In this document: piece by piece, positions 1-50,258 of the stretch
How the letters are laid out: the number at the start of each line of letters is the position of its first letter
How positions within the stretch are numbered: position 1 is the stretch's first letter
DNA from: Pseudolabrys sp.
GTDB lineage: Bacteria; Pseudomonadota; Alphaproteobacteria; Rhizobiales; Xanthobacteraceae
Reading direction: 5' to 3'
Assembly: GCA_030651965.1 (NCBI GenBank)
Contig: JAUSBQ010000370.1
Location: forward strand, 1 to 50,258
Length of the DNA: 50,258 nucleotides
Position numbers and translations under genes: made by a program
Notes under the pieces: model-generated
The model's input: only the letters and a program-made list of their open reading frames with translations
The model's database searches: none
What the model was told of the DNA's origin: nothing

Positions 1-2
1 CT

Positions 3-473
3 CCCGTTCAGTTTCGCCTCAACAATTCGGACCGCGCAACCTTTGCGGAAGCCGTCGACAATCTTCTGACGACTTTGCGCCGCGGGCTCAACGAGTTCGG
101 GCCGAAATACGGCTGCGGACAAGGCACATGTGGGGCCTGCACCGTGCTGATCGACGGTGAGCCGCAGCTCGCCTGCCTCACGTTGACGGTCGCCTGCGAG
201 GGCCGCCATGTGGAAACGGTGTCCGGCATGGCCGATGGGCCTAACATGCACCCGCTACAGAACGCCTTCATGGACAATTTCGCGGCGCAATGCGGCTTCT
301 GCACGCCCGGCATGCTGATGGCCGCGCGCGCGCTGCTCGACCGCAATCCGAACCCGAGCCGCGAAGATGTCGTCGAGGCGATCGCGGGAAATATCTGCCG
401 TTGCACCGGCTATGAGCCGATCATCAGCGCCATTCTCGCCGCGGCTGGCGCCCGCGGCGAGAGACGCGCCTGA
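3..473 (+). CDS. (2Fe-2S)-binding small subunit of a xanthine dehydrogenase-family molybdenum hydroxylase (CoxS/NdhS-like), 5'-partial
   Basis: GCGQGTCGAC...C and QCGFC...CRC iron-sulfur motifs; the frame stays open upstream of the listed TTG at 75 to the window edge (PVQFRLNNSDRATF...). Confidence 0.93.
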   Translation, partial: PVQFRLNNSDRATFAEAVDNLLTTLRRGLNEFGPKYGCGQGTCGACTVLIDGEPQLACLTLTVACEGRHVETVSGMADGPNMHPLQNAFMDNFAAQCGFCTPGMLMAARALLDRNPNPSREDVVEAIAGNICRCTGYEPIISAILAAAGARGERRA

Positions 474-484
474 AGGAGAACGCG

Positions 485-2227
485 ATGCTCGATATCCGGA
501 AGGACATCTTCGCCAATGAGCGCGACGACAATCTCAACGTCGTCGGCAAAGGCATCCAGCGCCAGGATATGCCGGGCCATGTTACCGGGCGTTCGCCCTT
601 CTTCGATGATCACGCCTTCGAGGGATTGCTGCACCTGAAGGTCGTGCGCAGCCCGCATCATCATGCCCGCATCCGCTCCATCGATGTCAGCGCGGCGGAG
701 CGCGCACCGGGCGTGAAGCGGATCCTGCGGGCGGCGGATGTGCCGGTGAACAAGAACACGCTGCTGAGCCTGATCAATTTCGGCAAGGACGACGAGCCCT
801 CGCTCGCACTCGACAAGGTCCATTACAAGGGTGAGCCTGTCGTCGCCATCATCGCCGACAGCGAGGCTGCCGCAATGGCCGCGCGCAGACTGGTGCGGAT
901 CGACTACGAAGCCCTGCCCCACGTATTCGACGTCGAGGAAGCGCTCAAGCCCGGTGCGCCCGTCGTCAACGAAACCTATCCGAACAATTATTTCGAATAT
1001 CACGACAAGTTCGACCATCAGAAGCTGCGCTTCGGCGACACGGAAAAGGCCTTCAAGTCGGCCGACATCGTGATCGAAGAGCGCTATCAGATGTCTCCCA
1101 TCGAGCATGCGCCGACCGAGACCAACGGCTCCATCGCCGCGCCGGAGCAAGACAACCGCTTCGTCGTGCATTCCTGCGCGCAGGGACTATTCTTCTCGCT
1201 GGGTACCGCGGCAAAGATCCTCGACATCGAATCCAACCGGCTGCATTTCATCGGCGGCACGGTGGGCGGCGGCTTCGGCGGCAAGGTGGATTCGCTCACC
1301 GAACCGCTGGCGATCCTCGGCGCGATGCTGACGGGGCGGCCCGTGCGCTACGTGCTCGATCGCGAGGAAGAGATGCTCTACGGCTCGCCGCGCGGCGCCG
1401 AGCGCATCTACGTCAAGGATGGCGTGATGCGCGACGGGCGCATCATCGCGCGCCACATCCGCTCCTATTTCGATGCCGGCGCCTATACCCGCCTCTCCTC
1501 CTATGCCGCCGTCAAATGCACGGCGCATGTCCCAGGCCCCTACTGGATCCCGAATGCCTCGTCGGACATCTACGTCGCCTACACCAACCGCTGCCCCTCC
1601 ACAGCGATGCGCGGCTTCGGCATCACGGCGGTCGATTTTGCGCTCGAAGTGCAAATGGACAAGCTGGCCCATGCCGTGAACATGGATCCGATGGAATTCC
1701 GCATCCTCAACGCCTATCGCGATAATGACATGAAGCCGCACCGGCGCGTGGCGAAGAACACGGCGCTGATCGAATGCGTGCAGGTGGCGGCAGAGAAAGC
1801 GCGCTGGCCGATCTCCGACAATGCCAAGCGGCAATCCTCGCTCGTGGGCGGCGGCGAAGGTGAGCGCGGGCAAATCCCCGCCACGCTCATCGACCAGCGC
1901 GGGCAGATCGGCCGCCCCGAGACACGCAACGCGCCATCGACGCAGACTTTGCCGGCCGGCACCACGCGCATCCCGCTGACCAAACAGCCCGAGCTTGAAG
2001 GCAGCCGCGACTCCCGCGCCGCAGCGCCGAACGTGCCGCGCTACGAACCGGCGCGTCCAATGGCGCAGCCGGCGGTGCAGGCCCCCGCGCCGCTCGCCCC
2101 GATGTCGCCCACTGCTCCACCGCCTCAGCCTGTTGCAGCGCCTCCCGGCGCCGCGCCCACGCCGGGCGCGACGCCGCAACACGGCGCGATGCGCTTCTCC
2201 TCCGTATTCGGCACAAGGAGGCGCTGA
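485..2227 (+). CDS. Molybdopterin-binding subunit, N-terminal half (NdhL-like large subunit), with a Pro/Ala-rich C-terminal extension
   Basis: RSPHHHARI, GGGFGGK and AMRGFG motifs; AAGGAG RBS upstream; lacks the C-terminal KGxGE half. Confidence 0.92.
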   Translation: MLDIRKDIFANERDDNLNVVGKGIQRQDMPGHVTGRSPFFDDHAFEGLLHLKVVRSPHHHARIRSIDVSAAERAPGVKRILRAADVPVNKNTLLSLINFGKDDEPSLALDKVHYKGEPVVAIIADSEAAAMAARRLVRIDYEALPHVFDVEEALKPGAPVVNETYPNNYFEYHDKFDHQKLRFGDTEKAFKSADIVIEERYQMSPIEHAPTETNGSIAAPEQDNRFVVHSCAQGLFFSLGTAAKILDIESNRLHFIGGTVGGGFGGKVDSLTEPLAILGAMLTGRPVRYVLDREEEMLYGSPRGAERIYVKDGVMRDGRIIARHIRSYFDAGAYTRLSSYAAVKCTAHVPGPYWIPNASSDIYVAYTNRCPSTAMRGFGITAVDFALEVQMDKLAHAVNMDPMEFRILNAYRDNDMKPHRRVAKNTALIECVQVAAEKARWPISDNAKRQSSLVGGGEGERGQIPATLIDQRGQIGRPETRNAPSTQTLPAGTTRIPLTKQPELEGSRDSRAAAPNVPRYEPARPMAQPAVQAPAPLAPMSPTAPPPQPVAAPPGAAPTPGATPQHGAMRFSSVFGTRRR

Positions 2228-2228
2228 C

Positions 2229-3257
2229 ATGGCACGTCACAAAGGCCGCGGCATGGCCTCCATCAACTATCCCATCGGCATGAATCTCGGAGGCGACCCC
2301 AGCCAGGCGCTGATCCACTCCAATCCAGATGGCAAGTTCACCGTGGCGCTGTCCGCGATCGATCTCGGCCAGGGCATGAAACAGGTCACGCGGCAGGTGG
2401 CAGCGGAAACGCTCGGCGTGCCGATCGAGGATGTCTATGTCGATACCGCCGACAGCGATACCGGCCCGCACGACATGGGCTCTTTCGCCTCGCGCGGCAC
2501 GCATCGCATGGGCAACGCGGTGATCGCGGCAGCGCGCGAGGCACGCGGCGTTCTGCTGGAAGCGGCGGCGGAGGAGCTTGAGGTCAATGCCGCCGATCTG
2601 GTCACCGACGGGCGCGGCAATATCCATGTCCGCGGCGCTCCTTCCCGTACGATCACCGTGCGCGCGACCGCGCAGGCCGCACAGTTCAAGCAGGGCAAGA
2701 CCATCGCCGGGCGCGGCATTTTTCTCGTGCCGCTCTCTACGGTCGATGCGGAAACCGGAGAGATGAACCCGAACACCGCCTTCGCCCATGCCTGCCTCGT
2801 CGCGGATGTCGAGGTGGATGACGAAACCGGCGAAGTGACATTGCTCGGCATCACGAGCGCGTATGAGCTAGGCCGTGCGCTCAACCCGAAAATGGTGGAG
2901 CAACAGCTCGTCGGCGGCGCCTGGATGGGCCAGAGCCATGCGCTGTTCGAAACGCCGGAACCCTATTATCCAAATCCCGATCACGGTCCGCGCGATTTCA
3001 ACGAGTACCTGATGCCCGGGCCTGGCGATATCGCGCCCTATTCGGTGAGCGTGCTGGAGCGCCCCGCACCGGATGGCCCCTTCGGTGGCAAGGGGCCCGG
3101 CGAGATGTGCGCCAATCCGGTGCTGCCGGCGGTGGCCAACGCAGTGTTTAACGCGGTCGGTGTCCGGGTGGACGAACTTCCGATAACGCCCGAGAAAGTG
3201 CTGCGCGGCATCCGCGCGATTGGCGGCGCGCAACCGCAAGCAAGACGGGGCGGCTGA
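2229..3257 (+). CDS. Molybdopterin-binding subunit, C-terminal half (NdhM-like medium subunit)
   Basis: ATG at 2229 after AAGGAG; DLGQG, SFASRGT, VEQQLVGG and catalytic KGPGE motifs. Confidence 0.92.
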   Translation: MARHKGRGMASINYPIGMNLGGDPSQALIHSNPDGKFTVALSAIDLGQGMKQVTRQVAAETLGVPIEDVYVDTADSDTGPHDMGSFASRGTHRMGNAVIAAAREARGVLLEAAAEELEVNAADLVTDGRGNIHVRGAPSRTITVRATAQAAQFKQGKTIAGRGIFLVPLSTVDAETGEMNPNTAFAHACLVADVEVDDETGEVTLLGITSAYELGRALNPKMVEQQLVGGAWMGQSHALFETPEPYYPNPDHGPRDFNEYLMPGPGDIAPYSVSVLERPAPDGPFGGKGPGEMCANPVLPAVANAVFNAVGVRVDELPITPEKVLRGIRAIGGAQPQARRGG

Positions 3258-3259
3258 CC

Positions 3260-4144
3260 ATGGCGCTTCGTACCACCATCGCCGGCATTTCGAGCCCCGA
3301 AGCGCTCGCGGAAGCGCTCAAGTCGGCGTTGTATCTCGCGGATGACGGCATCGCGACCGCCGGCTATCTGTCGCTTGCCCTCGGCAAACCGCTGTTGCTG
3401 GAAGGCGCGCCGGGCGTCGGCAAAACCGAGGCCGCGAAGGCGATCGCCGGCATTCTCGGACGGCAGTTGATCCGGCTGCAATGTTTCGAGGGGATCGACG
3501 CCGCGGCAGCGCTCTACGAATGGAATTATCCCCGCCAGATGCTGGCGATCCGGCAGGCGCAGGACGGAACCAACACCGATATCTACCGCGATGAATTCCT
3601 GATCGAGCGACCGATGCTCGCGGCGCTGCGCCGGCCGGAATCGACCGTGCTGCTCATCGACGAAATCGACCGTTCCGACCATGAGTTCGAAGCATTCCTG
3701 CTCGAATTCCTCTCCGACTTCTCGATTTCGATCCCCGAGCGCGGCACGCTGCGCGCGGCGGAACGCCCGGTGGTGATCCTTACCTCGAACCGCACGCGCG
3801 ACCTGCATGAAGCGCTGAGGCGGCGTTGCGTCTATCATTACATTGCCTATCCCGATCCGGCGCGCGAGGCCGAGATCATCATGCTGCGCTCATCCTCCGT
3901 CGCGGAAAGCACGGCGCGCGCGGTGGTGGCGGCTGTCGGCATCCTGCGCAACGAGCCGCTCTCGAAACCTCCCGGCGTTGCCGAGGCGGTGGACTGGGCA
4001 GAGGCCGCGACGGCGCTCGCCCTCACCGGCGCATCCTGGCCTGAAGCGTTCCGCCGTTCCATCGGCACGGCAATCAAGGATGAGGAAGACCTCGCCCATC
4101 TGCGCCCCCGCCTCGCGCAATTCATCCCGGGAATGGCGGCATGA
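3260..4144 (+). CDS. MoxR-family AAA+ ATPase (CoxD-like)
   Basis: Walker A GAPGVGKT, Walker B LLIDE, LYEWNYPRQML and EALRRRC motifs. Confidence 0.93.
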   Translation: MALRTTIAGISSPEALAEALKSALYLADDGIATAGYLSLALGKPLLLEGAPGVGKTEAAKAIAGILGRQLIRLQCFEGIDAAAALYEWNYPRQMLAIRQAQDGTNTDIYRDEFLIERPMLAALRRPESTVLLIDEIDRSDHEFEAFLLEFLSDFSISIPERGTLRAAERPVVILTSNRTRDLHEALRRRCVYHYIAYPDPAREAEIIMLRSSSVAESTARAVVAAVGILRNEPLSKPPGVAEAVDWAEAATALALTGASWPEAFRRSIGTAIKDEEDLAHLRPRLAQFIPGMAA

Positions 4145-5265
4145 GCGTGAACACGAGCGCGAAGGTGCCCGGTGCGGTGCGTCCGCTGATCGCCTTTCCG
4201 GCCGTGCTGCGCGGGCACGGCTTCATGATCGCGCCCGAGCAGACGGTGAGTTTCCTTCAGGCGGTCGAATTGCTGGGACCCCGGACGATCGAGCATGTGC
4301 GCAAGGCGGCGGTTGCGACGCTTGCGCCTCACCCCGAGCAGCGTGCGACCTTTGACGCTCTGTTCGACATGCATTTCCTTGGCGCTATCGGCGAGCCGGG
4401 CGAGGATAGCTTCGAGCCAGATGACGAGATGCAGGTGCAGGACGACATCGGCACCGAAGAGATTGTGATCGGCGACGAGGTCAACGAAACCGGCCAGGTC
4501 GCCACGGGCGCGGAAGCCCTCGCGATCCGCGCTTTGCGCCCACCCGACGATGCGGACACCCTGCGACGTTTTGGCGATGCGCTACCGGCTGCCCTGCCCC
4601 ACCGACGCGGCTATCGCAACAGAGCGGCGCGGCGCGGCAAGGGCATCGACCTGGCCCGGAGCCTGCGGGCGGCAATGCGGAACGAAGGCGAGGTGATGGA
4701 CCTCAAGCGGCTGCGGCGCGCAACGCGCCCCCGCCCTGTTCTTCTATTGATCGACGTGTCCGGCTCGATGAAGCAGCGCAGCGATGTGCATCTCGCGCTG
4801 GCGCATGAAATCGTCCATGCGATGCCGCGCGTTGAAGTTTTCACCTTCGGCACGCGGCTCACCCGCCTCACCCGCGCCTTGCGGCTCAAGAACCGTGAGC
4901 AGGCGCTTGCTGAGGCCTCCGGCCTTGTATCCGACTGGGATGGCGGCACCCGCATCGGCGATGCGCTTGAAGCGTTCCTCGCCGTGCCGCGCTTTGCCGG
5001 CTACGCCCGCGGCGCCAACGTTATCGTGCTTTCCGACGGGCTGGAGCGCGGCGATCCCTCCACGATGATCCGCGCCGTCCACCGTCTCGCGGCGCGCGCC
5101 TTCCGCATCGACTGGTTCACGCCGCTTGCCATCGATCCCGCGTACCGGCCGGAGACCGAAGCGCTGCGCGCGATCCGTCCGCTGCTCGCTTCGCTCGGCG
5201 ATGCCAGTTCCACATCCCGGCTGTGCCGGGCGATTCTTGCCATCGGGGAGACACGAGCAGCATGA
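4141..5265 (+). CDS. VWA-domain protein (CoxE-like)
   Basis: MIDAS motif DVSGSM, WDGGTRIG, LSDGLERGD; ATGA overlap with the AAA+ gene. Confidence 0.92.
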   Translation: MSVNTSAKVPGAVRPLIAFPAVLRGHGFMIAPEQTVSFLQAVELLGPRTIEHVRKAAVATLAPHPEQRATFDALFDMHFLGAIGEPGEDSFEPDDEMQVQDDIGTEEIVIGDEVNETGQVATGAEALAIRALRPPDDADTLRRFGDALPAALPHRRGYRNRAARRGKGIDLARSLRAAMRNEGEVMDLKRLRRATRPRPVLLLIDVSGSMKQRSDVHLALAHEIVHAMPRVEVFTFGTRLTRLTRALRLKNREQALAEASGLVSDWDGGTRIGDALEAFLAVPRFAGYARGANVIVLSDGLERGDPSTMIRAVHRLAARAFRIDWFTPLAIDPAYRPETEALRAIRPLLASLGDASSTSRLCRAILAIGETRAA

Positions 5266-6143
5266 CGGGCCTGGTTGACGCGCATTTCCATATCTGGCGG
5301 CAGGCCGATCTTCCCTGGTTGATGGGTCCGATGCAGCCGCGCATTTTTGGGCCTTATGAGCCGATCCGGCGCGATTATCCGGTCGAGGAGTATCTCGCCG
5401 ATTGCCGGCCGGAAGGTTTTACCGAAGCCGTTTACGTGCAGGCGAACTGGGCGCCGGGACGCGCGCTGGACGAGGTTCGGTTCGTGGCGGAGTCGAGCGA
5501 GCGCGCCGGCTTTCCGATTGCGATCGTCGCCTATGCCGACATGCTCGCCGCCGACATCCGGCCGCAACTCGATGCCTTGGCCGCCGAGCCCTCCGTGCGC
5601 GGCGTCCGGATGCAGATCCATTGGCATGAGAACCCGCTCTATCGATTTGCGCAGACGCCCGATCTGGCGCGCGATCCGGTCCTGCAACGCAACGTCGCGC
5701 GGCTCGTAGACTATGGCTGGAGTTTCGATCTTCAGGTCTTCGCCAGCCAGATGGACGGCGCGGCCAACCTGGCCAAAGCCTGCCCGAAAGTGACCTTCGT
5801 GCTCCAGCACGCCGGCATGCTGGAGGATCTGACGCCGGCAGGCATCGCAGCGTGGCGCGAGGGCATGACGCGCCTCGCCGCCTGCCCCAATATCGTCAGC
5901 AAGCTGTCGGGCCTCGGCACGTTCCTCCGGCGCAACGATCCGGCGCATATCGCCTTCATTGCCGGCGAAACGCTGAAGCTGTTCGGCGCCGAGAGCTGCC
6001 TGTTCGGCTCGAACTTTCCCATCGAGAAGCTGTGGACCACCTATGCCGCGCTTGTCGGCGCGCATCGCGCCGCCGTCCCGACGGCCGATCATGAACACGT
6101 ATTCAACAAAACCGCGCGCCGGGTCTACCGGCTCGGACAATAG
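5262..6143 (+). CDS. Amidohydrolase_2 (COG3618 lactonase-like) protein
   Basis: N-terminal DAHFHIW, SFDLQ, LQHAG and FGSNFP motifs; ATGA overlap places the start at 5262. Confidence 0.88.
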   Translation: MTGLVDAHFHIWRQADLPWLMGPMQPRIFGPYEPIRRDYPVEEYLADCRPEGFTEAVYVQANWAPGRALDEVRFVAESSERAGFPIAIVAYADMLAADIRPQLDALAAEPSVRGVRMQIHWHENPLYRFAQTPDLARDPVLQRNVARLVDYGWSFDLQVFASQMDGAANLAKACPKVTFVLQHAGMLEDLTPAGIAAWREGMTRLAACPNIVSKLSGLGTFLRRNDPAHIAFIAGETLKLFGAESCLFGSNFPIEKLWTTYAALVGAHRAAVPTADHEHVFNKTARRVYRLGQ

Positions 6144-6161
6144 AACGAAGGGGAGGCTCTC

Positions 6162-7010
6162 ATGGCTTTGGAAATCAAGATTCTCGACTATGGCGATATC
6201 GAGCTTGAGTCGAGCTTCCTCGTGCTCGGGCGCGACTGCGGCCGCGTACGCCGCGTCAATACCTTTGGCTTTCTGGTCCTCGGCGGCCCCTGGCCCATCG
6301 TGATCGACACCGGCTATCGGCACAACCAGATCATGGAGAGCCTCGGCATGCGCGGCCTCCAGTTCCACGAAAACATGATCGAGAACCAGCTCGCCAAATT
6401 CGGCGTGCGCATGGGCGACGTGCGCTACGTTCTGCACACGCACCTGCATATCGACCACGCCGGCAAGGACGAACTGTTCCCGATGAACACCACCGTGATC
6501 ATCAACCGGCGCGAATTGGAATATTCGGTCTCGGGCCTGATGCATCCGCAATATCCCGCGCCCGACATCAAGCACCTCATCGACCGGCTGCACACCAGGG
6601 ACGCCTTGCGCCTGGAGGACCTCGAACTCTCCGGGCCGATCGAACTGTTCCCCGGCTGCACCATGGAAGTGGCCGGCGCGCATACCGAAGGCTCGATGAA
6701 TGTCCACGTCGACACGACGGAAGGCCGCGCCACTATCTGCGGCGACGTCATCTACGACTTCAACGACCAGATCGTGAACCCCTTCCACGAACTTCACGCC
6801 AACGAGCCGCGCGTCACCGGCAATCACGGCGTCTCCAAGCGCGAGGAAAAGGCCGCGATCAAGAAGCTGCTCTCCAGCTCGAAATTCCTGCTGCCGGTGC
6901 ATGACAAGCCCGCGAAGATTGCCGGCGGGCAAGTGGTCGGGCGAATGGACATGGCCGTGCCGGGCCCGGTGGTTCAAAGCCTGCCGGTGCGCAACTGGTT
7001 CGCCATGTAG
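6162..7010 (+). CDS. Metallo-beta-lactamase-fold hydrolase (N-acyl homoserine lactonase family)
   Basis: IDTG, THLHIDHAG (HxHxDH), GAHTEG, CGD and PVHD metal ligands; GGGAGG RBS. Confidence 0.88.
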   Translation: MALEIKILDYGDIELESSFLVLGRDCGRVRRVNTFGFLVLGGPWPIVIDTGYRHNQIMESLGMRGLQFHENMIENQLAKFGVRMGDVRYVLHTHLHIDHAGKDELFPMNTTVIINRRELEYSVSGLMHPQYPAPDIKHLIDRLHTRDALRLEDLELSGPIELFPGCTMEVAGAHTEGSMNVHVDTTEGRATICGDVIYDFNDQIVNPFHELHANEPRVTGNHGVSKREEKAAIKKLLSSSKFLLPVHDKPAKIAGGQVVGRMDMAVPGPVVQSLPVRNWFAM

Positions 7011-7038
7011 GGAATGAACCCGGACGGAGGATTTTGCC

Positions 7039-8634
7039 ATGACAACGCATGTCGCCGTCCGGCTGGGCTTCGCCGATCTCATCGATCTGTGGGCGCCGGT
7101 GCGCCAGATCGGCACTGGATTCCAGTTCACCGAAGGCCCGATCTGGCATCCGCGCGAAGGCTATTTGCTGTTCTCCGACATGCCCGGCGATGTGCGCCGC
7201 CGATACGATGCATCCGGCATTCGGGAGGTGATGAAACCGGCGAACAAGTGCAACGACATGACCTACGATGCCGAGCTCAACCTCATCGTCTGCGAGCACG
7301 CGACTTCCACCCTGGTGCGCGAGCGCCCGGACGGGCGGCGCGAGGTCCTTGCCGCGCAGTTCGAGGGGATGGAGCTCAACAGCCCCAATGATGTCTGCAT
7401 CAAATCCGACGGCTCGATCTATTTCTCCGATCCCTGGTATGGCCGCATGCCCGTCTACGGCGTCGAACGGCCGCGCCAGCTTGGCTTTCAGGGCGTCTAT
7501 CGTGTGCCGCCGGGCGGTGGAAAACCCCAATTGCTGGTGGACCGCTATCTGTTCGAGCAGCCGAACGGGCTGTGTTTCTCGCCGGATGAGAAGCTGCTCT
7601 ACATCAACGATACGGTGCAGCAGTTGATCCGGGTCTTTGAGGTCCAGCCCGATGGCACGCTGGCTGGAGGGCGGGTTCTTGCCTCGGGCATTTATTCGCC
7701 CATCGAGCCGGGCGTGCCGGACGGCATGAAATGCGATGCGCAAGGCAATGTCTGGGTCTGCGCTCCCGGTGGCGTCTGGGTCTATGCGCCGGATGGCGCG
7801 CTGATCGGCAAGGTGCGCGTGCCCGAACTCGTCGGGAACCTGACCTGGGGCGGCCCGGATTTTCGCACGCTGTTTCTCACGGCGACTCACTCAGTCTACG
7901 CGGTGGAGACCAGAATCGGCCCGCGCATCGAACCCTACATGCGGCAAGCGGCGGCGCGAAGCGGGCCGACACCGCAGGCTGGCGCCAGCATCGCCCGCAA
8001 CGGCGCGATGAAAGCGGCCCCCGGCTATACGCTCGAACCGTCGCGCTGCGCGCTCATCATCCAGGACATGCAGAACGATGTGGTGATGGAAGGCGGTGCC
8101 TTCGCCGCTTCCGGCTCACCGATCCATTGCCGGGAGCAGAATGCGATTGCCAACGCTTCCCGGCTGGCCGCGGCCGCGCGCGCGCGCGGCATTCCCGTCA
8201 TTCACGTCTGGTTCGTGGTTGAAGCCGGCTGCCCCGGCGTGACGATGAATGCGCCGCTTTTCGAAGGCCTTGCGGATACACACGCGATGGTGCGCGGAAG
8301 CTGGGGTTCAGCTCCCGCGCCGGGCCTTGAGGCCCAGCCGGGCGACCATATCGTCGAGAAGCAGCGCATGAGCGCCTGGGAGGGAACGCGGCTTGAAACC
8401 GTGCTGAAAGCCCTCAAGCGCGACATCGTTATCGTCACCGGGGCGTGGACGAACATGTCGATCGAGCACACCTCCCGCACCGGAGCGGACAAGGGGTACT
8501 ACATGGTGGTGCCGGAGGATTGCTGTTCGACGATGAATGCCGAATGGCACACGGCTTCGGTGAATTACGCCCTCCAGAACGTGGCCGTGGTGACGGATGC
8601 CGACGCCTTGGTCGGATCCTGGCAGCCTGGGTAA
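7039..8634 (+). CDS. Fusion of an SMP-30/gluconolactonase domain and an isochorismatase-like (cysteine hydrolase fold) domain
   Basis: FTEGP, NSPND, QPNG and PDG beta-propeller motifs in the N-terminal ~300 aa; QDMQND, EKQRMSAW and GAWTNMSIEHT in the C-terminal domain; GGAGGA RBS. Confidence 0.9.
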   Translation: MTTHVAVRLGFADLIDLWAPVRQIGTGFQFTEGPIWHPREGYLLFSDMPGDVRRRYDASGIREVMKPANKCNDMTYDAELNLIVCEHATSTLVRERPDGRREVLAAQFEGMELNSPNDVCIKSDGSIYFSDPWYGRMPVYGVERPRQLGFQGVYRVPPGGGKPQLLVDRYLFEQPNGLCFSPDEKLLYINDTVQQLIRVFEVQPDGTLAGGRVLASGIYSPIEPGVPDGMKCDAQGNVWVCAPGGVWVYAPDGALIGKVRVPELVGNLTWGGPDFRTLFLTATHSVYAVETRIGPRIEPYMRQAAARSGPTPQAGASIARNGAMKAAPGYTLEPSRCALIIQDMQNDVVMEGGAFAASGSPIHCREQNAIANASRLAAAARARGIPVIHVWFVVEAGCPGVTMNAPLFEGLADTHAMVRGSWGSAPAPGLEAQPGDHIVEKQRMSAWEGTRLETVLKALKRDIVIVTGAWTNMSIEHTSRTGADKGYYMVVPEDCCSTMNAEWHTASVNYALQNVAVVTDADALVGSWQPG

Positions 8635-8699
8635 TTGTCTTTCGGTCTCACATCGCGGGCATTTGGTGATGACGTTGGACCGGGCGCTAAGCCACGCAC

Positions 8700-9575
8700 T
8701 CAATGGGGCTTTGGATAGAGCGACACAACGGCCGTCGCATCCAGTTCGCTTTTACCGCCGGCCACGAGCAACCGAAAAAGCGTGAGCGCCTGAGAAGCCA
8801 TCGGCATCGCCAGATGCTGGTCGCGCGCCGCCGCTTGCAGCATTTCGAGATCCTTCAAGACCTGCCGGGCGAAGCCGCGCGGCGCGAAGTCCTCGTCGAT
8901 CATCTGAGGAAAGGCGGCGGCTAACAAGTTGGAACCCGCATGCCCTGTCTTGAGAGCCTCGGGAATTTTCCGTGCGTCGACGCCGTAGGATTGCGCCAGC
9001 CGCAACGCCTCGGCGAGAACGCAGTAATTGGTCAGGACCAGCGTCTGATTGACCAGCTTGGTTGCCTGTCCGGTACCGACCGGACCCATATGCGTCATCT
9101 TGCCGAGACCGCGCATGATGTCCGTGATCGCAGCGATCGCCGCATCCGTCCCGCCAGCCATGATCGCAAGCGAACCGGCGGCGGCCGCGCCCGGCCCGCC
9201 GGAAACCGGCGCATCGACAAACATCATGCCGCGCGCGGCGAGCGCCGCGGCAATGCCCTTGGTCGCTTCGAGCTCAGTGGTCGAATGGTCGACAAACACC
9301 TTGCCGTCCAATTTTCCGGCGGCAAGCGCGCCGCGCGGGCCGATCGCGGCATCTTCGACCGCCGCCGTGTTGATGACGCAGGCTAGGATCACATCACACG
9401 CCTCGACAACCTCGGCCGCGCTTTTTGCCGGCTTGACACCCCATGCCGCCGCCGCCGCGACCTTGGCAGGATCGATGTCGAAACCGACAACGCCATGCCC
9501 CAACTCGGCGAGCCTGCGGGTGAACCCCCGCCCCATCAAACCGAGCCCGATAAAGCCGATCGGTGTTGCCGTCAT
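8700..9575 (-). CDS. NAD(P)-dependent beta-hydroxyacid dehydrogenase (3-hydroxyisobutyrate/2-hydroxy-3-oxopropionate reductase family)
   Basis: GFIGLGLMG, DAPVSGG, KLVNQ and KDL motifs. Confidence 0.92.
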   Translation of the reverse strand: MTATPIGFIGLGLMGRGFTRRLAELGHGVVGFDIDPAKVAAAAAWGVKPAKSAAEVVEACDVILACVINTAAVEDAAIGPRGALAAGKLDGKVFVDHSTTELEATKGIAAALAARGMMFVDAPVSGGPGAAAAGSLAIMAGGTDAAIAAITDIMRGLGKMTHMGPVGTGQATKLVNQTLVLTNYCVLAEALRLAQSYGVDARKIPEALKTGHAGSNLLAAAFPQMIDEDFAPRGFARQVLKDLEMLQAAARDQHLAMPMASQALTLFRLLVAGGKSELDATAVVSLYPKPH

Positions 9576-10312
9576 CGCGATTGCTCCGTCGCCAGTGGCG
9601 CCAATGTTTTCGGATCGATGCCGAGCGAGTTCGCCAATCTGATCCAGGACTCATCCAGATGCCGCTGCAAGACCGCGTTGGCGGCCGCAGCATCGCGCCG
9701 CAGCAACGCTGCGATCAACTCCTCGTGGTCGGCGACCGCCCGCGCCCAGTTCTCCGGAATGTCGTTGCCGCGAAAGCGGCTGCGCTTCATCCTCGCATGC
9801 AGACGCGCATGCATCGCCCGCAAAATGTCGTTGCCGGCCAGACGCACGATTTCGAGATGGATATCCTGGTTCAGATGGAAATATTCCAGCTTTTCGCGGC
9901 GCCGATAGTGCGCCATCATCCGTTCGTGCATCGTCTGCAAGATCGCAAGCTCACCATCGGTCGCGTTCACGCAGGCGAGTTCGCCGGCAAACGCCTCGAG
10001 CCGGGCGATGACGGCGAGCATGGCGCGGGCTTCGCGCGGGCCCAGCCGGCTGACCACCGCTCCGCGATTCGGCAAGATTTCGACGAGACCCTCCGCCGCC
10101 AGCACCTTGAAAGCTTCACGCAACGGCGTCCGCGACACCTGTAGCTGATCGCACAGTTCGCGCTCGATAATGCGGCTGCCTTCCTGCAATTGCCCTTCCA
10201 CGATCAGGTCGCGCAGCCGCGACGTGACCGCCTCGTGCAAGGAACGCCATTCAAGCGGGCCGCCGGCGTCCACCGGCCGGGTCATCGTCAAATCTGGAGA
10301 AGCCACAGTCAT
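9572..10312 (-). CDS. GntR-family (FCD domain) transcriptional regulator
   Basis: ERELCDQLQVSRTPLREA wHTH; FCD domain with DHEELI. Confidence 0.92.
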   Translation of the reverse strand: MTVASPDLTMTRPVDAGGPLEWRSLHEAVTSRLRDLIVEGQLQEGSRIIERELCDQLQVSRTPLREAFKVLAAEGLVEILPNRGAVVSRLGPREARAMLAVIARLEAFAGELACVNATDGELAILQTMHERMMAHYRRREKLEYFHLNQDIHLEIVRLAGNDILRAMHARLHARMKRSRFRGNDIPENWARAVADHEELIAALLRRDAAAANAVLQRHLDESWIRLANSLGIDPKTLAPLATEQSR

Positions 10313-10328
10313 GTCAAGCGCCGGTCCA

Positions 10329-11609
10329 TTATCGAAGCATCTGGGGAATATACAGCACCAGGGCCGGGAACAACGTAAGGATTGCGAGCGTGATCAGCAA
10401 TGGCGGGTAAAACGGCAGCATGGCCCGGAGCAGTTGGACCATCGAGATCCCGGTCATGCTCGACAGCAGAAACAAAGACAACCCAAAAGGCGGCGTGATC
10501 GTGCCGACCATCAGATTGAACACGACGACGATGCCAAGGTGAATGGGGTCGACGCCGACGGCGACGACAGCGGGCGCGACAATCGGAACAAGCAGAAGAG
10601 TGGCGGTCGTCGAGTCGACGAACATACCGGCGATGAAGAAAATCGCGTTCACGATCACGAGCAAGACCAGCGGGTTGGTCGAGATATCGCGGAACCAGCC
10701 GGCGAATTCCTGCGGCACCTGCTCCACCGCCAGAATCCAGCCGAACATCGCGGCAGCCGCGACAATGACCAGGATCGCGGCGGTGCCGCGCACGGTGGCG
10801 ATCGCGGCATCGCGGATAAATCCCCAGTTCATGTCGCGGTAGTAAAACGCGCCGACGAAAATTACATAGAGGACACAAATCGCCGATGCCTCGGTCGGCG
10901 TGAAGCTGCCCGATAGCATGCCGCCGACCAGCACAACAGGCGCGAACAACGCCGGCGCGGCCGGCCAGAACGCATTCCACAGACCGCGCGCGGTTGGCCA
11001 ACTGGCGGCACGCGGCAATTCGGATTTAACGGCGACAATGGCGGTCGCGATCATCAGCATCGCCACGCAAATCAGCGCCGGGATGATGCCGGCAACGAGC
11101 AATTGCAGCGCCGAAATCGACGTGATCGACGCATATATGATAAGCGGAATCGACGGCGGGAAGATCGGCCCGACAATGGCCGATGCGCCGGTCACCGCCG
11201 CGGCGAACGGCACCGTGAAACCACGATCCTTCATCGCCTTGATTTCGATACGGCCGAGACCGCCGACGTCGGCCAATGCCGCGCCCGAGACTCCGGAAAA
11301 GATCAGACTGGCGACGATGTTGACCTGTGCAAGCCCGCCATATAGCCGCCCGACCAGCACGTCGGCGAAGTGGAACAGCTTCTGGGTAATGCCGGCCGAG
11401 TTCATCAGGTTGCCGACGAAAATGAAGACCGGCACCGCGACCAACGGAAACGAATCCATCGAATAGAGCACGCGTTGCGCGATGGTCGCGAGTGGAATCC
11501 CCTCCCAGGCGATATAAGCAATCGACGGAATTAAAATCGCGAAGACCACCGGAAAGCCGAGAACGAACAAGCCAAAAAAGGCGACAACGACGGTGATACC
11601 AAGGTCCAT
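10329..11609 (-). CDS. dctM: TRAP transporter large permease
   Basis: SGVSGAALAD, IFPPSIPLIIY and ITPPFG motifs; highly hydrophobic. Confidence 0.94.
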   Translation of the reverse strand: MDLGITVVVAFFGLFVLGFPVVFAILIPSIAYIAWEGIPLATIAQRVLYSMDSFPLVAVPVFIFVGNLMNSAGITQKLFHFADVLVGRLYGGLAQVNIVASLIFSGVSGAALADVGGLGRIEIKAMKDRGFTVPFAAAVTGASAIVGPIFPPSIPLIIYASITSISALQLLVAGIIPALICVAMLMIATAIVAVKSELPRAASWPTARGLWNAFWPAAPALFAPVVLVGGMLSGSFTPTEASAICVLYVIFVGAFYYRDMNWGFIRDAAIATVRGTAAILVIVAAAAMFGWILAVEQVPQEFAGWFRDISTNPLVLLVIVNAIFFIAGMFVDSTTATLLLVPIVAPAVVAVGVDPIHLGIVVVFNLMVGTITPPFGLSLFLLSSMTGISMVQLLRAMLPFYPPLLITLAILTLFPALVLYIPQMLR

Positions 11610-11630
11610 GGGTGCCTCAAATTCTCGGCG

Positions 11631-12119
11631 TCAAATGACCGGGCTTCCGCCGCCGACCGGCGGGTCGGCACGGCGCAGGCCGATCCAGAGGCAGCCGACG
11701 GCGGCGACGGCAAAGCCAAGCAGCATGGGCGCGGCAAAGACCCAGAACGGAATATCGAGCATCGGCGTGCGCGTGCCGAAATTGCGTAGAATCGACAGCG
11801 CACCCGACCAGACGATGACCAGCAGCGCACCGCCGCTTGCAATCAGGATGACGCGCTCCAGCCCCAGGCGCAGCCGCTTCGGCAGCAAATCGACAAACTC
11901 CGCCAGCCGGATATGTTCGTTGGTCGAGATCAAGAGCGGCGTACCGAGAAATACCAGAATGATCAAACCCCAGCGCGTCGATTCCTCGAGCCCCATCAGC
12001 GGGGCATTGAAAACGCCGCGCAAAACCACCTGGATCGACGGCAGCAAAACCAGCGCGAACAGCGCCAGCATTGCGATGACGCCAAGTATGCGCTCCGCCC
12101 AGAACCAGATTCGTGCCAT
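11631..12119 (-). CDS. dctQ: TRAP transporter small permease
   Basis: About four TM segments, EE...W and EHIR motifs; lies between dctP and dctM. Confidence 0.88.
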   Translation of the reverse strand: MARIWFWAERILGVIAMLALFALVLLPSIQVVLRGVFNAPLMGLEESTRWGLIILVFLGTPLLISTNEHIRLAEFVDLLPKRLRLGLERVILIASGGALLVIVWSGALSILRNFGTRTPMLDIPFWVFAAPMLLGFAVAAVGCLWIGLRRADPPVGGGSPVI

Positions 12120-12146
12120 GTCGTCCCCTCTTCGCCGCCAGAAGAA

Positions 12147-12177
12147 CGGGCGCCCGCTTCTGCAAAGCGGGCGCCCG
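12147..12177 (-). terminator. 13-bp stem-loop between dctP and dctQ (attenuator or mRNA stabiliser)
   Basis: CGGGCGCCCGCTT / AAGCGGGCGCCCG perfect inverted repeat with a 5-nt loop, followed by TTCTTCT on the minus strand. Confidence 0.65.
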
Positions 12178-12197
12178 CGGCTTTAAGCCCGAAGGCG

Positions 12198-13208
12198 TCA
12201 GCTCTTAACTTCCTTCAGCCTGGCGATATAGGGAGCCCAGGTCGGGTAGTCGGTGACGATCTGTTTGCCGACCGAATCCCGGAAAGCCTTTAGATCGAGC
12301 CCGCTCTTCTCGTCGATAATGGTCACGCCGTTCTTCTTCAACGTAGCAATTTCATCGGCTTCGGCATCCTTGGCCCATTTCATCGAGCGCTGGCCCATCT
12401 CGGCCAAACATTCCTGCATGATCTTGCGGTCGGCGGCCGGAATGCTCTCCCAGCTCTTTTCGTTGATGAAAGTGGCCAGCACGGATTCCATGTGGCTCGT
12501 CATCATCACGAACTTGTTGGCCTCCCACATCTTGCGGGCGATGATGTTGTTCAGAGGATTTTCCTGGCCGTCGACAAGACCGGTCATCAGCGCTGGCATG
12601 ATTTCCGAAATCTCGACCGGAGTCGGAATCGCGCCCATGCCCTTGATCATCGAATTCCAGAGCGGCACCGGCACCGAGCGGAATTTCTTGCCCTGCATGT
12701 CTTTGGGTGAATACACCGCGTAGCGGGCCGAGAGCTGTCGCGCGCCGCGATAGAAATTGCCGATGATCCGCACATTGCCCTTGGCGACCAGCTTCTTGTT
12801 GATCTCCTGCAGCACCGGCGAGGTTTCCTCGTTGGTGGCGCGCATCGCCTGTTCTGGGCTGGTGAAAAGGAAAGGCGCATTGAACACGGCCACGTCCGGA
12901 TCGATGCGGTCGAGCGACGAGAAGTCGTGATGGGCCATTTGAATGGAGCCGATGCGCACACCGTCGATCATCTCGCTCAGATTGCCGAGTTGCGAGCCCG
13001 GGAATACGCGAATTTCGACGCGGCCTTGCGTTTTTTCACCGATGAGCTTCGCGAGTTCTGCGGCGTAGCGGGTCTGGGTTTCCCCTTCGGCGCCCACATG
13101 GGCATAGCGCAGGGTGATCTTTTGCTGGGCTGAAGCCGAGCCAACCGAAATTATGGCCGCAGCCAAGGCAAAGCCGAGCAGCGCGCTGAGGCGCGGTAGC
13201 GTCTTCAT
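12198..13208 (-). CDS. dctP: TRAP transporter substrate-binding protein
   Basis: Signal peptide, FPGSQLG, GKKFRS (conserved carboxylate-binding Arg region) and VDGQENP. Confidence 0.94.
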   Translation of the reverse strand: MKTLPRLSALLGFALAAAIISVGSASAQQKITLRYAHVGAEGETQTRYAAELAKLIGEKTQGRVEIRVFPGSQLGNLSEMIDGVRIGSIQMAHHDFSSLDRIDPDVAVFNAPFLFTSPEQAMRATNEETSPVLQEINKKLVAKGNVRIIGNFYRGARQLSARYAVYSPKDMQGKKFRSVPVPLWNSMIKGMGAIPTPVEISEIMPALMTGLVDGQENPLNNIIARKMWEANKFVMMTSHMESVLATFINEKSWESIPAADRKIMQECLAEMGQRSMKWAKDAEADEIATLKKNGVTIIDEKSGLDLKAFRDSVGKQIVTDYPTWAPYIARLKEVKS

Positions 13209-13269
13209 GGCATCCTCCCTAAAGCATGTTGAGGGTTAGCCCCTCTGCCAAAATTGTCTTCCTTTTTAA

Positions 13270-13290
13270 GATTGAATGCAATATGCAATC
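13270..13290. promoter_or_regulatory. Imperfect palindrome, candidate GntR operator in the divergent dctP/pdxA-like promoter
   Basis: GATTGAAT-GCAAT-ATGCAATC (7/8 matching arms) in AT-rich intergenic DNA. Confidence 0.5.
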
Positions 13291-13328
13291 GGCACGGTGC
13301 CCCGGTTCTCGCCCGTGGAGGGAAAATC

Positions 13329-14348
13329 ATGTCGACCATGGTCCCAAGAATATGCATCGCAATGGGCGATCCGGCGGGCGTAAGTCCCGAATTGCTGGTC
13401 AAACTGTTGGCCCGCGAGGATCTGATGGGCCTCGCCTCGATTGCCGTCATTGGCGACCGTCGCGTATTGGCCGCTGGGGAAAAGGTCGCCGGCAAGCGGA
13501 TCGACATCCCTTTGGTTTCCCTGGCGGAAGCCGATCGGGCTGTTCCGGGCCGCCCTGTGTTCATCGATCTGGGCCATCTCGATCCCGCGACCATTGAACC
13601 GGGGCAATCGAGCGCCGCCGGCGGCACCTTCGCCATGCGCAATTTTCGCGAAGCGTTACTGCTCGGCAAAGCCGGCCGCATTGACGGCATCATGTTCACG
13701 CCGTTCAACAAGCTCGCCCTGAAACTGGCCGGCAACCCGTACCCCGACGAAATCCGATGGGCTGCCGACATTCTCGACTGGAAGGGCTCCTGCAGCGAAT
13801 ACAATCGTCTCGACGATCTGTGGAACGCGCGCGTAACCTCGCACGAGCCGATGCGTGAGGTCGCCGATCTTCTCACGCGCGAACGCGTTGGCGCGGCGAT
13901 CGACGCAACGGATGACATGCTACGTGGTACCGGCATTGCGCGGCCGCGGATCGCGGTCGCCGGCTACAATCCGCACGCCGGGGAAGGCGGCGTCTTCGGC
14001 CGCGAAGAAATCGACGTCATCGCGCCGGCGGTCGAAGAGGCAAAGCGCCGCAATCTTGCCGTCGACGGCCCCTTCCCTGCCGATACGGTGTGGATCAAGG
14101 CGCGCCGTGGCGACTACGACGCTGTGTTGACGATGTATCACGACCAAGGCCAGATTGCGCTCAAGCTCCTCGGCTTCGAACGTGGTGTCACCATTCTTGG
14201 CGGTCTGCCGGTTCCTATTGCAACGCCGGCGCATGGCACGGCCTATGATATTGTCGGACGCGGCATTGCCGATCCGTCCGCCACCATCAAGGCGTTCGAA
14301 ACGCTGCTGATGTTGACCACCATGAAGAAGGCGCGCGCCGCGGCTTAG
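13329..14348 (+). CDS. pdxA: PdxA-family oxidative decarboxylase/dehydrogenase, atypical (probably not the B6-biosynthetic enzyme)
   Basis: MGDPAGVSPE, NPHAGEGG, GPFPADT, MYHDQG and HGTAYDI motifs; ATG at 13329 after a GGAGG RBS. Confidence 0.85.
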   Translation: MSTMVPRICIAMGDPAGVSPELLVKLLAREDLMGLASIAVIGDRRVLAAGEKVAGKRIDIPLVSLAEADRAVPGRPVFIDLGHLDPATIEPGQSSAAGGTFAMRNFREALLLGKAGRIDGIMFTPFNKLALKLAGNPYPDEIRWAADILDWKGSCSEYNRLDDLWNARVTSHEPMREVADLLTRERVGAAIDATDDMLRGTGIARPRIAVAGYNPHAGEGGVFGREEIDVIAPAVEEAKRRNLAVDGPFPADTVWIKARRGDYDAVLTMYHDQGQIALKLLGFERGVTILGGLPVPIATPAHGTAYDIVGRGIADPSATIKAFETLLMLTTMKKARAAA

Positions 14349-14389
14349 CGAAGGCGGACGGCAGGCCGATCGACGAAAGGAACCTGCCA

Positions 14390-15316
14390 GTGCCGCAAGC
14401 GGACGCAAAAGTCGATGTCGCGCAATTCCCGATCGTCGATGCGCATCAACACTTCTGGGACCTGAAGCACAATTATCTCCCGTGGCTGTGCGAGGAGCCA
14501 CCGATACCATTTCGATATGGCGACTACGCCGCGATCCGGAAAGACTATCTGCCTGACGATTATCGGCACGACAGCGCCAAATACCGCATCGTTAAGACGG
14601 TTTATATGGAAGCGGAATGGGATCGCCGCGATCCGGCGGCGGAAACGCGCTGGGTCGAAAAGCTCAACGCGGCAACGGGCCTGCCAACCGCCTGTATCGG
14701 TCATGCCGAACCGGATCGTGCCGATATTGCCGACGTCCTGACGGCGCACGCTCAAAGCGCGCTGATCCGCGGGATCCGTCACAAGCCAAAGGCAGCCCTC
14801 AAGCCGCAGGATGCGACGCGAGGCGCCACCGGTTCGATGGACGATCCGCGATGGCGCGCAGGATATGCTTTGCTGGAACGCTTCGGCTTTTCCTACGATC
14901 TGCAGACGCCGTGGTGGCATCTCGACGCGGCGGCCGCACTCGCCGCTGACTTTCCGCATACTCAGATCATCATCAATCACACGGGATTGCCGTCGGACCG
15001 CACGGATGAAGGCATGCATGCCTGGCGGCAAGCACTTGAGAGCGTGTCCCAGCAACCCAATGTCGCCCTCAAGATATCCGGGATCGGGCGCCCCAACCTG
15101 CCCTGGACCGTTGCAGCCAACGGCCCGATCATCCGCGATGCGATCTCGATATTCGGGGTTGATCGCTGCATGTTTGCCAGCAATTTTCCGGTCGACAGTC
15201 TGGTTGGAAGCTTTGATACGATCTACGGCGGCTTCTTTGAATCCGTTGCCGGCCGTTCGCTGCCCGATCAGCGCAAACTCTTTTGCGACAATGCAATGCG
15301 GATTTACCGGCTTTAG
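14390..15316 (+). CDS. Amidohydrolase_2 (COG3618 lactonase-like) protein
   Basis: DAHQHFWD, SYDLQ, INHTG and FASNFP motifs; GTG start. Confidence 0.88.
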   Translation: MPQADAKVDVAQFPIVDAHQHFWDLKHNYLPWLCEEPPIPFRYGDYAAIRKDYLPDDYRHDSAKYRIVKTVYMEAEWDRRDPAAETRWVEKLNAATGLPTACIGHAEPDRADIADVLTAHAQSALIRGIRHKPKAALKPQDATRGATGSMDDPRWRAGYALLERFGFSYDLQTPWWHLDAAAALAADFPHTQIIINHTGLPSDRTDEGMHAWRQALESVSQQPNVALKISGIGRPNLPWTVAANGPIIRDAISIFGVDRCMFASNFPVDSLVGSFDTIYGGFFESVAGRSLPDQRKLFCDNAMRIYRL

Positions 15317-15335
15317 GCCCGACGTGTCACGCAAC

Positions 15336-16142
15336 TCAGTTTGCGTTATTGGGCATCACATCGAGGCGCACAGCGATGCCCTCAAGCTCTCGGCTCGGCG
15401 CGGGATAGCGCTTCATCACCAGAGGATCGTGACCGGGAACGATATGCGCGGGCGTCGGCGCAGCCGCGATCAAAGCCTCGAATCCATCCAGCATCTCGCC
15501 GACATGAAACGACGTCACGAAGGGTCTCCGGCTCTCGAGATTTTCGTAGAAATGCGTCACGTCGGAAGCCACCACGACCCAGCCGCGCCTGGTATGGACG
15601 CGGACGAACTGCAGACCGGCGGAATGGCCGCCGACGGCATGCAGCGAAATTCCCGGCGCAAGATCGACATCGCCGAAATGGAACTGGACGCGCTGCGCGA
15701 AATTCAGCCGCACGATGCCGCAGATATCGTCGACTTCGAAAGAATGCGCCAGCCGCGGATAACTCATGTAGTGGCCGGTGGCGTAGTGGATCTCGGACTC
15801 CTGCAAATGAAACCGGGCCTGCGGAAAACGATGAAAGTTTCCGACATGGTCGTAATGCAGATGCGTCAGAATGACATCATTCACCTCCTCAGCGTCGACG
15901 TTCAATAGCTTCAGCGCATCGATCGGGCACCGGAGAAACGTCCGCTTGCGCTGCGCCGCAACGTCCGCCGTGAAGCCGCAGTCGATGACGAATGTCCGCT
16001 CGTCGGAAACGGCAACCCAGAGGAAGTAGTCCATCGGCATCGGGCCGTCATGGGGATCGCCACCGATGAAATGATCGCGCCGCCGCGCCTCCCGCATCGC
16101 GTAGCGGACCGCGTACAATTCAAATTCGGGCAACATGGACAT
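15336..16142 (-). CDS. MBL-fold hydrolase (N-acyl homoserine lactonase family)
   Basis: THLHYDHVG, GGHSAG, ASD and PGHD; start at 16142 (or 16136) after an AAGGA RBS. Confidence 0.88.
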   Translation of the reverse strand: MSMLPEFELYAVRYAMREARRRDHFIGGDPHDGPMPMDYFLWVAVSDERTFVIDCGFTADVAAQRKRTFLRCPIDALKLLNVDAEEVNDVILTHLHYDHVGNFHRFPQARFHLQESEIHYATGHYMSYPRLAHSFEVDDICGIVRLNFAQRVQFHFGDVDLAPGISLHAVGGHSAGLQFVRVHTRRGWVVVASDVTHFYENLESRRPFVTSFHVGEMLDGFEALIAAAPTPAHIVPGHDPLVMKRYPAPSRELEGIAVRLDVMPNNAN

Positions 16143-16287
16143 GACGCGACGCTTCCTTATGCCGTGAGGCGCTTCCCTGGGACGTGGTCTAACCGCAACG
16201 GGCCGGTTTGTAGAAGCCTTCGATAGCAACAAAATTGGCAAATCTGTTATAGATAAACTGCATATCGCTTGGCCGGCTGCTTCGCGT

Positions 16288-16309
16288 TACAATAATATAA
16301 TAATACAAT
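16288..16309 (+). promoter_or_regulatory. Three 8-bp-period direct repeats (TACAAT-TATAAT-TACAAT); candidate operator overlapping a -10 element
   Basis: TACAAT AA TATAAT AA TACAAT in an AT-rich divergent intergenic region. Confidence 0.55.
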
Positions 16310-16342
16310 AGTGGCGCCGGCCTCGAGCCGGGCACACGCGTG

Positions 16343-16425
16343 GGAGGTTATTTGGATAGCCGGGCAAACGCTTGGATTCATTGGTATTGGCCGCCTGGGC
16401 GGGTCCCATGGCGGGACGCCTTCGT
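16343..16425 (+). pseudogene. Remnant of a beta-hydroxyacid dehydrogenase gene (N-terminal Rossmann motif only)
   Basis: GGAGG RBS, ATA in the start-codon position at 16356, AGQTLGFIGIGRLG, then a +1 frameshift near 16401 into GPMAGRL; recognisable homology ends there. Confidence 0.75.
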
Positions 16426-16564
16426 ACTCGGCTGCCGACGTCGCCTCCAGCGCTGCGACGGTTTTCCTCAGGCCGCCGACCCCAGGAGTACGATCCGGAA
16501 TTCAGGCCATTTCTGATCGGCGCACTCGATCATGTGACGGCGGACAACCAGCAGGAGCGGCCCG

Positions 16565-17383
16565 ATGACCGACGACGTCTATGAGGTCTACGCGATAAAA
16601 TACGGCCGCCACGAGCGAAACTCGTCCGCCAATTTCATCGGCGGCGATTCGCATGACGTGCCGATGCCGCTGGACTATTTCGTCTGGGCAATTGTCGGCG
16701 CCAACCGCACCTTTATCCTCGACACTGGGTTCGACCAGAAGGCCGCGCAGAAGCGCGACCGCATGATCGACAAACCGGTCGGCGACGGACTACGCGCACT
16801 TGGCATCGATCCGGCATCGGTCAAGGACGTCATCATTTCGCACCTCCATTTCGATCATGCCGGAAACGACGGCCTTTTTCCGAACGCCCGTTTTCATCTT
16901 CAGGATTGCGAGATGGATTACGCGACCGGCCGCTGCATGTGCCACGGCATGATGCGCTTTCCGTTCGAGGCTACCGACGTCACCGCCATGGTGCAGCGCG
17001 TTTTTGAGGACCGTGTGGTGTTCCACGACGGCGCCGAGGAACTGGCGCCCGGCCTGTCGGTTCACCTCATCGGCGGTCATTCGAAAGGCCTGCAAGCCGT
17101 GCGCGTAAAGACTCGCCGCGGCTGGATGGTCCTCGCGTCCGACGTCGCCCACTTCTATGCGCATCTACAGCAACGCCGCGTCTTTCCGATCACCTATCAC
17201 GTGGGCGACGTCCTCGCCGGCTACGACAAGGTCGAAGCTCTGGCATCATCGAAGCACCACGTGGTGCCGGGACACGATCCCCTTGTGCTTGAGCTTTATC
17301 CGCCGGCACGGCCCAACATGGAGGGCTGGGCGGCGCGACTCGACGCCGATCCCAAACCTCTGCCGACGGCAACTGCGACATAA
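16565..17383 (+). CDS. MBL-fold hydrolase (N-acyl homoserine lactonase family), paralog of 15336-16142
   Basis: LDTG, SHLHFDHAG, GGHSKG, ASD and PGHD; AGGAG RBS. Confidence 0.9.
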   Translation: MTDDVYEVYAIKYGRHERNSSANFIGGDSHDVPMPLDYFVWAIVGANRTFILDTGFDQKAAQKRDRMIDKPVGDGLRALGIDPASVKDVIISHLHFDHAGNDGLFPNARFHLQDCEMDYATGRCMCHGMMRFPFEATDVTAMVQRVFEDRVVFHDGAEELAPGLSVHLIGGHSKGLQAVRVKTRRGWMVLASDVAHFYAHLQQRRVFPITYHVGDVLAGYDKVEALASSKHHVVPGHDPLVLELYPPARPNMEGWAARLDADPKPLPTATAT

Positions 17384-17469
17384 CAGTTATGGCCGAAGTC
17401 AGTGATGGCGCTGGCACTGCATAACGCTTATCAATGGACAACACTGAAACTTAAAAACCAGGAGGAAAC

Positions 17470-18474
17470 ATGAAGAAAATCGTTGCAATACTTGCGCTCG
17501 GCGCAGTCGCCCTCATGCCATTAACGGCACGGGCCGAAGTGAGTGAGTTGAGGGTCCCGCTCGGCGCCGGCGGCTTCGGCTTTCTGCCGCTGCACATGAT
17601 GAAGAAGTTTGAGCTGGTCGAGAAGGAAGCGGCCAAGGCCGGCATCAAGCTCACCGTCAACTATTCCAACATCGGCGGTCCCTCGGTGATGAACGACGCG
17701 CTGCTGTCGGGCTCCGCCGATTTCATCTCGGCCGGTCCGCCGGCGTTCCTGATTCTGTGGGACCGCACCAAGGGCAAAGGCGACGTCAAGGGCGTGGCCG
17801 CGATGAGCACGATGCCGATGTATCTGAACACGAGCGCCGAGCATCTCAAGAAACTCGACGACCTCAAGGAGGGCGACAAGATCGCCGTGACCGCGGTCAA
17901 GGTCTCGATCCCGGCGATCATCATGCAGATGTACGCCAAGGAGAAGGAAGGCAAAGATAAGACCTTCAGGTACGATCCCTTCACCGTCTCGATGACGCAT
18001 CCCGACGGCGTGGTCGCCATGCTTTCCGGCAACAAGCAAATCACAGCGCACTACACCTCGCCGCCGTTCGCCCAGCGCGAGCTAAAGGACAAGAACATCC
18101 GCGTCATCCAGACCACAAACGACGTGATGGGCGGCGCGCAAACCTTCACGATGATCTCGACCACGACCAAGTTCCACGATGCCAATCCGAAGGCCTACGC
18201 CGCGTTCGTCGCAGGGCTCAAGGAAGCCTTCGCCATGATCAAGAAAGACAAGAAGGCGGCGGCGCAGGTGCTGCTGGACTCGATGGGCGGCAAAGGCTGG
18301 ACCGTCGACGAACTCGTCGAAATCCTCGACAAGCCGGAAATCTACTACACCACCAAGCCGGAAGGCGTCATGAAGTACGCCACCTTCATGAACGAAATCG
18401 GTTCGCTGAAGAACAAGCCGGCCTCGCTCGACGATCTTTTCTTCGACGCGAAAAATCTCGGCGGCGGCAACTAA
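17470..18474 (+). CDS. ABC transporter substrate-binding protein (NitT/TauT/SsuA-like)
   Basis: Signal peptide, AGGAGG RBS, DALLSGSADF; first gene of an SBP-ATPase-permease set. Confidence 0.9.
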   Translation: MKKIVAILALGAVALMPLTARAEVSELRVPLGAGGFGFLPLHMMKKFELVEKEAAKAGIKLTVNYSNIGGPSVMNDALLSGSADFISAGPPAFLILWDRTKGKGDVKGVAAMSTMPMYLNTSAEHLKKLDDLKEGDKIAVTAVKVSIPAIIMQMYAKEKEGKDKTFRYDPFTVSMTHPDGVVAMLSGNKQITAHYTSPPFAQRELKDKNIRVIQTTNDVMGGAQTFTMISTTTKFHDANPKAYAAFVAGLKEAFAMIKKDKKAAAQVLLDSMGGKGWTVDELVEILDKPEIYYTTKPEGVMKYATFMNEIGSLKNKPASLDDLFFDAKNLGGGN

Positions 18475-18496
18475 GCCGGTTTCCGCTTGCACCGTT

Positions 18497-18532
18497 GGCC
18501 AGTGGCGGCGCTGCCGGGCGCCGCCACTGGCC
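18497..18532 (+). terminator. Perfect 15-bp stem-loop between the SBP and ATPase genes
   Basis: GGCCAGTGGCGGCGC / GCGCCGCCACTGGCC with a 6-nt loop. Confidence 0.7.
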
Positions 18533-18555
18533 CCTTAATTCGGAGCGATTGTAAA

Positions 18556-19344
18556 ATGAGCGTCGGCGCCAATCCGCTACTCGCCGTCAAAGGCGTTACT
18601 CTGCAATACCAGACCCGCGATCACCTGGTCACCGCGACCTACCGGGTCAGTTTTGATATCTACAAGTCCGATCGCTATGTGATCCTGGGCCCTTCCGGTT
18701 GCGGCAAGTCGACTTTGCTCAAGGCGGTCGGCGGCTTCATTCGGCCGGTCGAAGGCGAAATTCACCTCAACGATGTTTCGATCACCAAGCCGGGGCCCGA
18801 TCGCGTTCTGGTGTTCCAGGAATTCGACCAGTTGCTGCCTTGGAAGACCGTGAAGCAGAATATCGCCTTCGCGCTGACCGCCAGCGGTAAAATGAATGGC
18901 AAGGAAGCCGATCAACGCGCCCTGCACTACATCGACATGGTCGGCCTCACAAAATTCGCCGACAACTATCCGCATACGCTCTCCGGCGGCATGAAACAGC
19001 GCGTGGCCATTGCGCGCGGCATGGCGATGGAACCGGCGATCCTGTTGATGGACGAGCCCTTCGCGGCGCTCGACGCGCTGACGCGCGCCAAGATGCAGGA
19101 GGAGCTATTGCAATTATGGGAAGACACGAAATTCACCGTGCTCTTCGTCACCCATTCGATCACCGAAGCAGTGCGCGTCGGCAATCGCATCCTGCTGCTC
19201 AGCGCTCATCCAGGCCAGGTCAAAGGCGAGATAAACAGCACCGGCATCGACGACATCGGCGCGGACGGCAAGCTTTTGTCCGACCGCATCGAACATCTTC
19301 TGTTTGAACAACAGATTGCCGACAGGAGCACGACCCATGGCTGA
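18556..19344 (+). CDS. ABC transporter ATP-binding protein (TauB/SsuB-like)
   Basis: GPSGCGKST, LSGGMKQR, LLMDEPFAALD and FVTHS. Confidence 0.94.
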   Translation: MSVGANPLLAVKGVTLQYQTRDHLVTATYRVSFDIYKSDRYVILGPSGCGKSTLLKAVGGFIRPVEGEIHLNDVSITKPGPDRVLVFQEFDQLLPWKTVKQNIAFALTASGKMNGKEADQRALHYIDMVGLTKFADNYPHTLSGGMKQRVAIARGMAMEPAILLMDEPFAALDALTRAKMQEELLQLWEDTKFTVLFVTHSITEAVRVGNRILLLSAHPGQVKGEINSTGIDDIGADGKLLSDRIEHLLFEQQIADRSTTHG

Positions 19345-20212
19345 CGTTCACCCCCTTCCTCCCGCCCGGCCGGAAGTCATCTACCAGGTGAGCACGGCGG
19401 GTATCGGCGTCGTGCAACGGCCGCTTTCGCTCGGACAAAAGCTCGCCAGTCATGGCGGCCTGCGCAAGGTCGTCGTACTGATCGTGCTGGCGCTGATCTG
19501 GGAGGGCTATGGGCGCTGGCTTGCGAACGATCTTCTGTTTCCGACATTCAGCGCGACGCTCGTCGCCTTCTGGAATTCGTTTGTTACCGGTGAGCTCATC
19601 AAGGCGACGTGGTACTCGATGAAAGTTCTGTTTCAGGGCTACGCCGCCGGCCTAATTCTCGCCGGACTGTTGACGGCATTGGCCAGCGCCACCCGGGTCG
19701 GTGCCGACCTGCTCGAAGTCCTGACCGCGATGTTCAATCCGCTACCGTCGATCGCACTACTGCCGCTGGCGATGATCTGGTTCGGCCTCGGCAATGCCGG
19801 CATCATTTTCGTGCTGATCCATGCGGTCTTGTGGTCGGTGGCGCTGAACACTCATGCTGGATTTCGCGGCGTCAGCCCGACTTGGCGCATGGTCGGCCAG
19901 AATTACGGCCTGTCCAGCTTCGGCTACGTCACGCGCATTCTGATCCCGGGCGCGTTCCCGAGCATTCTGACCGGGCTCAAGATCGGCTGGGCTTTCGCCT
20001 GGCGCACCTTGATTGCCGCCGAGCTGGTGTTCGGTGCGAATTCCGGCGGCGGCGGTTTAGGCTGGTATATTTTTCAGAGCAAGAATTCGCTGGAAATCCC
20101 GTCGGTCTTCGCCGGTCTGCTGACGGTCATTCTGCTTGGGCTCGTAGTGGAGAATTTCATCTTCCTCACGGCGGAAAAGATGACCGTCCGGCGCTGGGGT
20201 ATGCAAACCTGA
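19337..20212 (+). CDS. ABC transporter permease (TauC/SsuC-like)
   Basis: PLPSIALLPL...WFG and LIAAEL motifs; AGGAG RBS before ATG 19337. Confidence 0.92.
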   Translation: MADVHPLPPARPEVIYQVSTAGIGVVQRPLSLGQKLASHGGLRKVVVLIVLALIWEGYGRWLANDLLFPTFSATLVAFWNSFVTGELIKATWYSMKVLFQGYAAGLILAGLLTALASATRVGADLLEVLTAMFNPLPSIALLPLAMIWFGLGNAGIIFVLIHAVLWSVALNTHAGFRGVSPTWRMVGQNYGLSSFGYVTRILIPGAFPSILTGLKIGWAFAWRTLIAAELVFGANSGGGGLGWYIFQSKNSLEIPSVFAGLLTVILLGLVVENFIFLTAEKMTVRRWGMQT

Positions 20213-20227
20213 TTCTTAGGGTATCGG

Positions 20228-21148
20228 CTAACGGGGGTGCCACAAGCCATCGCGCACGAGCTCGCGGACCTGAAGCGCCACCATCTTGGTGAGGACGCGC
20301 GTCGCCATGGTCATCGGCCGTTGGCTGGAGGTCGATAAGAGCAACTGCCGTGTAACGTGCGGCCGAACGATCGGAAAACACTTGATCCGTCCGGCCTTCA
20401 CCAGATGGTGAACCGTCGAATACGACAGGATGGTGTAGCCGATCCCCTGCTCGACCAGATTCAGCGTCGACGGCATGGCTTCGACTTCAAGCACGATATT
20501 CGGCACAATACCGGCCTTGCCGAGAACCTGATCGAGCAACAGGCGCAGCCCATGCGGGCGGCTCGGCAATATCATCGGGATTTCGGCAAACCGTTTCGCC
20601 GCCACCGGGCCGGGCGGCAGTTTCGAAGGATCCTTGGCGGCGCCCAAGAGAAACAGCTCGTCCTTCAGAAGCGGCTCGGACAGGACATTGCTCATGGCCG
20701 GTGCGTTATAGAGGACCGCCACGTCGATCTTGCCGGTCAGCAGCCATTCGAGCACATGACCGCTGAAGCCCTCGACCACGCGCATTGAAATCTGCGGATA
20801 GTCCTTGCGATATCTCTGAACCAGCGGGACCGTCAGCACCGAACCGACCGACGGCGGCATGCCGATGGCGACACTGCCGTGCGGGCTCGATTGAAGGGCG
20901 GCGATTTCCGACGTTGCCCGCGACGCGGATTCAAGAATGCCCTTGGCGTGCAGGTCGAGCATCTTGCCGGCCTCGGTCAAGACAATGCCGCGCCCGTTGC
21001 GGTAAAACAGCTTGACGCCCAGTTCCGTCTCCAGCGCCTTCACATAGCGGCTCAGCGCCGGCTGCGCGATCGACAGCGCGACCGCGGCGCGCGAAAAGCT
21101 GCCAAACTCGGCTGCGGCGGAAAATATCCTGAGCTGTTTGAGGTCCAT
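20228..21148 (-). CDS. LysR-family transcriptional regulator (Nac-like substrate-binding domain)
   Basis: GSFSRAAVALSIAQPALSRYVKALE and LTEAG; ILPSRPHGLR. Confidence 0.94.
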   Translation of the reverse strand: MDLKQLRIFSAAAEFGSFSRAAVALSIAQPALSRYVKALETELGVKLFYRNGRGIVLTEAGKMLDLHAKGILESASRATSEIAALQSSPHGSVAIGMPPSVGSVLTVPLVQRYRKDYPQISMRVVEGFSGHVLEWLLTGKIDVAVLYNAPAMSNVLSEPLLKDELFLLGAAKDPSKLPPGPVAAKRFAEIPMILPSRPHGLRLLLDQVLGKAGIVPNIVLEVEAMPSTLNLVEQGIGYTILSYSTVHHLVKAGRIKCFPIVRPHVTRQLLLSTSSQRPMTMATRVLTKMVALQVRELVRDGLWHPR

Positions 21149-22504
21149 CTATTGAATCCGGCGGACGCTGGTCGCAAGACGTGCGAGGCCGGAGACATCC
21201 GCGCTCTTGTCCAGCGCCCAGACTGCGTCGATCAACGGCCCAATATCATGACGCTCATTCCAGCCGGCAGCGGCCGCGCGCAATTTGTCTTCGAGGCCGC
21301 TATCGCTCATCGGGTTGACGTCGCTGCCGCGCGCGGCCAGCGTCGACAGAGCGTGCGTCTTGCCGTCGGCGGTCGTAATGTCGACGGCCGCGGCGATGGT
21401 CGAAAACGACGCATCGCGCACGACCTCGACCTTGCCGCGCAAAGCCGCGACTTTCGGGTCGTTGACGCAAGCATCGCTGAACTGCTCGAGCCCGGCCTTC
21501 CCGGTCACCAAGGCGGCGGCAACGGCATGTTGCACGCTGACCTGCGACAGACGGCCGGTGGCAACCTGCGGGCGATCGGTGCGGTCGGCCAGCAACGGAT
21601 GGCCACGGACGACGACGCGCACGACATCCGCATCAAGGTTGTCGTGCCGCCAGTCCAGTACGCAGTCGAGCACCGGATTGATGACGAAGCCGCATGGATA
21701 AGGCTTGTAGGCCGTATCCATGATCTGCCAGGTCTCGCCAAGGCCGCCGGTGACCTGCGACAGGTCGGGCGGCACGCCCATGGCGTTGTAGAAGCCCTGG
21801 ACGCCGTTGAGCGGCTCCGGCGGACCGTCGAAGCCTTTCTCGGCCAGCAGCACCGACCACAGGCCGTTGCGCGCCGCATTGCCGACACTGGCGCTCTTGG
21901 TCGCGGTGCCCAGGCATTCGCACAGGCCGGACGACTGCGTGGCCGCCGCGCCGAATGCCCAGACCAGCTTCTCCGGATCGAGGCCGAGCAGTTTGCCGCT
22001 GCCGGCCGCCGCCCCGAAGACTCCGCAGGTCGACGTGATGTGCCAACCTTGCGAATAATGCCGCGGCGAGATGGCAAGGCCGATGCGGGTCTCGATTTCA
22101 TTGCCGAGCACGAGGCCCAGCAGAAGCTCCGGCCCGCTGACCCGCCGCAGTTCCGACAGCGCCAGCAAGGCCGGCGCCACCGGCGCGGTCGGGTGGATGA
22201 CCGTGCGCACGTGGTTGTCGCAGAAGTCGAAGACGTTGGCGCCGGCAGCGTTGAGAAATGCCGCGCTCAGCGCGTCGATACGTTCGCTGCGACCGATGAT
22301 GGTCGCCTGCTTGCCGCCGGAAAAGTCCGTGAGCGATCGCAACGCGATTTCCACCGGCGCGGTGCGGCAGCCGACCAGCGCCACGGCGAAGAAATTCATA
22401 AACGACCGCTTGGCCTGATGCATGACCTGCGGCGGAATGGCGCCCACATCGGTGCCGGCGACGAATTGCGCCAGTTTCAGGGTTACGCCGGGTTCATGCG
22501 CCAT
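21149..22504 (-). CDS. MmgE/PrpD-family protein
   Basis: DFCDNH...HPT, GWHITST and YKPYPCG motifs. Confidence 0.9.
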   Translation of the reverse strand: MAHEPGVTLKLAQFVAGTDVGAIPPQVMHQAKRSFMNFFAVALVGCRTAPVEIALRSLTDFSGGKQATIIGRSERIDALSAAFLNAAGANVFDFCDNHVRTVIHPTAPVAPALLALSELRRVSGPELLLGLVLGNEIETRIGLAISPRHYSQGWHITSTCGVFGAAAGSGKLLGLDPEKLVWAFGAAATQSSGLCECLGTATKSASVGNAARNGLWSVLLAEKGFDGPPEPLNGVQGFYNAMGVPPDLSQVTGGLGETWQIMDTAYKPYPCGFVINPVLDCVLDWRHDNLDADVVRVVVRGHPLLADRTDRPQVATGRLSQVSVQHAVAAALVTGKAGLEQFSDACVNDPKVAALRGKVEVVRDASFSTIAAAVDITTADGKTHALSTLAARGSDVNPMSDSGLEDKLRAAAAGWNERHDIGPLIDAVWALDKSADVSGLARLATSVRRIQ

Positions 22505-22513
22505 CGCAGTCCT

Positions 22514-23161
22514 TTAGTATTTGACGAGGCTATCGGTCAGGGGCGCATTGCCGCCGATATGGCCGGCATAATCCTGCACGACCATTTCCAGTTCATCCGA
22601 GGCCACCGAACGGTTGACCAGACCCATCCGTAGCGCCTCGGCGGCGGTGAACTGCCGCGCGGTGAAGAAGATTTCCTTGGCGAAAGATGGTCCGACCAGG
22701 TCGACCAGTCTCTTGATGCCTTTGAAACCGTAGCCCAGACCGAGCTTGGCCGCCGGCACGCCGAATTTCGCAATGTCGGTACAGATGCGCATATCGCAGC
22801 ACAGCGCCAAAGCCATGCCGCCGCCGATGCAATAGCCGCGGATCATGGCGATGGTCGGTTTGGGGAATTCGGCGAAGGCGCCATAGGCGCGATCGACCAG
22901 CACGGCATAACGGTCGATCGCGTCCTTGGTGGCGCGATCCTTGTCGAATCTGGAAATGTCGGCGCCGGAAACGAAGGCCTTGCCGCCAGCGCCGGACACC
23001 ACCATCACGCGGACATCGGCATCCGCCTTGAAATCGGTGACCACGGCCTCGGCGGCCGCCCACATATCGAGCGACACGGCGTTGTGCCGTTCCGGATTGT
23101 TGAAGATCAGATGGCCGACGCCGTCTTCCTTGCGCGACAGTATCTTGTCCGTCGCGGCCAT
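22514..23161 (-). CDS. Enoyl-CoA hydratase/isomerase (crotonase) family protein, apparently C-terminally truncated
   Basis: AFVSGADI and CIGGG oxyanion motifs; only 215 aa and ends just after GNAPLT. Confidence 0.8.
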   Translation of the reverse strand: MAATDKILSRKEDGVGHLIFNNPERHNAVSLDMWAAAEAVVTDFKADADVRVMVVSGAGGKAFVSGADISRFDKDRATKDAIDRYAVLVDRAYGAFAEFPKPTIAMIRGYCIGGGMALALCCDMRICTDIAKFGVPAAKLGLGYGFKGIKRLVDLVGPSFAKEIFFTARQFTAAEALRMGLVNRSVASDELEMVVQDYAGHIGGNAPLTDSLVKY

Positions 23162-23164
23162 CGC

Positions 23165-24067
23165 CTAGCCCTTGCCCTTCACTTCGACGCCGGCCCATTT
23201 TTCGACGGTGCAGACGGTCCGCGTCAGATCGGCGCCGGCGCCCTCGCTTGCCTTGGTGATCGACAGCAATTGCTTGACCGCGTTGCCGACCATCATCGGC
23301 ACGCCGAGCGACTCTCCGTACTCGACCCCGAGCCTGACGTCCTTGTGCATCAGGCCGACGGCGAAGCCGAAATCGAACCGCCGGGTGAGGACGCAACGCG
23401 GGAATTTGTCCTCGGTCGCGGTGTTGCGGCCGCTGCCGGCGTTGATGACGGCGATCATGGTGTCGGCGTCGAGCCCGGCCTTGGCGCCCATCACCAGCGC
23501 TTCCGAGGTCATGGCGACCGCGCTCGCGGACAGCACGTTGTTGACGAGCTTCATCGCCTGCCCCATGCCGGCTTTTTCGCCGACCCAGAACACCTTGCCG
23601 ATGACATCGAGAATCGGACGCAAGGCCTCCTCCATCTTGCGCGGACCGGCGACCATCACGGCGAGCGTGCCCTTCTCCGCGCCTTTGGGACCGCCGCTGA
23701 CCGGCGCATCGATGGCGGCGATGCCCTTGGCGGCGAGCGCGGCGGCGACTTCCTGGGCGGTCACCGGCCCGGTGGTCGAAAGATCGATGAAGGCCTTGAC
23801 CTTGCTGCCGCCGATCACGCCCGTGTCCGACAAGGCGACCGACCGCACGATGTCCGGCGTGGGAAGGCTGGCGAGCACGATCTCCGCCGCCGACGCGACA
23901 GCGGCGGGCGTCTCGGCGCGTTTGGCGCCGCGCTGCACCAGACGCGCCACCGCGGTTTCATTGATATCGTAGACGGTGACGCCATAGCCGGCCTCTAACA
24001 GCCGGCCGGCCATGTGAATGCCCATCTGACCGACGCCGACGAAACCCAATTCCTGCTTCCCAGCCAT
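23165..24067 (-). CDS. NAD(P)-dependent beta-hydroxyacid dehydrogenase
   Basis: GFVGVGQMG, DAPVSGG, KLVNN and HKD motifs. Confidence 0.92.
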   Translation of the reverse strand: MAGKQELGFVGVGQMGIHMAGRLLEAGYGVTVYDINETAVARLVQRGAKRAETPAAVASAAEIVLASLPTPDIVRSVALSDTGVIGGSKVKAFIDLSTTGPVTAQEVAAALAAKGIAAIDAPVSGGPKGAEKGTLAVMVAGPRKMEEALRPILDVIGKVFWVGEKAGMGQAMKLVNNVLSASAVAMTSEALVMGAKAGLDADTMIAVINAGSGRNTATEDKFPRCVLTRRFDFGFAVGLMHKDVRLGVEYGESLGVPMMVGNAVKQLLSITKASEGAGADLTRTVCTVEKWAGVEVKGKG

Positions 24068-24109
24068 TTTCTGCTTCCTGTCATGTGACCTTGGTTGACG
24101 CGGCGACTG

Positions 24110-24535
24110 CTACTTCTTCTTAGCGGGCGTCGCGGAAACCTTGCCCATCTCCTTGAGAACTTCGTTGGCAATCTTGAACGCATCCAGGCCCGCCGGAATG
24201 CCGCAATAGATCGTGGCATGCAGAAGCGTTTCCTTGATCTCCTCGACGGTGACGCCGTTGTTGATCGCACCGCGGACGTGCAGCTTGATCTCAGGGCCGC
24301 GGTTGAGCGCGGTCAGCATCGCCAGGTTCAACAGGCTGCGGGTCTTGCGCGGCAGGCCTTCACGCGACCAGCCATAGCCCCAGCACCATTCCGTCGTGAT
24401 GTGCTGAAACGCCATCATGAATTCGTTGGCGGCATCGATCGAACCATCGACATACTCGGCGCCCAGCACTTCGCGGCGATGCTTGAGACCGACGTCGAAC
24501 ATCACATCGGAAGCCTGCTTCATCTTTTCGTCCAT
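24110..24535 (-). CDS. Carboxymuconolactone decarboxylase (CMD/AhpD fold) family protein
   Basis: RREVLG, WSREGLPRKTRS, HVRGAINNG and YCGIPA; ATG at 24535. Confidence 0.88.
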   Translation of the reverse strand: MDEKMKQASDVMFDVGLKHRREVLGAEYVDGSIDAANEFMMAFQHITTEWCWGYGWSREGLPRKTRSLLNLAMLTALNRGPEIKLHVRGAINNGVTVEEIKETLLHATIYCGIPAGLDAFKIANEVLKEMGKVSATPAKKK

Positions 24536-24654
24536 GATGAGACCCTTAGGATTGGAGAGATGGGATTGCGGTTGGAGTTGAGTTTTCGAAAGCGACCGGC
24601 GCGGGGTGCCGCTCCACGACAGAGGCGCGCCGATGCCGGAACCTTCAGAAGCGG

Positions 24655-24676
24655 ATTGTCTGATCGTAGTATCGTA
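24655..24676 (-). promoter_or_regulatory. Three 8-bp-period direct repeats (TACGAT-TACGAT-GACAAT); candidate GntR operator
   Basis: Plus strand reads ATTGTC TG ATCGTA GT ATCGTA, between the divergent CMD gene and the GntR. Confidence 0.55.
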
Positions 24677-24809
24677 TGTAGGATATTGGCGGTCAAGCGC
24701 CGGAGCCATGCGGCGGCGAATTGGTGGGGACGAAATCGCGCTATGCTGAAAGATCGATGCGCACGCGGTAACGTCAGTTCATGACCACGAACTCTGGAGG
24801 TACACGCCG

Positions 24810-25568
24810 TTGACCGTCCCGCTCGCCGCAAAGCCCAATTTCAGGGTTGAAAAGATCGCCGCGCCGTTGCGCCAGAGTGTCACCGAGAGCATTCGCTACG
24901 CCATCGCGTTGGGCCATTTCAACGGCGGCGACCGGCTCCCTGAACGAAGCCTGTGTGAGATGACCGGTGTCAGCCGCACGCTGGTGCGCGAGGCGCTGCG
25001 CCAGCTCGAGTCGGAAGGCCTGATCGAAGTCGTGCCCAATCGCGGCCCGGTTGTCGCCCGGCTAACCGCCGAGCAAGCCGAGGGCGTCTATCAGGTCCGC
25101 AGCGAACTGGAAGGGCTGGCCTGCCAGCTCTTTGCCGAACGCGCCTCGGAAGAACAGCGCGCGGCGCTCAACGACGCATTCAAGAAACTAAAAAAGTCCT
25201 TGAAGGACACCGACCCGCTCGCGCGCCTGCGGGCAAAGAACCACTTTTACGATTGCCTGATGGAAGGGTCCGGCAATCAAGCCTTGGGCGACAGTCTGAG
25301 ACTGCTCAATGCCCGCGTCATGCTGTTGCGCGCGACCTCGTTGCGCGCTCCCGGGCGCACGACCGCCAGCCTGACCGAACTCGCCGCCATGATGGAAGCT
25401 CTGGACGCCAGGAACGGCAAACGCGCGCGCGAACTGGCCGAGCACCATGTGCGCAATGCGGCAAAGGCCGCCATCGCCCTGATGGCTTCGCAACCGCTGC
25501 CGCATGCCGCCGTAAAGCCGCGACGCACGGCAAAGCCGTCCGGACCCGTCAATCGTCAGAACGTCTGA
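24810..25568 (+). CDS. GntR-family (FCD domain) transcriptional regulator
   Basis: ERSLCEMTGVSRTLVREALRQLE; TTG start after GGAGG. Confidence 0.92.
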   Translation: MTVPLAAKPNFRVEKIAAPLRQSVTESIRYAIALGHFNGGDRLPERSLCEMTGVSRTLVREALRQLESEGLIEVVPNRGPVVARLTAEQAEGVYQVRSELEGLACQLFAERASEEQRAALNDAFKKLKKSLKDTDPLARLRAKNHFYDCLMEGSGNQALGDSLRLLNARVMLLRATSLRAPGRTTASLTELAAMMEALDARNGKRARELAEHHVRNAAKAAIALMASQPLPHAAVKPRRTAKPSGPVNRQNV

Positions 25569-25597
25569 ACACAGCCGGCACCGGTTAGGCTGCCGGT

Positions 25598-26782
25598 CTA
25601 GTTTTGGCGCTCGAACACCGCGGCGATGCCCTGCCCACCTCCGATGCACATCGTGACCAATGCGTAGCGGCCGCCGGTGCGCGCCAATTCGTACATCGCC
25701 TTGACCGTAATGATCGCACCCGTCGCACCAACCGGATGGCCGAGCGAAATACCGCTTCCGTTCGGATTGACCTTGGCCGGATCGAAGCCGAGTTCGCGCG
25801 CCACGGCACAAGCCTGCGCGGCGAAAGCCTCATTGGACTCGATGGTATCGAACTGGTCCACCGTCATCCCGGCTTTCTTGAGCACCATCCGGGTTGCCGG
25901 TATCGGCCCGAGCCCCATGTACAAGGGCTCGACGCCGGCGTGAGCATAGGCCACTAGCCGCGCCATCGGCTTCAGTCCCAGACGCTTGACCGCGTCCGCA
26001 CTGGCCAGGACGACTGCCGCCGCGCCATCATTGATGCCGGAAGAATTGCCGGCCGTGACACTGCCGCCATCGCGTTTGAACACCGGCTTCAGGTGCTCGA
26101 AATCGCCACCGGACGCGCCAGACCGAACGTGTTCATCGGTGTCGAATATCGTCGGCCCTTTGCGGCTCTTCACGTCGATGCCGACAATCTGCTCTTTGAA
26201 GTATCCGGCCTTAATCGCGTACTCGGCACGCCGGTGGCTTTCGCAAGCCAGCGCGTCTTGATCGCCGCGGGAGATGCCGTTCTTTTCGGCAATGTTTTCC
26301 GCGGTCACACCCATGAGGACCCGGTCGAACGGGTCTCGCAGCGCGCCGTCGAGAACATCGACCATCGGCGCACTTCCCATTTTTGTTCCCCAGCGGATCG
26401 ACGGCGCCTGAAACGGCGAGCGGGACATGTTTTCGGCGCCGCCCGCCACCGCGACGTCACAATCGCCCAGGCGGATGCACTGCGCCGCGGAGATGATGGC
26501 TTGCAGCCCCGAACCGCATAACCGATTCACGGTCAAAGCCGGTGTTTCCACAGGAATGCCGGCATCCACCGCGGCGACACGCGCGATATAGCAATCGCGC
26601 GGTTCCGTGTGGATCACCTGTCCGAAGACGACGTGCCCGACTTCAGCCGGGGCGATGCCGGAACGCCGCAATGCTTCGCCCGTTACCTTGGCTGCCAGTT
26701 GACTAGGCGGCACGTCTTTGAGACTGCCGCCAAAGGTGCCGATCGCGGTGCGAACGGCCGACACGACATAGACTTCATTCAT
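25598..26782 (-). CDS. bktB: Acetyl-CoA C-acyltransferase (beta-ketothiolase, BktB-like)
   Basis: NRLCGSG, NEAF, GHPVGATG and CIGGGQG catalytic motifs. Confidence 0.9.
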   Translation of the reverse strand: MNEVYVVSAVRTAIGTFGGSLKDVPPSQLAAKVTGEALRRSGIAPAEVGHVVFGQVIHTEPRDCYIARVAAVDAGIPVETPALTVNRLCGSGLQAIISAAQCIRLGDCDVAVAGGAENMSRSPFQAPSIRWGTKMGSAPMVDVLDGALRDPFDRVLMGVTAENIAEKNGISRGDQDALACESHRRAEYAIKAGYFKEQIVGIDVKSRKGPTIFDTDEHVRSGASGGDFEHLKPVFKRDGGSVTAGNSSGINDGAAAVVLASADAVKRLGLKPMARLVAYAHAGVEPLYMGLGPIPATRMVLKKAGMTVDQFDTIESNEAFAAQACAVARELGFDPAKVNPNGSGISLGHPVGATGAIITVKAMYELARTGGRYALVTMCIGGGQGIAAVFERQN

Positions 26783-26815
26783 TTTGAAAGTCTCCAGAAA
26801 GAGGCTGCGGCGAAT

Positions 26816-28639
26816 TCAAAAGCGGGCGTCCGGAAATTCGGCCGCCTCGTTGTTCAGAGATTTGACCAGCGCCAGGTGCAAGCGCGCTTTCGGCAGTTCA
26901 TTCGAAAAGAAGTAGCGGCAAGCGCGAATGCGGGCTTCGCCCACGCCGGCCGCCGCTTTTTCCTCGACCGCCATGGCCTGATCGAGCCACATCCAGGCAA
27001 CGACGACGTGGCCAAAGGCGGAGAGAAACGCCGACGCATTGTGTAGCGCCGCATCCGCGCGTTGATCACGCAGACGCGCGGCAACAGCAAGCACATCGTC
27101 CCAGGCGTCGGCGAGCGCGGTCCGCTGCCCGTCCCAGGCGCCGCCGGACGCGGCCCGTTCGATTGTCGCATCGATGCGCTGGCCCAATATTGCCAAACCC
27201 TTGCCGTCATCGCGCAGAATCTTGCGGCCGACCAAGTCGATCGCCTGAATTCCGTGCGTGCCCTCGTGAATGGGATTCAGTCTGTTGTCGCGATAGACTT
27301 GCTCGACGTCAAAATCGCGGGTGTAGCCATAGCCGCCATGGACCTGAATCGCGAGATCGTTGGCCATCAGACCGAATTCCGAAGGCCAGCTTTTCGCCAC
27401 CGGCGTCAACAGACCAAGCAGCGCACTGGCATCCTGCCGCTGAACGTCCGACGTCGCCGCCAATTCCTCGTCCACGAGCTGCGCGCAGTAAAGCACCAGC
27501 GCCAAGGCGCCTTCCGCATAGACCTTCTGCGTCAGAAGCATCCGCTTGACGTCGGCATGCTCGATGATCGGCTGTGGCAGCCGCTCGGCGTCCGTTCGGA
27601 TGACAACCGGCGACCGTCCCTGGACGCGCTCGCGCGCATAGGTGACTGAATGTGAATAGCCGCGGCAGGCCAGCGCCGCAGCGCCGACGCCGACGGCTAT
27701 GCGGGCTTCATTCATCATGCGGAACATGATGGGAAGACCCTGTTCGACATCGCCTATGCGGTATCCGATAGCACCCGCCCGACCTTCGGGCCGATGCTGC
27801 ACACCCTCGCCAAAGGCCAGCAGACAGTTCACCGTCCCGCGATAACCCATCTTGTGATTGAGGCCCGCGACCACCACGTCGTTGCGTTCACCCAGCGAGC
27901 CGTTCGACGCGGGAAGCCACTTTGGCACCACGAACAGCGAAATCCCTTTCGACCCGGATGCGATACGGCCATCGCTGCCCGCCGCCTTGGCCAGCACCAG
28001 GTGAACGATATTCTCAGCCGCATCATGGTCGCCGCCTGAAATCCACATCTTGCTGCCGAACAACCGATAGCGCGGGCCAAGCATTGGATCCGCGCCATCC
28101 ATCTCCGCCCGCGTCGTGATATCGGCAAGCGACGAACCCGCCTGTGGCTCGGACAGGCACATGGTGCCGAACCATCGCCCCTCGATCTGCGGTCTGGCGA
28201 ACGTATCGATCTGGCCGGGCGAGCCGAAACTCGCGAGCAGCCGCGCATTGGCGATCGTCAGCATGGGATAAGCCGCCGTTGCAATATTGGCGGCCATCGT
28301 CAACGCGGTCGAGGCGGTGTGGATGACGGACGGAATCTGCGCGCCACCCAGCGCTTCGTCGAACGTCGCGGCGAACATTCCGGCGTCGGCATAAGCCCGC
28401 AGCGCCGTCTTGATTTCCGGCAGGATGCGCACGCGGTCGCCATCCAGCACCGGTTCGGTGCGGTCCGATGCCTTCCAGTGCGGCGCAAAGTGTTCATCGG
28501 CAAGGCGCGCGCTGAGGTCAAGCACGGCGTCGAACGTCTCTCGGCTATGGTCGGCGAAACGCGGATGCAGCGCAAACCGCGTGATGTCGAGCCAGTCATA
28601 GAGCAGAAAATCGAGCGTGGCGCGGTCGATGAAGGACAT
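26816..28639 (-). CDS. Acyl-CoA dehydrogenase, long form (FadE5/DmdC-like)
   Basis: MCLSEPQAGS, GSKMWISGG, QVHGGYGY and IHEGT (catalytic Glu). Confidence 0.92.
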   Translation of the reverse strand: MSFIDRATLDFLLYDWLDITRFALHPRFADHSRETFDAVLDLSARLADEHFAPHWKASDRTEPVLDGDRVRILPEIKTALRAYADAGMFAATFDEALGGAQIPSVIHTASTALTMAANIATAAYPMLTIANARLLASFGSPGQIDTFARPQIEGRWFGTMCLSEPQAGSSLADITTRAEMDGADPMLGPRYRLFGSKMWISGGDHDAAENIVHLVLAKAAGSDGRIASGSKGISLFVVPKWLPASNGSLGERNDVVVAGLNHKMGYRGTVNCLLAFGEGVQHRPEGRAGAIGYRIGDVEQGLPIMFRMMNEARIAVGVGAAALACRGYSHSVTYARERVQGRSPVVIRTDAERLPQPIIEHADVKRMLLTQKVYAEGALALVLYCAQLVDEELAATSDVQRQDASALLGLLTPVAKSWPSEFGLMANDLAIQVHGGYGYTRDFDVEQVYRDNRLNPIHEGTHGIQAIDLVGRKILRDDGKGLAILGQRIDATIERAASGGAWDGQRTALADAWDDVLAVAARLRDQRADAALHNASAFLSAFGHVVVAWMWLDQAMAVEEKAAAGVGEARIRACRYFFSNELPKARLHLALVKSLNNEAAEFPDARF

Positions 28640-28686
28640 CGGCTAAAGCCCGGCCGGCGCGCACGTGAGACGTTTCGACTGCGATT

Positions 28687-29472
28687 TCAAATGACCGACG
28701 CGCCTCCGTCTACGACAAGGATCTGTCCCGAGATATGCGCGGACGCGTCCGACGCGAGCAGCAGCGCCGCGCCCTTGAGGTCGTTCGGGCCGCCCAATCG
28801 GCCACGCGGCGTGCGGGCGACCAGATCGGCTTCGAAGGTATCGAGCACTTTGCTGGTCATCTTCGATGGAAAATAACCCGGCGCGATCGCATTGACGGTG
28901 ATGCCGTAAGCGCCCCACTCCGCGGCCAGCGCGCGCGTCATGTTGATGACGCCGCCTTTGGTCGCGTTATAGGCAATCGTCGGCGGCATATGGCGCGGAT
29001 GTCCTTTTAGCCCCTCGATCGAGGCCACGTTGAGGATGCGGCCACGGCCGGCCGGAATCATGGCCCGCTTGGCGGCCGCCTGCGCCAGAAGAAACGGCGC
29101 GGTCAGGTTCAGCGCGACGAGTTTGTCCCAGGCTTCGCGCGGATGGTCTTCCGCCGGCGCGCCCCACGACGTCCCCGCATTGTTGACGAGGATGTCGAGC
29201 CTGCCGTGCCGCTCCATCACCGTGTCAACGACCGCGGCCGGCGAGCCGTCTTTGCCGAGATCCGATGCCACCGCCGAGGCGGTGATGCCACGCTGCTTGA
29301 GATGCGCCAGCGCCTCATCGAGCTCGCTTTGCTTGCGCGCCGTGATGACGATCGCCGCGCCAAACTCGCCGAGCGCTTCGGCGATCTGCAAGCCGAGCCC
29401 ACGCGAGCCGCCGGTGATCAACGCAGCCTGACCGGACAGATCGAACAGGCCCTTCAGCGAATCCGCGCTCAC
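28687..29472 (-). CDS. Short-chain dehydrogenase/reductase (gluconate 5-dehydrogenase-like)
   Basis: TGGSRGLG, NNAG and YNATK; GTG start at 29472 overlaps the upstream TGA, AGGAGG RBS. Confidence 0.9.
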   Translation of the reverse strand: MSADSLKGLFDLSGQAALITGGSRGLGLQIAEALGEFGAAIVITARKQSELDEALAHLKQRGITASAVASDLGKDGSPAAVVDTVMERHGRLDILVNNAGTSWGAPAEDHPREAWDKLVALNLTAPFLLAQAAAKRAMIPAGRGRILNVASIEGLKGHPRHMPPTIAYNATKGGVINMTRALAAEWGAYGITVNAIAPGYFPSKMTSKVLDTFEADLVARTPRGRLGGPNDLKGAALLLASDASAHISGQILVVDGGASVI

Positions 29473-30809
29473 GAAACACCTCCTGCGGCTGGCACTTTGT
29501 CCAGATCGGCAAAGCTGCGGCCGGACGCCGCGAGTTCGGCCAGCAACGGCGCCGGCGTCCAGTTTTGATCGTGCCGCGCGTGCAGCTCGACCACCGCGGC
29601 ATGGACGCGCGCCAGTCCGACGCTGTCCGCCCAATGCATCGGGCCGCCACGCGCGGCCGGGAAGCCCATGCCGTAGACGTAACAAAGATCGATATCGCCC
29701 GGCCGCGTCACGATGCCTTCGCCGAGAAGCCGCGCGCCTTCGTTGACAAGGGCATAGAGGCACCGGGTGAGGACTTCCTCGTCGGAAATCGGCCGCCTGA
29801 CGATTCCGAGGCGGTTTGACTCCGCGACGATCATCGCTTCGACGTCCGGATCGGGTTGCGCCGAGCGGGGACCGGAGGGATAGCTGTACCAGCCGGCATT
29901 GGTCTTGCTGCCGAGGCGGCCGCGCTCGACCAGCAGATCGGCGAGCCGCGAATACCGCATGTCTTTAGGCCACGTCTTGAGCTGGCGCTGCCGCACGAAC
30001 CAGGCGACGTCCTGACCCGCCATATCGAGCATGGCGCAGGGCCCCATCGCCAGACCGAACGCGGTCAGGACCCGGTCGATGTCCTGCGGCAAGGCACCCT
30101 CTTCCATCAGGCAATCGGCCTGCCGGAGATAGGGATAAAGCATCCGGTTGGCGCAGAAGCCGTCGCAAACGCCGACAGTGACGCCGACCTTGCCGACGTC
30201 GCGCGCCAGCGCCACCGCCGTCGCCAGCGTCGAGGCATCGGTCTTGGCGCCGCGAACGATTTCCAGCAGGCGCATGACATGGGCGGGACTGAAGAAATGC
30301 AGGCCAAGCACGTCCTGCGGCCGCGATGTGACCGCGGCAATCGCATCGACATCGAGCGCCGAGGTGTTGGTGGCGAGGATGGCGCCGGGTTTGGCGATGC
30401 GATCGAGACGGGTGAAGATGTCCGTCTTGACCGCCATGTCCTCGAACGCGGCGTCGATGATGAGGTCCGCGGTGGCGAGCGCGGCGAAGTCGGTCTCGCC
30501 CTCGATACGCGCCAGCCTCGTAGCGGCCTCCGCGTCGGACAGCGTCCCTTTCGTCTGCGCGCGCTGATAGACATCGCGTATTCGGCCGAGCCCCCGGCCG
30601 AGCGCCTCGCCGTCCTTCTCCACCAGCGTGACCGCAAGACCGGCATTGGCGAAAACCATCGCGATGCCGCTGCCCATGGTTCCGGCGCCGACGACACCGA
30701 CCCGCGTCACCGGACGTCGCGGCGTCGCGGCGTCGATCCCCGGGACGTGGGATGCCGCCTCTTGCGCGCGCGCTAGGTGGGTGGCTGCGTCGGACTCCGG
30801 TGGAGCCAT
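29469..30809 (-). CDS. 3-hydroxyacyl-CoA dehydrogenase (FadB/EHHADH-like, without the crotonase domain)
   Basis: GAGTMG, ATNTS and HFFSPA; two C-terminal helical domains. Confidence 0.9.
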   Translation of the reverse strand: MAPPESDAATHLARAQEAASHVPGIDAATPRRPVTRVGVVGAGTMGSGIAMVFANAGLAVTLVEKDGEALGRGLGRIRDVYQRAQTKGTLSDAEAATRLARIEGETDFAALATADLIIDAAFEDMAVKTDIFTRLDRIAKPGAILATNTSALDVDAIAAVTSRPQDVLGLHFFSPAHVMRLLEIVRGAKTDASTLATAVALARDVGKVGVTVGVCDGFCANRMLYPYLRQADCLMEEGALPQDIDRVLTAFGLAMGPCAMLDMAGQDVAWFVRQRQLKTWPKDMRYSRLADLLVERGRLGSKTNAGWYSYPSGPRSAQPDPDVEAMIVAESNRLGIVRRPISDEEVLTRCLYALVNEGARLLGEGIVTRPGDIDLCYVYGMGFPAARGGPMHWADSVGLARVHAAVVELHARHDQNWTPAPLLAELAASGRSFADLDKVPAAGGVS

Positions 30810-30868
30810 GGCTGCGATCTCCCGGTTCGTCTGGGTGACGTGTTGATGGTGTCCAAGTGGCGGTGTTG

Positions 30869-32086
30869 TTACGTCCAGATGTCAGTTTGCTTGCCGAGTT
30901 CTATGCGCGCAATCTGGTCGATGTGGACCTCGTCCGGACCGTCGGCCAATCGCAGCGTCCTGGCCAGGGCCCACCCGGCGGCCAGGCCGAAATCGTCGCA
31001 TACGCCGCCGCCGCCATGAATCTGCACGGCGCGATCCAGGACGTTCTGGGCCATCCGCGGCGCGACCACCTTGATCATGGCGATCTCGGCACGCGCCGCC
31101 TTGTTGCCGACCGTGTCCATCATGTGCGCGGCCTTGAGCGTGAGCAACCGCGCCTGATCGATTTCCATGCGGCTGAGCGCCACCGCATCACGCAGCATGC
31201 CGTGCGCGCTCATCGGCTTGCCGAAGACGTGGCGGCTTTTGGCGCGGGCGATCGCAGACTCCAGGGCGCGCTCGGCCAGACCAATGAGACGCATACAATG
31301 ATGAATACGTCCCGGCCCGAGCCGCCCCTGCGCAATCTCAAAGCCGCAACCTTCACCGAGCAGAATATTGGCTGCCGGGACACGCACATTCGCGAATGAG
31401 ACCTCCATATGACCGTGCGGCGCGTGGTCGTATCCGAATACGGATAGCGGGCGAACAACGGTAACGCCCGGCGTGTCCATCGGCACAAGAATCATCGACT
31501 GTTGCCGATACGCCTCTGCCGCTGGATCGCTCTTGCCCATAAAAATGAGAATACGGCAGCGCCGATCGCCGGCCCCCGAGGTCCACCACTTGCGGCCGTT
31601 GACGATATAGTCGTCACCGTCGCGCCGGATCGACGCCTGGATATTGCGTGCATCGGAAGACGCAACGTCGGGCTCCGTCATCGCGAATCCCGAGCGGATT
31701 TCCCCGGCCAGCAGAGGCGTGAGCCACTGCTGTTTCTGGTCCGCGCTGCCGTAGCGGACAAGAACTTCCATGTTGCCCGTATCGGGCGCCGCACAATTGA
31801 AAACTTCCGGCGCGATCGGCGACCGCCCCATGATCTCGCACAAGGGGGCATATTCGAGGTTCGTGAGCCCGGCGCCATGGTCGCTATCCGGAAGGAACAG
31901 GTTCCAAAGGCCGGCGCTCCGAGCCGCTGCCTTCATCTCTTCCATGATAGGGGGGGAGGTCCACCGGTCTTCTTGAGCGGCGTGCTGCTCCACGTAGATA
32001 CGCTCGTTCGGATAAACGAAGTCGCGCATAAACTCTTGGCAGCGCACTATTAAATTCAATGTTTTGGACGAGTAATCGAAATTCAT
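30869..32086 (-). CDS. Acyl-CoA dehydrogenase-family protein of the ACAD10/11 / LvaC type
   Basis: [38 protein letters not shown] and [10 protein letters not shown]. Confidence 0.92.
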
Positions 32087-32130
32087 GGCTGCCGCTCCCC
32101 CCGAAAAACATCCCTAACCAATCGCATTTT

Positions 32131-32174
32131 CTGTCCGACAGTTCAACAGTCCATTTATCCGACAGTTGTTGACA
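32131..32174. promoter_or_regulatory. Cluster of TGTC-N-GACA-type boxes; candidate FadR/GntR operators
   Basis: CTGTCCGACAG palindrome (32131-32141) plus degenerate TTATCCGACAG and TTGTTGACAG copies in a divergent promoter. Confidence 0.65.
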
Positions 32175-32217
32175 GTGCCGCGTTTGGGCCCCAGAATCTC
32201 TGCGCCAGGGAGGCCCC

Positions 32218-33264
32218 ATGAGTTTCGCAGACGTCACTGATATTCGTTCGGGTCACGAGTTCGATACCGGTCGCCTCGCCCACTATCTTACAGCACACCT
32301 CAAGGGGTTTTCCGGCAGCCTGGCGGTCCGCCAATTCCGCGGTGGCCAATCCAATCCGACTTTCTTTCTGGAGAGCGGCCCTAACAGGTACGTATTGCGG
32401 AAAAAGCCACCGGGACAATTGCTGCCCTCCGCGCACATGATCGAGCGGGAGTACCGGGTGATGCATGCGCTGCGCGATTCAGGACTCCCGGTCATGAACA
32501 CCCACCTGCTGTGCGAGGACCCGTCGGTTATCGGCACCCCCTTCTACATCATGGATTTCGTCGAAGGCCGCATCTTCCGCGATCCTGCCTTGCCCGGCCT
32601 GTCGCCTGCCGAACGCGGCGCGATTTACACCGATATGGCCGCCGTCATGGGCAAACTGCATGCGATCGACTGGCGCGCGGTCGGGCTTGAGAGTTTCGGC
32701 AAACCGGCCGGCTACCTTGTGCGCCAGATCGCACTGTGGACTCGCCAATACGAAGCCGCCAAGACCCATCCGATTCCATCGATGGACGAACTGATCGCGT
32801 GGCTTCCAGCCCATATCCCCGCCGACGAGCGAACCACGATCGCCCATGGCGACTTTCGCCTCGAGAACCTGATGTACCACCCGACCGAACCGCGCGTCAT
32901 TGGCGTGCTCGACTGGGAACTGGCGACGTTGGGACATCCGTTCGCGGATGTCGCCTATAACTGCATGATCTGGCACCTCGATCCGTCGACGCCGAATCTG
33001 GGCGGGCTCGCCGGCCGCGATCTTGCCGCGCTCGGAATTCCTTCGGAAGCCGAATACATCTCCCGCTATGCCACCAGCGCCAATATTCCCGGCATCGACA
33101 ACTATTCGTTTTTTCTCGCCTTTGCCTTTTTCCGTTTCGCGGCAATCGCGCAAGGTGTCTATGCGCGCGCCCGCGCCGGCAACGCCAGTGCGCCGAACGC
33201 ACTCCAGGTCGGTCTGCTTGCAACCCCGCTCGCAGACCTGGGCTGGAAGGCCGCGCAAAGCTGA
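32218..33264 (+). CDS. APH/choline-kinase-fold phosphotransferase of the ACAD10/11 N-terminal / LvaA type
   Basis: GGQSNPT, LRKKPPG, HGDFRLEN and LDWEL; GGAGG RBS. Confidence 0.92.
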   Translation: MSFADVTDIRSGHEFDTGRLAHYLTAHLKGFSGSLAVRQFRGGQSNPTFFLESGPNRYVLRKKPPGQLLPSAHMIEREYRVMHALRDSGLPVMNTHLLCEDPSVIGTPFYIMDFVEGRIFRDPALPGLSPAERGAIYTDMAAVMGKLHAIDWRAVGLESFGKPAGYLVRQIALWTRQYEAAKTHPIPSMDELIAWLPAHIPADERTTIAHGDFRLENLMYHPTEPRVIGVLDWELATLGHPFADVAYNCMIWHLDPSTPNLGGLAGRDLAALGIPSEAEYISRYATSANIPGIDNYSFFLAFAFFRFAAIAQGVYARARAGNASAPNALQVGLLATPLADLGWKAAQS

Positions 33265-33295
33265 ACGCGGAACGACGGGCAATCCAAAGCAACAA

Positions 33296-33319
33296 CGGCC
33301 GGGCAATGACGCCCGGCCG
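33296..33319. terminator. 9-bp stem-loop between convergent genes
   Basis: CGGCCGGGC / GCCCGGCCG, followed by TTGTTGCTTT on the minus strand. Confidence 0.6.
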
Positions 33320-33338
33320 CCGCTATTCGTAACGTCCG

Positions 33339-34529
33339 TTATTTCGCCATCTTGCAAGTGACGGCGGGCGCGACATCGGCAGCGCTGACGGTGGTCTTGA
33401 CCACCGGCCGCAATACACCATCGACCGGCTCAACAACGCCGAAGTAGTTCGGCTTGAGAAGCTGATGGTCCTCGGCTCGGATCTTGAGTTTGCCGAAGAC
33501 GGTGTCGAACTCACCACCCGACAAAGCCTTGGCCACGTCATCCGCCTTCACGCTTTTCGCCGCCTTCACGGCCTGGAAGATAACCTGCATACCGACATAG
33601 GTTTCGCCTTCGAAATTGGTCGGCGGCGTCTTGTATTTGGCCACCCAGTCTTTGGTGAAGGCCTTGTTCTGGGGGGTATCGAGCGTCGAGCTGTAGTTGA
33701 TGATCCCGAAAATGCCCTTGGCCGCATCGCCGAGAGTCTTCACCGTGCCATCGGTGGTAAAGCTGACACCGGCGACGGTGACCTTCTCGGTCAGGCCGAA
33801 CTGCTTGGCCTGCTGGGCGAAATTGACCGCGTCACGTCCGGCCAGAACAACCCAGACACCTTCGGCGCCGCTCTTCTTGACCTGTTCGATGTAAGGCGCA
33901 AAGTCGTTGATGTTCGCCGGCGTGTAGAGATCGGCGACCGTCTCCTTGCCGAGCGCCTTCACGGCTTCGTTGAACAGCTTGCCCGAACCGCGGCCCCAGG
34001 CGATATCGGCGGCCACGACCGCCCACTTCTTTTCAGAACGCTGCGCCAACCACGGCTTCACCGTCGCGGCATCCATCGCCGACTGGGTATTGACGCGGAA
34101 CACGCGCGGCACGCATTGCGTCCCGGTCAGCTCATCGGCCTTGTTGATGGTCGATACGTAAATCGAACCCCAGCGTTCCATCTGCGGCGCGATGGCAAGA
34201 CCCTCGCCCGAAGCAATCAAACCGGTGAGAATCGTATAGCCTTCAGAAACGAGCTTTTCCGACTGACGCCGCGCCAGATCGGGCTTTGCCTCGGTGTCAT
34301 ACGACTTGAACTCGACCTTGTGACCGGCGACGCCGCCCTGAGCGTTCGCCTCCTCAACCGCGAAACGCACCGCCCGCATGACCTCTTCGCCGAGAGTCGC
34401 ATAGGTCCCCGACAGATCGGTCGGCACGCCGATCTTCAGCGGATCGGCCGCATGCGCGGTGCCGGCCATAAAACCCGCCATAACGATCGCGCCCGCCGTT
34501 GCCTTCAAGTAACCGACTGAATTTGACAT
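33339..34529 (-). CDS. Branched-chain amino acid-type (LIV/HAAT) ABC substrate-binding protein
   Basis: Signal peptide, KIGVPTDLSG, NAQGGVAG and DTEAKPD; GGAGGAG RBS. Confidence 0.92.
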   Translation of the reverse strand: MSNSVGYLKATAGAIVMAGFMAGTAHAADPLKIGVPTDLSGTYATLGEEVMRAVRFAVEEANAQGGVAGHKVEFKSYDTEAKPDLARRQSEKLVSEGYTILTGLIASGEGLAIAPQMERWGSIYVSTINKADELTGTQCVPRVFRVNTQSAMDAATVKPWLAQRSEKKWAVVAADIAWGRGSGKLFNEAVKALGKETVADLYTPANINDFAPYIEQVKKSGAEGVWVVLAGRDAVNFAQQAKQFGLTEKVTVAGVSFTTDGTVKTLGDAAKGIFGIINYSSTLDTPQNKAFTKDWVAKYKTPPTNFEGETYVGMQVIFQAVKAAKSVKADDVAKALSGGEFDTVFGKLKIRAEDHQLLKPNYFGVVEPVDGVLRPVVKTTVSAADVAPAVTCKMAK

Positions 34530-34601
34530 TCCACTCCTCCATATGCGGCCGCCGCCAGGCGGCCTGTTATTGATCGATCTAACGTCGATCAGTTAGGTCC
34601 T

Positions 34602-35297
34602 TCAGATCGCAATATGACGCTGCAACTCATCGCGGCTCACGTTGAGAAGCGAACCCGATTCCGCGATGGCGCCTTTTGACAGCACGTAGAAACGCTCGGC
34701 GACGCGGTGGATCAGGCCGACGTTCTGCTCGATGAGCAGAATTCCAAGGCCGTCCTTGCCGAGACGAATCAGCAAGGCCGCAAGTTCATCGACGACGACA
34801 GGGGCGAGCCCTTCGCTCGGCTCATCCAGGATCAGGAGATCCGGGTTTGCCATCAACGCGCGACCGATCGCCAGCATCTGCTGCTGGCCACCGCTGAGCG
34901 CGAGGCCCGGACTGTTGCGGCGCTCGGCCAGGATCGGAAACAATTCTTGCACGCGCGCGACCGACCAGGGCCCGGGGCGGCGTGTCGCGGCGCCCAGCAA
35001 CAGATTCTCCTCGACGGTGAGGTTTGGAATTATCCCCCGACCCTGCAAAACAATGGAGATGCCATTCTGCGCGGCGGTGTAACCACGCAGGTTTCTAATT
35101 TTCTTGCCGCGGATTTCGACGTCGCCCTGGGCCACATGGGTCATTCCGCACAGCGTGTTGACGATCGTCGTCTTGCCGACGCCGTTGCGCCCGACCAGCG
35201 CCACCCGCTCGGAAGCCGCAATCGAGAACGTGACGCCGTTCAGGATGCGGGCGTTTCCGTAAAGCGCATGGACGTCGTGAAACCCGAGCAGCGACAT
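34602..35297 (-). CDS. ABC ATP-binding protein (LivF-like)
   Basis: GRNGVGKT, LSGGQQQMLAIGRALM and LDEPSEGLAP. Confidence 0.93.
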   Translation of the reverse strand: MSLLGFHDVHALYGNARILNGVTFSIAASERVALVGRNGVGKTTIVNTLCGMTHVAQGDVEIRGKKIRNLRGYTAAQNGISIVLQGRGIIPNLTVEENLLLGAATRRPGPWSVARVQELFPILAERRNSPGLALSGGQQQMLAIGRALMANPDLLILDEPSEGLAPVVVDELAALLIRLGKDGLGILLIEQNVGLIHRVAERFYVLSKGAIAESGSLLNVSRDELQRHIAI

Positions 35298-36004
35298 CAC
35301 GCCTCCGTTCCGAGATAGGCCGCGATAACGGTCGGGTTGGCCCTGACTTCAGCGCAGGTGCCTTCGCTTAAGGATCGCCCAAGATGCAGGACGCTGATGC
35401 GGTCGCAGATCGAGAACACGACCTGCATGTCATGTTCGACCAGCAGCACAGTCACATTCCATCGCGTCACCAGGTCCCGCAGGGTGCGGGCAAGCCCGAG
35501 AGATTCCTCCATCGTCAGCCCGGCCGCTGGCTCATCGAGCAGCAGCACGCTCGGCCGCCCCACCAGAGCGAGCGCCAGATCGAGCCGGCGCTGATCGCCG
35601 TAGCTGATCTCGCCTGCCGGCACGCCGGCAAGCGCGACCAAACCGAATTCCGACATAACCTCGTCGATTTCAGCTTCTTCGACCGCCCATGAGGCAATAC
35701 GCAATTGCTGCTCGACGGTCAGGTCGGGGAAGATGTTGGTGCGCTGGAATGAGCGCGCCATGCCGCGCTTGCGGCGTTCCTGCGGCGTCAACCGGCTGAC
35801 GTCCTCACCGTTGAGCCGCACGCTGCCGTCCCAGTTGACCGCACGACCGGAAAGCACGTCGATCAGCGTCGATTTTCCGGCGCCATTGGGCCCGATCAGA
35901 CCACGGATCTCGCCGCGCTTGACGCCGATATCGACCGCGTCCAGCGCGGTGAACCCACCGAACCGGCGCGACAGGCGGACACCTTCAATTGCAAGTTCAG
36001 TCAT
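35297..36004 (-). CDS. ABC ATP-binding protein (LivG-like)
   Basis: GPNGAGKST, ISYGDQR, LDEPAAG and VEHDM; ATGA overlap sets the start. Confidence 0.93.
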   Translation of the reverse strand: MTELAIEGVRLSRRFGGFTALDAVDIGVKRGEIRGLIGPNGAGKSTLIDVLSGRAVNWDGSVRLNGEDVSRLTPQERRKRGMARSFQRTNIFPDLTVEQQLRIASWAVEEAEIDEVMSEFGLVALAGVPAGEISYGDQRRLDLALALVGRPSVLLLDEPAAGLTMEESLGLARTLRDLVTRWNVTVLLVEHDMQVVFSICDRISVLHLGRSLSEGTCAEVRANPTVIAAYLGTEA

Positions 36005-37005
36005 CGCCGTTGCCTCCGTCGCCACTGCTTGACGGCAAGGCCGATAATGCCCTGCGGCATGGTGAGCGTGACGACGACGAGAATCCCGCCGACGATCGCC
36101 GGCCAATATTCGGCGAACTGACCAGCGACGTCTTTGATATAGAAAAGGACGACGGCGCCGACGGCGGGCCCGATGACAAACTTGGCGCCGCCGATGATCG
36201 ACATGATCAAGGCAAAACCGGACAAGCTCCAATGGAACATCTGCGGCGCGATGTATCCGTTGTAGACGGCCTGAAGCACACCGGCGATGGCGGCGACGAA
36301 CGCGGCGATGGCGTAGACCAAAGCGGGGGGCACCGTCGTCGAATAGCCGATGAAGCGGGCGCGCTCCTCGTTATCGCGAATCGCGGCCGCGATCTGACCG
36401 GTTCGGCTGCGCGTAAACAGCGTGAGCGAGACCAGAACCAGCACGAGAATCGACCAGGCCAAAACGACCATGACGCCGGGGTCCTGCAAGCGGCTGGCCG
36501 AAAAACCGAAGAATTTCGACGGCAACGTGAATGACATGCCATCGTCGCCCATGGCCAGTTCGCGCCAGCGGAAGGCGACTTCGTAGAATGCCTGCCCCAC
36601 CGCGAGGGTCAGCATGGCGTGAGCAACGCCGGTCACGCGGGCGACAACGAGGCCGAGAAGGAAGGCGGCCAATGTCGGGATCGCGAGCGCGAGCAGTAGC
36701 GCCAACTCGGGACCGGCGAGATTCCGCGCTACCAGAATGCCGAATGCATAGCCACCCAGCCCGAAAAATGCCGCCTGGCCAAAACTGACACGTCCATTCT
36801 GCAGGAAGAGAAAACCGACACTGGTTGCCAGCAATGCATCGAACAAGGCCTGCGCCAGCAAAGACAGTGTGATCTTGGCAAAGCCAATCCACGGCAGAAC
36901 AAAACCCGCCACCAACGCCGCCGCGCCGATCAGCAACACGACCAGCGCTTTGTTCGCCGTTCGCGGCCTCGACGGAGCGAGCGTACCCTGCGCGGTGGGG
37001 TTCAT
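36001..37005 (-). CDS. ABC permease (LivM-like)
   Basis: VSFGQAAFFG, MLTLA and IRDNEERA; ATGA overlap. Confidence 0.9.
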   Translation of the reverse strand: MNPTAQGTLAPSRPRTANKALVVLLIGAAALVAGFVLPWIGFAKITLSLLAQALFDALLATSVGFLFLQNGRVSFGQAAFFGLGGYAFGILVARNLAGPELALLLALAIPTLAAFLLGLVVARVTGVAHAMLTLAVGQAFYEVAFRWRELAMGDDGMSFTLPSKFFGFSASRLQDPGVMVVLAWSILVLVLVSLTLFTRSRTGQIAAAIRDNEERARFIGYSTTVPPALVYAIAAFVAAIAGVLQAVYNGYIAPQMFHWSLSGFALIMSIIGGAKFVIGPAVGAVVLFYIKDVAGQFAEYWPAIVGGILVVVTLTMPQGIIGLAVKQWRRRQRR

Positions 37006-37850
37006 GTGCGCGACCCCGCGAAGCCCGTCGGACGCCAGATCAAGATACCCACCATCAGCAAGAACGGCAGAATGGTCGCTGCCCAAGGCAAATAGACCGC
37101 GCCGAAATTGTGAATCTGGCCGATGAGAAGGGCCGCGATAAAGGCGCCTGCGAAACTGCCAAGACCGCCGATGACAACGACGATGAATGAATCGATCAGG
37201 ATGTAATTGCCCATCGTCGGCGACAGCGACAACAAAGGCCCGGCGACGACACCCGACAGACCGGCAAGCGCGGTTCCCAAGCCCACCACGATCAAGCTCA
37301 GGCTGTCCACGTTTATGCCCTGGATCGACGTGATGCGCGGGTCTGTGCTGGCGGCGCGCACATAAAGACCAATGCGCGTGAACCGAAGCCAGGCCGTCAG
37401 CGACAGCGCGATCGCCACCGCGACGGCAATAACGAACAGACGGTAGACCGGGAACGGTTCGCCGAAAATGTCGACGGTGCCGGCCAGCAGTGGCGGCACC
37501 GGATAACGCAAATAGGCCTTGCCCCAAATCGCCGTGACAACCGTTTCAAGAATGAGCATCAGGCCGAAGGTCACCAGTACGGTAACAATGTGATCCTGCT
37601 TGCGCAGCGTCCGGAAGACGGTGGCGTCGAGCGCGCAACCGACAATGGCCATCGCCACCATCGACACGACCAACCCGCCCCACCAGTAGCCGGCCGCTGA
37701 CACCGCGAAGCCGATATAGGCCCCGAGCATAAACAGCGCGCCGTGGGCGAAATTCACCACCTCACGCAAGCCGAAGATCAGCACAAGGCCAACCGCCAGC
37801 AGATAAAGCAGGCCGCCGTACACAATGCCATTCAGAATCTGGATAAACAT
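37002..37850 (-). CDS. ABC permease (LivH-like)
   Basis: GLVLIFG...VNFAHG, VVIGGLGS and RPTG. Confidence 0.92.
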   Translation of the reverse strand: MFIQILNGIVYGGLLYLLAVGLVLIFGLREVVNFAHGALFMLGAYIGFAVSAAGYWWGGLVVSMVAMAIVGCALDATVFRTLRKQDHIVTVLVTFGLMLILETVVTAIWGKAYLRYPVPPLLAGTVDIFGEPFPVYRLFVIAVAVAIALSLTAWLRFTRIGLYVRAASTDPRITSIQGINVDSLSLIVVGLGTALAGLSGVVAGPLLSLSPTMGNYILIDSFIVVVIGGLGSFAGAFIAALLIGQIHNFGAVYLPWAATILPFLLMVGILIWRPTGFAGSRT

Positions 37851-37860
37851 GGTTCGCCCC

Positions 37861-38631
37861 TCATCCTGCCGTAAAGCCGCCATCGACGTAGATGGTTTGG
37901 CCCGTCACGAAACGGGCCGCGGGCGATGCGAGAAACACCAGAACGCCGACAACATCTTCGACTTCGCCGAGCCGGCCGAGCGCGGAGCGCGCGAGCACTT
38001 TTTCGTAGAGCAGCGGCTGGGTGCGGATGAGATCGCGGTTGAGATCGGTGACGATGACGGTGGCCCCGATCGTATTGACCGTGATGCCGAAGGGCCCGAG
38101 CTCGAAGGCAACCGAAGCGCCGAAATTGGCGAGCCCCGCCTTGGTCGCGGAATAGACCGTGCGATTGGCCATACCGCGCCCTGACAGAATAGAGCCCATG
38201 TTGATGATGCTGCCTTTGCGCCGCTCCATCATGGGTTTGGCGAAGATGCGTGTGCACAGATAGGCGCCGGTCAAGTTGACGTCGACAACCTTGCGCCACT
38301 CTTCGACCGACAGGTCCATCAAGGACTTCGGCGACGTGATGCCGGCATTGTTGAAAAGGATATCGACGTGGCCGAACTTGGCCACCACGGCGTCGCACGC
38401 CGCCTGAACGGACGCTTCGTCGGTGACGTCGGCCTCGACCACGAGCGCGCGGCGCCCGGCATCCTCGACCGCGTGAGCCGTCTCTCGCAGTTTGGCGACG
38501 TTGCGTCCGAGGACGGCAATATCCGCGCCGGCCTCGGCCAGGCCGATCGCGGACTCATTGCCGATGCCGCCGCCGGCGCCGGTGACGACCGCGACATTTC
38601 CCTCAAGGCTGAATAGCTTGCTGTTGCTCAT
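37861..38631 (-). CDS. Short-chain dehydrogenase/reductase
   Basis: TGAGGGIG, NNAG and YSATK. Confidence 0.92.
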   Translation of the reverse strand: MSNSKLFSLEGNVAVVTGAGGGIGNESAIGLAEAGADIAVLGRNVAKLRETAHAVEDAGRRALVVEADVTDEASVQAACDAVVAKFGHVDILFNNAGITSPKSLMDLSVEEWRKVVDVNLTGAYLCTRIFAKPMMERRKGSIINMGSILSGRGMANRTVYSATKAGLANFGASVAFELGPFGITVNTIGATVIVTDLNRDLIRTQPLLYEKVLARSALGRLGEVEDVVGVLVFLASPAARFVTGQTIYVDGGFTAG

Positions 38632-38635
38632 AAGG

Positions 38636-39409
38636 TCACATCGCCATCTGGCCGCCGTCCACCGGCAGGGCGACGCCGGTGATCATGCGGGCTTCATCCG
38701 ACACAAGGAAAAGAGCCGCGGCCGCGACGTCTTCGGGCTCCGGCATGCGCGCCAGCGGAATGGTGGCGCGAAATCGATTCATCGCCTCGTCACGGTCGCT
38801 CGCCATGCCGGGCAAGAACGCCTCCAGCATTGGCGTCGCAATCACGGTCGGGCACAGGGCGTTGACGCGAATGTTCTGCGGCGCCAGTTCGAGCGCAAGA
38901 CTGCGCACCAGCCCGACGATGCCGTGCTTGGCGACGGTATAAAGGCTGAAATTCGGCTTCGCCTTGAGGCCCTGGAGCGAGGACGTATACAGCAAAGAAG
39001 CGCCGGCCGGATTGCGCTTGGCGCTGTCGCGCAGGTGCGGCAGCGCGGCGCGCGTCATCTGCAGCACGCCGAACAGGTTGGTGCGCAGAACGCGCTCCAG
39101 CGTCGCGTCGTCCACCGATTCAAATGAGCCGGTAAACGGCCCGCCGGCATTGTTGTGGACGATATCGAGAGCGCCGAAGGTCTTGACCGCGAACGCGACG
39201 GCGGCTTCATCGTCAGCCGTCTTCGTGTGATCGCAAGGGATGAAGGCTGCGTTGCCGCCGATAGATTTGGCAACGGCCTCGCCGCGATCGCCATCGATAT
39301 CGGTGATGATAACGCGGGCGCCTTCCGCCGCGAAGCGGATGGCCACGGCACGGCCGAGCCCCGAGCCGGCGCCGGTAACGAGTGCGACTTTGCCGGCAAG
39401 CCTGCTCAT
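38636..39409 (-). CDS. Short-chain dehydrogenase/reductase
   Basis: TGAGSGLG, NNAG and YTVAK. Confidence 0.92.
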   Translation of the reverse strand: MSRLAGKVALVTGAGSGLGRAVAIRFAAEGARVIITDIDGDRGEAVAKSIGGNAAFIPCDHTKTADDEAAVAFAVKTFGALDIVHNNAGGPFTGSFESVDDATLERVLRTNLFGVLQMTRAALPHLRDSAKRNPAGASLLYTSSLQGLKAKPNFSLYTVAKHGIVGLVRSLALELAPQNIRVNALCPTVIATPMLEAFLPGMASDRDEAMNRFRATIPLARMPEPEDVAAAALFLVSDEARMITGVALPVDGGQMAM

Positions 39410-39600
39410 GGCGCTGACTCGGCGCTATCGACCGGTGTCGCCAGCGCGAGCAACGCCGCGATGCGGCCGCGCAAGAAGCGATACTGGCCCGCCATCAAGG
39501 CATCCTGCGTGCCGCACAGCGTATCGGCGTCGGCGAGCATCCGCGACAATGTCGCGTGGTCGCGGGCGGTCGGATCCGCCACTTCCTTGGCATTCCTCAA
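39406..39600 (-). CDS. Small hypothetical protein (64 aa)
   Basis: Fills the gap between ligase and SDR; TTG start after a GGGAGAG RBS; its stop overlaps the SDR start as ATGA. Confidence 0.6.
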   Translation of the reverse strand: MRNAKEVADPTARDHATLSRMLADADTLCGTQDALMAGQYRFLRGRIAALLALATPVDSAESAP

Positions 39601-39611
39601 ACCACTCTCCC

Positions 39612-41045
39612 CTACAGTCGATAGCCCTGTTGTCGCTCGTCTTTCCAGCGGCGGGCTTTGTAGCTAAATTCCGGCAGTTCACTGCGTTGGCATTGCGTGA
39701 GCACCATCCAAAGATTGGTGCGCTCCTTGATGGTCGCCCGAATGGCCTCGATAATGCGCTCGCGCGCCGCGGGCTCCATTGCCGCTGCGGCGTCCGTCAG
39801 GGCAAGCCGCATTTCGATCTCGGTCTTGCCGTCGGCGCTGGTGTAGACGCGGCCAGCATATTCGGCGACCTCGCCATAGGAGAACACGGCGGCGTCGATG
39901 GCCGACGGCCAGACATTGTTGCCGCGAATTTTCAGCATGTCGTCGAAGCGGCCGACCGTGCCGCATTCGATCGCGTTCCAGGCACGGCCTGCCGCGGTGT
40001 CGCGGTAAGAGATAAAGCGCGCGGAATCTCCGGTGCGGAAGCGAATGACGGGCGAGCCTTCGATCGCCAGATTGGTCACCACCAGTTCGCCGGTTTCGCC
40101 GGACGCGACCGGTTCGAGCGTCGTCGGGTGCAGCACCTCGAACAACGTCTCCCATTCGAACATATGCATCAGCCCGCGCCCGCCGGCGCGGGTTATGGCT
40201 CCGTCGGCGCAGGTCGAAGCGCCGAATCCGGCGCATTGCGTGCTGCCATAACCTTCCTGCAGCCTACAGCCCCACAGCGTCTCGATCCGCTGCGCCCATT
40301 CGATCGGGTAGCCCTCGGCGGCGATGAACAAAGTCCGCAACGTCGGAAATGCCCGCTTCGGCTCGAGGCCGCGCCGCAGCAGCGCTTCCGTCAATGTATG
40401 GAGATAATTGGTCGAGGCGTAGATGAAGTTGACTTCGCCGATCCGTAGCATGAGATCGATCTTGGCGTCGGTCGACAGCGTGCCGCCGACATGGAAGGCG
40501 GTCGCGCCGATGATGCGCAGGCCTTCGCCCGGCCCCCATCCGCCGGTGGTGAGACCGCCCGACGGCACGCAGTTGACGGCGATATCGCCAGGCCGGAGCC
40601 CGGCCAGAAACCAGGGCAGCGCGTGGTAATACCCCTGCATATGAACGTCGCGCTGGCTGCGGCCGTAGATTTCCTGGCCCTGGCCCGACGTGCCGCCGGT
40701 CATGTTCACGAGCGCGACATCGCTTCGAGAAATGCCGAGGCGGTCGCCGAACGGCGCATGCTCGGTCTGGTCGGCGAGAAAGTCCGCCTTGCTCGACAGC
40801 GGGAAGCTCTTGCAAAACGCGTCGAGCGATCCGATCGCGTCAGGCGCAAGACCGGCGGCATTCATACGGCGCCGGTAATATCCGCTGGACACATGCAGGC
40901 GCGCGAGTTGGTGGCGCAGCTTTCGGAGCTGCAACGATTCCAGTTCGCCGCGCGAGAGAGACGCGAGACGCGCCAAGCGCGCGGAGTCCATAAATGGAAT
41001 GTCCGCCGCGTCGCGTCCCACACTTGTTTGCGCGTGCGTACTCAT
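39612..41045 (-). CDS. Phenylacetate-CoA ligase (PaaK)-family acyl-CoA synthetase
   Basis: ESLQLRKLR, TGGTSG P-loop, GYGSTQ, RFRTGD and GRFDDMLKIRGNNV. Confidence 0.88.
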   Translation of the reverse strand: MSTHAQTSVGRDAADIPFMDSARLARLASLSRGELESLQLRKLRHQLARLHVSSGYYRRRMNAAGLAPDAIGSLDAFCKSFPLSSKADFLADQTEHAPFGDRLGISRSDVALVNMTGGTSGQGQEIYGRSQRDVHMQGYYHALPWFLAGLRPGDIAVNCVPSGGLTTGGWGPGEGLRIIGATAFHVGGTLSTDAKIDLMLRIGEVNFIYASTNYLHTLTEALLRRGLEPKRAFPTLRTLFIAAEGYPIEWAQRIETLWGCRLQEGYGSTQCAGFGASTCADGAITRAGGRGLMHMFEWETLFEVLHPTTLEPVASGETGELVVTNLAIEGSPVIRFRTGDSARFISYRDTAAGRAWNAIECGTVGRFDDMLKIRGNNVWPSAIDAAVFSYGEVAEYAGRVYTSADGKTEIEMRLALTDAAAAMEPAARERIIEAIRATIKERTNLWMVLTQCQRSELPEFSYKARRWKDERQQGYRL

Positions 41046-41464
41046 TGCTGCTCTGGAACCGGCTCGAAGAGTGGAAGCGTGATCTCAGGCGTGACCTGCC
41101 GGAAGATGACACGAACGCGCATTCCCGCCGTCACCTTTTCTGGCTCGACGCCAACGATATTGCTCGGAATACGCACGCCCTCGTCGAGCGCGATGAGCGC
41201 CACAACGTAAGGGACATCCGCCGCATAGACATCGCGCGGAACCGGATGACGCACGACGATCCAGCTAAACACGCTGCCGAGGCCTTTGCTGTCGATCCAC
41301 TCGTGTTCGGGTGAGTTGCACTTCGGGCAGTAAAAAGTCGGCGGAAATCGGTGGTGTCCGCACTGCTTGCAGCGCTGCATGCTCAGCTTGCCCTGACGGC
41401 AGGCATCCCAAAACGGTTTGGTTTCGACGTTCTCGGCGGGAAGCGGCTTGTTGTATGGGGTCAT
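41042..41464 (-). CDS. DUF35 Zn-ribbon/OB-fold protein (ChsH2 C-terminal-like)
   Basis: PFWDA, CKQC...CPKC, VPYVVALIALDEG and GMRV. Confidence 0.92.
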   Translation of the reverse strand: MTPYNKPLPAENVETKPFWDACRQGKLSMQRCKQCGHHRFPPTFYCPKCNSPEHEWIDSKGLGSVFSWIVVRHPVPRDVYAADVPYVVALIALDEGVRIPSNIVGVEPEKVTAGMRVRVIFRQVTPEITLPLFEPVPEQQ

Positions 41465-42621
41465 CAGTTCCTCAGCACCATGGCGCTGCCACAGGTCATG
41501 GCGCCGGCCGTTGTCAGGCATGTCTCGATATCGGCGACTTGGCGCGCACCGGCGTCGCCGCGCAACTGCTGCACCGCCTCGATCACGTGATTGAGCCCGT
41601 GGATATAACCTTCCGACAGCAGGCCGCCCGCGGTGTTGAGTGGCAATGCGCCGTCGCGTGCGATGCGTCCGCCCTGAACGAACGGGCCGCCCTCGCCTTC
41701 CTTGCAGAAGCCGAGACCCTCAAGCTGCATCAACACGCTGTAGGTGAAGCAGTCGTAGATTTGGGCGATATCGATATCCGAAGGCCCCATACCGGCGCTG
41801 CGCCAGAGATCGTCGGCGATATATTTGGCGTAATTATGCGATTGGTCGGGCCAGCGAATGGCGTCGAACAGATCCTCGCCCTGATTCGGTCCACCGCCAT
41901 AGGCGCCGCCGGTGATATAAACCGGCTTGCGCTTGAGGTCGCGCGCACGCTCTGCCGACGTCACCAGCACGGCGCAGGCGCCGTCGGTCTCAAGGCAGAT
42001 ATCGAGCATGCGGAACGGCTCAACGATCATGCGTGAATTGCGGTAATCGTCCATCGTAATGGGGTCGCGCTGCATGGCACGCTCATTGTTGACGGCATTG
42101 GATCGGAACGTGACCGCAAGCTCGCCAAGTTGTTCGCTATTCGTGCCGTATTCGATCATGTGGCGCCGGCACCACATGGCCATCGCTTGCGGATAGGTGA
42201 TCCACCCGAACGGCGCAGTGAATTGCGTGATGCCATGCGCGGAGAGATCGCGCCCGCCGCCGAGCCGGAACCCGGAGCGACCATTCATAGCGCGATAACA
42301 CAGAACGGTTTCGGCAAGTCCCGCCTCGATCACAGCGGCTGCCGTCAGCACGATCATGTTCGCCGCATTGCCGCCGCTGAGAAAATCGTTGGCGTAGCGC
42401 GCCGCCGGCACTCCGATTTCCGTCGCCACCGAAATCGCCGGCACTGAATCATTGAAATTGAAGCTGACGAAACCGTCGATGTCAGCGACCTTTAGTCCGG
42501 AATCGTCAATGGCCTTAAGACAGGCTTCCGACGCGAGACTGCGCACGGTTCGGCCCGAATTCTTGGAGAACTCGGTCCAGCCAATGCCGGCGATCGCATA
42601 TTTGTCCCGCAATGCGTACAT
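41464..42621 (-). CDS. Thiolase-fold Ltp2/SCP-x-like protein, probable CoA-thioester retro-aldolase
   Basis: DICLETDGA, AQIYDCFT and NTAGGLLSEGYIHG; no N-terminal catalytic Cys (LSGGNAA). Confidence 0.85.
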   Translation of the reverse strand: MYALRDKYAIAGIGWTEFSKNSGRTVRSLASEACLKAIDDSGLKVADIDGFVSFNFNDSVPAISVATEIGVPAARYANDFLSGGNAANMIVLTAAAVIEAGLAETVLCYRAMNGRSGFRLGGGRDLSAHGITQFTAPFGWITYPQAMAMWCRRHMIEYGTNSEQLGELAVTFRSNAVNNERAMQRDPITMDDYRNSRMIVEPFRMLDICLETDGACAVLVTSAERARDLKRKPVYITGGAYGGGPNQGEDLFDAIRWPDQSHNYAKYIADDLWRSAGMGPSDIDIAQIYDCFTYSVLMQLEGLGFCKEGEGGPFVQGGRIARDGALPLNTAGGLLSEGYIHGLNHVIEAVQQLRGDAGARQVADIETCLTTAGAMTCGSAMVLRN

Positions 42622-42639
42622 AAAGTTCGATTCCTTCGA

Positions 42640-43428
42640 TCAGCGCGAAAAGACGGGCTTACGCTTTTCTTTGAACGCGACCAGACCTTCGGTCGCGTCA
42701 TGTTCAGTGGTGGCGTAACGGAGAACAAATTCTATTTCCTGGCGCAGGCCGCTATCGAGGTCGGCGGTCAGCGTCAGGTTGGCGAGATACTTGGCGCCCC
42801 GCAAACCGACCCGGCTCTTCTCGCCCAGCCGCGTCACGAGAGCCTCGGCGGCAGCAAGAAGCTGGGTATCGGGGACCACCTCGTTGACAAGGCCGATCTG
42901 TTTGGCCTCGGCGGCTGACACAAGATCGCCAGTGAGCATGAGGTGCTTGGCCCGCAAAAGTCCGACAGCGCGCGGCAGCCTTTGCGACCCGCCGGCACCC
43001 GGCAATTGCCCGAAGTTTAGATGTCCATCGCCGATTTTTGCCGACTCTGCAGCTATCGCCAGATCGCAGGCGAGCAAAAGCTCAAGTCCGCCGGCCACGC
43101 AGACGCCGTTGACGGCGGCGAGATAAATCTTCGACGACGCCTCGATGGCTTTGAGTGCCTGCAGGAAGTCATTGAGAAAGGCCGCGAATTTATCGGGGTT
43201 TTGATAGAGGCCGATGTAGCCGTCGAGGTCCCCGCCTGCCGAGAAGCTGCGGCCGCGTCCCGTAATAATGACGGCCATAACCTCCGGCTTCGCCTCGATG
43301 GCGGCCACGGCCGCCTTGAGTTCCCGCACGGTCGCCCAATCAAGCGGGTTCAGCTTGTCCGCGCGCGTAAAAGTCAGCCAGGCGCAGGCGCCTTTCAACT
43401 CAATCTCGATGTTGTGGCCGCTCGCCAT
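42640..43428 (-). CDS. Enoyl-CoA hydratase/isomerase
   Basis: FSAGGDL, AGGLE, GAGGSQRLPR and C-terminal AFKEKRKPVF. Confidence 0.92.
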   Translation of the reverse strand: MASGHNIEIELKGACAWLTFTRADKLNPLDWATVRELKAAVAAIEAKPEVMAVIITGRGRSFSAGGDLDGYIGLYQNPDKFAAFLNDFLQALKAIEASSKIYLAAVNGVCVAGGLELLLACDLAIAAESAKIGDGHLNFGQLPGAGGSQRLPRAVGLLRAKHLMLTGDLVSAAEAKQIGLVNEVVPDTQLLAAAEALVTRLGEKSRVGLRGAKYLANLTLTADLDSGLRQEIEFVLRYATTEHDATEGLVAFKEKRKPVFSR

Positions 43429-43481
43429 CAAAACCCGCGCCTCATCCCTAGACAATCTCGCCAAATAGGCCAACAGTCCGT

Positions 43482-43492
43482 TTGTCGGACAA
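43482..43492. promoter_or_regulatory. TTGTC-G-GACAA palindrome; candidate FadR/GntR operator
   Basis: Palindrome with perfect arms between the divergent crotonase operon and the FadR-type gene. Confidence 0.65.
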
Positions 43493-43590
43493 TTGCAGAT
43501 AGACTATCATTCTGTGAGGGGTCGTCAAGTGAGCGCCGAATCGTGACCCGAAGTGCTAAGGGCAATGTCAGAGTTCTGTGAGGCAGCGAC

Positions 43591-44391
43591 GTGCAGGAAA
43601 ACCACGAATTCAGCCGGATCGAGCGAGCGCCGGCTTACCGTCTCGTCTATGACGCCATCGAGCGGCAGATTCTCGCAGGGCGTTTGCGTGTCGGTGACCC
43701 CCTGCCGGCGGAAATTCAGTTGGCCGACCAGTTCGGGGTGAACCGCTCGACGGTCCGCGAAGGCATCAGGCTACTCGAACAAAGCGGGCTGGTTGAACGC
43801 GACGGCGGCAAACGGCCGCGCATTTCGGTGCCGCATTATCTCGACCTTGCCTCCTCCGCCAGCCGCGCGCTCATTCTTCATTCGGTGACCTTCCGCGAAT
43901 TGTGGGAAGCTTCGATGGTGCTGGAGCCGGCGATCGCGGAGCATGCGGCGCGCCACATCGATCAAAGCGGGCTGGACGAGTTACTCGGCAATCTCACGGC
44001 CATGCAGGCAGAGGTTGTCAGCATCGAGGGTGGCAAGCCGGCGGATGTGCTCGCCTTCGTCGGGCTCGATCGGGAGTTTCACGAAATACTCGCAAAGGTG
44101 GGCGGCAACCGGGTGCTTGCCCTTGCGCATGAACCGGTCACATCGCTTTTCATCCCGACCGGTCAGGTCATCCTGCCGCGGCTCAAGACCTATCGCCGTG
44201 TGCTCGACGCCCACCGCTACATCTTCGATTGCCTGGCAGCCAAAGACCATGCCGGCGCGCGAAGCTGGATGCATAAGCACATGGACGACTTCCGCCGCGC
44301 TTACGAACTGACCGCCTTGTCGCTGGACGCGCCGCTCGACGCCGTCAGTCTCAGCATGTCCGAAGCCACGCCTTCGATGCGAAGCCGCTAA
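43591..44391 (+). CDS. FadR/GntR-family transcriptional regulator
   Basis: LPAEIQLADQFGVNRSTVREGIRLLE; FCD domain (DREFH). Confidence 0.92.
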   Translation: MQENHEFSRIERAPAYRLVYDAIERQILAGRLRVGDPLPAEIQLADQFGVNRSTVREGIRLLEQSGLVERDGGKRPRISVPHYLDLASSASRALILHSVTFRELWEASMVLEPAIAEHAARHIDQSGLDELLGNLTAMQAEVVSIEGGKPADVLAFVGLDREFHEILAKVGGNRVLALAHEPVTSLFIPTGQVILPRLKTYRRVLDAHRYIFDCLAAKDHAGARSWMHKHMDDFRRAYELTALSLDAPLDAVSLSMSEATPSMRSR

Positions 44392-44526
44392 GCGACCTGA
44401 GGCCTCAAGCCATATCGGACTGGGCATCGTTTGGCTGTTCAGCGCGCGCTGCGAACCGATGTTGCGCATCAACTCATGCGCGGGCGCTCACACGGCAATT
44501 GAAATCGCCAACGTCCACTGGCCAAA

Positions 44527-44871
44527 TTAATGCGAAATCATCCAGGGCCGGCTCGTCGGGAAACTCTTGGCGCCGTCCTTGCGGCGCAATGTCTTGCGGG
44601 ACAGGCCCGACTTTCCGGAACAGCAGGAGCAGCCGGAGCCGTGGCTTTTGCCCGTCGCGGCCGATGAAACCGGCGCATGAGCGCTACGCTCATTGGTGGC
44701 GTACGCCACCCGGCGCTCGGCCGACAGGCCGGAGAAGTTCGGCGCCGTCAGATAGGCGCGCGGCGCCTCCTCGCCGCAATGCGGACAGTCGTGGCCGAGA
44801 TCGCTCTCCGCCATCGGCCGCATCTTTGTGAACGGGCCGCATTCGGCGCACATATATTCGTAGGTGGGCAT
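44527..44871 (-). CDS. fmdB: FmdB-family zinc-ribbon regulatory protein
   Basis: MPTYEYMCAECG...CPHCG, HGSGCSCC and FPTSRPWMISH; downstream of formamidase. Confidence 0.9.
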   Translation of the reverse strand: MPTYEYMCAECGPFTKMRPMAESDLGHDCPHCGEEAPRAYLTAPNFSGLSAERRVAYATNERSAHAPVSSAATGKSHGSGCSCCSGKSGLSRKTLRRKDGAKSFPTSRPWMISH

Positions 44872-44895
44872 CGACCGCCTCTTCTCGCTGATCGG

Positions 44896-44937
44896 AAAAA
44901 CCGGATGCGGCATGGCTTTAAGGCCACACCGCATCCG
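44896..44937 (-). terminator. Intrinsic terminator-like hairpin between fmdA and fmdB
   Basis: CGGATGCGG / CCGCATCCG stem with inner TGGC/GCCA pairing, followed by TTTTT on the minus strand. Confidence 0.6.
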
Positions 44938-44950
44938 TACGCACGCGGGG

Positions 44951-46180
44951 TCACTTGTCGGGCGACAGCGGCAGATCGACGCCACCCTTGATGTGTTTGA
45001 TCGGTCCGGCCGCGCTAGGCATGATGTCGAAGTCGAATATCTCGGTCGGCAGCCACAAAGTGGCGCAGGCATTTGGAATGTCGACGACGCCGGAGATATG
45101 GCCCTGCACCGGCGCGGTGCCGAGGATCGAATAGGCCTGCGCCGGTGAGTAACCGAACTTGGTCATGTACTCGATGGCGTTCAGGCAGGCCTGACGATAG
45201 GCGACGTGGACGTCGAGATAGTGCTGCTTGCCCTGCTCGTCGACCGAGATGCCTTCGAAGATCAGATAGTCCTTGTAGTTCGGCGTGATCGGCGACGGCC
45301 GGAAGATCGGGTTCTTGATGCCGTATTTCGCCATGCCGCCCTTGAGCACCTCGACCTTGAGGTGGACCCAGCCGGCCATTTCGATGGCGCCGCAGAAGGT
45401 GATTTCGCCGTCGCCCTGGCTGAAGTGCAGATCGCCCATCGAGAGCCCGCCGCCCTTCACATAGACCGGGAAGTAAATCTTCGAGCCGCGCGACAAGTCC
45501 TTGATGTCGCAGTTGCCGCCATGCTCGCGCGGCGGCACGGTGCGGGCGCCTTCCGCCGCGATCTTGCTCTTGACGTCGCCCTTGGCGGCGCCGGCGTGGG
45601 CGGTGGACGGATATGGCGCATTGGCCAGTGGCGGCACGCGCTTCGGATCGGTGGCGATGAAATCGACTTCGCGCTTGTTCCAGGTGTCGAGCAGCTTTTG
45701 ATCCGGCAGGCAGCCGATCAGGCCGGGGTGGATCAGCCCCGCGAATTGCACACCCGGGATGTGCCGCGAATGCGTATAGAGGCCGGAGATGTCCCAGATC
45801 GACTTTTGCGCTTGCGGGAAATGCTCGGTGAGAAAGCCGCCGCCGTTCTTCTTGGAAAAGAAACCGTTGAAGCCCCACAAGCTTTCCGGCAGCGTGCCGA
45901 TGTCGAGAAGATCGACGACCAGAAGGTCGCCAGGCTCGGCGCCTTCGACGCCGATCGGGCCGGACAGGAAATGCACGATCGACAGATCGATGTCGCGCAC
46001 GTCGTCGGCGGAATCGTTGTTCTTGATGAAGCCGCCGGTCCAGTCATAGGTCTCGACGACGAAATCGTCACCGGGCTTGACCCAGGCCACCATCGGAATA
46101 TCCGGGTGCCACCGGTTATGAATCATGTCGTTCTTGTAAGGCGTCTCCGACAGGTCGATCTTGATCAACGTCTTAGGCAT
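44951..46180 (-). CDS. fmdA: Formamidase (acetamidase/formamidase family)
   Basis: HNRWHPDIP, EHGGNCDIK, GDLHFSQGDGEI and VDIPNAC. Confidence 0.95.
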   Translation of the reverse strand: MPKTLIKIDLSETPYKNDMIHNRWHPDIPMVAWVKPGDDFVVETYDWTGGFIKNNDSADDVRDIDLSIVHFLSGPIGVEGAEPGDLLVVDLLDIGTLPESLWGFNGFFSKKNGGGFLTEHFPQAQKSIWDISGLYTHSRHIPGVQFAGLIHPGLIGCLPDQKLLDTWNKREVDFIATDPKRVPPLANAPYPSTAHAGAAKGDVKSKIAAEGARTVPPREHGGNCDIKDLSRGSKIYFPVYVKGGGLSMGDLHFSQGDGEITFCGAIEMAGWVHLKVEVLKGGMAKYGIKNPIFRPSPITPNYKDYLIFEGISVDEQGKQHYLDVHVAYRQACLNAIEYMTKFGYSPAQAYSILGTAPVQGHISGVVDIPNACATLWLPTEIFDFDIMPSAAGPIKHIKGGVDLPLSPDK

Positions 46181-46268
46181 CTTGCTTGCTCCTTCCGCAC
46201 ACCCTGTTCGAGGCGCTTCTCACGAATCCTTGCCGGCGCGCCCCTTGAACGCCGGCACACATGAAGAC

Positions 46269-46958
46269 TCAGACGGCGAGGTAGGCCGCGATCGCCGCCT
46301 CATCGACGTTCTTGCGCTGGTCCTGATGCACGATGCGGCCGTTCTCCATGACAAGAATGCGATCGGCGACATCGAGCACGAAGCTCAACACCTGCTCGCA
46401 GACGACAATGGTCAGGTTGCGCAGCTGCCGGATTTCCTTCAGCACGACGGCGATGTCCTTGATGATCGACGGCTGAATGCCTTCGGTCGGCTCATCGAGC
46501 AGCAGAATCTTCGGGTCGCTGGCGAGCGCACGGGCGATCGCCAGTTGCTGTTGCTGTCCGCCGGACAGGTTGCCGCCGCGGCGCTTGTCGAACTCCGCCA
46601 GGATCGGAAACAGACTGTAAATCTCGTCGGGGATGTCGGATTTGCCGGTTACGACCAGTCCGGTCTCGATATTCTCCCGCACCGTCATGGTGCCGAATAT
46701 CTGACGGCCCTGCGGCACGTAAGCGAGGCCGCGCTTGACCCGCGCGTGGCTCGGCATGCCGGCAACGTCGATGCCTTCGACGGATATCTCACCTGCCCGT
46801 GACGGCAGGACGCCGATCAGAGATTTCATCAACGTCGACTTGCCCATGCCGTTACGGCCGACCACGGCGACGATTTCGCCCTGCGCCACCGACATATCGA
46901 TCCCGTGCAGGACCTGGCTCTGACCGTAGGCGACGTTGAGACCGCGGACGTTGAACAT
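46269..46958 (-). CDS. urtE: Urea/short-chain amide ABC transporter ATP-binding protein
   Basis: GRNGMGKST, VPQGR and LDEPTEGIQPSII. Confidence 0.93.
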   Translation of the reverse strand: MFNVRGLNVAYGQSQVLHGIDMSVAQGEIVAVVGRNGMGKSTLMKSLIGVLPSRAGEISVEGIDVAGMPSHARVKRGLAYVPQGRQIFGTMTVRENIETGLVVTGKSDIPDEIYSLFPILAEFDKRRGGNLSGGQQQQLAIARALASDPKILLLDEPTEGIQPSIIKDIAVVLKEIRQLRNLTIVVCEQVLSFVLDVADRILVMENGRIVHQDQRKNVDEAAIAAYLAV

Positions 46959-46980
46959 CGTACTCTCCTTCTAACGCGCA

Positions 46981-47727
46981 TCAGTGACCGAGATAGACTT
47001 CCTTGACGCGCGAATCGGCGTGGATCTTTTCCATGTCGCCTTCGGCAAGCACCTTGCCCTGGTGCAGCACCGTGACGCGGTGCGCGATGCTCTCGACGAA
47101 TTTCATGTCGTGCTCGATCACCACCACCGAGCGATTCTTGATGATGGTGTTGAGCAGCGCCGCGGTCTTGGCGCGCTCCGAGACGCTCATGCCCGCGACG
47201 GGCTCGTCGAGCATCAGCAATTCCGGGTCCTGGATCAGCAGCATGCCGATCTCGAGCCATTGTTTTTGACCGTGGCTCAACGTTTCGGCGGACCGGTCGA
47301 GATGGTCCGCGAGATAGATCATCTCGGCGATCTCGCGGACACGCTCGACGATCTCATTGGCTCGGTTCCAGAACAGCGCGCCGAACACTTCACGCCCGCG
47401 CGGGAATGAAAGCTCCAGATTTTCGAACACCGTCAGATCCTCGTAGATCGACGGCGTCTGGAACTTGCGGCCGATGCCGCGGCGAACGATCTGCTGCTCC
47501 TTGAGCGTCGAGATTTCCTCGTTCTTGAATTTGATCGAGCCGGACGAGAGCTTGGTTCGGCCGCAGATCAAATCAAGTACAGTGGTCTTGCCGGCGCCGT
47601 TCGGGCCGATGATCACCCTCAACTCGCCTTTGTCGATGTAGAGGTTGAGGTCGTTGACTGCTTTGAAGCCGTCGAATGACACGGTGACGCTTTCGAGCGC
47701 CAAGAGGAAATCGGTTTCGTTTGCCAT
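46981..47727 (-). CDS. urtD: Urea/short-chain amide ABC transporter ATP-binding protein
   Basis: SFDGFKAV, GIGRKFQ and LSHGQKQWLEIGM. Confidence 0.94.
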   Translation of the reverse strand: MANETDFLLALESVTVSFDGFKAVNDLNLYIDKGELRVIIGPNGAGKTTVLDLICGRTKLSSGSIKFKNEEISTLKEQQIVRRGIGRKFQTPSIYEDLTVFENLELSFPRGREVFGALFWNRANEIVERVREIAEMIYLADHLDRSAETLSHGQKQWLEIGMLLIQDPELLMLDEPVAGMSVSERAKTAALLNTIIKNRSVVVIEHDMKFVESIAHRVTVLHQGKVLAEGDMEKIHADSRVKEVYLGH

Positions 47728-47737
47728 GGTCGTTTCC

Positions 47738-48865
47738 TTACTCGGCCGGCGACGGACTGACGCTTGGGGACCCGCCGGATTTTCGGATCCTCAGCCGCGT
47801 CACCCACGGCATCACCTGATCTGTGAGCAGGCCGGCAAGCCCACGCGGGAAGGCGAGCACCACGGCGATGAACAGGCCGCCCATGGCGAACAGCCACAGT
47901 TCCGGAAAGCTTTCCGAGAACAAGGTCTTGCCGTAGTTGATCAGCAGCGCGCCGGCGACGGCGCCGACCAGCGAGTGACGGCCGCCGACCGCGCAGAAGA
48001 TCACCATCTCGATCGACGGCACGATGCCGACGAAGGACGGCGACATGAAGCCGACCTGCAGGGTGAACATGGCGCCACCAATGGCCGCGAAGATGGACGC
48101 CAGGCAGAAAATGAACACCTTGAAATTGGCGACGTCGTAGCCGGAGAAGCGGACGCGATCTTCCTTGTCGCGAATGGCGACCAGAATTCGCCCCAGCTTG
48201 CTGGTGAGCACGAAGCGACCGAGCAGGATGCAGCCGAGCAGCAAGGCGCAGCAGACGAAATACAGTATGATCTTGGAACTGTCGGGGCGAATGTCCCAGC
48301 CGTTCAGCGTGCGCAGATCGGTGATGCCGTTGACGCCTCCGGTATAGCCCTGCTGGCCGATGATCAGGATGGTCATCACCGCCGACAACGCCTGCGTGAT
48401 GATCGCGAAATAGACCCCGCCGACCCGGCGCTTGAACATGGCGTAACTCAGCACGAAAGCCATGAAGCACGGCACCAGGATGACCGCGACAAGCGTGAAG
48501 GTCAGGGACTGAAACGGGATCCAGTAGGTCGGCAGCGCGGTGATCTGATTCCAGTCCATGAAATCCGGAATGCCGGGCGTCGACTGGATCTTGGTGTTGG
48601 CGACGCTGGAGGCCTCCAGCTTGAGGAACATCGCCATGCAGTAGCCGCCGAGACCGAAGAACACCCCCTGCCCCAGACTGAGAATGCCGGTGTAGCCCCA
48701 GCACAGCACCAGACCGAGCGCGACGAAAGAGTAGGTCAGATATTTGCCGACCAGGTTGAGACGGAAGGCATCGAGGGTCAGCGGCAACACCACCAGGATC
48801 AGCGCCGCGAGCAGCACGAAGGCGATCATGTCGTAGGAGCGTTTGCCGAAAATTGAGTTCGACAT
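47738..48865 (-). CDS. urtC: Urea/short-chain amide ABC transporter permease
   Basis: WGYTGILSLGQGVFFGLG, IPDFMDW and GVYFAIITQA. Confidence 0.94.
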   Translation of the reverse strand: MSNSIFGKRSYDMIAFVLLAALILVVLPLTLDAFRLNLVGKYLTYSFVALGLVLCWGYTGILSLGQGVFFGLGGYCMAMFLKLEASSVANTKIQSTPGIPDFMDWNQITALPTYWIPFQSLTFTLVAVILVPCFMAFVLSYAMFKRRVGGVYFAIITQALSAVMTILIIGQQGYTGGVNGITDLRTLNGWDIRPDSSKIILYFVCCALLLGCILLGRFVLTSKLGRILVAIRDKEDRVRFSGYDVANFKVFIFCLASIFAAIGGAMFTLQVGFMSPSFVGIVPSIEMVIFCAVGGRHSLVGAVAGALLINYGKTLFSESFPELWLFAMGGLFIAVVLAFPRGLAGLLTDQVMPWVTRLRIRKSGGSPSVSPSPAE

Positions 48866-48871
48866 GGGCGG

Positions 48872-49795
48872 TTACTTCCTGACCTTGAGGACGAAGAGGC
48901 CCTGCGGACGCAACATCAAAAGACCGATGACGATGAGCAGCGTCGTGACCTTGGCGTTCGAACCGGACGTGAAGAATTCAAGCGTCGATTGCGACTGCGA
49001 AATGGTGAACGCCGATGCAATTGTGCCGAGCAGGCTTTGCGCGCCGCCGAACACCACCACCAAAAAGGTGTCGACGATGTAGAGCTGGCCGGCGCTCGGG
49101 CTGGTCGAGCCGATCATGGTGAAGGCCGAACCGGCGACGCCGGCAATGCCGCAACCGAGACCGAAGGTGAGCCGGTCGATCCGGCGCGTATCGATACCGA
49201 CCGCGCCGCTCATGGTGCGGTTGGTCACCACAGCGCGAACCTGAAGACCCCAGCGCGACCGGAACATGAGCAACGCGACCACGCCGGTGATGATGAGCGT
49301 CAGCCCCATCACGAACAGGCCGTTGATCTGCACGTCGATCGAGCCGAAAGTCAGTGAGCCCATCATCCAGGACGGCAGCTCGACGCCGACTTCGCGGGCG
49401 CCGAAAATGCTGCGGAACGCCTGCTGCATGATCAGGCTCAGCCCCCAGGTGGCGAGCAGCGTATCGAGCGGGCGCGCGTAAAGATGGCGGATCAGCAGCC
49501 ATTCGGTGGCCAGGCCGAGCGCGCCGGCGACCACAAAGGCGATCGCCATGGCGACAAAGAAATACAGGCCGAACAGACCCGGCAGATAGGTCTGGAACAG
49601 GTTCGAGCAGAGGAAGGTCATGTAGGCGCCGAGGATCATGAACTCGCCGTGCGCCATGTTGATCACGCCCATCTGGCCGAAGATGATGGCGAGCCCCAAG
49701 GCCATCAGCACGAACACCGAAAACAGGATCAGGCCGGCGAAGCCCTGCATCACCAGAATCGATCCGAGATCGCCGAACGAATAGCCGAACAGCAT
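48872..49795 (-). CDS. urtB: Urea/short-chain amide ABC transporter permease
   Basis: GVINMAHGEF and RPLDTLLATWG; ATG at 49795 after a GAGGAG RBS. Confidence 0.93.
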   Translation of the reverse strand: MLFGYSFGDLGSILVMQGFAGLILFSVFVLMALGLAIIFGQMGVINMAHGEFMILGAYMTFLCSNLFQTYLPGLFGLYFFVAMAIAFVVAGALGLATEWLLIRHLYARPLDTLLATWGLSLIMQQAFRSIFGAREVGVELPSWMMGSLTFGSIDVQINGLFVMGLTLIITGVVALLMFRSRWGLQVRAVVTNRTMSGAVGIDTRRIDRLTFGLGCGIAGVAGSAFTMIGSTSPSAGQLYIVDTFLVVVFGGAQSLLGTIASAFTISQSQSTLEFFTSGSNAKVTTLLIVIGLLMLRPQGLFVLKVRK

Positions 49796-49848
49796 CGCAA
49801 CACTCCTCGAAGCCCGCCGCCGGCGGCGAAATCGATTGTATGAGAGGG

Positions 49849-49874
49849 TCGCCCCGGCACTTATGCCGGGGCGA
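49849..49874 (-). terminator. 11-bp stem-loop between urtA and urtB
   Basis: TCGCCCCGGCA / TGCCGGGGCGA with a 4-nt loop. Confidence 0.6.
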
Positions 49875-49895
49875 GATTGCTTTGGGGTGTGGGAG

Positions 49896-50258
49896 CTACT
49901 GGTAGCCTTTGGGGAACGGATCCGGCTCGACCAGGTTCGCGGTTTCGTAAACCAGTTCGTATTGACCATCGAGTTTGGCGCGGCCGACGCGAGTCTTGCT
50001 CCACAAATGGTGGTTCTTGTGGATCTTGACGTAGCCCTCCGGCGCGCCCGTGAACTCGACATCGGGCGATGCCGCCGCGATCTTGTCGATGTCGAAGGAT
50101 CCCGCCTTCTCCACGGTGAGCTTCCACAGCCACGGTCCGAGATAAGCCGCCTGGGTCACGTCGCCGACCACGGTCTTCTCGCCCCACATCTTCTTGAAGG
50201 CTGAGACGAAGGCCTTGTTGTTCGGATTGTCGAGCGACTGGAAGTACTTCATGCAGGC
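49896..50258 (-). CDS. urtA: Urea/short-chain amide ABC substrate-binding protein, 5'-partial (runs off the window)
   Basis: YFQSLDNPNNKAFV, APEGYVKI and NHHLWSK; upstream of urtBCDE. Confidence 0.9.
   Translation of the reverse strand, partial: ACMKYFQSLDNPNNKAFVSAFKKMWGEKTVVGDVTQAAYLGPWLWKLTVEKAGSFDIDKIAAASPDVEFTGAPEGYVKIHKNHHLWSKTRVGRAKLDGQYELVYETANLVEPDPFPKGYQ

Follow-up and report, generated by a model that had tools for sequence, protein, structure and literature searches.

The window, that is, the whole 50,258-nucleotide stretch of Pseudolabrys sp. DNA that was analysed, starts at a contig edge and opens with eight genes on the + strand, whose open reading frames were confirmed at the positions given by an earlier sequence-only reading. 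The first (3..473) encodes a 2Fe-2S subunit (S) with Pfam Fer2 and Fer2_2 domains and cysteines at positions 38/43/46/58 and 97/100/132/134; its 5′-end is lost at the contig edge, which leaves it about four N-terminal residues short of its 160-aa orthologues. The molybdenum-binding part is split between a large subunit (L; 485..2227; 580 aa), the N-terminal half, assigned by Pfam, by its motifs and by its top PDB match 3HRD_A, and a medium subunit (M; 2229..3257; 342 aa), the C-terminal half, assigned by Pfam MoCoBD_2 and its top match 3HRD_B. These are followed by a CoxD/MoxR-type AAA ATPase (3260..4144; Pfam AAA/AAA_5), which is likely a maturation chaperone, and a CoxE-like vWA protein (4141..5265; Pfam VWA_CoxE, E = 2.8e-50), which is likely the partner of the ATPase. 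The last three genes encode a COG3618-like amidohydrolase_2 (AH2; 5262..6143; Pfam and fold match to 4DLF), an MBL-fold hydrolase of the AHL-/4-pyridoxo-lactonase type (6162..7010; Pfam and metal motif) and a fusion of an SMP-30 beta-propeller with an isochorismatase-like domain (7039..8634; Pfam and ligand and triad residues). All eight gene families score above the Pfam cut-offs, GC3 is 0.77–0.86, and the successive intergenic gaps are 11, 1, 2, −4, −4, 18 and 28 nt, so that both the gene content and the tight, partly overlapping spacing read from the letters are borne out. A scan for promoters and terminators gave a signal no better than chance. Downstream GntR, TRAP and PdxA-like genes were rejected as members of the unit, being found at no more than five of 80 loci and mostly at low identity.

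The eight genes form the rear part of a conserved unit whose genes share one orientation. Its absent front half was found on two further contigs of the same genome, and it is contiguous in relatives. It comprises the FAD subunit, two SRPBCC proteins, a giant flotillin, a TIM barrel, a UPF0261 domain, an ABC importer and an AraC regulator. The FAD subunit gene, recognised by Pfam, lies on contig C211, which is colinear with relative G009, and about 44 nt are missing between the contigs. The sequence-only reading had correctly placed an FAD subunit, a regulator and a transporter upstream; the UPF0261-ABC ATPase fusion, the TIM barrel, the giant flotillin and the two SRPBCC proteins escaped it because they lie outside the window. 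LivF and UPF0261 form a single ORF in all 18 full clusters, which likewise all contain the importer's substrate-binding protein, while AraC is present in 17 of them. The binding protein is of the HAAT type and not of the sugar type, and its PDB matches include 4EY3 and 4EVQ, both binders of benzoate derivatives.

The association of these genes is not due to chance. Among 80 loci anchored on the MBL gene, short ones cut by contig ends included, SMP-30 is present at 79, CoxE at 77, an AH2 match at 75 and the M subunit at 71. Matches to M were found in 28 distinct genomes, and flanks were taken for 26 (G773 and G788 were left out): the full set is present in 18, AH2 alone in six, and two have no linked hydrolase. 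The CoxD-type ATPase and the CoxE-like protein each occur beside M in 24 of the 26, and 23 retain hydrolases alongside the orthologous Mo subunits; of the remaining three, one is cut by a contig end. Six MBL loci out of 77 lack AH2, as does G009, and G384 lacks the MBL gene. The deep core is F-S-L-M-CoxD-CoxE-AH2, with AH2 as its sole hydrolase, and the minimal sister module is AraC-SRPBCC-FSLM-CoxDE-AH2. Only the expanded version carries the MBL and SMP-30/isochorismatase genes, along with the ABC importer with its ATPase-UPF0261 fusion, the TIM barrel, the giant flotillin and a second SRPBCC protein. Across the whole unit, the genes that are conserved include no ring-cleaving oxygenase, which extends to the full cluster what had been noticed in the visible part, and no CoA ligase. 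Presence is patchy (one of 12 congeners), and beyond Hyphomicrobiales and other alphaproteobacterial orders the clade includes an actinomycete and a haloarchaeon. M sequences number 3,474 in a single 90% cluster. Culturable carriers in the records are Bradyrhizobium, Bosea, Xanthobacter tagetidis and Aquabacter. Looking up the locus names of model strains returned generic names only, and atlas searches returned family-level names only. No characterised pathway orthologous to the cluster was found, and neither was any paper on it, in literature coverage that excluded most subscription journals and does not prove the cluster unpublished. The picolinate (pic) cluster was set aside as a counterpart, since the four-component enzyme there belongs to the Rieske oxygenases.

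The molybdenum enzyme is a four-subunit (F, S, L, M) member of the xanthine-oxidase family, with Mo-binding domains, a two-cluster 2Fe-2S subunit and an FAD subunit by Pfam, and it carries the catalytic-site motifs. L contains GGFGGKVD, Lys344, an AMRGFG loop at L374–379 and a 125-aa Pro/Ala-rich tail; L of the sister clade lacks this tail and has 454–455 aa. The loop is invariant in 64/64 and 26/26 orthologues, the catalytic Glu is Glu292 of M, and GPGE is invariant. Aerobic CO dehydrogenase carries AYxCSFR or, in form II, AYRGAGR at this loop. It had been excluded on the loop, given as AYRCSF in PMC8305194, and remains so, with a score of 164 bits against a model cut-off of 991.

The best solved relatives are the two Mo subunits of Eubacterium barkeri nicotinate dehydrogenase, NdhL (3HRD_A, E = 8.7e-59 for L) and NdhM (3HRD_B, E = 2e-46 for M), and the subunits are split at the same point. 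Lys344 of L, kept in 26/26 genomes, aligns with Arg319 of NdhL, a position that presumably binds the acid group of the substrate. Tyr14 of M aligns with NdhM Tyr13 and is present in 15/15 family members; it is weak evidence because 19 of 86 other relatives, which are unrelated, also have it. Tyr13 is modelled as binding the ring nitrogen of nicotinate (PMC5746545). That the enzyme is simply the proteobacterial orthologue of nicotinate dehydrogenase, as the split, the PDB matches and this tyrosine would suggest, is nevertheless hardly probable. In the tree, M forms its own uncharacterised clade (100/100) and is 77–88% conserved across orders; the NdhM-like protein P0313, which served as proxy in a tree that lacks NdhM itself, falls outside this clade although it matches 3HRD_B at 307 bits against 162 for M, and grouping the two is rejected (p-AU 0.0003). 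Tyr312 and Arg319 of NdhL are replaced by Leu and Lys in L, no YqeB or YqeC scores above cut-off in any of five genomes (one sub-cut-off YqeB match occurs in G009, and G000 is 90% complete), and the conserved neighbours hold no genes of the nicotinate lower pathway.

The upstream UPF0261 domain recalls the phenol kinase MarK (PMC12624787). It retains the D14-T15-K16 ATP motif and the G195, H219 and H304 phenol-site residues, with these motifs in 17–18 of the 18 genomes, and by its motifs it is predicted to be of the MarK type; His348 of MarK is absent, and plant Tm-1 gives a better match (327 bits) than MarK does (193 bits). In the six genomes of the sister clade, and also in Nonomuraea and Salinigranum, no UPF0261 gene adjoins the Mo enzyme, and phosphorylation is therefore not general for the clade. 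In a Thermomicrobium cluster, UPF0261 and the TIM barrel are accompanied by a different Mo enzyme, a cyclase-family amidase and a dikinase pair, and the haloarchaeal orthologue adjoins a cyclase-family protein. The phenol-site residues and the matches of the binding protein to 4EY3/4EVQ could point to a carbocyclic phenolic aldehyde, ketone or acid, phosphorylated as by MarK and then handled by the Mo enzyme as an aldehyde oxidase or as a dehydroxylase like 4-hydroxybenzoyl-CoA reductase, the top NCBIfam model for both M and S. We consider this quite unlikely, as those matches lie far under the cut-off, the FAD subunit reaches 57 bits on the HcrB model, the conserved set has no CoA ligase and no ring-reducing or ring-cleaving enzyme, and the hydrolases would be left without a role. 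4-Hydroxybenzoyl-CoA reductase itself was rejected, all subunits falling under the HcrABC cut-offs.

Of the four hydrolase domains, two are without the usual catalytic residue, and in each the replacement is invariant or nearly so. In COG3618 lactonases, the catalytic Asp lies where strand 8 ends. The AH2 model (pLDDT 95) has 4DLF as its best fold match (TM 0.80, 26% identity) and keeps His8, His10 and His183, with Asn251 where 4DLF has that Asp; its GSNFP motif is found in 67/70 and 23/23 orthologues, and it scores 92 bits against a cut-off of 400. The MBL protein has the intact HxHxDH...H...DxxY...H metal motif of AHL-lactonase-type enzymes, with HTHLHIDH in 80/80 loci, and falls under every NCBIfam lactonase cut-off. 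In the fusion protein, the six-bladed propeller is well modelled and has the E-N-N-D ligand set of SMP-30/gluconolactonases (Glu32, Asn117, Asn176 and Asp228). Its isochorismatase-like domain, modelled at low confidence, has Asp343 and Lys441 of the Asp-Lys-Cys triad of such cysteine hydrolases, while by motif Ser474 occupies the Cys position (TNMS in 73/73 and 17/17 orthologues). With these non-standard residues, AH2 and the isochorismatase-like domain may not be hydrolases.

For each of the three hydrolase folds, the closest characterised relatives are lactonases rather than lactamases: L-fuconolactonase for AH2, AHL and 4-pyridoxo-lactonases for MBL, and gluconolactonases for SMP-30. It is on these relatives that one can base the possible, if doubtful, view of an oxygen heterocycle as substrate, whether furan, pyran or sugar-derived cyclic hemiacetal, which the Mo enzyme would convert to a lactone for three true lactonases with overlapping ring-size ranges. 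Consistent with it, an MBL homologue (59–60%) lies near Fe-ADH and ALDH genes in Burkholderia, some copies have an ALDH nearest to 2-oxoglutarate-semialdehyde dehydrogenase (488 bits, cut-off 770), and some have a downstream SDR-FAH-SDR set, in which FAH resembles 2,4-didehydro-3-deoxy-L-rhamnonate hydrolase (412 bits, cut-off 500). However, the ALDH is linked in only two of 18 full clusters and FAH in two of 10 regions, most Fe-ADH copies have lost the NAD and metal motifs, the HAAT-type binding protein does not suit a sugar, and neither the isochorismatase-like domain nor the NdhM-like Tyr is explained. Two AH2 orthologues (60–61%) without the Mo enzyme adjoin caprolactamase/hydantoinase-like A/B genes. 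The sequence-only reading had a heterocycle or cyclic hemiacetal oxidised and then opened stepwise by hydrolases of three lactonase folds. It is supported in part: hydrolases are kept with the Mo subunits and no oxygenase is conserved, but three obligatory sequential lactonases are too strong a claim, because AH2 or MBL can each be lost.

The likeness of MBL to AHL lactonases, the very high conservation of M and the lack of a conserved lower pathway to central metabolism would also fit if the set, instead of supporting growth, turned over or detoxified a damaged metabolite, a cofactor or a signal, in which case the flotillin would hold together a membrane-bound scavenging complex. Such a role is very unlikely, given that nutrient use is what an ABC importer of its own and an AraC regulator typically indicate and that the cluster is so patchily distributed.

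The preferred reading, on which we are evenly divided, is that a polar N-heterocycle undergoes water-dependent hydroxylation, probably primed by a kinase, followed by hydrolytic opening. The substrate is likely a small polar nitrogen heterocycle, likely bearing a hydroxyl or carboxyl group, whose ring opening would involve no oxygenase. The unit would import a ring molecule, oxidise it with water at molybdenum and open it with hydrolases, and it is therefore probably an undescribed breakdown pathway. A pyridine hydroxylated once remains aromatic and would resist hydrolytic opening; the model therefore calls for two hydroxylations or for a five-membered ring. In outline, AraC would induce the operon and the HAAT-type importer take up the compound; the UPF0261 domain, by analogy with MarK, may O-phosphorylate a ring hydroxyl and so trap or activate the molecule; the Mo enzyme would add water-derived oxygen to the carbon adjoining the ring nitrogen, passing electrons from 2Fe-2S to FAD and yielding a non-aromatic lactam, imide or lactone; AH2 or MBL, partly interchangeable, would open the ring; and the SMP-30 and Ser-isochorismatase domains and the TIM barrel might remove an amide, ester or phosphate to give a 2-oxo acid. 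Counted in favour of a nitrogen heterocycle were NdhL/NdhM as best solved relatives, Tyr14 and Lys344, the lack of an oxygenase or CoA ligase, the MarK residues, the LivF-UPF0261 fusion, the Thermomicrobium and haloarchaeal contexts and the caprolactamase/hydantoinase-like neighbours; counted against it were the lactonase-type relatives, the preference for Tm-1 over MarK, the clade members without UPF0261 and the odd catalytic residues. A bolder version, which we hold to be rather unlikely, has the kinase-bearing ABC ATPase phosphorylating the heterocycle on entry (PTS-like trapping) on a giant-flotillin scaffold, followed by the split Mo hydroxylase and water-only hydrolases, two of them with new residues (Asn for Asp, Ser for Cys). 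A possible precedent by analogy for a kinase, SRPBCC protein and Mo enzyme acting together is the 3-hydroxypyridine dehydrogenase HpdA, which depends on a dikinase pair and on an SRPBCC protein supplied as a separate subunit (bioRxiv 2020.01.08.898148).

Given the breadth of the clade and the size of its M cluster, many soil, root and water bacteria likely use a compound that none of the pathways found in the searches explains. Identifying the substrate would give a function to a new subfamily of Mo hydroxylases, to a Ser-type isochorismatase-like domain, to an amidohydrolase of the Asn type and to the pair of UPF0261 and TIM barrel that occurs in fused form in the Tm-1-like proteins of plants. 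For expression, the minimal sister module offers a small unit, and the culturable carriers make the cluster testable. Were the ABC-kinase version true, it would mean that soil and marine alphaproteobacteria commonly have a heterocycle pathway that is independent of oxygen, and it would show what chemistry the Tm-1 domain pair performs in nature.

Among known systems, the aerobic CO dehydrogenase cox cluster likewise has a Mo enzyme accompanied by CoxD- and CoxE-like genes and differs in its loop and model score, as given above, and in the subunit that is split here. The COG3618 lactonases L-fucono-1,5-lactonase (4DLF) and LigI share with AH2 the fold and His ligands, whereas identity and model score are low and the Asp of GSDWP is Asn in AH2. 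Eubacterium barkeri NdhFSLM (3HRD) has the same F-S-L-M order, the same Mo-subunit split, an AxRGFG loop, the catalytic Glu and a Tyr at the Tyr13 position of M; the enzyme described here belongs to a separate clade, has the Lys and Leu replacements, and no selenium accessory genes were found with it. The E. barkeri nicotinate pathway runs by a reductase/enamidase route, whereas the neighbours here are CoxD/E, SRPBCC proteins and hydrolases. HpdA1-4 with orf9/orf10 of Ensifer adhaerens HP1 combines a Mo hydroxylase with a separate SRPBCC protein, a required kinase-like partner and an adjoining ABC importer; going by its description in the same preprint, it is set apart by a Mo subunit encoded in one gene, a PEP-synthase-type dikinase pair and a maleamate route, which is absent here. 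Finally, MarK (PDB 9MPY) and tomato Tm-1 share with the present domain the DTK motif and G195/H219/H304, as well as the pairing of UPF0261 with a TIM barrel, adjacent here and fused in Tm-1. Unlike MarK, the present domain lacks His348, is fused to an ABC ATPase in every full cluster, and has a Mo hydroxylase as its neighbour where MarK has acetophenone carboxylase.

The cluster at 1-8634 comprises eight ORFs, placed as in the sequence-only reading and all on one strand; adjacent genes are -4 to 28 nt apart, and their GC3 is of coding type. Their Pfam domains are, in order, Fer2/Fer2_2, Ald_Xan_dh_C with MoCoBD_1, MoCoBD_2, AAA, VWA_CoxE, Amidohydro_2, Lactamase_B, and SGL with Isochorismatase. 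The window spans a whole contig (C93) of an assembly of 468 contigs (90% complete), and its start falls within the 2Fe-2S (S) gene. By orthologue search, contig C211 holds the gene for the FAD subunit (F), a pair of SRPBCC genes, genes for a flotillin of 844 aa and a TIM barrel (PF09370), and a portion of a UPF0261 domain; contig C356 carries AraC and ABC permeases together with the binding protein and an Fe-ADH-like gene. C356, C211 and the window are colinear with a congeneric single-contig genome (G009), relative to which ~1.5 kb is missing between C356 and C211 and ~44 nt between C211 and the window; gene order is identical on a Yoonia plasmid. The FAD subunit, regulator and transporter presumed to lie upstream are thus present. 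The reported absence of a ring-cleaving oxygenase extends to the whole unit, as its conserved genes include no oxygenase; nor do they include a CoA ligase.

Among the 600 pattern matches listed for the metallo-beta-lactamase-fold hydrolase (MBL) in GTDB genomes, 554 are relatives, and the best 80 of their loci have SMP-30 (79/80), CoxE (77/80) and the Mo-binding subunit M (71/80) as neighbours. A Flavodoxin_2 (FMN reductase-like) gene lies 3′ of the SMP-30/isochorismatase-like fusion gene in 27 of these 80 (e.g., L049:3949-4575). Matches anchored on M occur in 16/400 genomes drawn from the phylum, 5/400 from the class and 10/201 from one other order (28 distinct genomes, flanks examined in 26), counts that are descriptive only because related genomes are not independent. 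Eighteen of the 26 carry the full form, which adds the importer, UPF0261, TIM barrel, flotillin, MBL and fusion gene to the core; 17 of these have the amidohydrolase_2 (AH2), 17 the fusion and 16 MBL, with one contig stopping within CoxE and the AH2 of G786 counted from a 139-residue match only. A sister clade (6/26) has AraC-SRPBCC-F-S-L-M-CoxD-CoxE-AH2 and nothing more, and two genomes have bare F-S-L-M. A Nonomuraea locus reads F-S-L-M-CoxD-CoxE-AH2, and in one from Salinigranum F-S-L-M is accompanied by SRPBCC and a cyclase-family gene. The expected conservation of the hydrolases beside orthologous Mo subunits therefore holds across the clade for AH2, and for all three in the expanded form only. 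AH2 is missing from the CoxE-MBL interval in 6/77 loci and in G009, and G384 is without MBL; that either can be lost suggests that their roles overlap. Distribution is patchy (1/12 congeners). The cluster is real, conserved and uncharacterised. Among full clusters the flotillin is anywhere between 759 and 1166 aa long (L081:2031-4565 and orthologues). The Fe-ADH-like gene precedes AraC in 9/18 full clusters (L139:3978-5027 on C356; L082:7332-8387); its NAD and metal motifs are lost here and in most copies, and it may be a regulatory pseudo-enzyme.

The top PDB matches of the Mo-binding subunits L and M are NdhL and NdhM of Eubacterium barkeri nicotinate dehydrogenase (NDH; 3HRD), split at the same point. 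Orthology to NDH is nevertheless a poorer fit and very improbable. No NCBIfam equivalog model reached its cut-off. A tree was built from 36 M-region sequences selected from 101, with midpoint rooting only and with the NdhM-like protein P0313 (307 bits to 3HRD_B) as proxy for NdhM, itself not included; a 100/100 branch separates the 14 family members from all other sequences, P0313 among them, and forced grouping was rejected (p-AU 0.0003). The AMRGFG loop and Glu292 are invariant among orthologues (NDH, XDH and CODH loops are given in PMC8305194). Tyr14 of M, present in 15/15 family members versus 19/86 outside, aligns with NdhM Tyr13, modelled as binding the ring nitrogen (PMC5746545). Lys344 of L replaces NdhL Arg319 in 26/26 genomes. 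Val follows GGFGGK in place of the usual purine-binding Glu, so xanthine is an unlikely substrate; YqeB and YqeC gave nothing over cut-off in five genomes. L measures 525-641 aa in full clusters versus 444-455 aa in the sister clade and the bare F-S-L-M genomes, and since long L is confined to full clusters, its tail (1850-2227; 125 aa, Pro/Ala/Arg-rich) goes with the flotillin version. L also matches 18 other contigs of its genome at ≤38% identity, which is therefore rich in Mo hydroxylases, and C269 may hold another split enzyme. G015 carries two L copies of equal score (C3:9730-11106 and 2478015-2479391), from duplication or assembly overlap.

The AH2 model (pLDDT 95) matches COG3618 lactonases (4DLF, TM 0.80), with the LigI D248A and D248N mutants among its fold matches. 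Its Asn251 occupies the 4DLF Asp position in 67/70 and 23/23 orthologues, the remaining three being without a motif match; Asp at this position (LigI D248) is presumably the catalytic base. MBL has an intact AHL-lactonase-type motif, and the SMP-30 propeller matches gluconolactonases with its metal ligands intact. Asp and Lys are both present in the isochorismatase-like domain, with Ser in the Cys position in 73/73 and 17/17 orthologues, a position set by motif where the structural model is poor. The earlier label of lactonase folds is apt for fold, with lactonase activity putative for at least two domains. These homologies, and the ALDH and SDR-FAH-SDR genes that are occasionally nearby, would suit a substrate that is an oxygen heterocycle or a lactone derived from a sugar; we regard this as a tentative possibility. 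SMP-30 residue 73 (7255-7257) is Asp (KCND), where 68/68 motif-bearing orthologues and G009 have Gly (KCNG), either a variant private to this genome or a mistake in the assembly. Two AH2 orthologues (L208, L211; 60-61%) lie without a Mo enzyme beside hydantoinase/caprolactamase-like A/B and DapA-family genes, L211 additionally having a LeuC-like gene.

A separate cluster at 8700-17383 encodes HIBADH-like, GntR, TRAP transporter and PdxA-like dehydrogenase proteins, a second amidohydrolase_2 (14390-15316; 31-33% to AH2, also SNFP) and two further MBL hydrolases (15336-16241, 16565-17383); GntR, DctP and PdxA adjoin the main cluster in L046 too. A 334-aa ORF (17470-18474; no Pfam match at 1e-5) precedes an ABC ATPase and permease, and 21149-46180 holds acyl-CoA/beta-oxidation-type genes, MmgE/PrpD, a branched-chain ABC system and an acetamidase/formamidase gene.

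From the observed gene content, motifs and conservation we favour, at about an even chance, a pathway whose every chemical step is inferred: the substrate would be imported, probably O-phosphorylated, hydroxylated with water beside a ring nitrogen, opened hydrolytically by AH2 or MBL, and cleaned up by the SMP-30/isochorismatase-like fusion protein. Turnover of a signal or cofactor fits the cluster less well and is distinctly doubtful. Mo hydroxylation followed by hydrolysis is the logic of the barbiturate and anaerobic indoleacetate routes; a literature search found no description of this enzyme clade, its gene set or its substrate. The UPF0261 domain is fused to an ABC ATPase in 18/18 full clusters; the sister clade has none adjoining, which disfavours a general role. 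A Thermomicrobium roseum plasmid (L146) carries a UPF0261-TIM pair, a PEP-synthase-type dikinase pair, a cyclase-family gene and FAH, with a different, unsplit Mo enzyme (37% to L). Ensifer 3-hydroxypyridine dehydrogenase requires a dikinase pair as well as an SRPBCC protein that forms a subunit of its own, and the authors of that study detected no phosphorylated intermediate (bioRxiv 2020.01.08.898148). The UPF0261 protein MarK is a kinase of phenolic aromatics (PMC12624787); a phenolic substrate here is a poorer fit and unlikely. The cluster's domain keeps DTK, G195, H219 and H304 of MarK but not H348, and Tm-1 is nearer to it than MarK. E. barkeri NDH has a two-part Mo subunit that is split as in the cluster's L and M (subunit layout in PMC10331938).

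Follow-up and report, generated by a model that had tools for sequence, protein, structure and literature searches.

Nineteen adjoining genes occupy positions 25598 to 44391 of the window, by which we mean the whole 50,258-nt stretch of a Pseudolabrys sp. contig that was analysed; their families were assigned by Pfam, NCBIfam and PDB searches. The genes from a crotonase to a periplasmic binding protein (43428-33339) form one minus-strand operon, those from an ACAD11-like enzyme to a BktB-type thiolase (32086-25598) form a second, and a kinase gene (32218-33264) and a FadR gene (43591-44391) lie on the plus strand, opposite to both operons. The initial annotation had described one ~19-kb block, and every gene that it listed is present with the family it named. 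The two operons and the opposed kinase do appear, from their sequences, to behave as one unit, but the block is built of two minus-strand operons with the kinase and FadR on the plus strand. Orthologues (at least 40% identity over at least 60% of the length) of the flanking GntR, CMD, HIBADH, PrpD and FmdA genes were found in none of 60 related loci, which fits the boundaries originally drawn. Scans for sigma-70 promoters and terminators gave background levels only.

The thiolase-fold protein (41464..42621, minus strand) is of the Ltp2/Sal retro-aldolase type. Its best PDB match is TcLtp2 6OK1 (E 1e-81), with whose Gly-rich loop its segment FLSGGNAAN aligns. The nucleophilic Cys of thiolases is missing here and in the six commonest variants, which account for 50 of the 56 orthologues, and equivalents of the catalytic Tyr294 and Tyr344, whose roles have been described (PMC12329534), are present in 56/56 (YDCFT and SE[GA]YIHG). 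Where Ltp2 has His296 (YDHF) the protein has Cys, as in Sal, so that the Tyr302/Cys304 dyad of Sal (YDCF) is present, but Tyr stands at the Tyr344 position in place of the Gln352 of Sal. The Tyr/Cys dyad and Tyr344, together with the absent thiolase Cys, bear out the Ltp2/DUF35 assignment made earlier and mark the protein as a candidate retro-aldolase. The DUF35 protein (41042..41464, minus strand; 141 aa; PF12172 and PF01796) has a four-Cys zinc ribbon and an OB fold and is stand-alone, not part of a MaoC-DUF35 hydratase (ChsH2 or Shy) as in Ltp2 systems. The crotonase (42640..43428, minus strand), with a GHxNFxQLPG-type motif, keeps the first catalytic Glu and has His in place of the second in 47/47 orthologues, departing from the canonical two-Glu hydratases; its PDB matches are distant or generic.

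A PaaK/HCL-fold acyl-CoA ligase-like protein (39612..41045, minus strand) carries an invariant EGYGSTQ motif in which, in 59/59 orthologues, Gln replaces the Glu of PaaK, a residue that is usually essential. It scores 143 bits against the PaaK model, for which the cut-off is 646, and its structure model, with pLDDT below 50 in the pocket loops, matched PaaK and HCL about equally; no paa genes were found in the block by Pfam search. The next gene, orf64 (39406..39600, minus strand), encodes a small helical protein of 64 aa with no Pfam family and no usable Atlas match. It travels with the ligase, being present at 89 of 108 ligase loci (directly downstream at 88) and at none of the eight long aldolase loci lacking a ligase match, a distribution that identifies it as a predicted conserved ligase companion. 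SDR1 (38636..39409) and SDR2 (37861..38631), both on the minus strand and assigned by Pfam/NCBIfam, are likely NAD-linked and NADP-linked, respectively; SDR1 has an acidic residue after beta-2, which as a rule denotes NAD, and SDR2 is a conserved core member found in 55/60 loci. There follow a LIV-type ABC importer of two permeases and two ATPases (34602..37850, minus strand; Pfam/NCBIfam) and the periplasmic binding protein (33339..34529, minus strand; PF13458), which has a signal peptide and a best PDB match at E 2e-28, the PDB search yielding no close liganded structure.

The plus-strand kinase is an APH-fold protein of the ACAD10/11 (LvaA-like) type, matching PDB 3dxp (E 5e-116) and ACAD11 (E 1e-94), with the catalytic Asp and Asn and the DWE motif intact (HGDFRLEN, VLDWE); its candidate function is phosphorylation of a 4-hydroxyacyl-CoA. 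The ACAD11/LvaC-type enzyme (30869..32086, minus strand; PDB ACAD11, E 8e-140) retains the R626 equivalent, HCMR and the catalytic Asp (including LADGPD), residues described for elimination by ACAD10/11-LvaC (PMC12440821). Both proteins thereby keep the catalytic motifs on which an ACAD10/11-type (LvaA/LvaC) assignment depends, in agreement with the initial annotation, and the gene of the latter is the only close one of its type found in the genome, the next match being at 35%. The FadB-like 3-hydroxyacyl-CoA dehydrogenase (29469..30809, minus strand; NCBIfam) is present as reported before, but its match is confined to the C-terminal portion of FadB/FadJ (about positions 282-705 of the profile), so that the hydratase domain is lacking. 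SDR3 (28687..29472, minus strand; NCBIfam, PRK08213 subfamily; 30/60 loci) is a candidate 4-oxoacyl-CoA reductase. The operon ends with a 607-aa acyl-CoA dehydrogenase (26816..28639, minus strand; Pfam) bearing the catalytic Glu motif NPIHEGT and with the BktB-subfamily thiolase (25598..26782, minus strand), which scores 672 bits against PRK09051 (cut-off 565) and does not reach the BktB equivalog cut-off of 725; BktB prefers C5 substrates.

The regulator (43591..44391, plus strand; GntR and FCD domains) is a GntR protein of the FadR subfamily with an orthologue in 32/60 loci, and the predicted operators accompany it. Operator 1 (43472..43495), between the crotonase and FadR, consists of the palindrome TTGTCSGACAA (43482-43492) and a half-site; operator 2 (32131..32168), in the divergent kinase/ACAD promoter, consists of a palindrome (32131-32141) and a 24-nt copy (32145-32168). 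This 24-mer is common to both divergent intergenic regions with 20/24 identity, whereas 200 dinucleotide shuffles gave no more than 17/24, and the pattern, which was built from these same two sites, has only two matches at up to four mismatches in the 4.66 Mb genome, both at the block. A predicted palindromic FadR-type operator, conserved in relatives, precedes each half, as in a FadR regulon, and FadR is likely the repressor of both. Since operator 1 covers the TTG at 43473, ATG 43428 is probably the start codon of the crotonase.

The block's genes remain linked in distant bacteria from soil and water. Bosea lathyri and Bosea plasmid pB32-2 have all of them in reshuffled order with three operators, and on a plasmid of Sphingopyxis macrogoltabida 203 FadR, ECH, aldolase, DUF35, kinase and ACAD(HCMR) are contiguous, with similar arrangements in loci L134 and L155. 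Of 50 genomes, 34 have a kinase of the ACAD10/11 type no more than 25 kb from the ligase and 19 have an LvaC-like gene at such a distance, although genome and locus counts include kin that are not independent and so overstate linkage; chance linkage of kinase and ligase would be roughly 1/50 (110 kinase matches, 50 genomes of ~5 Mb). The linked kinases derive from at least three lineages, with at least three changes on the kinase tree and four in all bootstrap trees, and linkage is present in every main aldolase subclade. On the other side, the cognate LvaC-like gene (at least 70% identity) is missing in 8/13 genomes with the window-type kinase, seven of which have only 61-66% paralogues elsewhere and one none. 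Sixteen of the 50 genomes have no kinase at 25 kb or less from the ligase, the distance being 0.7-2.3 Mb in the single-record genomes of two Stella and one Sphingopyxis; no operator was found at the known kinase positions in the five genomes scanned for it; and only 9/32 long metagenome loci have a kinase within the fetched flank. Locus L156 gives no match to kinase or ligase; there DUF35 is directly followed by a flavin monooxygenase with a Baeyer-Villiger fingerprint, an arrangement to be expected if aldol cleavage yields a ketone removable either way. The co-occurrence of aldolase/ligase and kinase, the synteny of the halves in relatives, the shared operator and a linkage that survives rearrangement, together with the residues, uphold the coupling of two modules claimed by the initial annotation, but the frequent lack of an LvaC-like gene and the loci without a kinase qualify it.

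The gene set, an operator that is both shared and conserved, a linkage that persists through rearrangement and the catalytic residues are all observed, and on them we tentatively build a model to which we give somewhat less than an even chance: the block would encode one FadR-repressed, oxygen-independent catabolic pathway for a beta-branched acid, in which aldol cleavage is followed by phosphorylation-elimination into beta-oxidation. In the model, the ABC system would import a branched di-, oxo- or hydroxy-acid and, once this is activated to its CoA ester, the 607-aa ACAD together with the Glu/His crotonase would generate a tertiary 3-hydroxyacyl-CoA, which is closed to oxidation by any dehydrogenase. 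The aldolase and DUF35 would split this product into acetyl-CoA and a ketone still bearing a carboxylate. The PaaK-fold ligase, probably with orf64, would activate this ketone at its carboxylate and an SDR would reduce the 4-oxo group, with SDR1 and SDR2 perhaps setting the stereochemistry. The kinase and the ACAD11-like enzyme would turn the 4-hydroxyacyl-CoA into a 2-enoyl/3-hydroxyacyl-CoA, and the 3-hydroxyacyl-CoA dehydrogenase and BktB would complete the breakdown. Among possible cleavage products we favour a 4-oxo acid, for example levulinate. The simplest skeleton using every enzyme would be 3-methyladipyl-CoA, passing through 3-hydroxy-3-methyladipyl-CoA to acetyl-CoA and levulinate, and from the latter to acetyl-CoA and propionyl-CoA, but that exactly this substrate is used is improbable. 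An aromatic acid, one of the substrates suggested at first, is unlikely, given that oxygenase and paa genes are absent from the block and that the ligase has a pocket unlike that of PaaK. Further points against the model are that it needs two activations where the block has one ligase, that this ligase has Gln for the usually essential Glu, and that the sphingomonad core adjoins steroid C/D-ring-like genes, hinting at a ring substrate.

A single ligase would suffice if the order were reversed, so that a beta-branched 4-hydroxy acid (an opened gamma-lactone or a 2-hydroxy-ring-acetic acid) would be activated, phosphorylated and eliminated, the 2-enoyl-CoA hydrated, and the aldolase act last to release acetyl-CoA and a ketone or 3-oxo acid. 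LvaC and ACAD10/11 indeed yield 2-enoyl-/3-hydroxyacyl-CoA, the substrate class of the aldolase (PMC11342911), the minimal Sphingopyxis operon (ECH-aldolase-DUF35-kinase-ACAD) has no ligase, and lactonase-type genes (amidohydrolase_2, SGL) lie near several loci. We hold this order to be rather unlikely: the 607-aa ACAD and some of the SDRs would have no obvious role, LvaC, whose cognate gene is missing in 8/13 close relatives, would become essential, and loci without the kinase keep the same aldolase core. The halves might also be co-regulated but separate, the left one being an all-purpose beta-oxidation kit for hydroxy fatty acids, widespread in Proteobacteria, under the same FadR, and the kinase phosphorylating another alcohol. 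Homologues of the ACAD11-like enzyme and of the kinase are each present in 49/50 genomes, often unlinked, the kinase is retained where LvaC was lost, and prokaryotic ACAD10 kinases phosphorylate alkylglycerols too, according to the available part of PMC13596139. That reading is nevertheless improbable, for the aldolase operon itself has taken in kinases of several lineages, placed directly after DUF35, ligase or SDR2, and unless the chemistry is shared it is difficult to see why one transcription unit should have recruited them time and again.

The steroid-like neighbours raise the alternative that the crotonase, aldolase, DUF35, ligase, orf64 and SDR2 clip an acetate side chain off a steroid-like or terpenoid ring acid, such as cyclohexylacetate-type acids or abscisic acid (ABA) breakdown products, to leave a cyclic ketone, while the kinase, ACAD and BktB act on related substrates or on open-chain fragments that arise later. 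In sphingomonads and a Rhodobacterales MAG the core has IpdAB-, EchA20-, IpdC- and ScdM-like genes next to it, KstD-like flavoproteins and luciferase-like and BVMO-like genes occur near other loci, and the IpdA of the sphingomonads, a paralogue with 54-56% identity to another copy in these genomes, points to a non-standard ring. The PaaK fold of the ligase and the closest solved aldolase relative, a steroid aldolase, also agree with a ring acid, and dehydrovomifoliol and a 1-hydroxy-ring-acetic acid are reported as ABA metabolites in the available parts of PMC7996341 and PMC9599779. However, ring-opening genes match at no more than 38% in this genome (90% complete), three of five genomes (Pseudolabrys Root1462, Bosea lathyri and Stella vacuolata) have no IpdA match, and the block has no ring-opening oxygenase, so that a ring acid seems unlikely. 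The ABA pathway itself has low odds: the ligase/aldolase matches include none of the plasmids of Novosphingobium P6W, an ABA degrader represented by its plasmids only, and the available part of the data paper on P6W names no induced genes.

Returning to aldol cleavage before phosphorylation, the nineteen genes likely form a pathway not yet described, in which a branched acid is taken up, loses two carbons to the thiolase-fold aldolase and is finished through a phosphorylated intermediate. The pathway first suggested stands in that the modules are linked, the residues intact and no described match turned up in the literature searches; its aromatic substrate is unlikely and the LvaC-like gene is often missing. 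The characterised Ltp2/Sal aldolases act, to our knowledge, on steroid CoA esters, and we know of few natural substrates that would keep bacterial LvaA/LvaC-type enzymes widespread. A regulon repeatedly joining aldolase and kinase offers a candidate non-steroid aldolase and a possible natural source of 4-oxo/4-hydroxy acids, as well as three unusual proteins (the Glu/His crotonase, the Gln-variant ligase and orf64). A C-C lyase giving levulinate or other keto acids would be useful in biocatalysis; cultured hosts exist, so the inducer should be findable by simple screens. More doubtful is a carboxylase-free and oxygen-free bypass of the beta-methyl block, in which a thiolase-fold 'homo-HMG-CoA lyase' would convert 3-hydroxy-3-methyladipyl-CoA, or a related acid of terpenoid or steroid origin, to acetyl-CoA and levulinate and so provide the levulinate/ACAD10-11 route of soil bacteria with a natural upstream source, and the ligase would represent a new subfamily dependent on orf64 as a small activator, comparable to MbtH for some adenylation domains.

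Literature searches found no paper on the pairing of an Ltp2/DUF35 aldolase with an ACAD10/11-type kinase, in line with the earlier statement that no described pathway combining both modules was known. The N. tardaugens SD-cluster 'lipid-transfer protein' EGO55_13720 and operon EGO55_13525-13565 were ruled out as equivalents on gene order and neighbours alone; the Rhodococcus oestrogen aldolase AedK has a MaoC-DUF35 fusion as partner, and hence a different layout, in the available part of PMC8913865; and a tiamulin-induced Sphingomonas locus 2 has similar gene types but a locus-tag spacing unlike the island, as far as the accessible part of the preprint goes (bioRxiv 10.1101/2024.12.16.628731). 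Ltp2-ChsH2(DUF35) of Thermomonospora curvata/M. tuberculosis (6OK1) shares the thiolase fold without nucleophilic Cys, the Tyr294/Tyr344 equivalents and a DUF35 partner, and is the best PDB match, but it has YDHF where the block has YDCF, its DUF35 is fused to a MaoC hydratase whereas here a free gene accompanies a crotonase, and the present genome has no close steroid ring genes. The Shy-Sal bile-acid aldolase of Comamonas testosteroni (9MYR; PMC12329534) is likewise proteobacterial, with a DUF35 partner and the Tyr/Cys dyad in YDCx; its match is much lower (157 versus 278 bits for Ltp2), it has Gln352 where the block has Tyr, and the block lacks an aldehyde dehydrogenase. The P. putida lva operon and mammalian ACAD10/11 share the APH kinase and HCMR-type ACAD with all tested residues, the lva operon also having SDRs and a CoA ligase alongside; that ligase is LvaE instead of a PaaK-fold protein, the regulator is the sigma-54 LvaR instead of FadR, and only the block has an ABC importer and an attached aldolase core. 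The accessory protein LvaB, which we take to be DUF6285 (PF19802), was not found in the genome (90% complete), and P. citronellolis also lacks lvaB; for LvaD, the three SDRs of the block are candidate counterparts. PaaK and 2-hydroxyisobutyryl-CoA ligase share the fold and the A7, A8 and A10 motifs with the block ligase, which is only 23-29% identical to them and differs in an altered pocket segment, the invariant Glu-to-Gln change and the dedicated orf64. The leucine and citronellol routes pass the beta-methyl block by a carboxylase, a hydratase and a lyase of the HMG-CoA-lyase type. There, as in the proposed pathway, a tertiary 3-hydroxyacyl-CoA is formed by hydration and then undergoes a C2-releasing C-C cleavage, but in the block, which has neither carboxylase nor HMG-CoA lyase, it is the thiolase-fold aldolase that would make the cut.

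The block under study (25598-44391) begins with a FadR gene on the plus strand, followed on the minus strand by a crotonase, an Ltp2/Sal-type thiolase-fold protein (the aldolase), DUF35, a ligase, a 64-aa ORF (orf64), SDR1 and SDR2; four ABC genes and then the binding protein complete this run, and the next gene, on the plus strand, encodes an APH-fold kinase of the ACAD10/11 type (LvaA-like). Beyond the kinase, the minus strand carries the ACAD11-like (LvaC-like) gene, a 3-hydroxyacyl-CoA dehydrogenase, SDR3, a 607-aa ACAD and BktB. Every gene that the initial annotation had listed for the block was found in the window. The GC content is about that of the remainder of the contig, and the closest named loci are from Xanthobacteraceae, Pseudolabrys among them. 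The system is rare: among 60 relatives, one had a ligase match at E ≤ 1e-40, a protein only 33% identical, and the aldolase clade, with only the top candidates per genome scored, was found in 4/400 family genomes and 0/400 phylum genomes.

The region 20228-25568 is a separate cluster (LysR, MmgE/PrpD, crotonase, 3-hydroxyisobutyrate dehydrogenase-like, CMD and GntR genes), which relatives do not keep next to the block. Its PRK06127-subfamily crotonase (22514-23161, minus strand), 215 aa against a 269-position model and with a stop just before the PrpD-like gene, is possibly truncated. A fragment of a molybdo-hydroxylase, accompanied by AAA and VWA genes of CoxD/CoxE-like type, lies at 1995-13208 together with an amidohydrolase, an SGL-isochorismatase fusion, a GntR gene and a TRAP transporter. 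At 44527-50062 are a formamidase, a protein with a zinc ribbon and a second ABC transporter of the LIV type (urea-like). Elsewhere in the genome, contig C167 (4222-5271) bears a second APH kinase, 45% identical, and no other block gene was matched on it.

The two divergent intergenic regions, between FadR and the crotonase and between the kinase and the ACAD11-like gene, share a 24-mer identical at 20/24 positions (at most 17 in 200 shuffles) and built on the palindrome TTGTC[C/G]GACAA. The 24-mer pattern, derived from these two sites themselves, had no third match in the genome, and the bare 11-mer palindrome has 25 sites; conservation across relatives is a stronger test of an operator than such a pattern search. 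Of the 13 window-like genome loci, 11 have the palindrome at both positions, L006 has it at one, and L015 lacks it. The palindrome also precedes the kinase-SDR3-ACAD-BktB group in two loci of more distant genomes (L064 and L068), and in Bosea it lies in the LvaC/aldolase divergent promoter; no palindrome was found at the core (crotonase, aldolase, DUF35, ligase, orf64 and SDR2) of the sphingomonad loci, which do not have this FadR. On sequence grounds, the block is a real, conserved and uncharacterised regulon with predicted FadR operators, and would join two known chemistries in a new way. On the Sphingopyxis macrogoltabida 203 plasmid (L083, 5908-31198), operator-like palindromes occur six times, scattered among neighbouring aldo-keto reductase, molybdo-enzyme, P450 and TonB genes, suggesting a regulon of wider extent.

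In 47/47 orthologues of the crotonase, His replaces the second Glu, so the enzyme may be an unusual hydratase, an isomerase or a ring hydrolase. The ligase has a PaaK/HCL fold, with Gln replacing the conserved Glu in 59/59; the segment that we take to be its substrate pocket is less aromatic and contains a Trp common to HCL. Orf64 is a genuine protein family, placed after the ligase: in Bosea it is relocated yet retained, and it is absent from eight long aldolase loci without a ligase match, a control weaker than apparent since two of the eight end shortly past DUF35. The aldolase, whose closest relative is TcLtp2, very likely does retro-aldol chemistry, because the nucleophilic Cys is absent and both Ltp2 tyrosines and the catalytic Cys of Sal are kept (compared with PMC12329534). 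The ACAD11-like protein has R626, HCMR and the catalytic Asp, which define ACAD10/11 and LvaC (PMC12440821). In the kinase, the catalytic Asp and Asn and the DWE motif are all present; according to PMC13596139, the ACAD10-type family can phosphorylate alkylglycerols too.

The block has no oxygenase and should therefore rely on CoA chemistry throughout to turn its substrate into acetyl- or propionyl-CoA. Among kinase-less loci, L156 has a BVMO-like gene directly after DUF35, with a CoA-transferase, and others have luciferase-like monooxygenases, KstD-like flavoproteins or, in L012, an acetyl-CoA-synthetase-type ligase; these substitute enzymes suggest that the core yields a ketone. We tentatively favour, at a little under an even chance, an order in which aldol cleavage comes first and leaves a 4-oxo acid, which the ligase, an SDR, the kinase and the ACAD11-like enzyme would return to beta-oxidation. 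The reverse order, with phospho-elimination before aldol cleavage, draws on the same enzymes and is unlikely. Less probable again is the clipping of ring side-chains by the core. In sphingomonads an operon of IpdAB-, EchA20-, IpdC- and ScdM-like genes is attached to the core, and ACAD-SDR-kinase(-LvaC) genes lie 14-23 kb away in 10/14 such genomes; the IpdA of this island is paralogous to a second copy seen in 2/5 genomes, and no strong KshA match was found in two of the tested island carriers. The sphingomonad ring genes were not found in the window's genome nor in three other hosts, where an importer is present instead, which suggests that these four import an intermediate produced upstream by other organisms.

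That the two halves are merely co-regulated is the least probable reading. The initial annotation had proposed that they act together, and they proved syntenic in relatives. At 60 ligase loci, whose 10-kb flanks were often cut by contig ends, orthologues (at least 40% identity over 60% of the length) numbered 59 for DUF35, 58 for the aldolase, 55 for SDR2, 48 for the crotonase, 32 for FadR, 22 for the kinase and 10 for the LvaC-like gene. When 50 of these 60 genomes were searched whole, 34 had the kinase and 19 the LvaC-like gene no more than 25 kb from the ligase; the latter count used 72 of 93 ACAD rows, and none of the other 21 is that close to a ligase. Bosea lathyri and the Bosea plasmid pB32-2 contain the whole gene set in changed order, and on the S. 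macrogoltabida 203 plasmid FadR-crotonase-aldolase-DUF35-kinase-ACAD are contiguous, without a ligase. From a metagenome sample of 226 loci, 80 were kept, and the 32 of at least 11 kb contain crotonase-aldolase-DUF35 (32/32), ligase (25/32), kinase (9/32) and LvaC-like gene (5/32). Against tight coupling, no kinase was found within 25 kb of the ligase in 16/50 genomes, many of them short contigs; genuine exceptions are three single-record genomes, two from Stella and one from Sphingopyxis, and G069 had no kinase match at 1e-60. Of the 13 genomes with the window-type kinase, eight yielded no LvaC-like gene at 70% identity or more, and in six of these eight the kinase directly faces the dehydrogenase, resembling a clean deletion. 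Kinase homologues and ACAD11-like homologues each occur somewhere in 49/50 genomes, so that both enzymes could act in trans. In a kinase tree with 50 members (29 called linked and 21 unlinked, L141 left out as partial), linkage requires at least three changes and sphingomonad kinases nest among unlinked ones. In this tree L068 was called linked from its operator although its ligase sits on a different contig, and some rows called unlinked may carry a wrong label where the genome is fragmented. In a quick tree the aldolases fall into a single compact clade; every main branch includes linked loci, and unlinked ones are scattered.

Several related loci deserve separate mention. L016, from a record titled Bacteroidales, has a block 73-90% identical to this alphaproteobacterial type, and is likely misbinned or mislabelled. 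In L072 (3981-12413), an extension of L005, the 607-aa ACAD orthologue is interrupted by about 7 kb of other DNA. L156 (3311-12109) and L164 have a core without ligase or kinase match, then the BVMO-like gene, a PfkB kinase, KDPG aldolase, crotonase, family III CoA-transferase and amidohydrolase. The sphingomonad island, conserved over about 40 kb with the IpdAB-paralogue operon (L084, 3381-41401; L055, L075 and L076), also contains a Rieske oxygenase, a luciferase-like monooxygenase, a DHDPS-like lyase and an aminotransferase, and the copy in L076 has a P450 as well. It is likely to break down a ring compound of a non-standard kind that may contain nitrogen. The supplements of bioRxiv 10.1101/2024.12.16.628731 may bear on this island.

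The literature retrieved around the block comprises steroid aldolase, lva/ACAD10-11 and ABA papers; related work includes PMC11342911, PMC6692424, PMC8913865, PMC13619911, PMC11397614, bioRxiv 10.1101/2021.05.19.444901, PMC6895838, PMC12882949 and PMC6938937. No paper pairing an Ltp2/DUF35 aldolase with an ACAD10/11-type kinase was found in the full-text literature searched, which leaves out most subscription journals. The kinase coupling and the predicted operator common to both halves emerge from the present analysis, which also confirms that the aldolase core is conserved. Aldol cleavage as the first step could be accommodated by a route of our own construction that would employ every block enzyme, from a 3-methyladipate skeleton to levulinate; this proposed route would parallel the HMG-CoA step of leucine breakdown.
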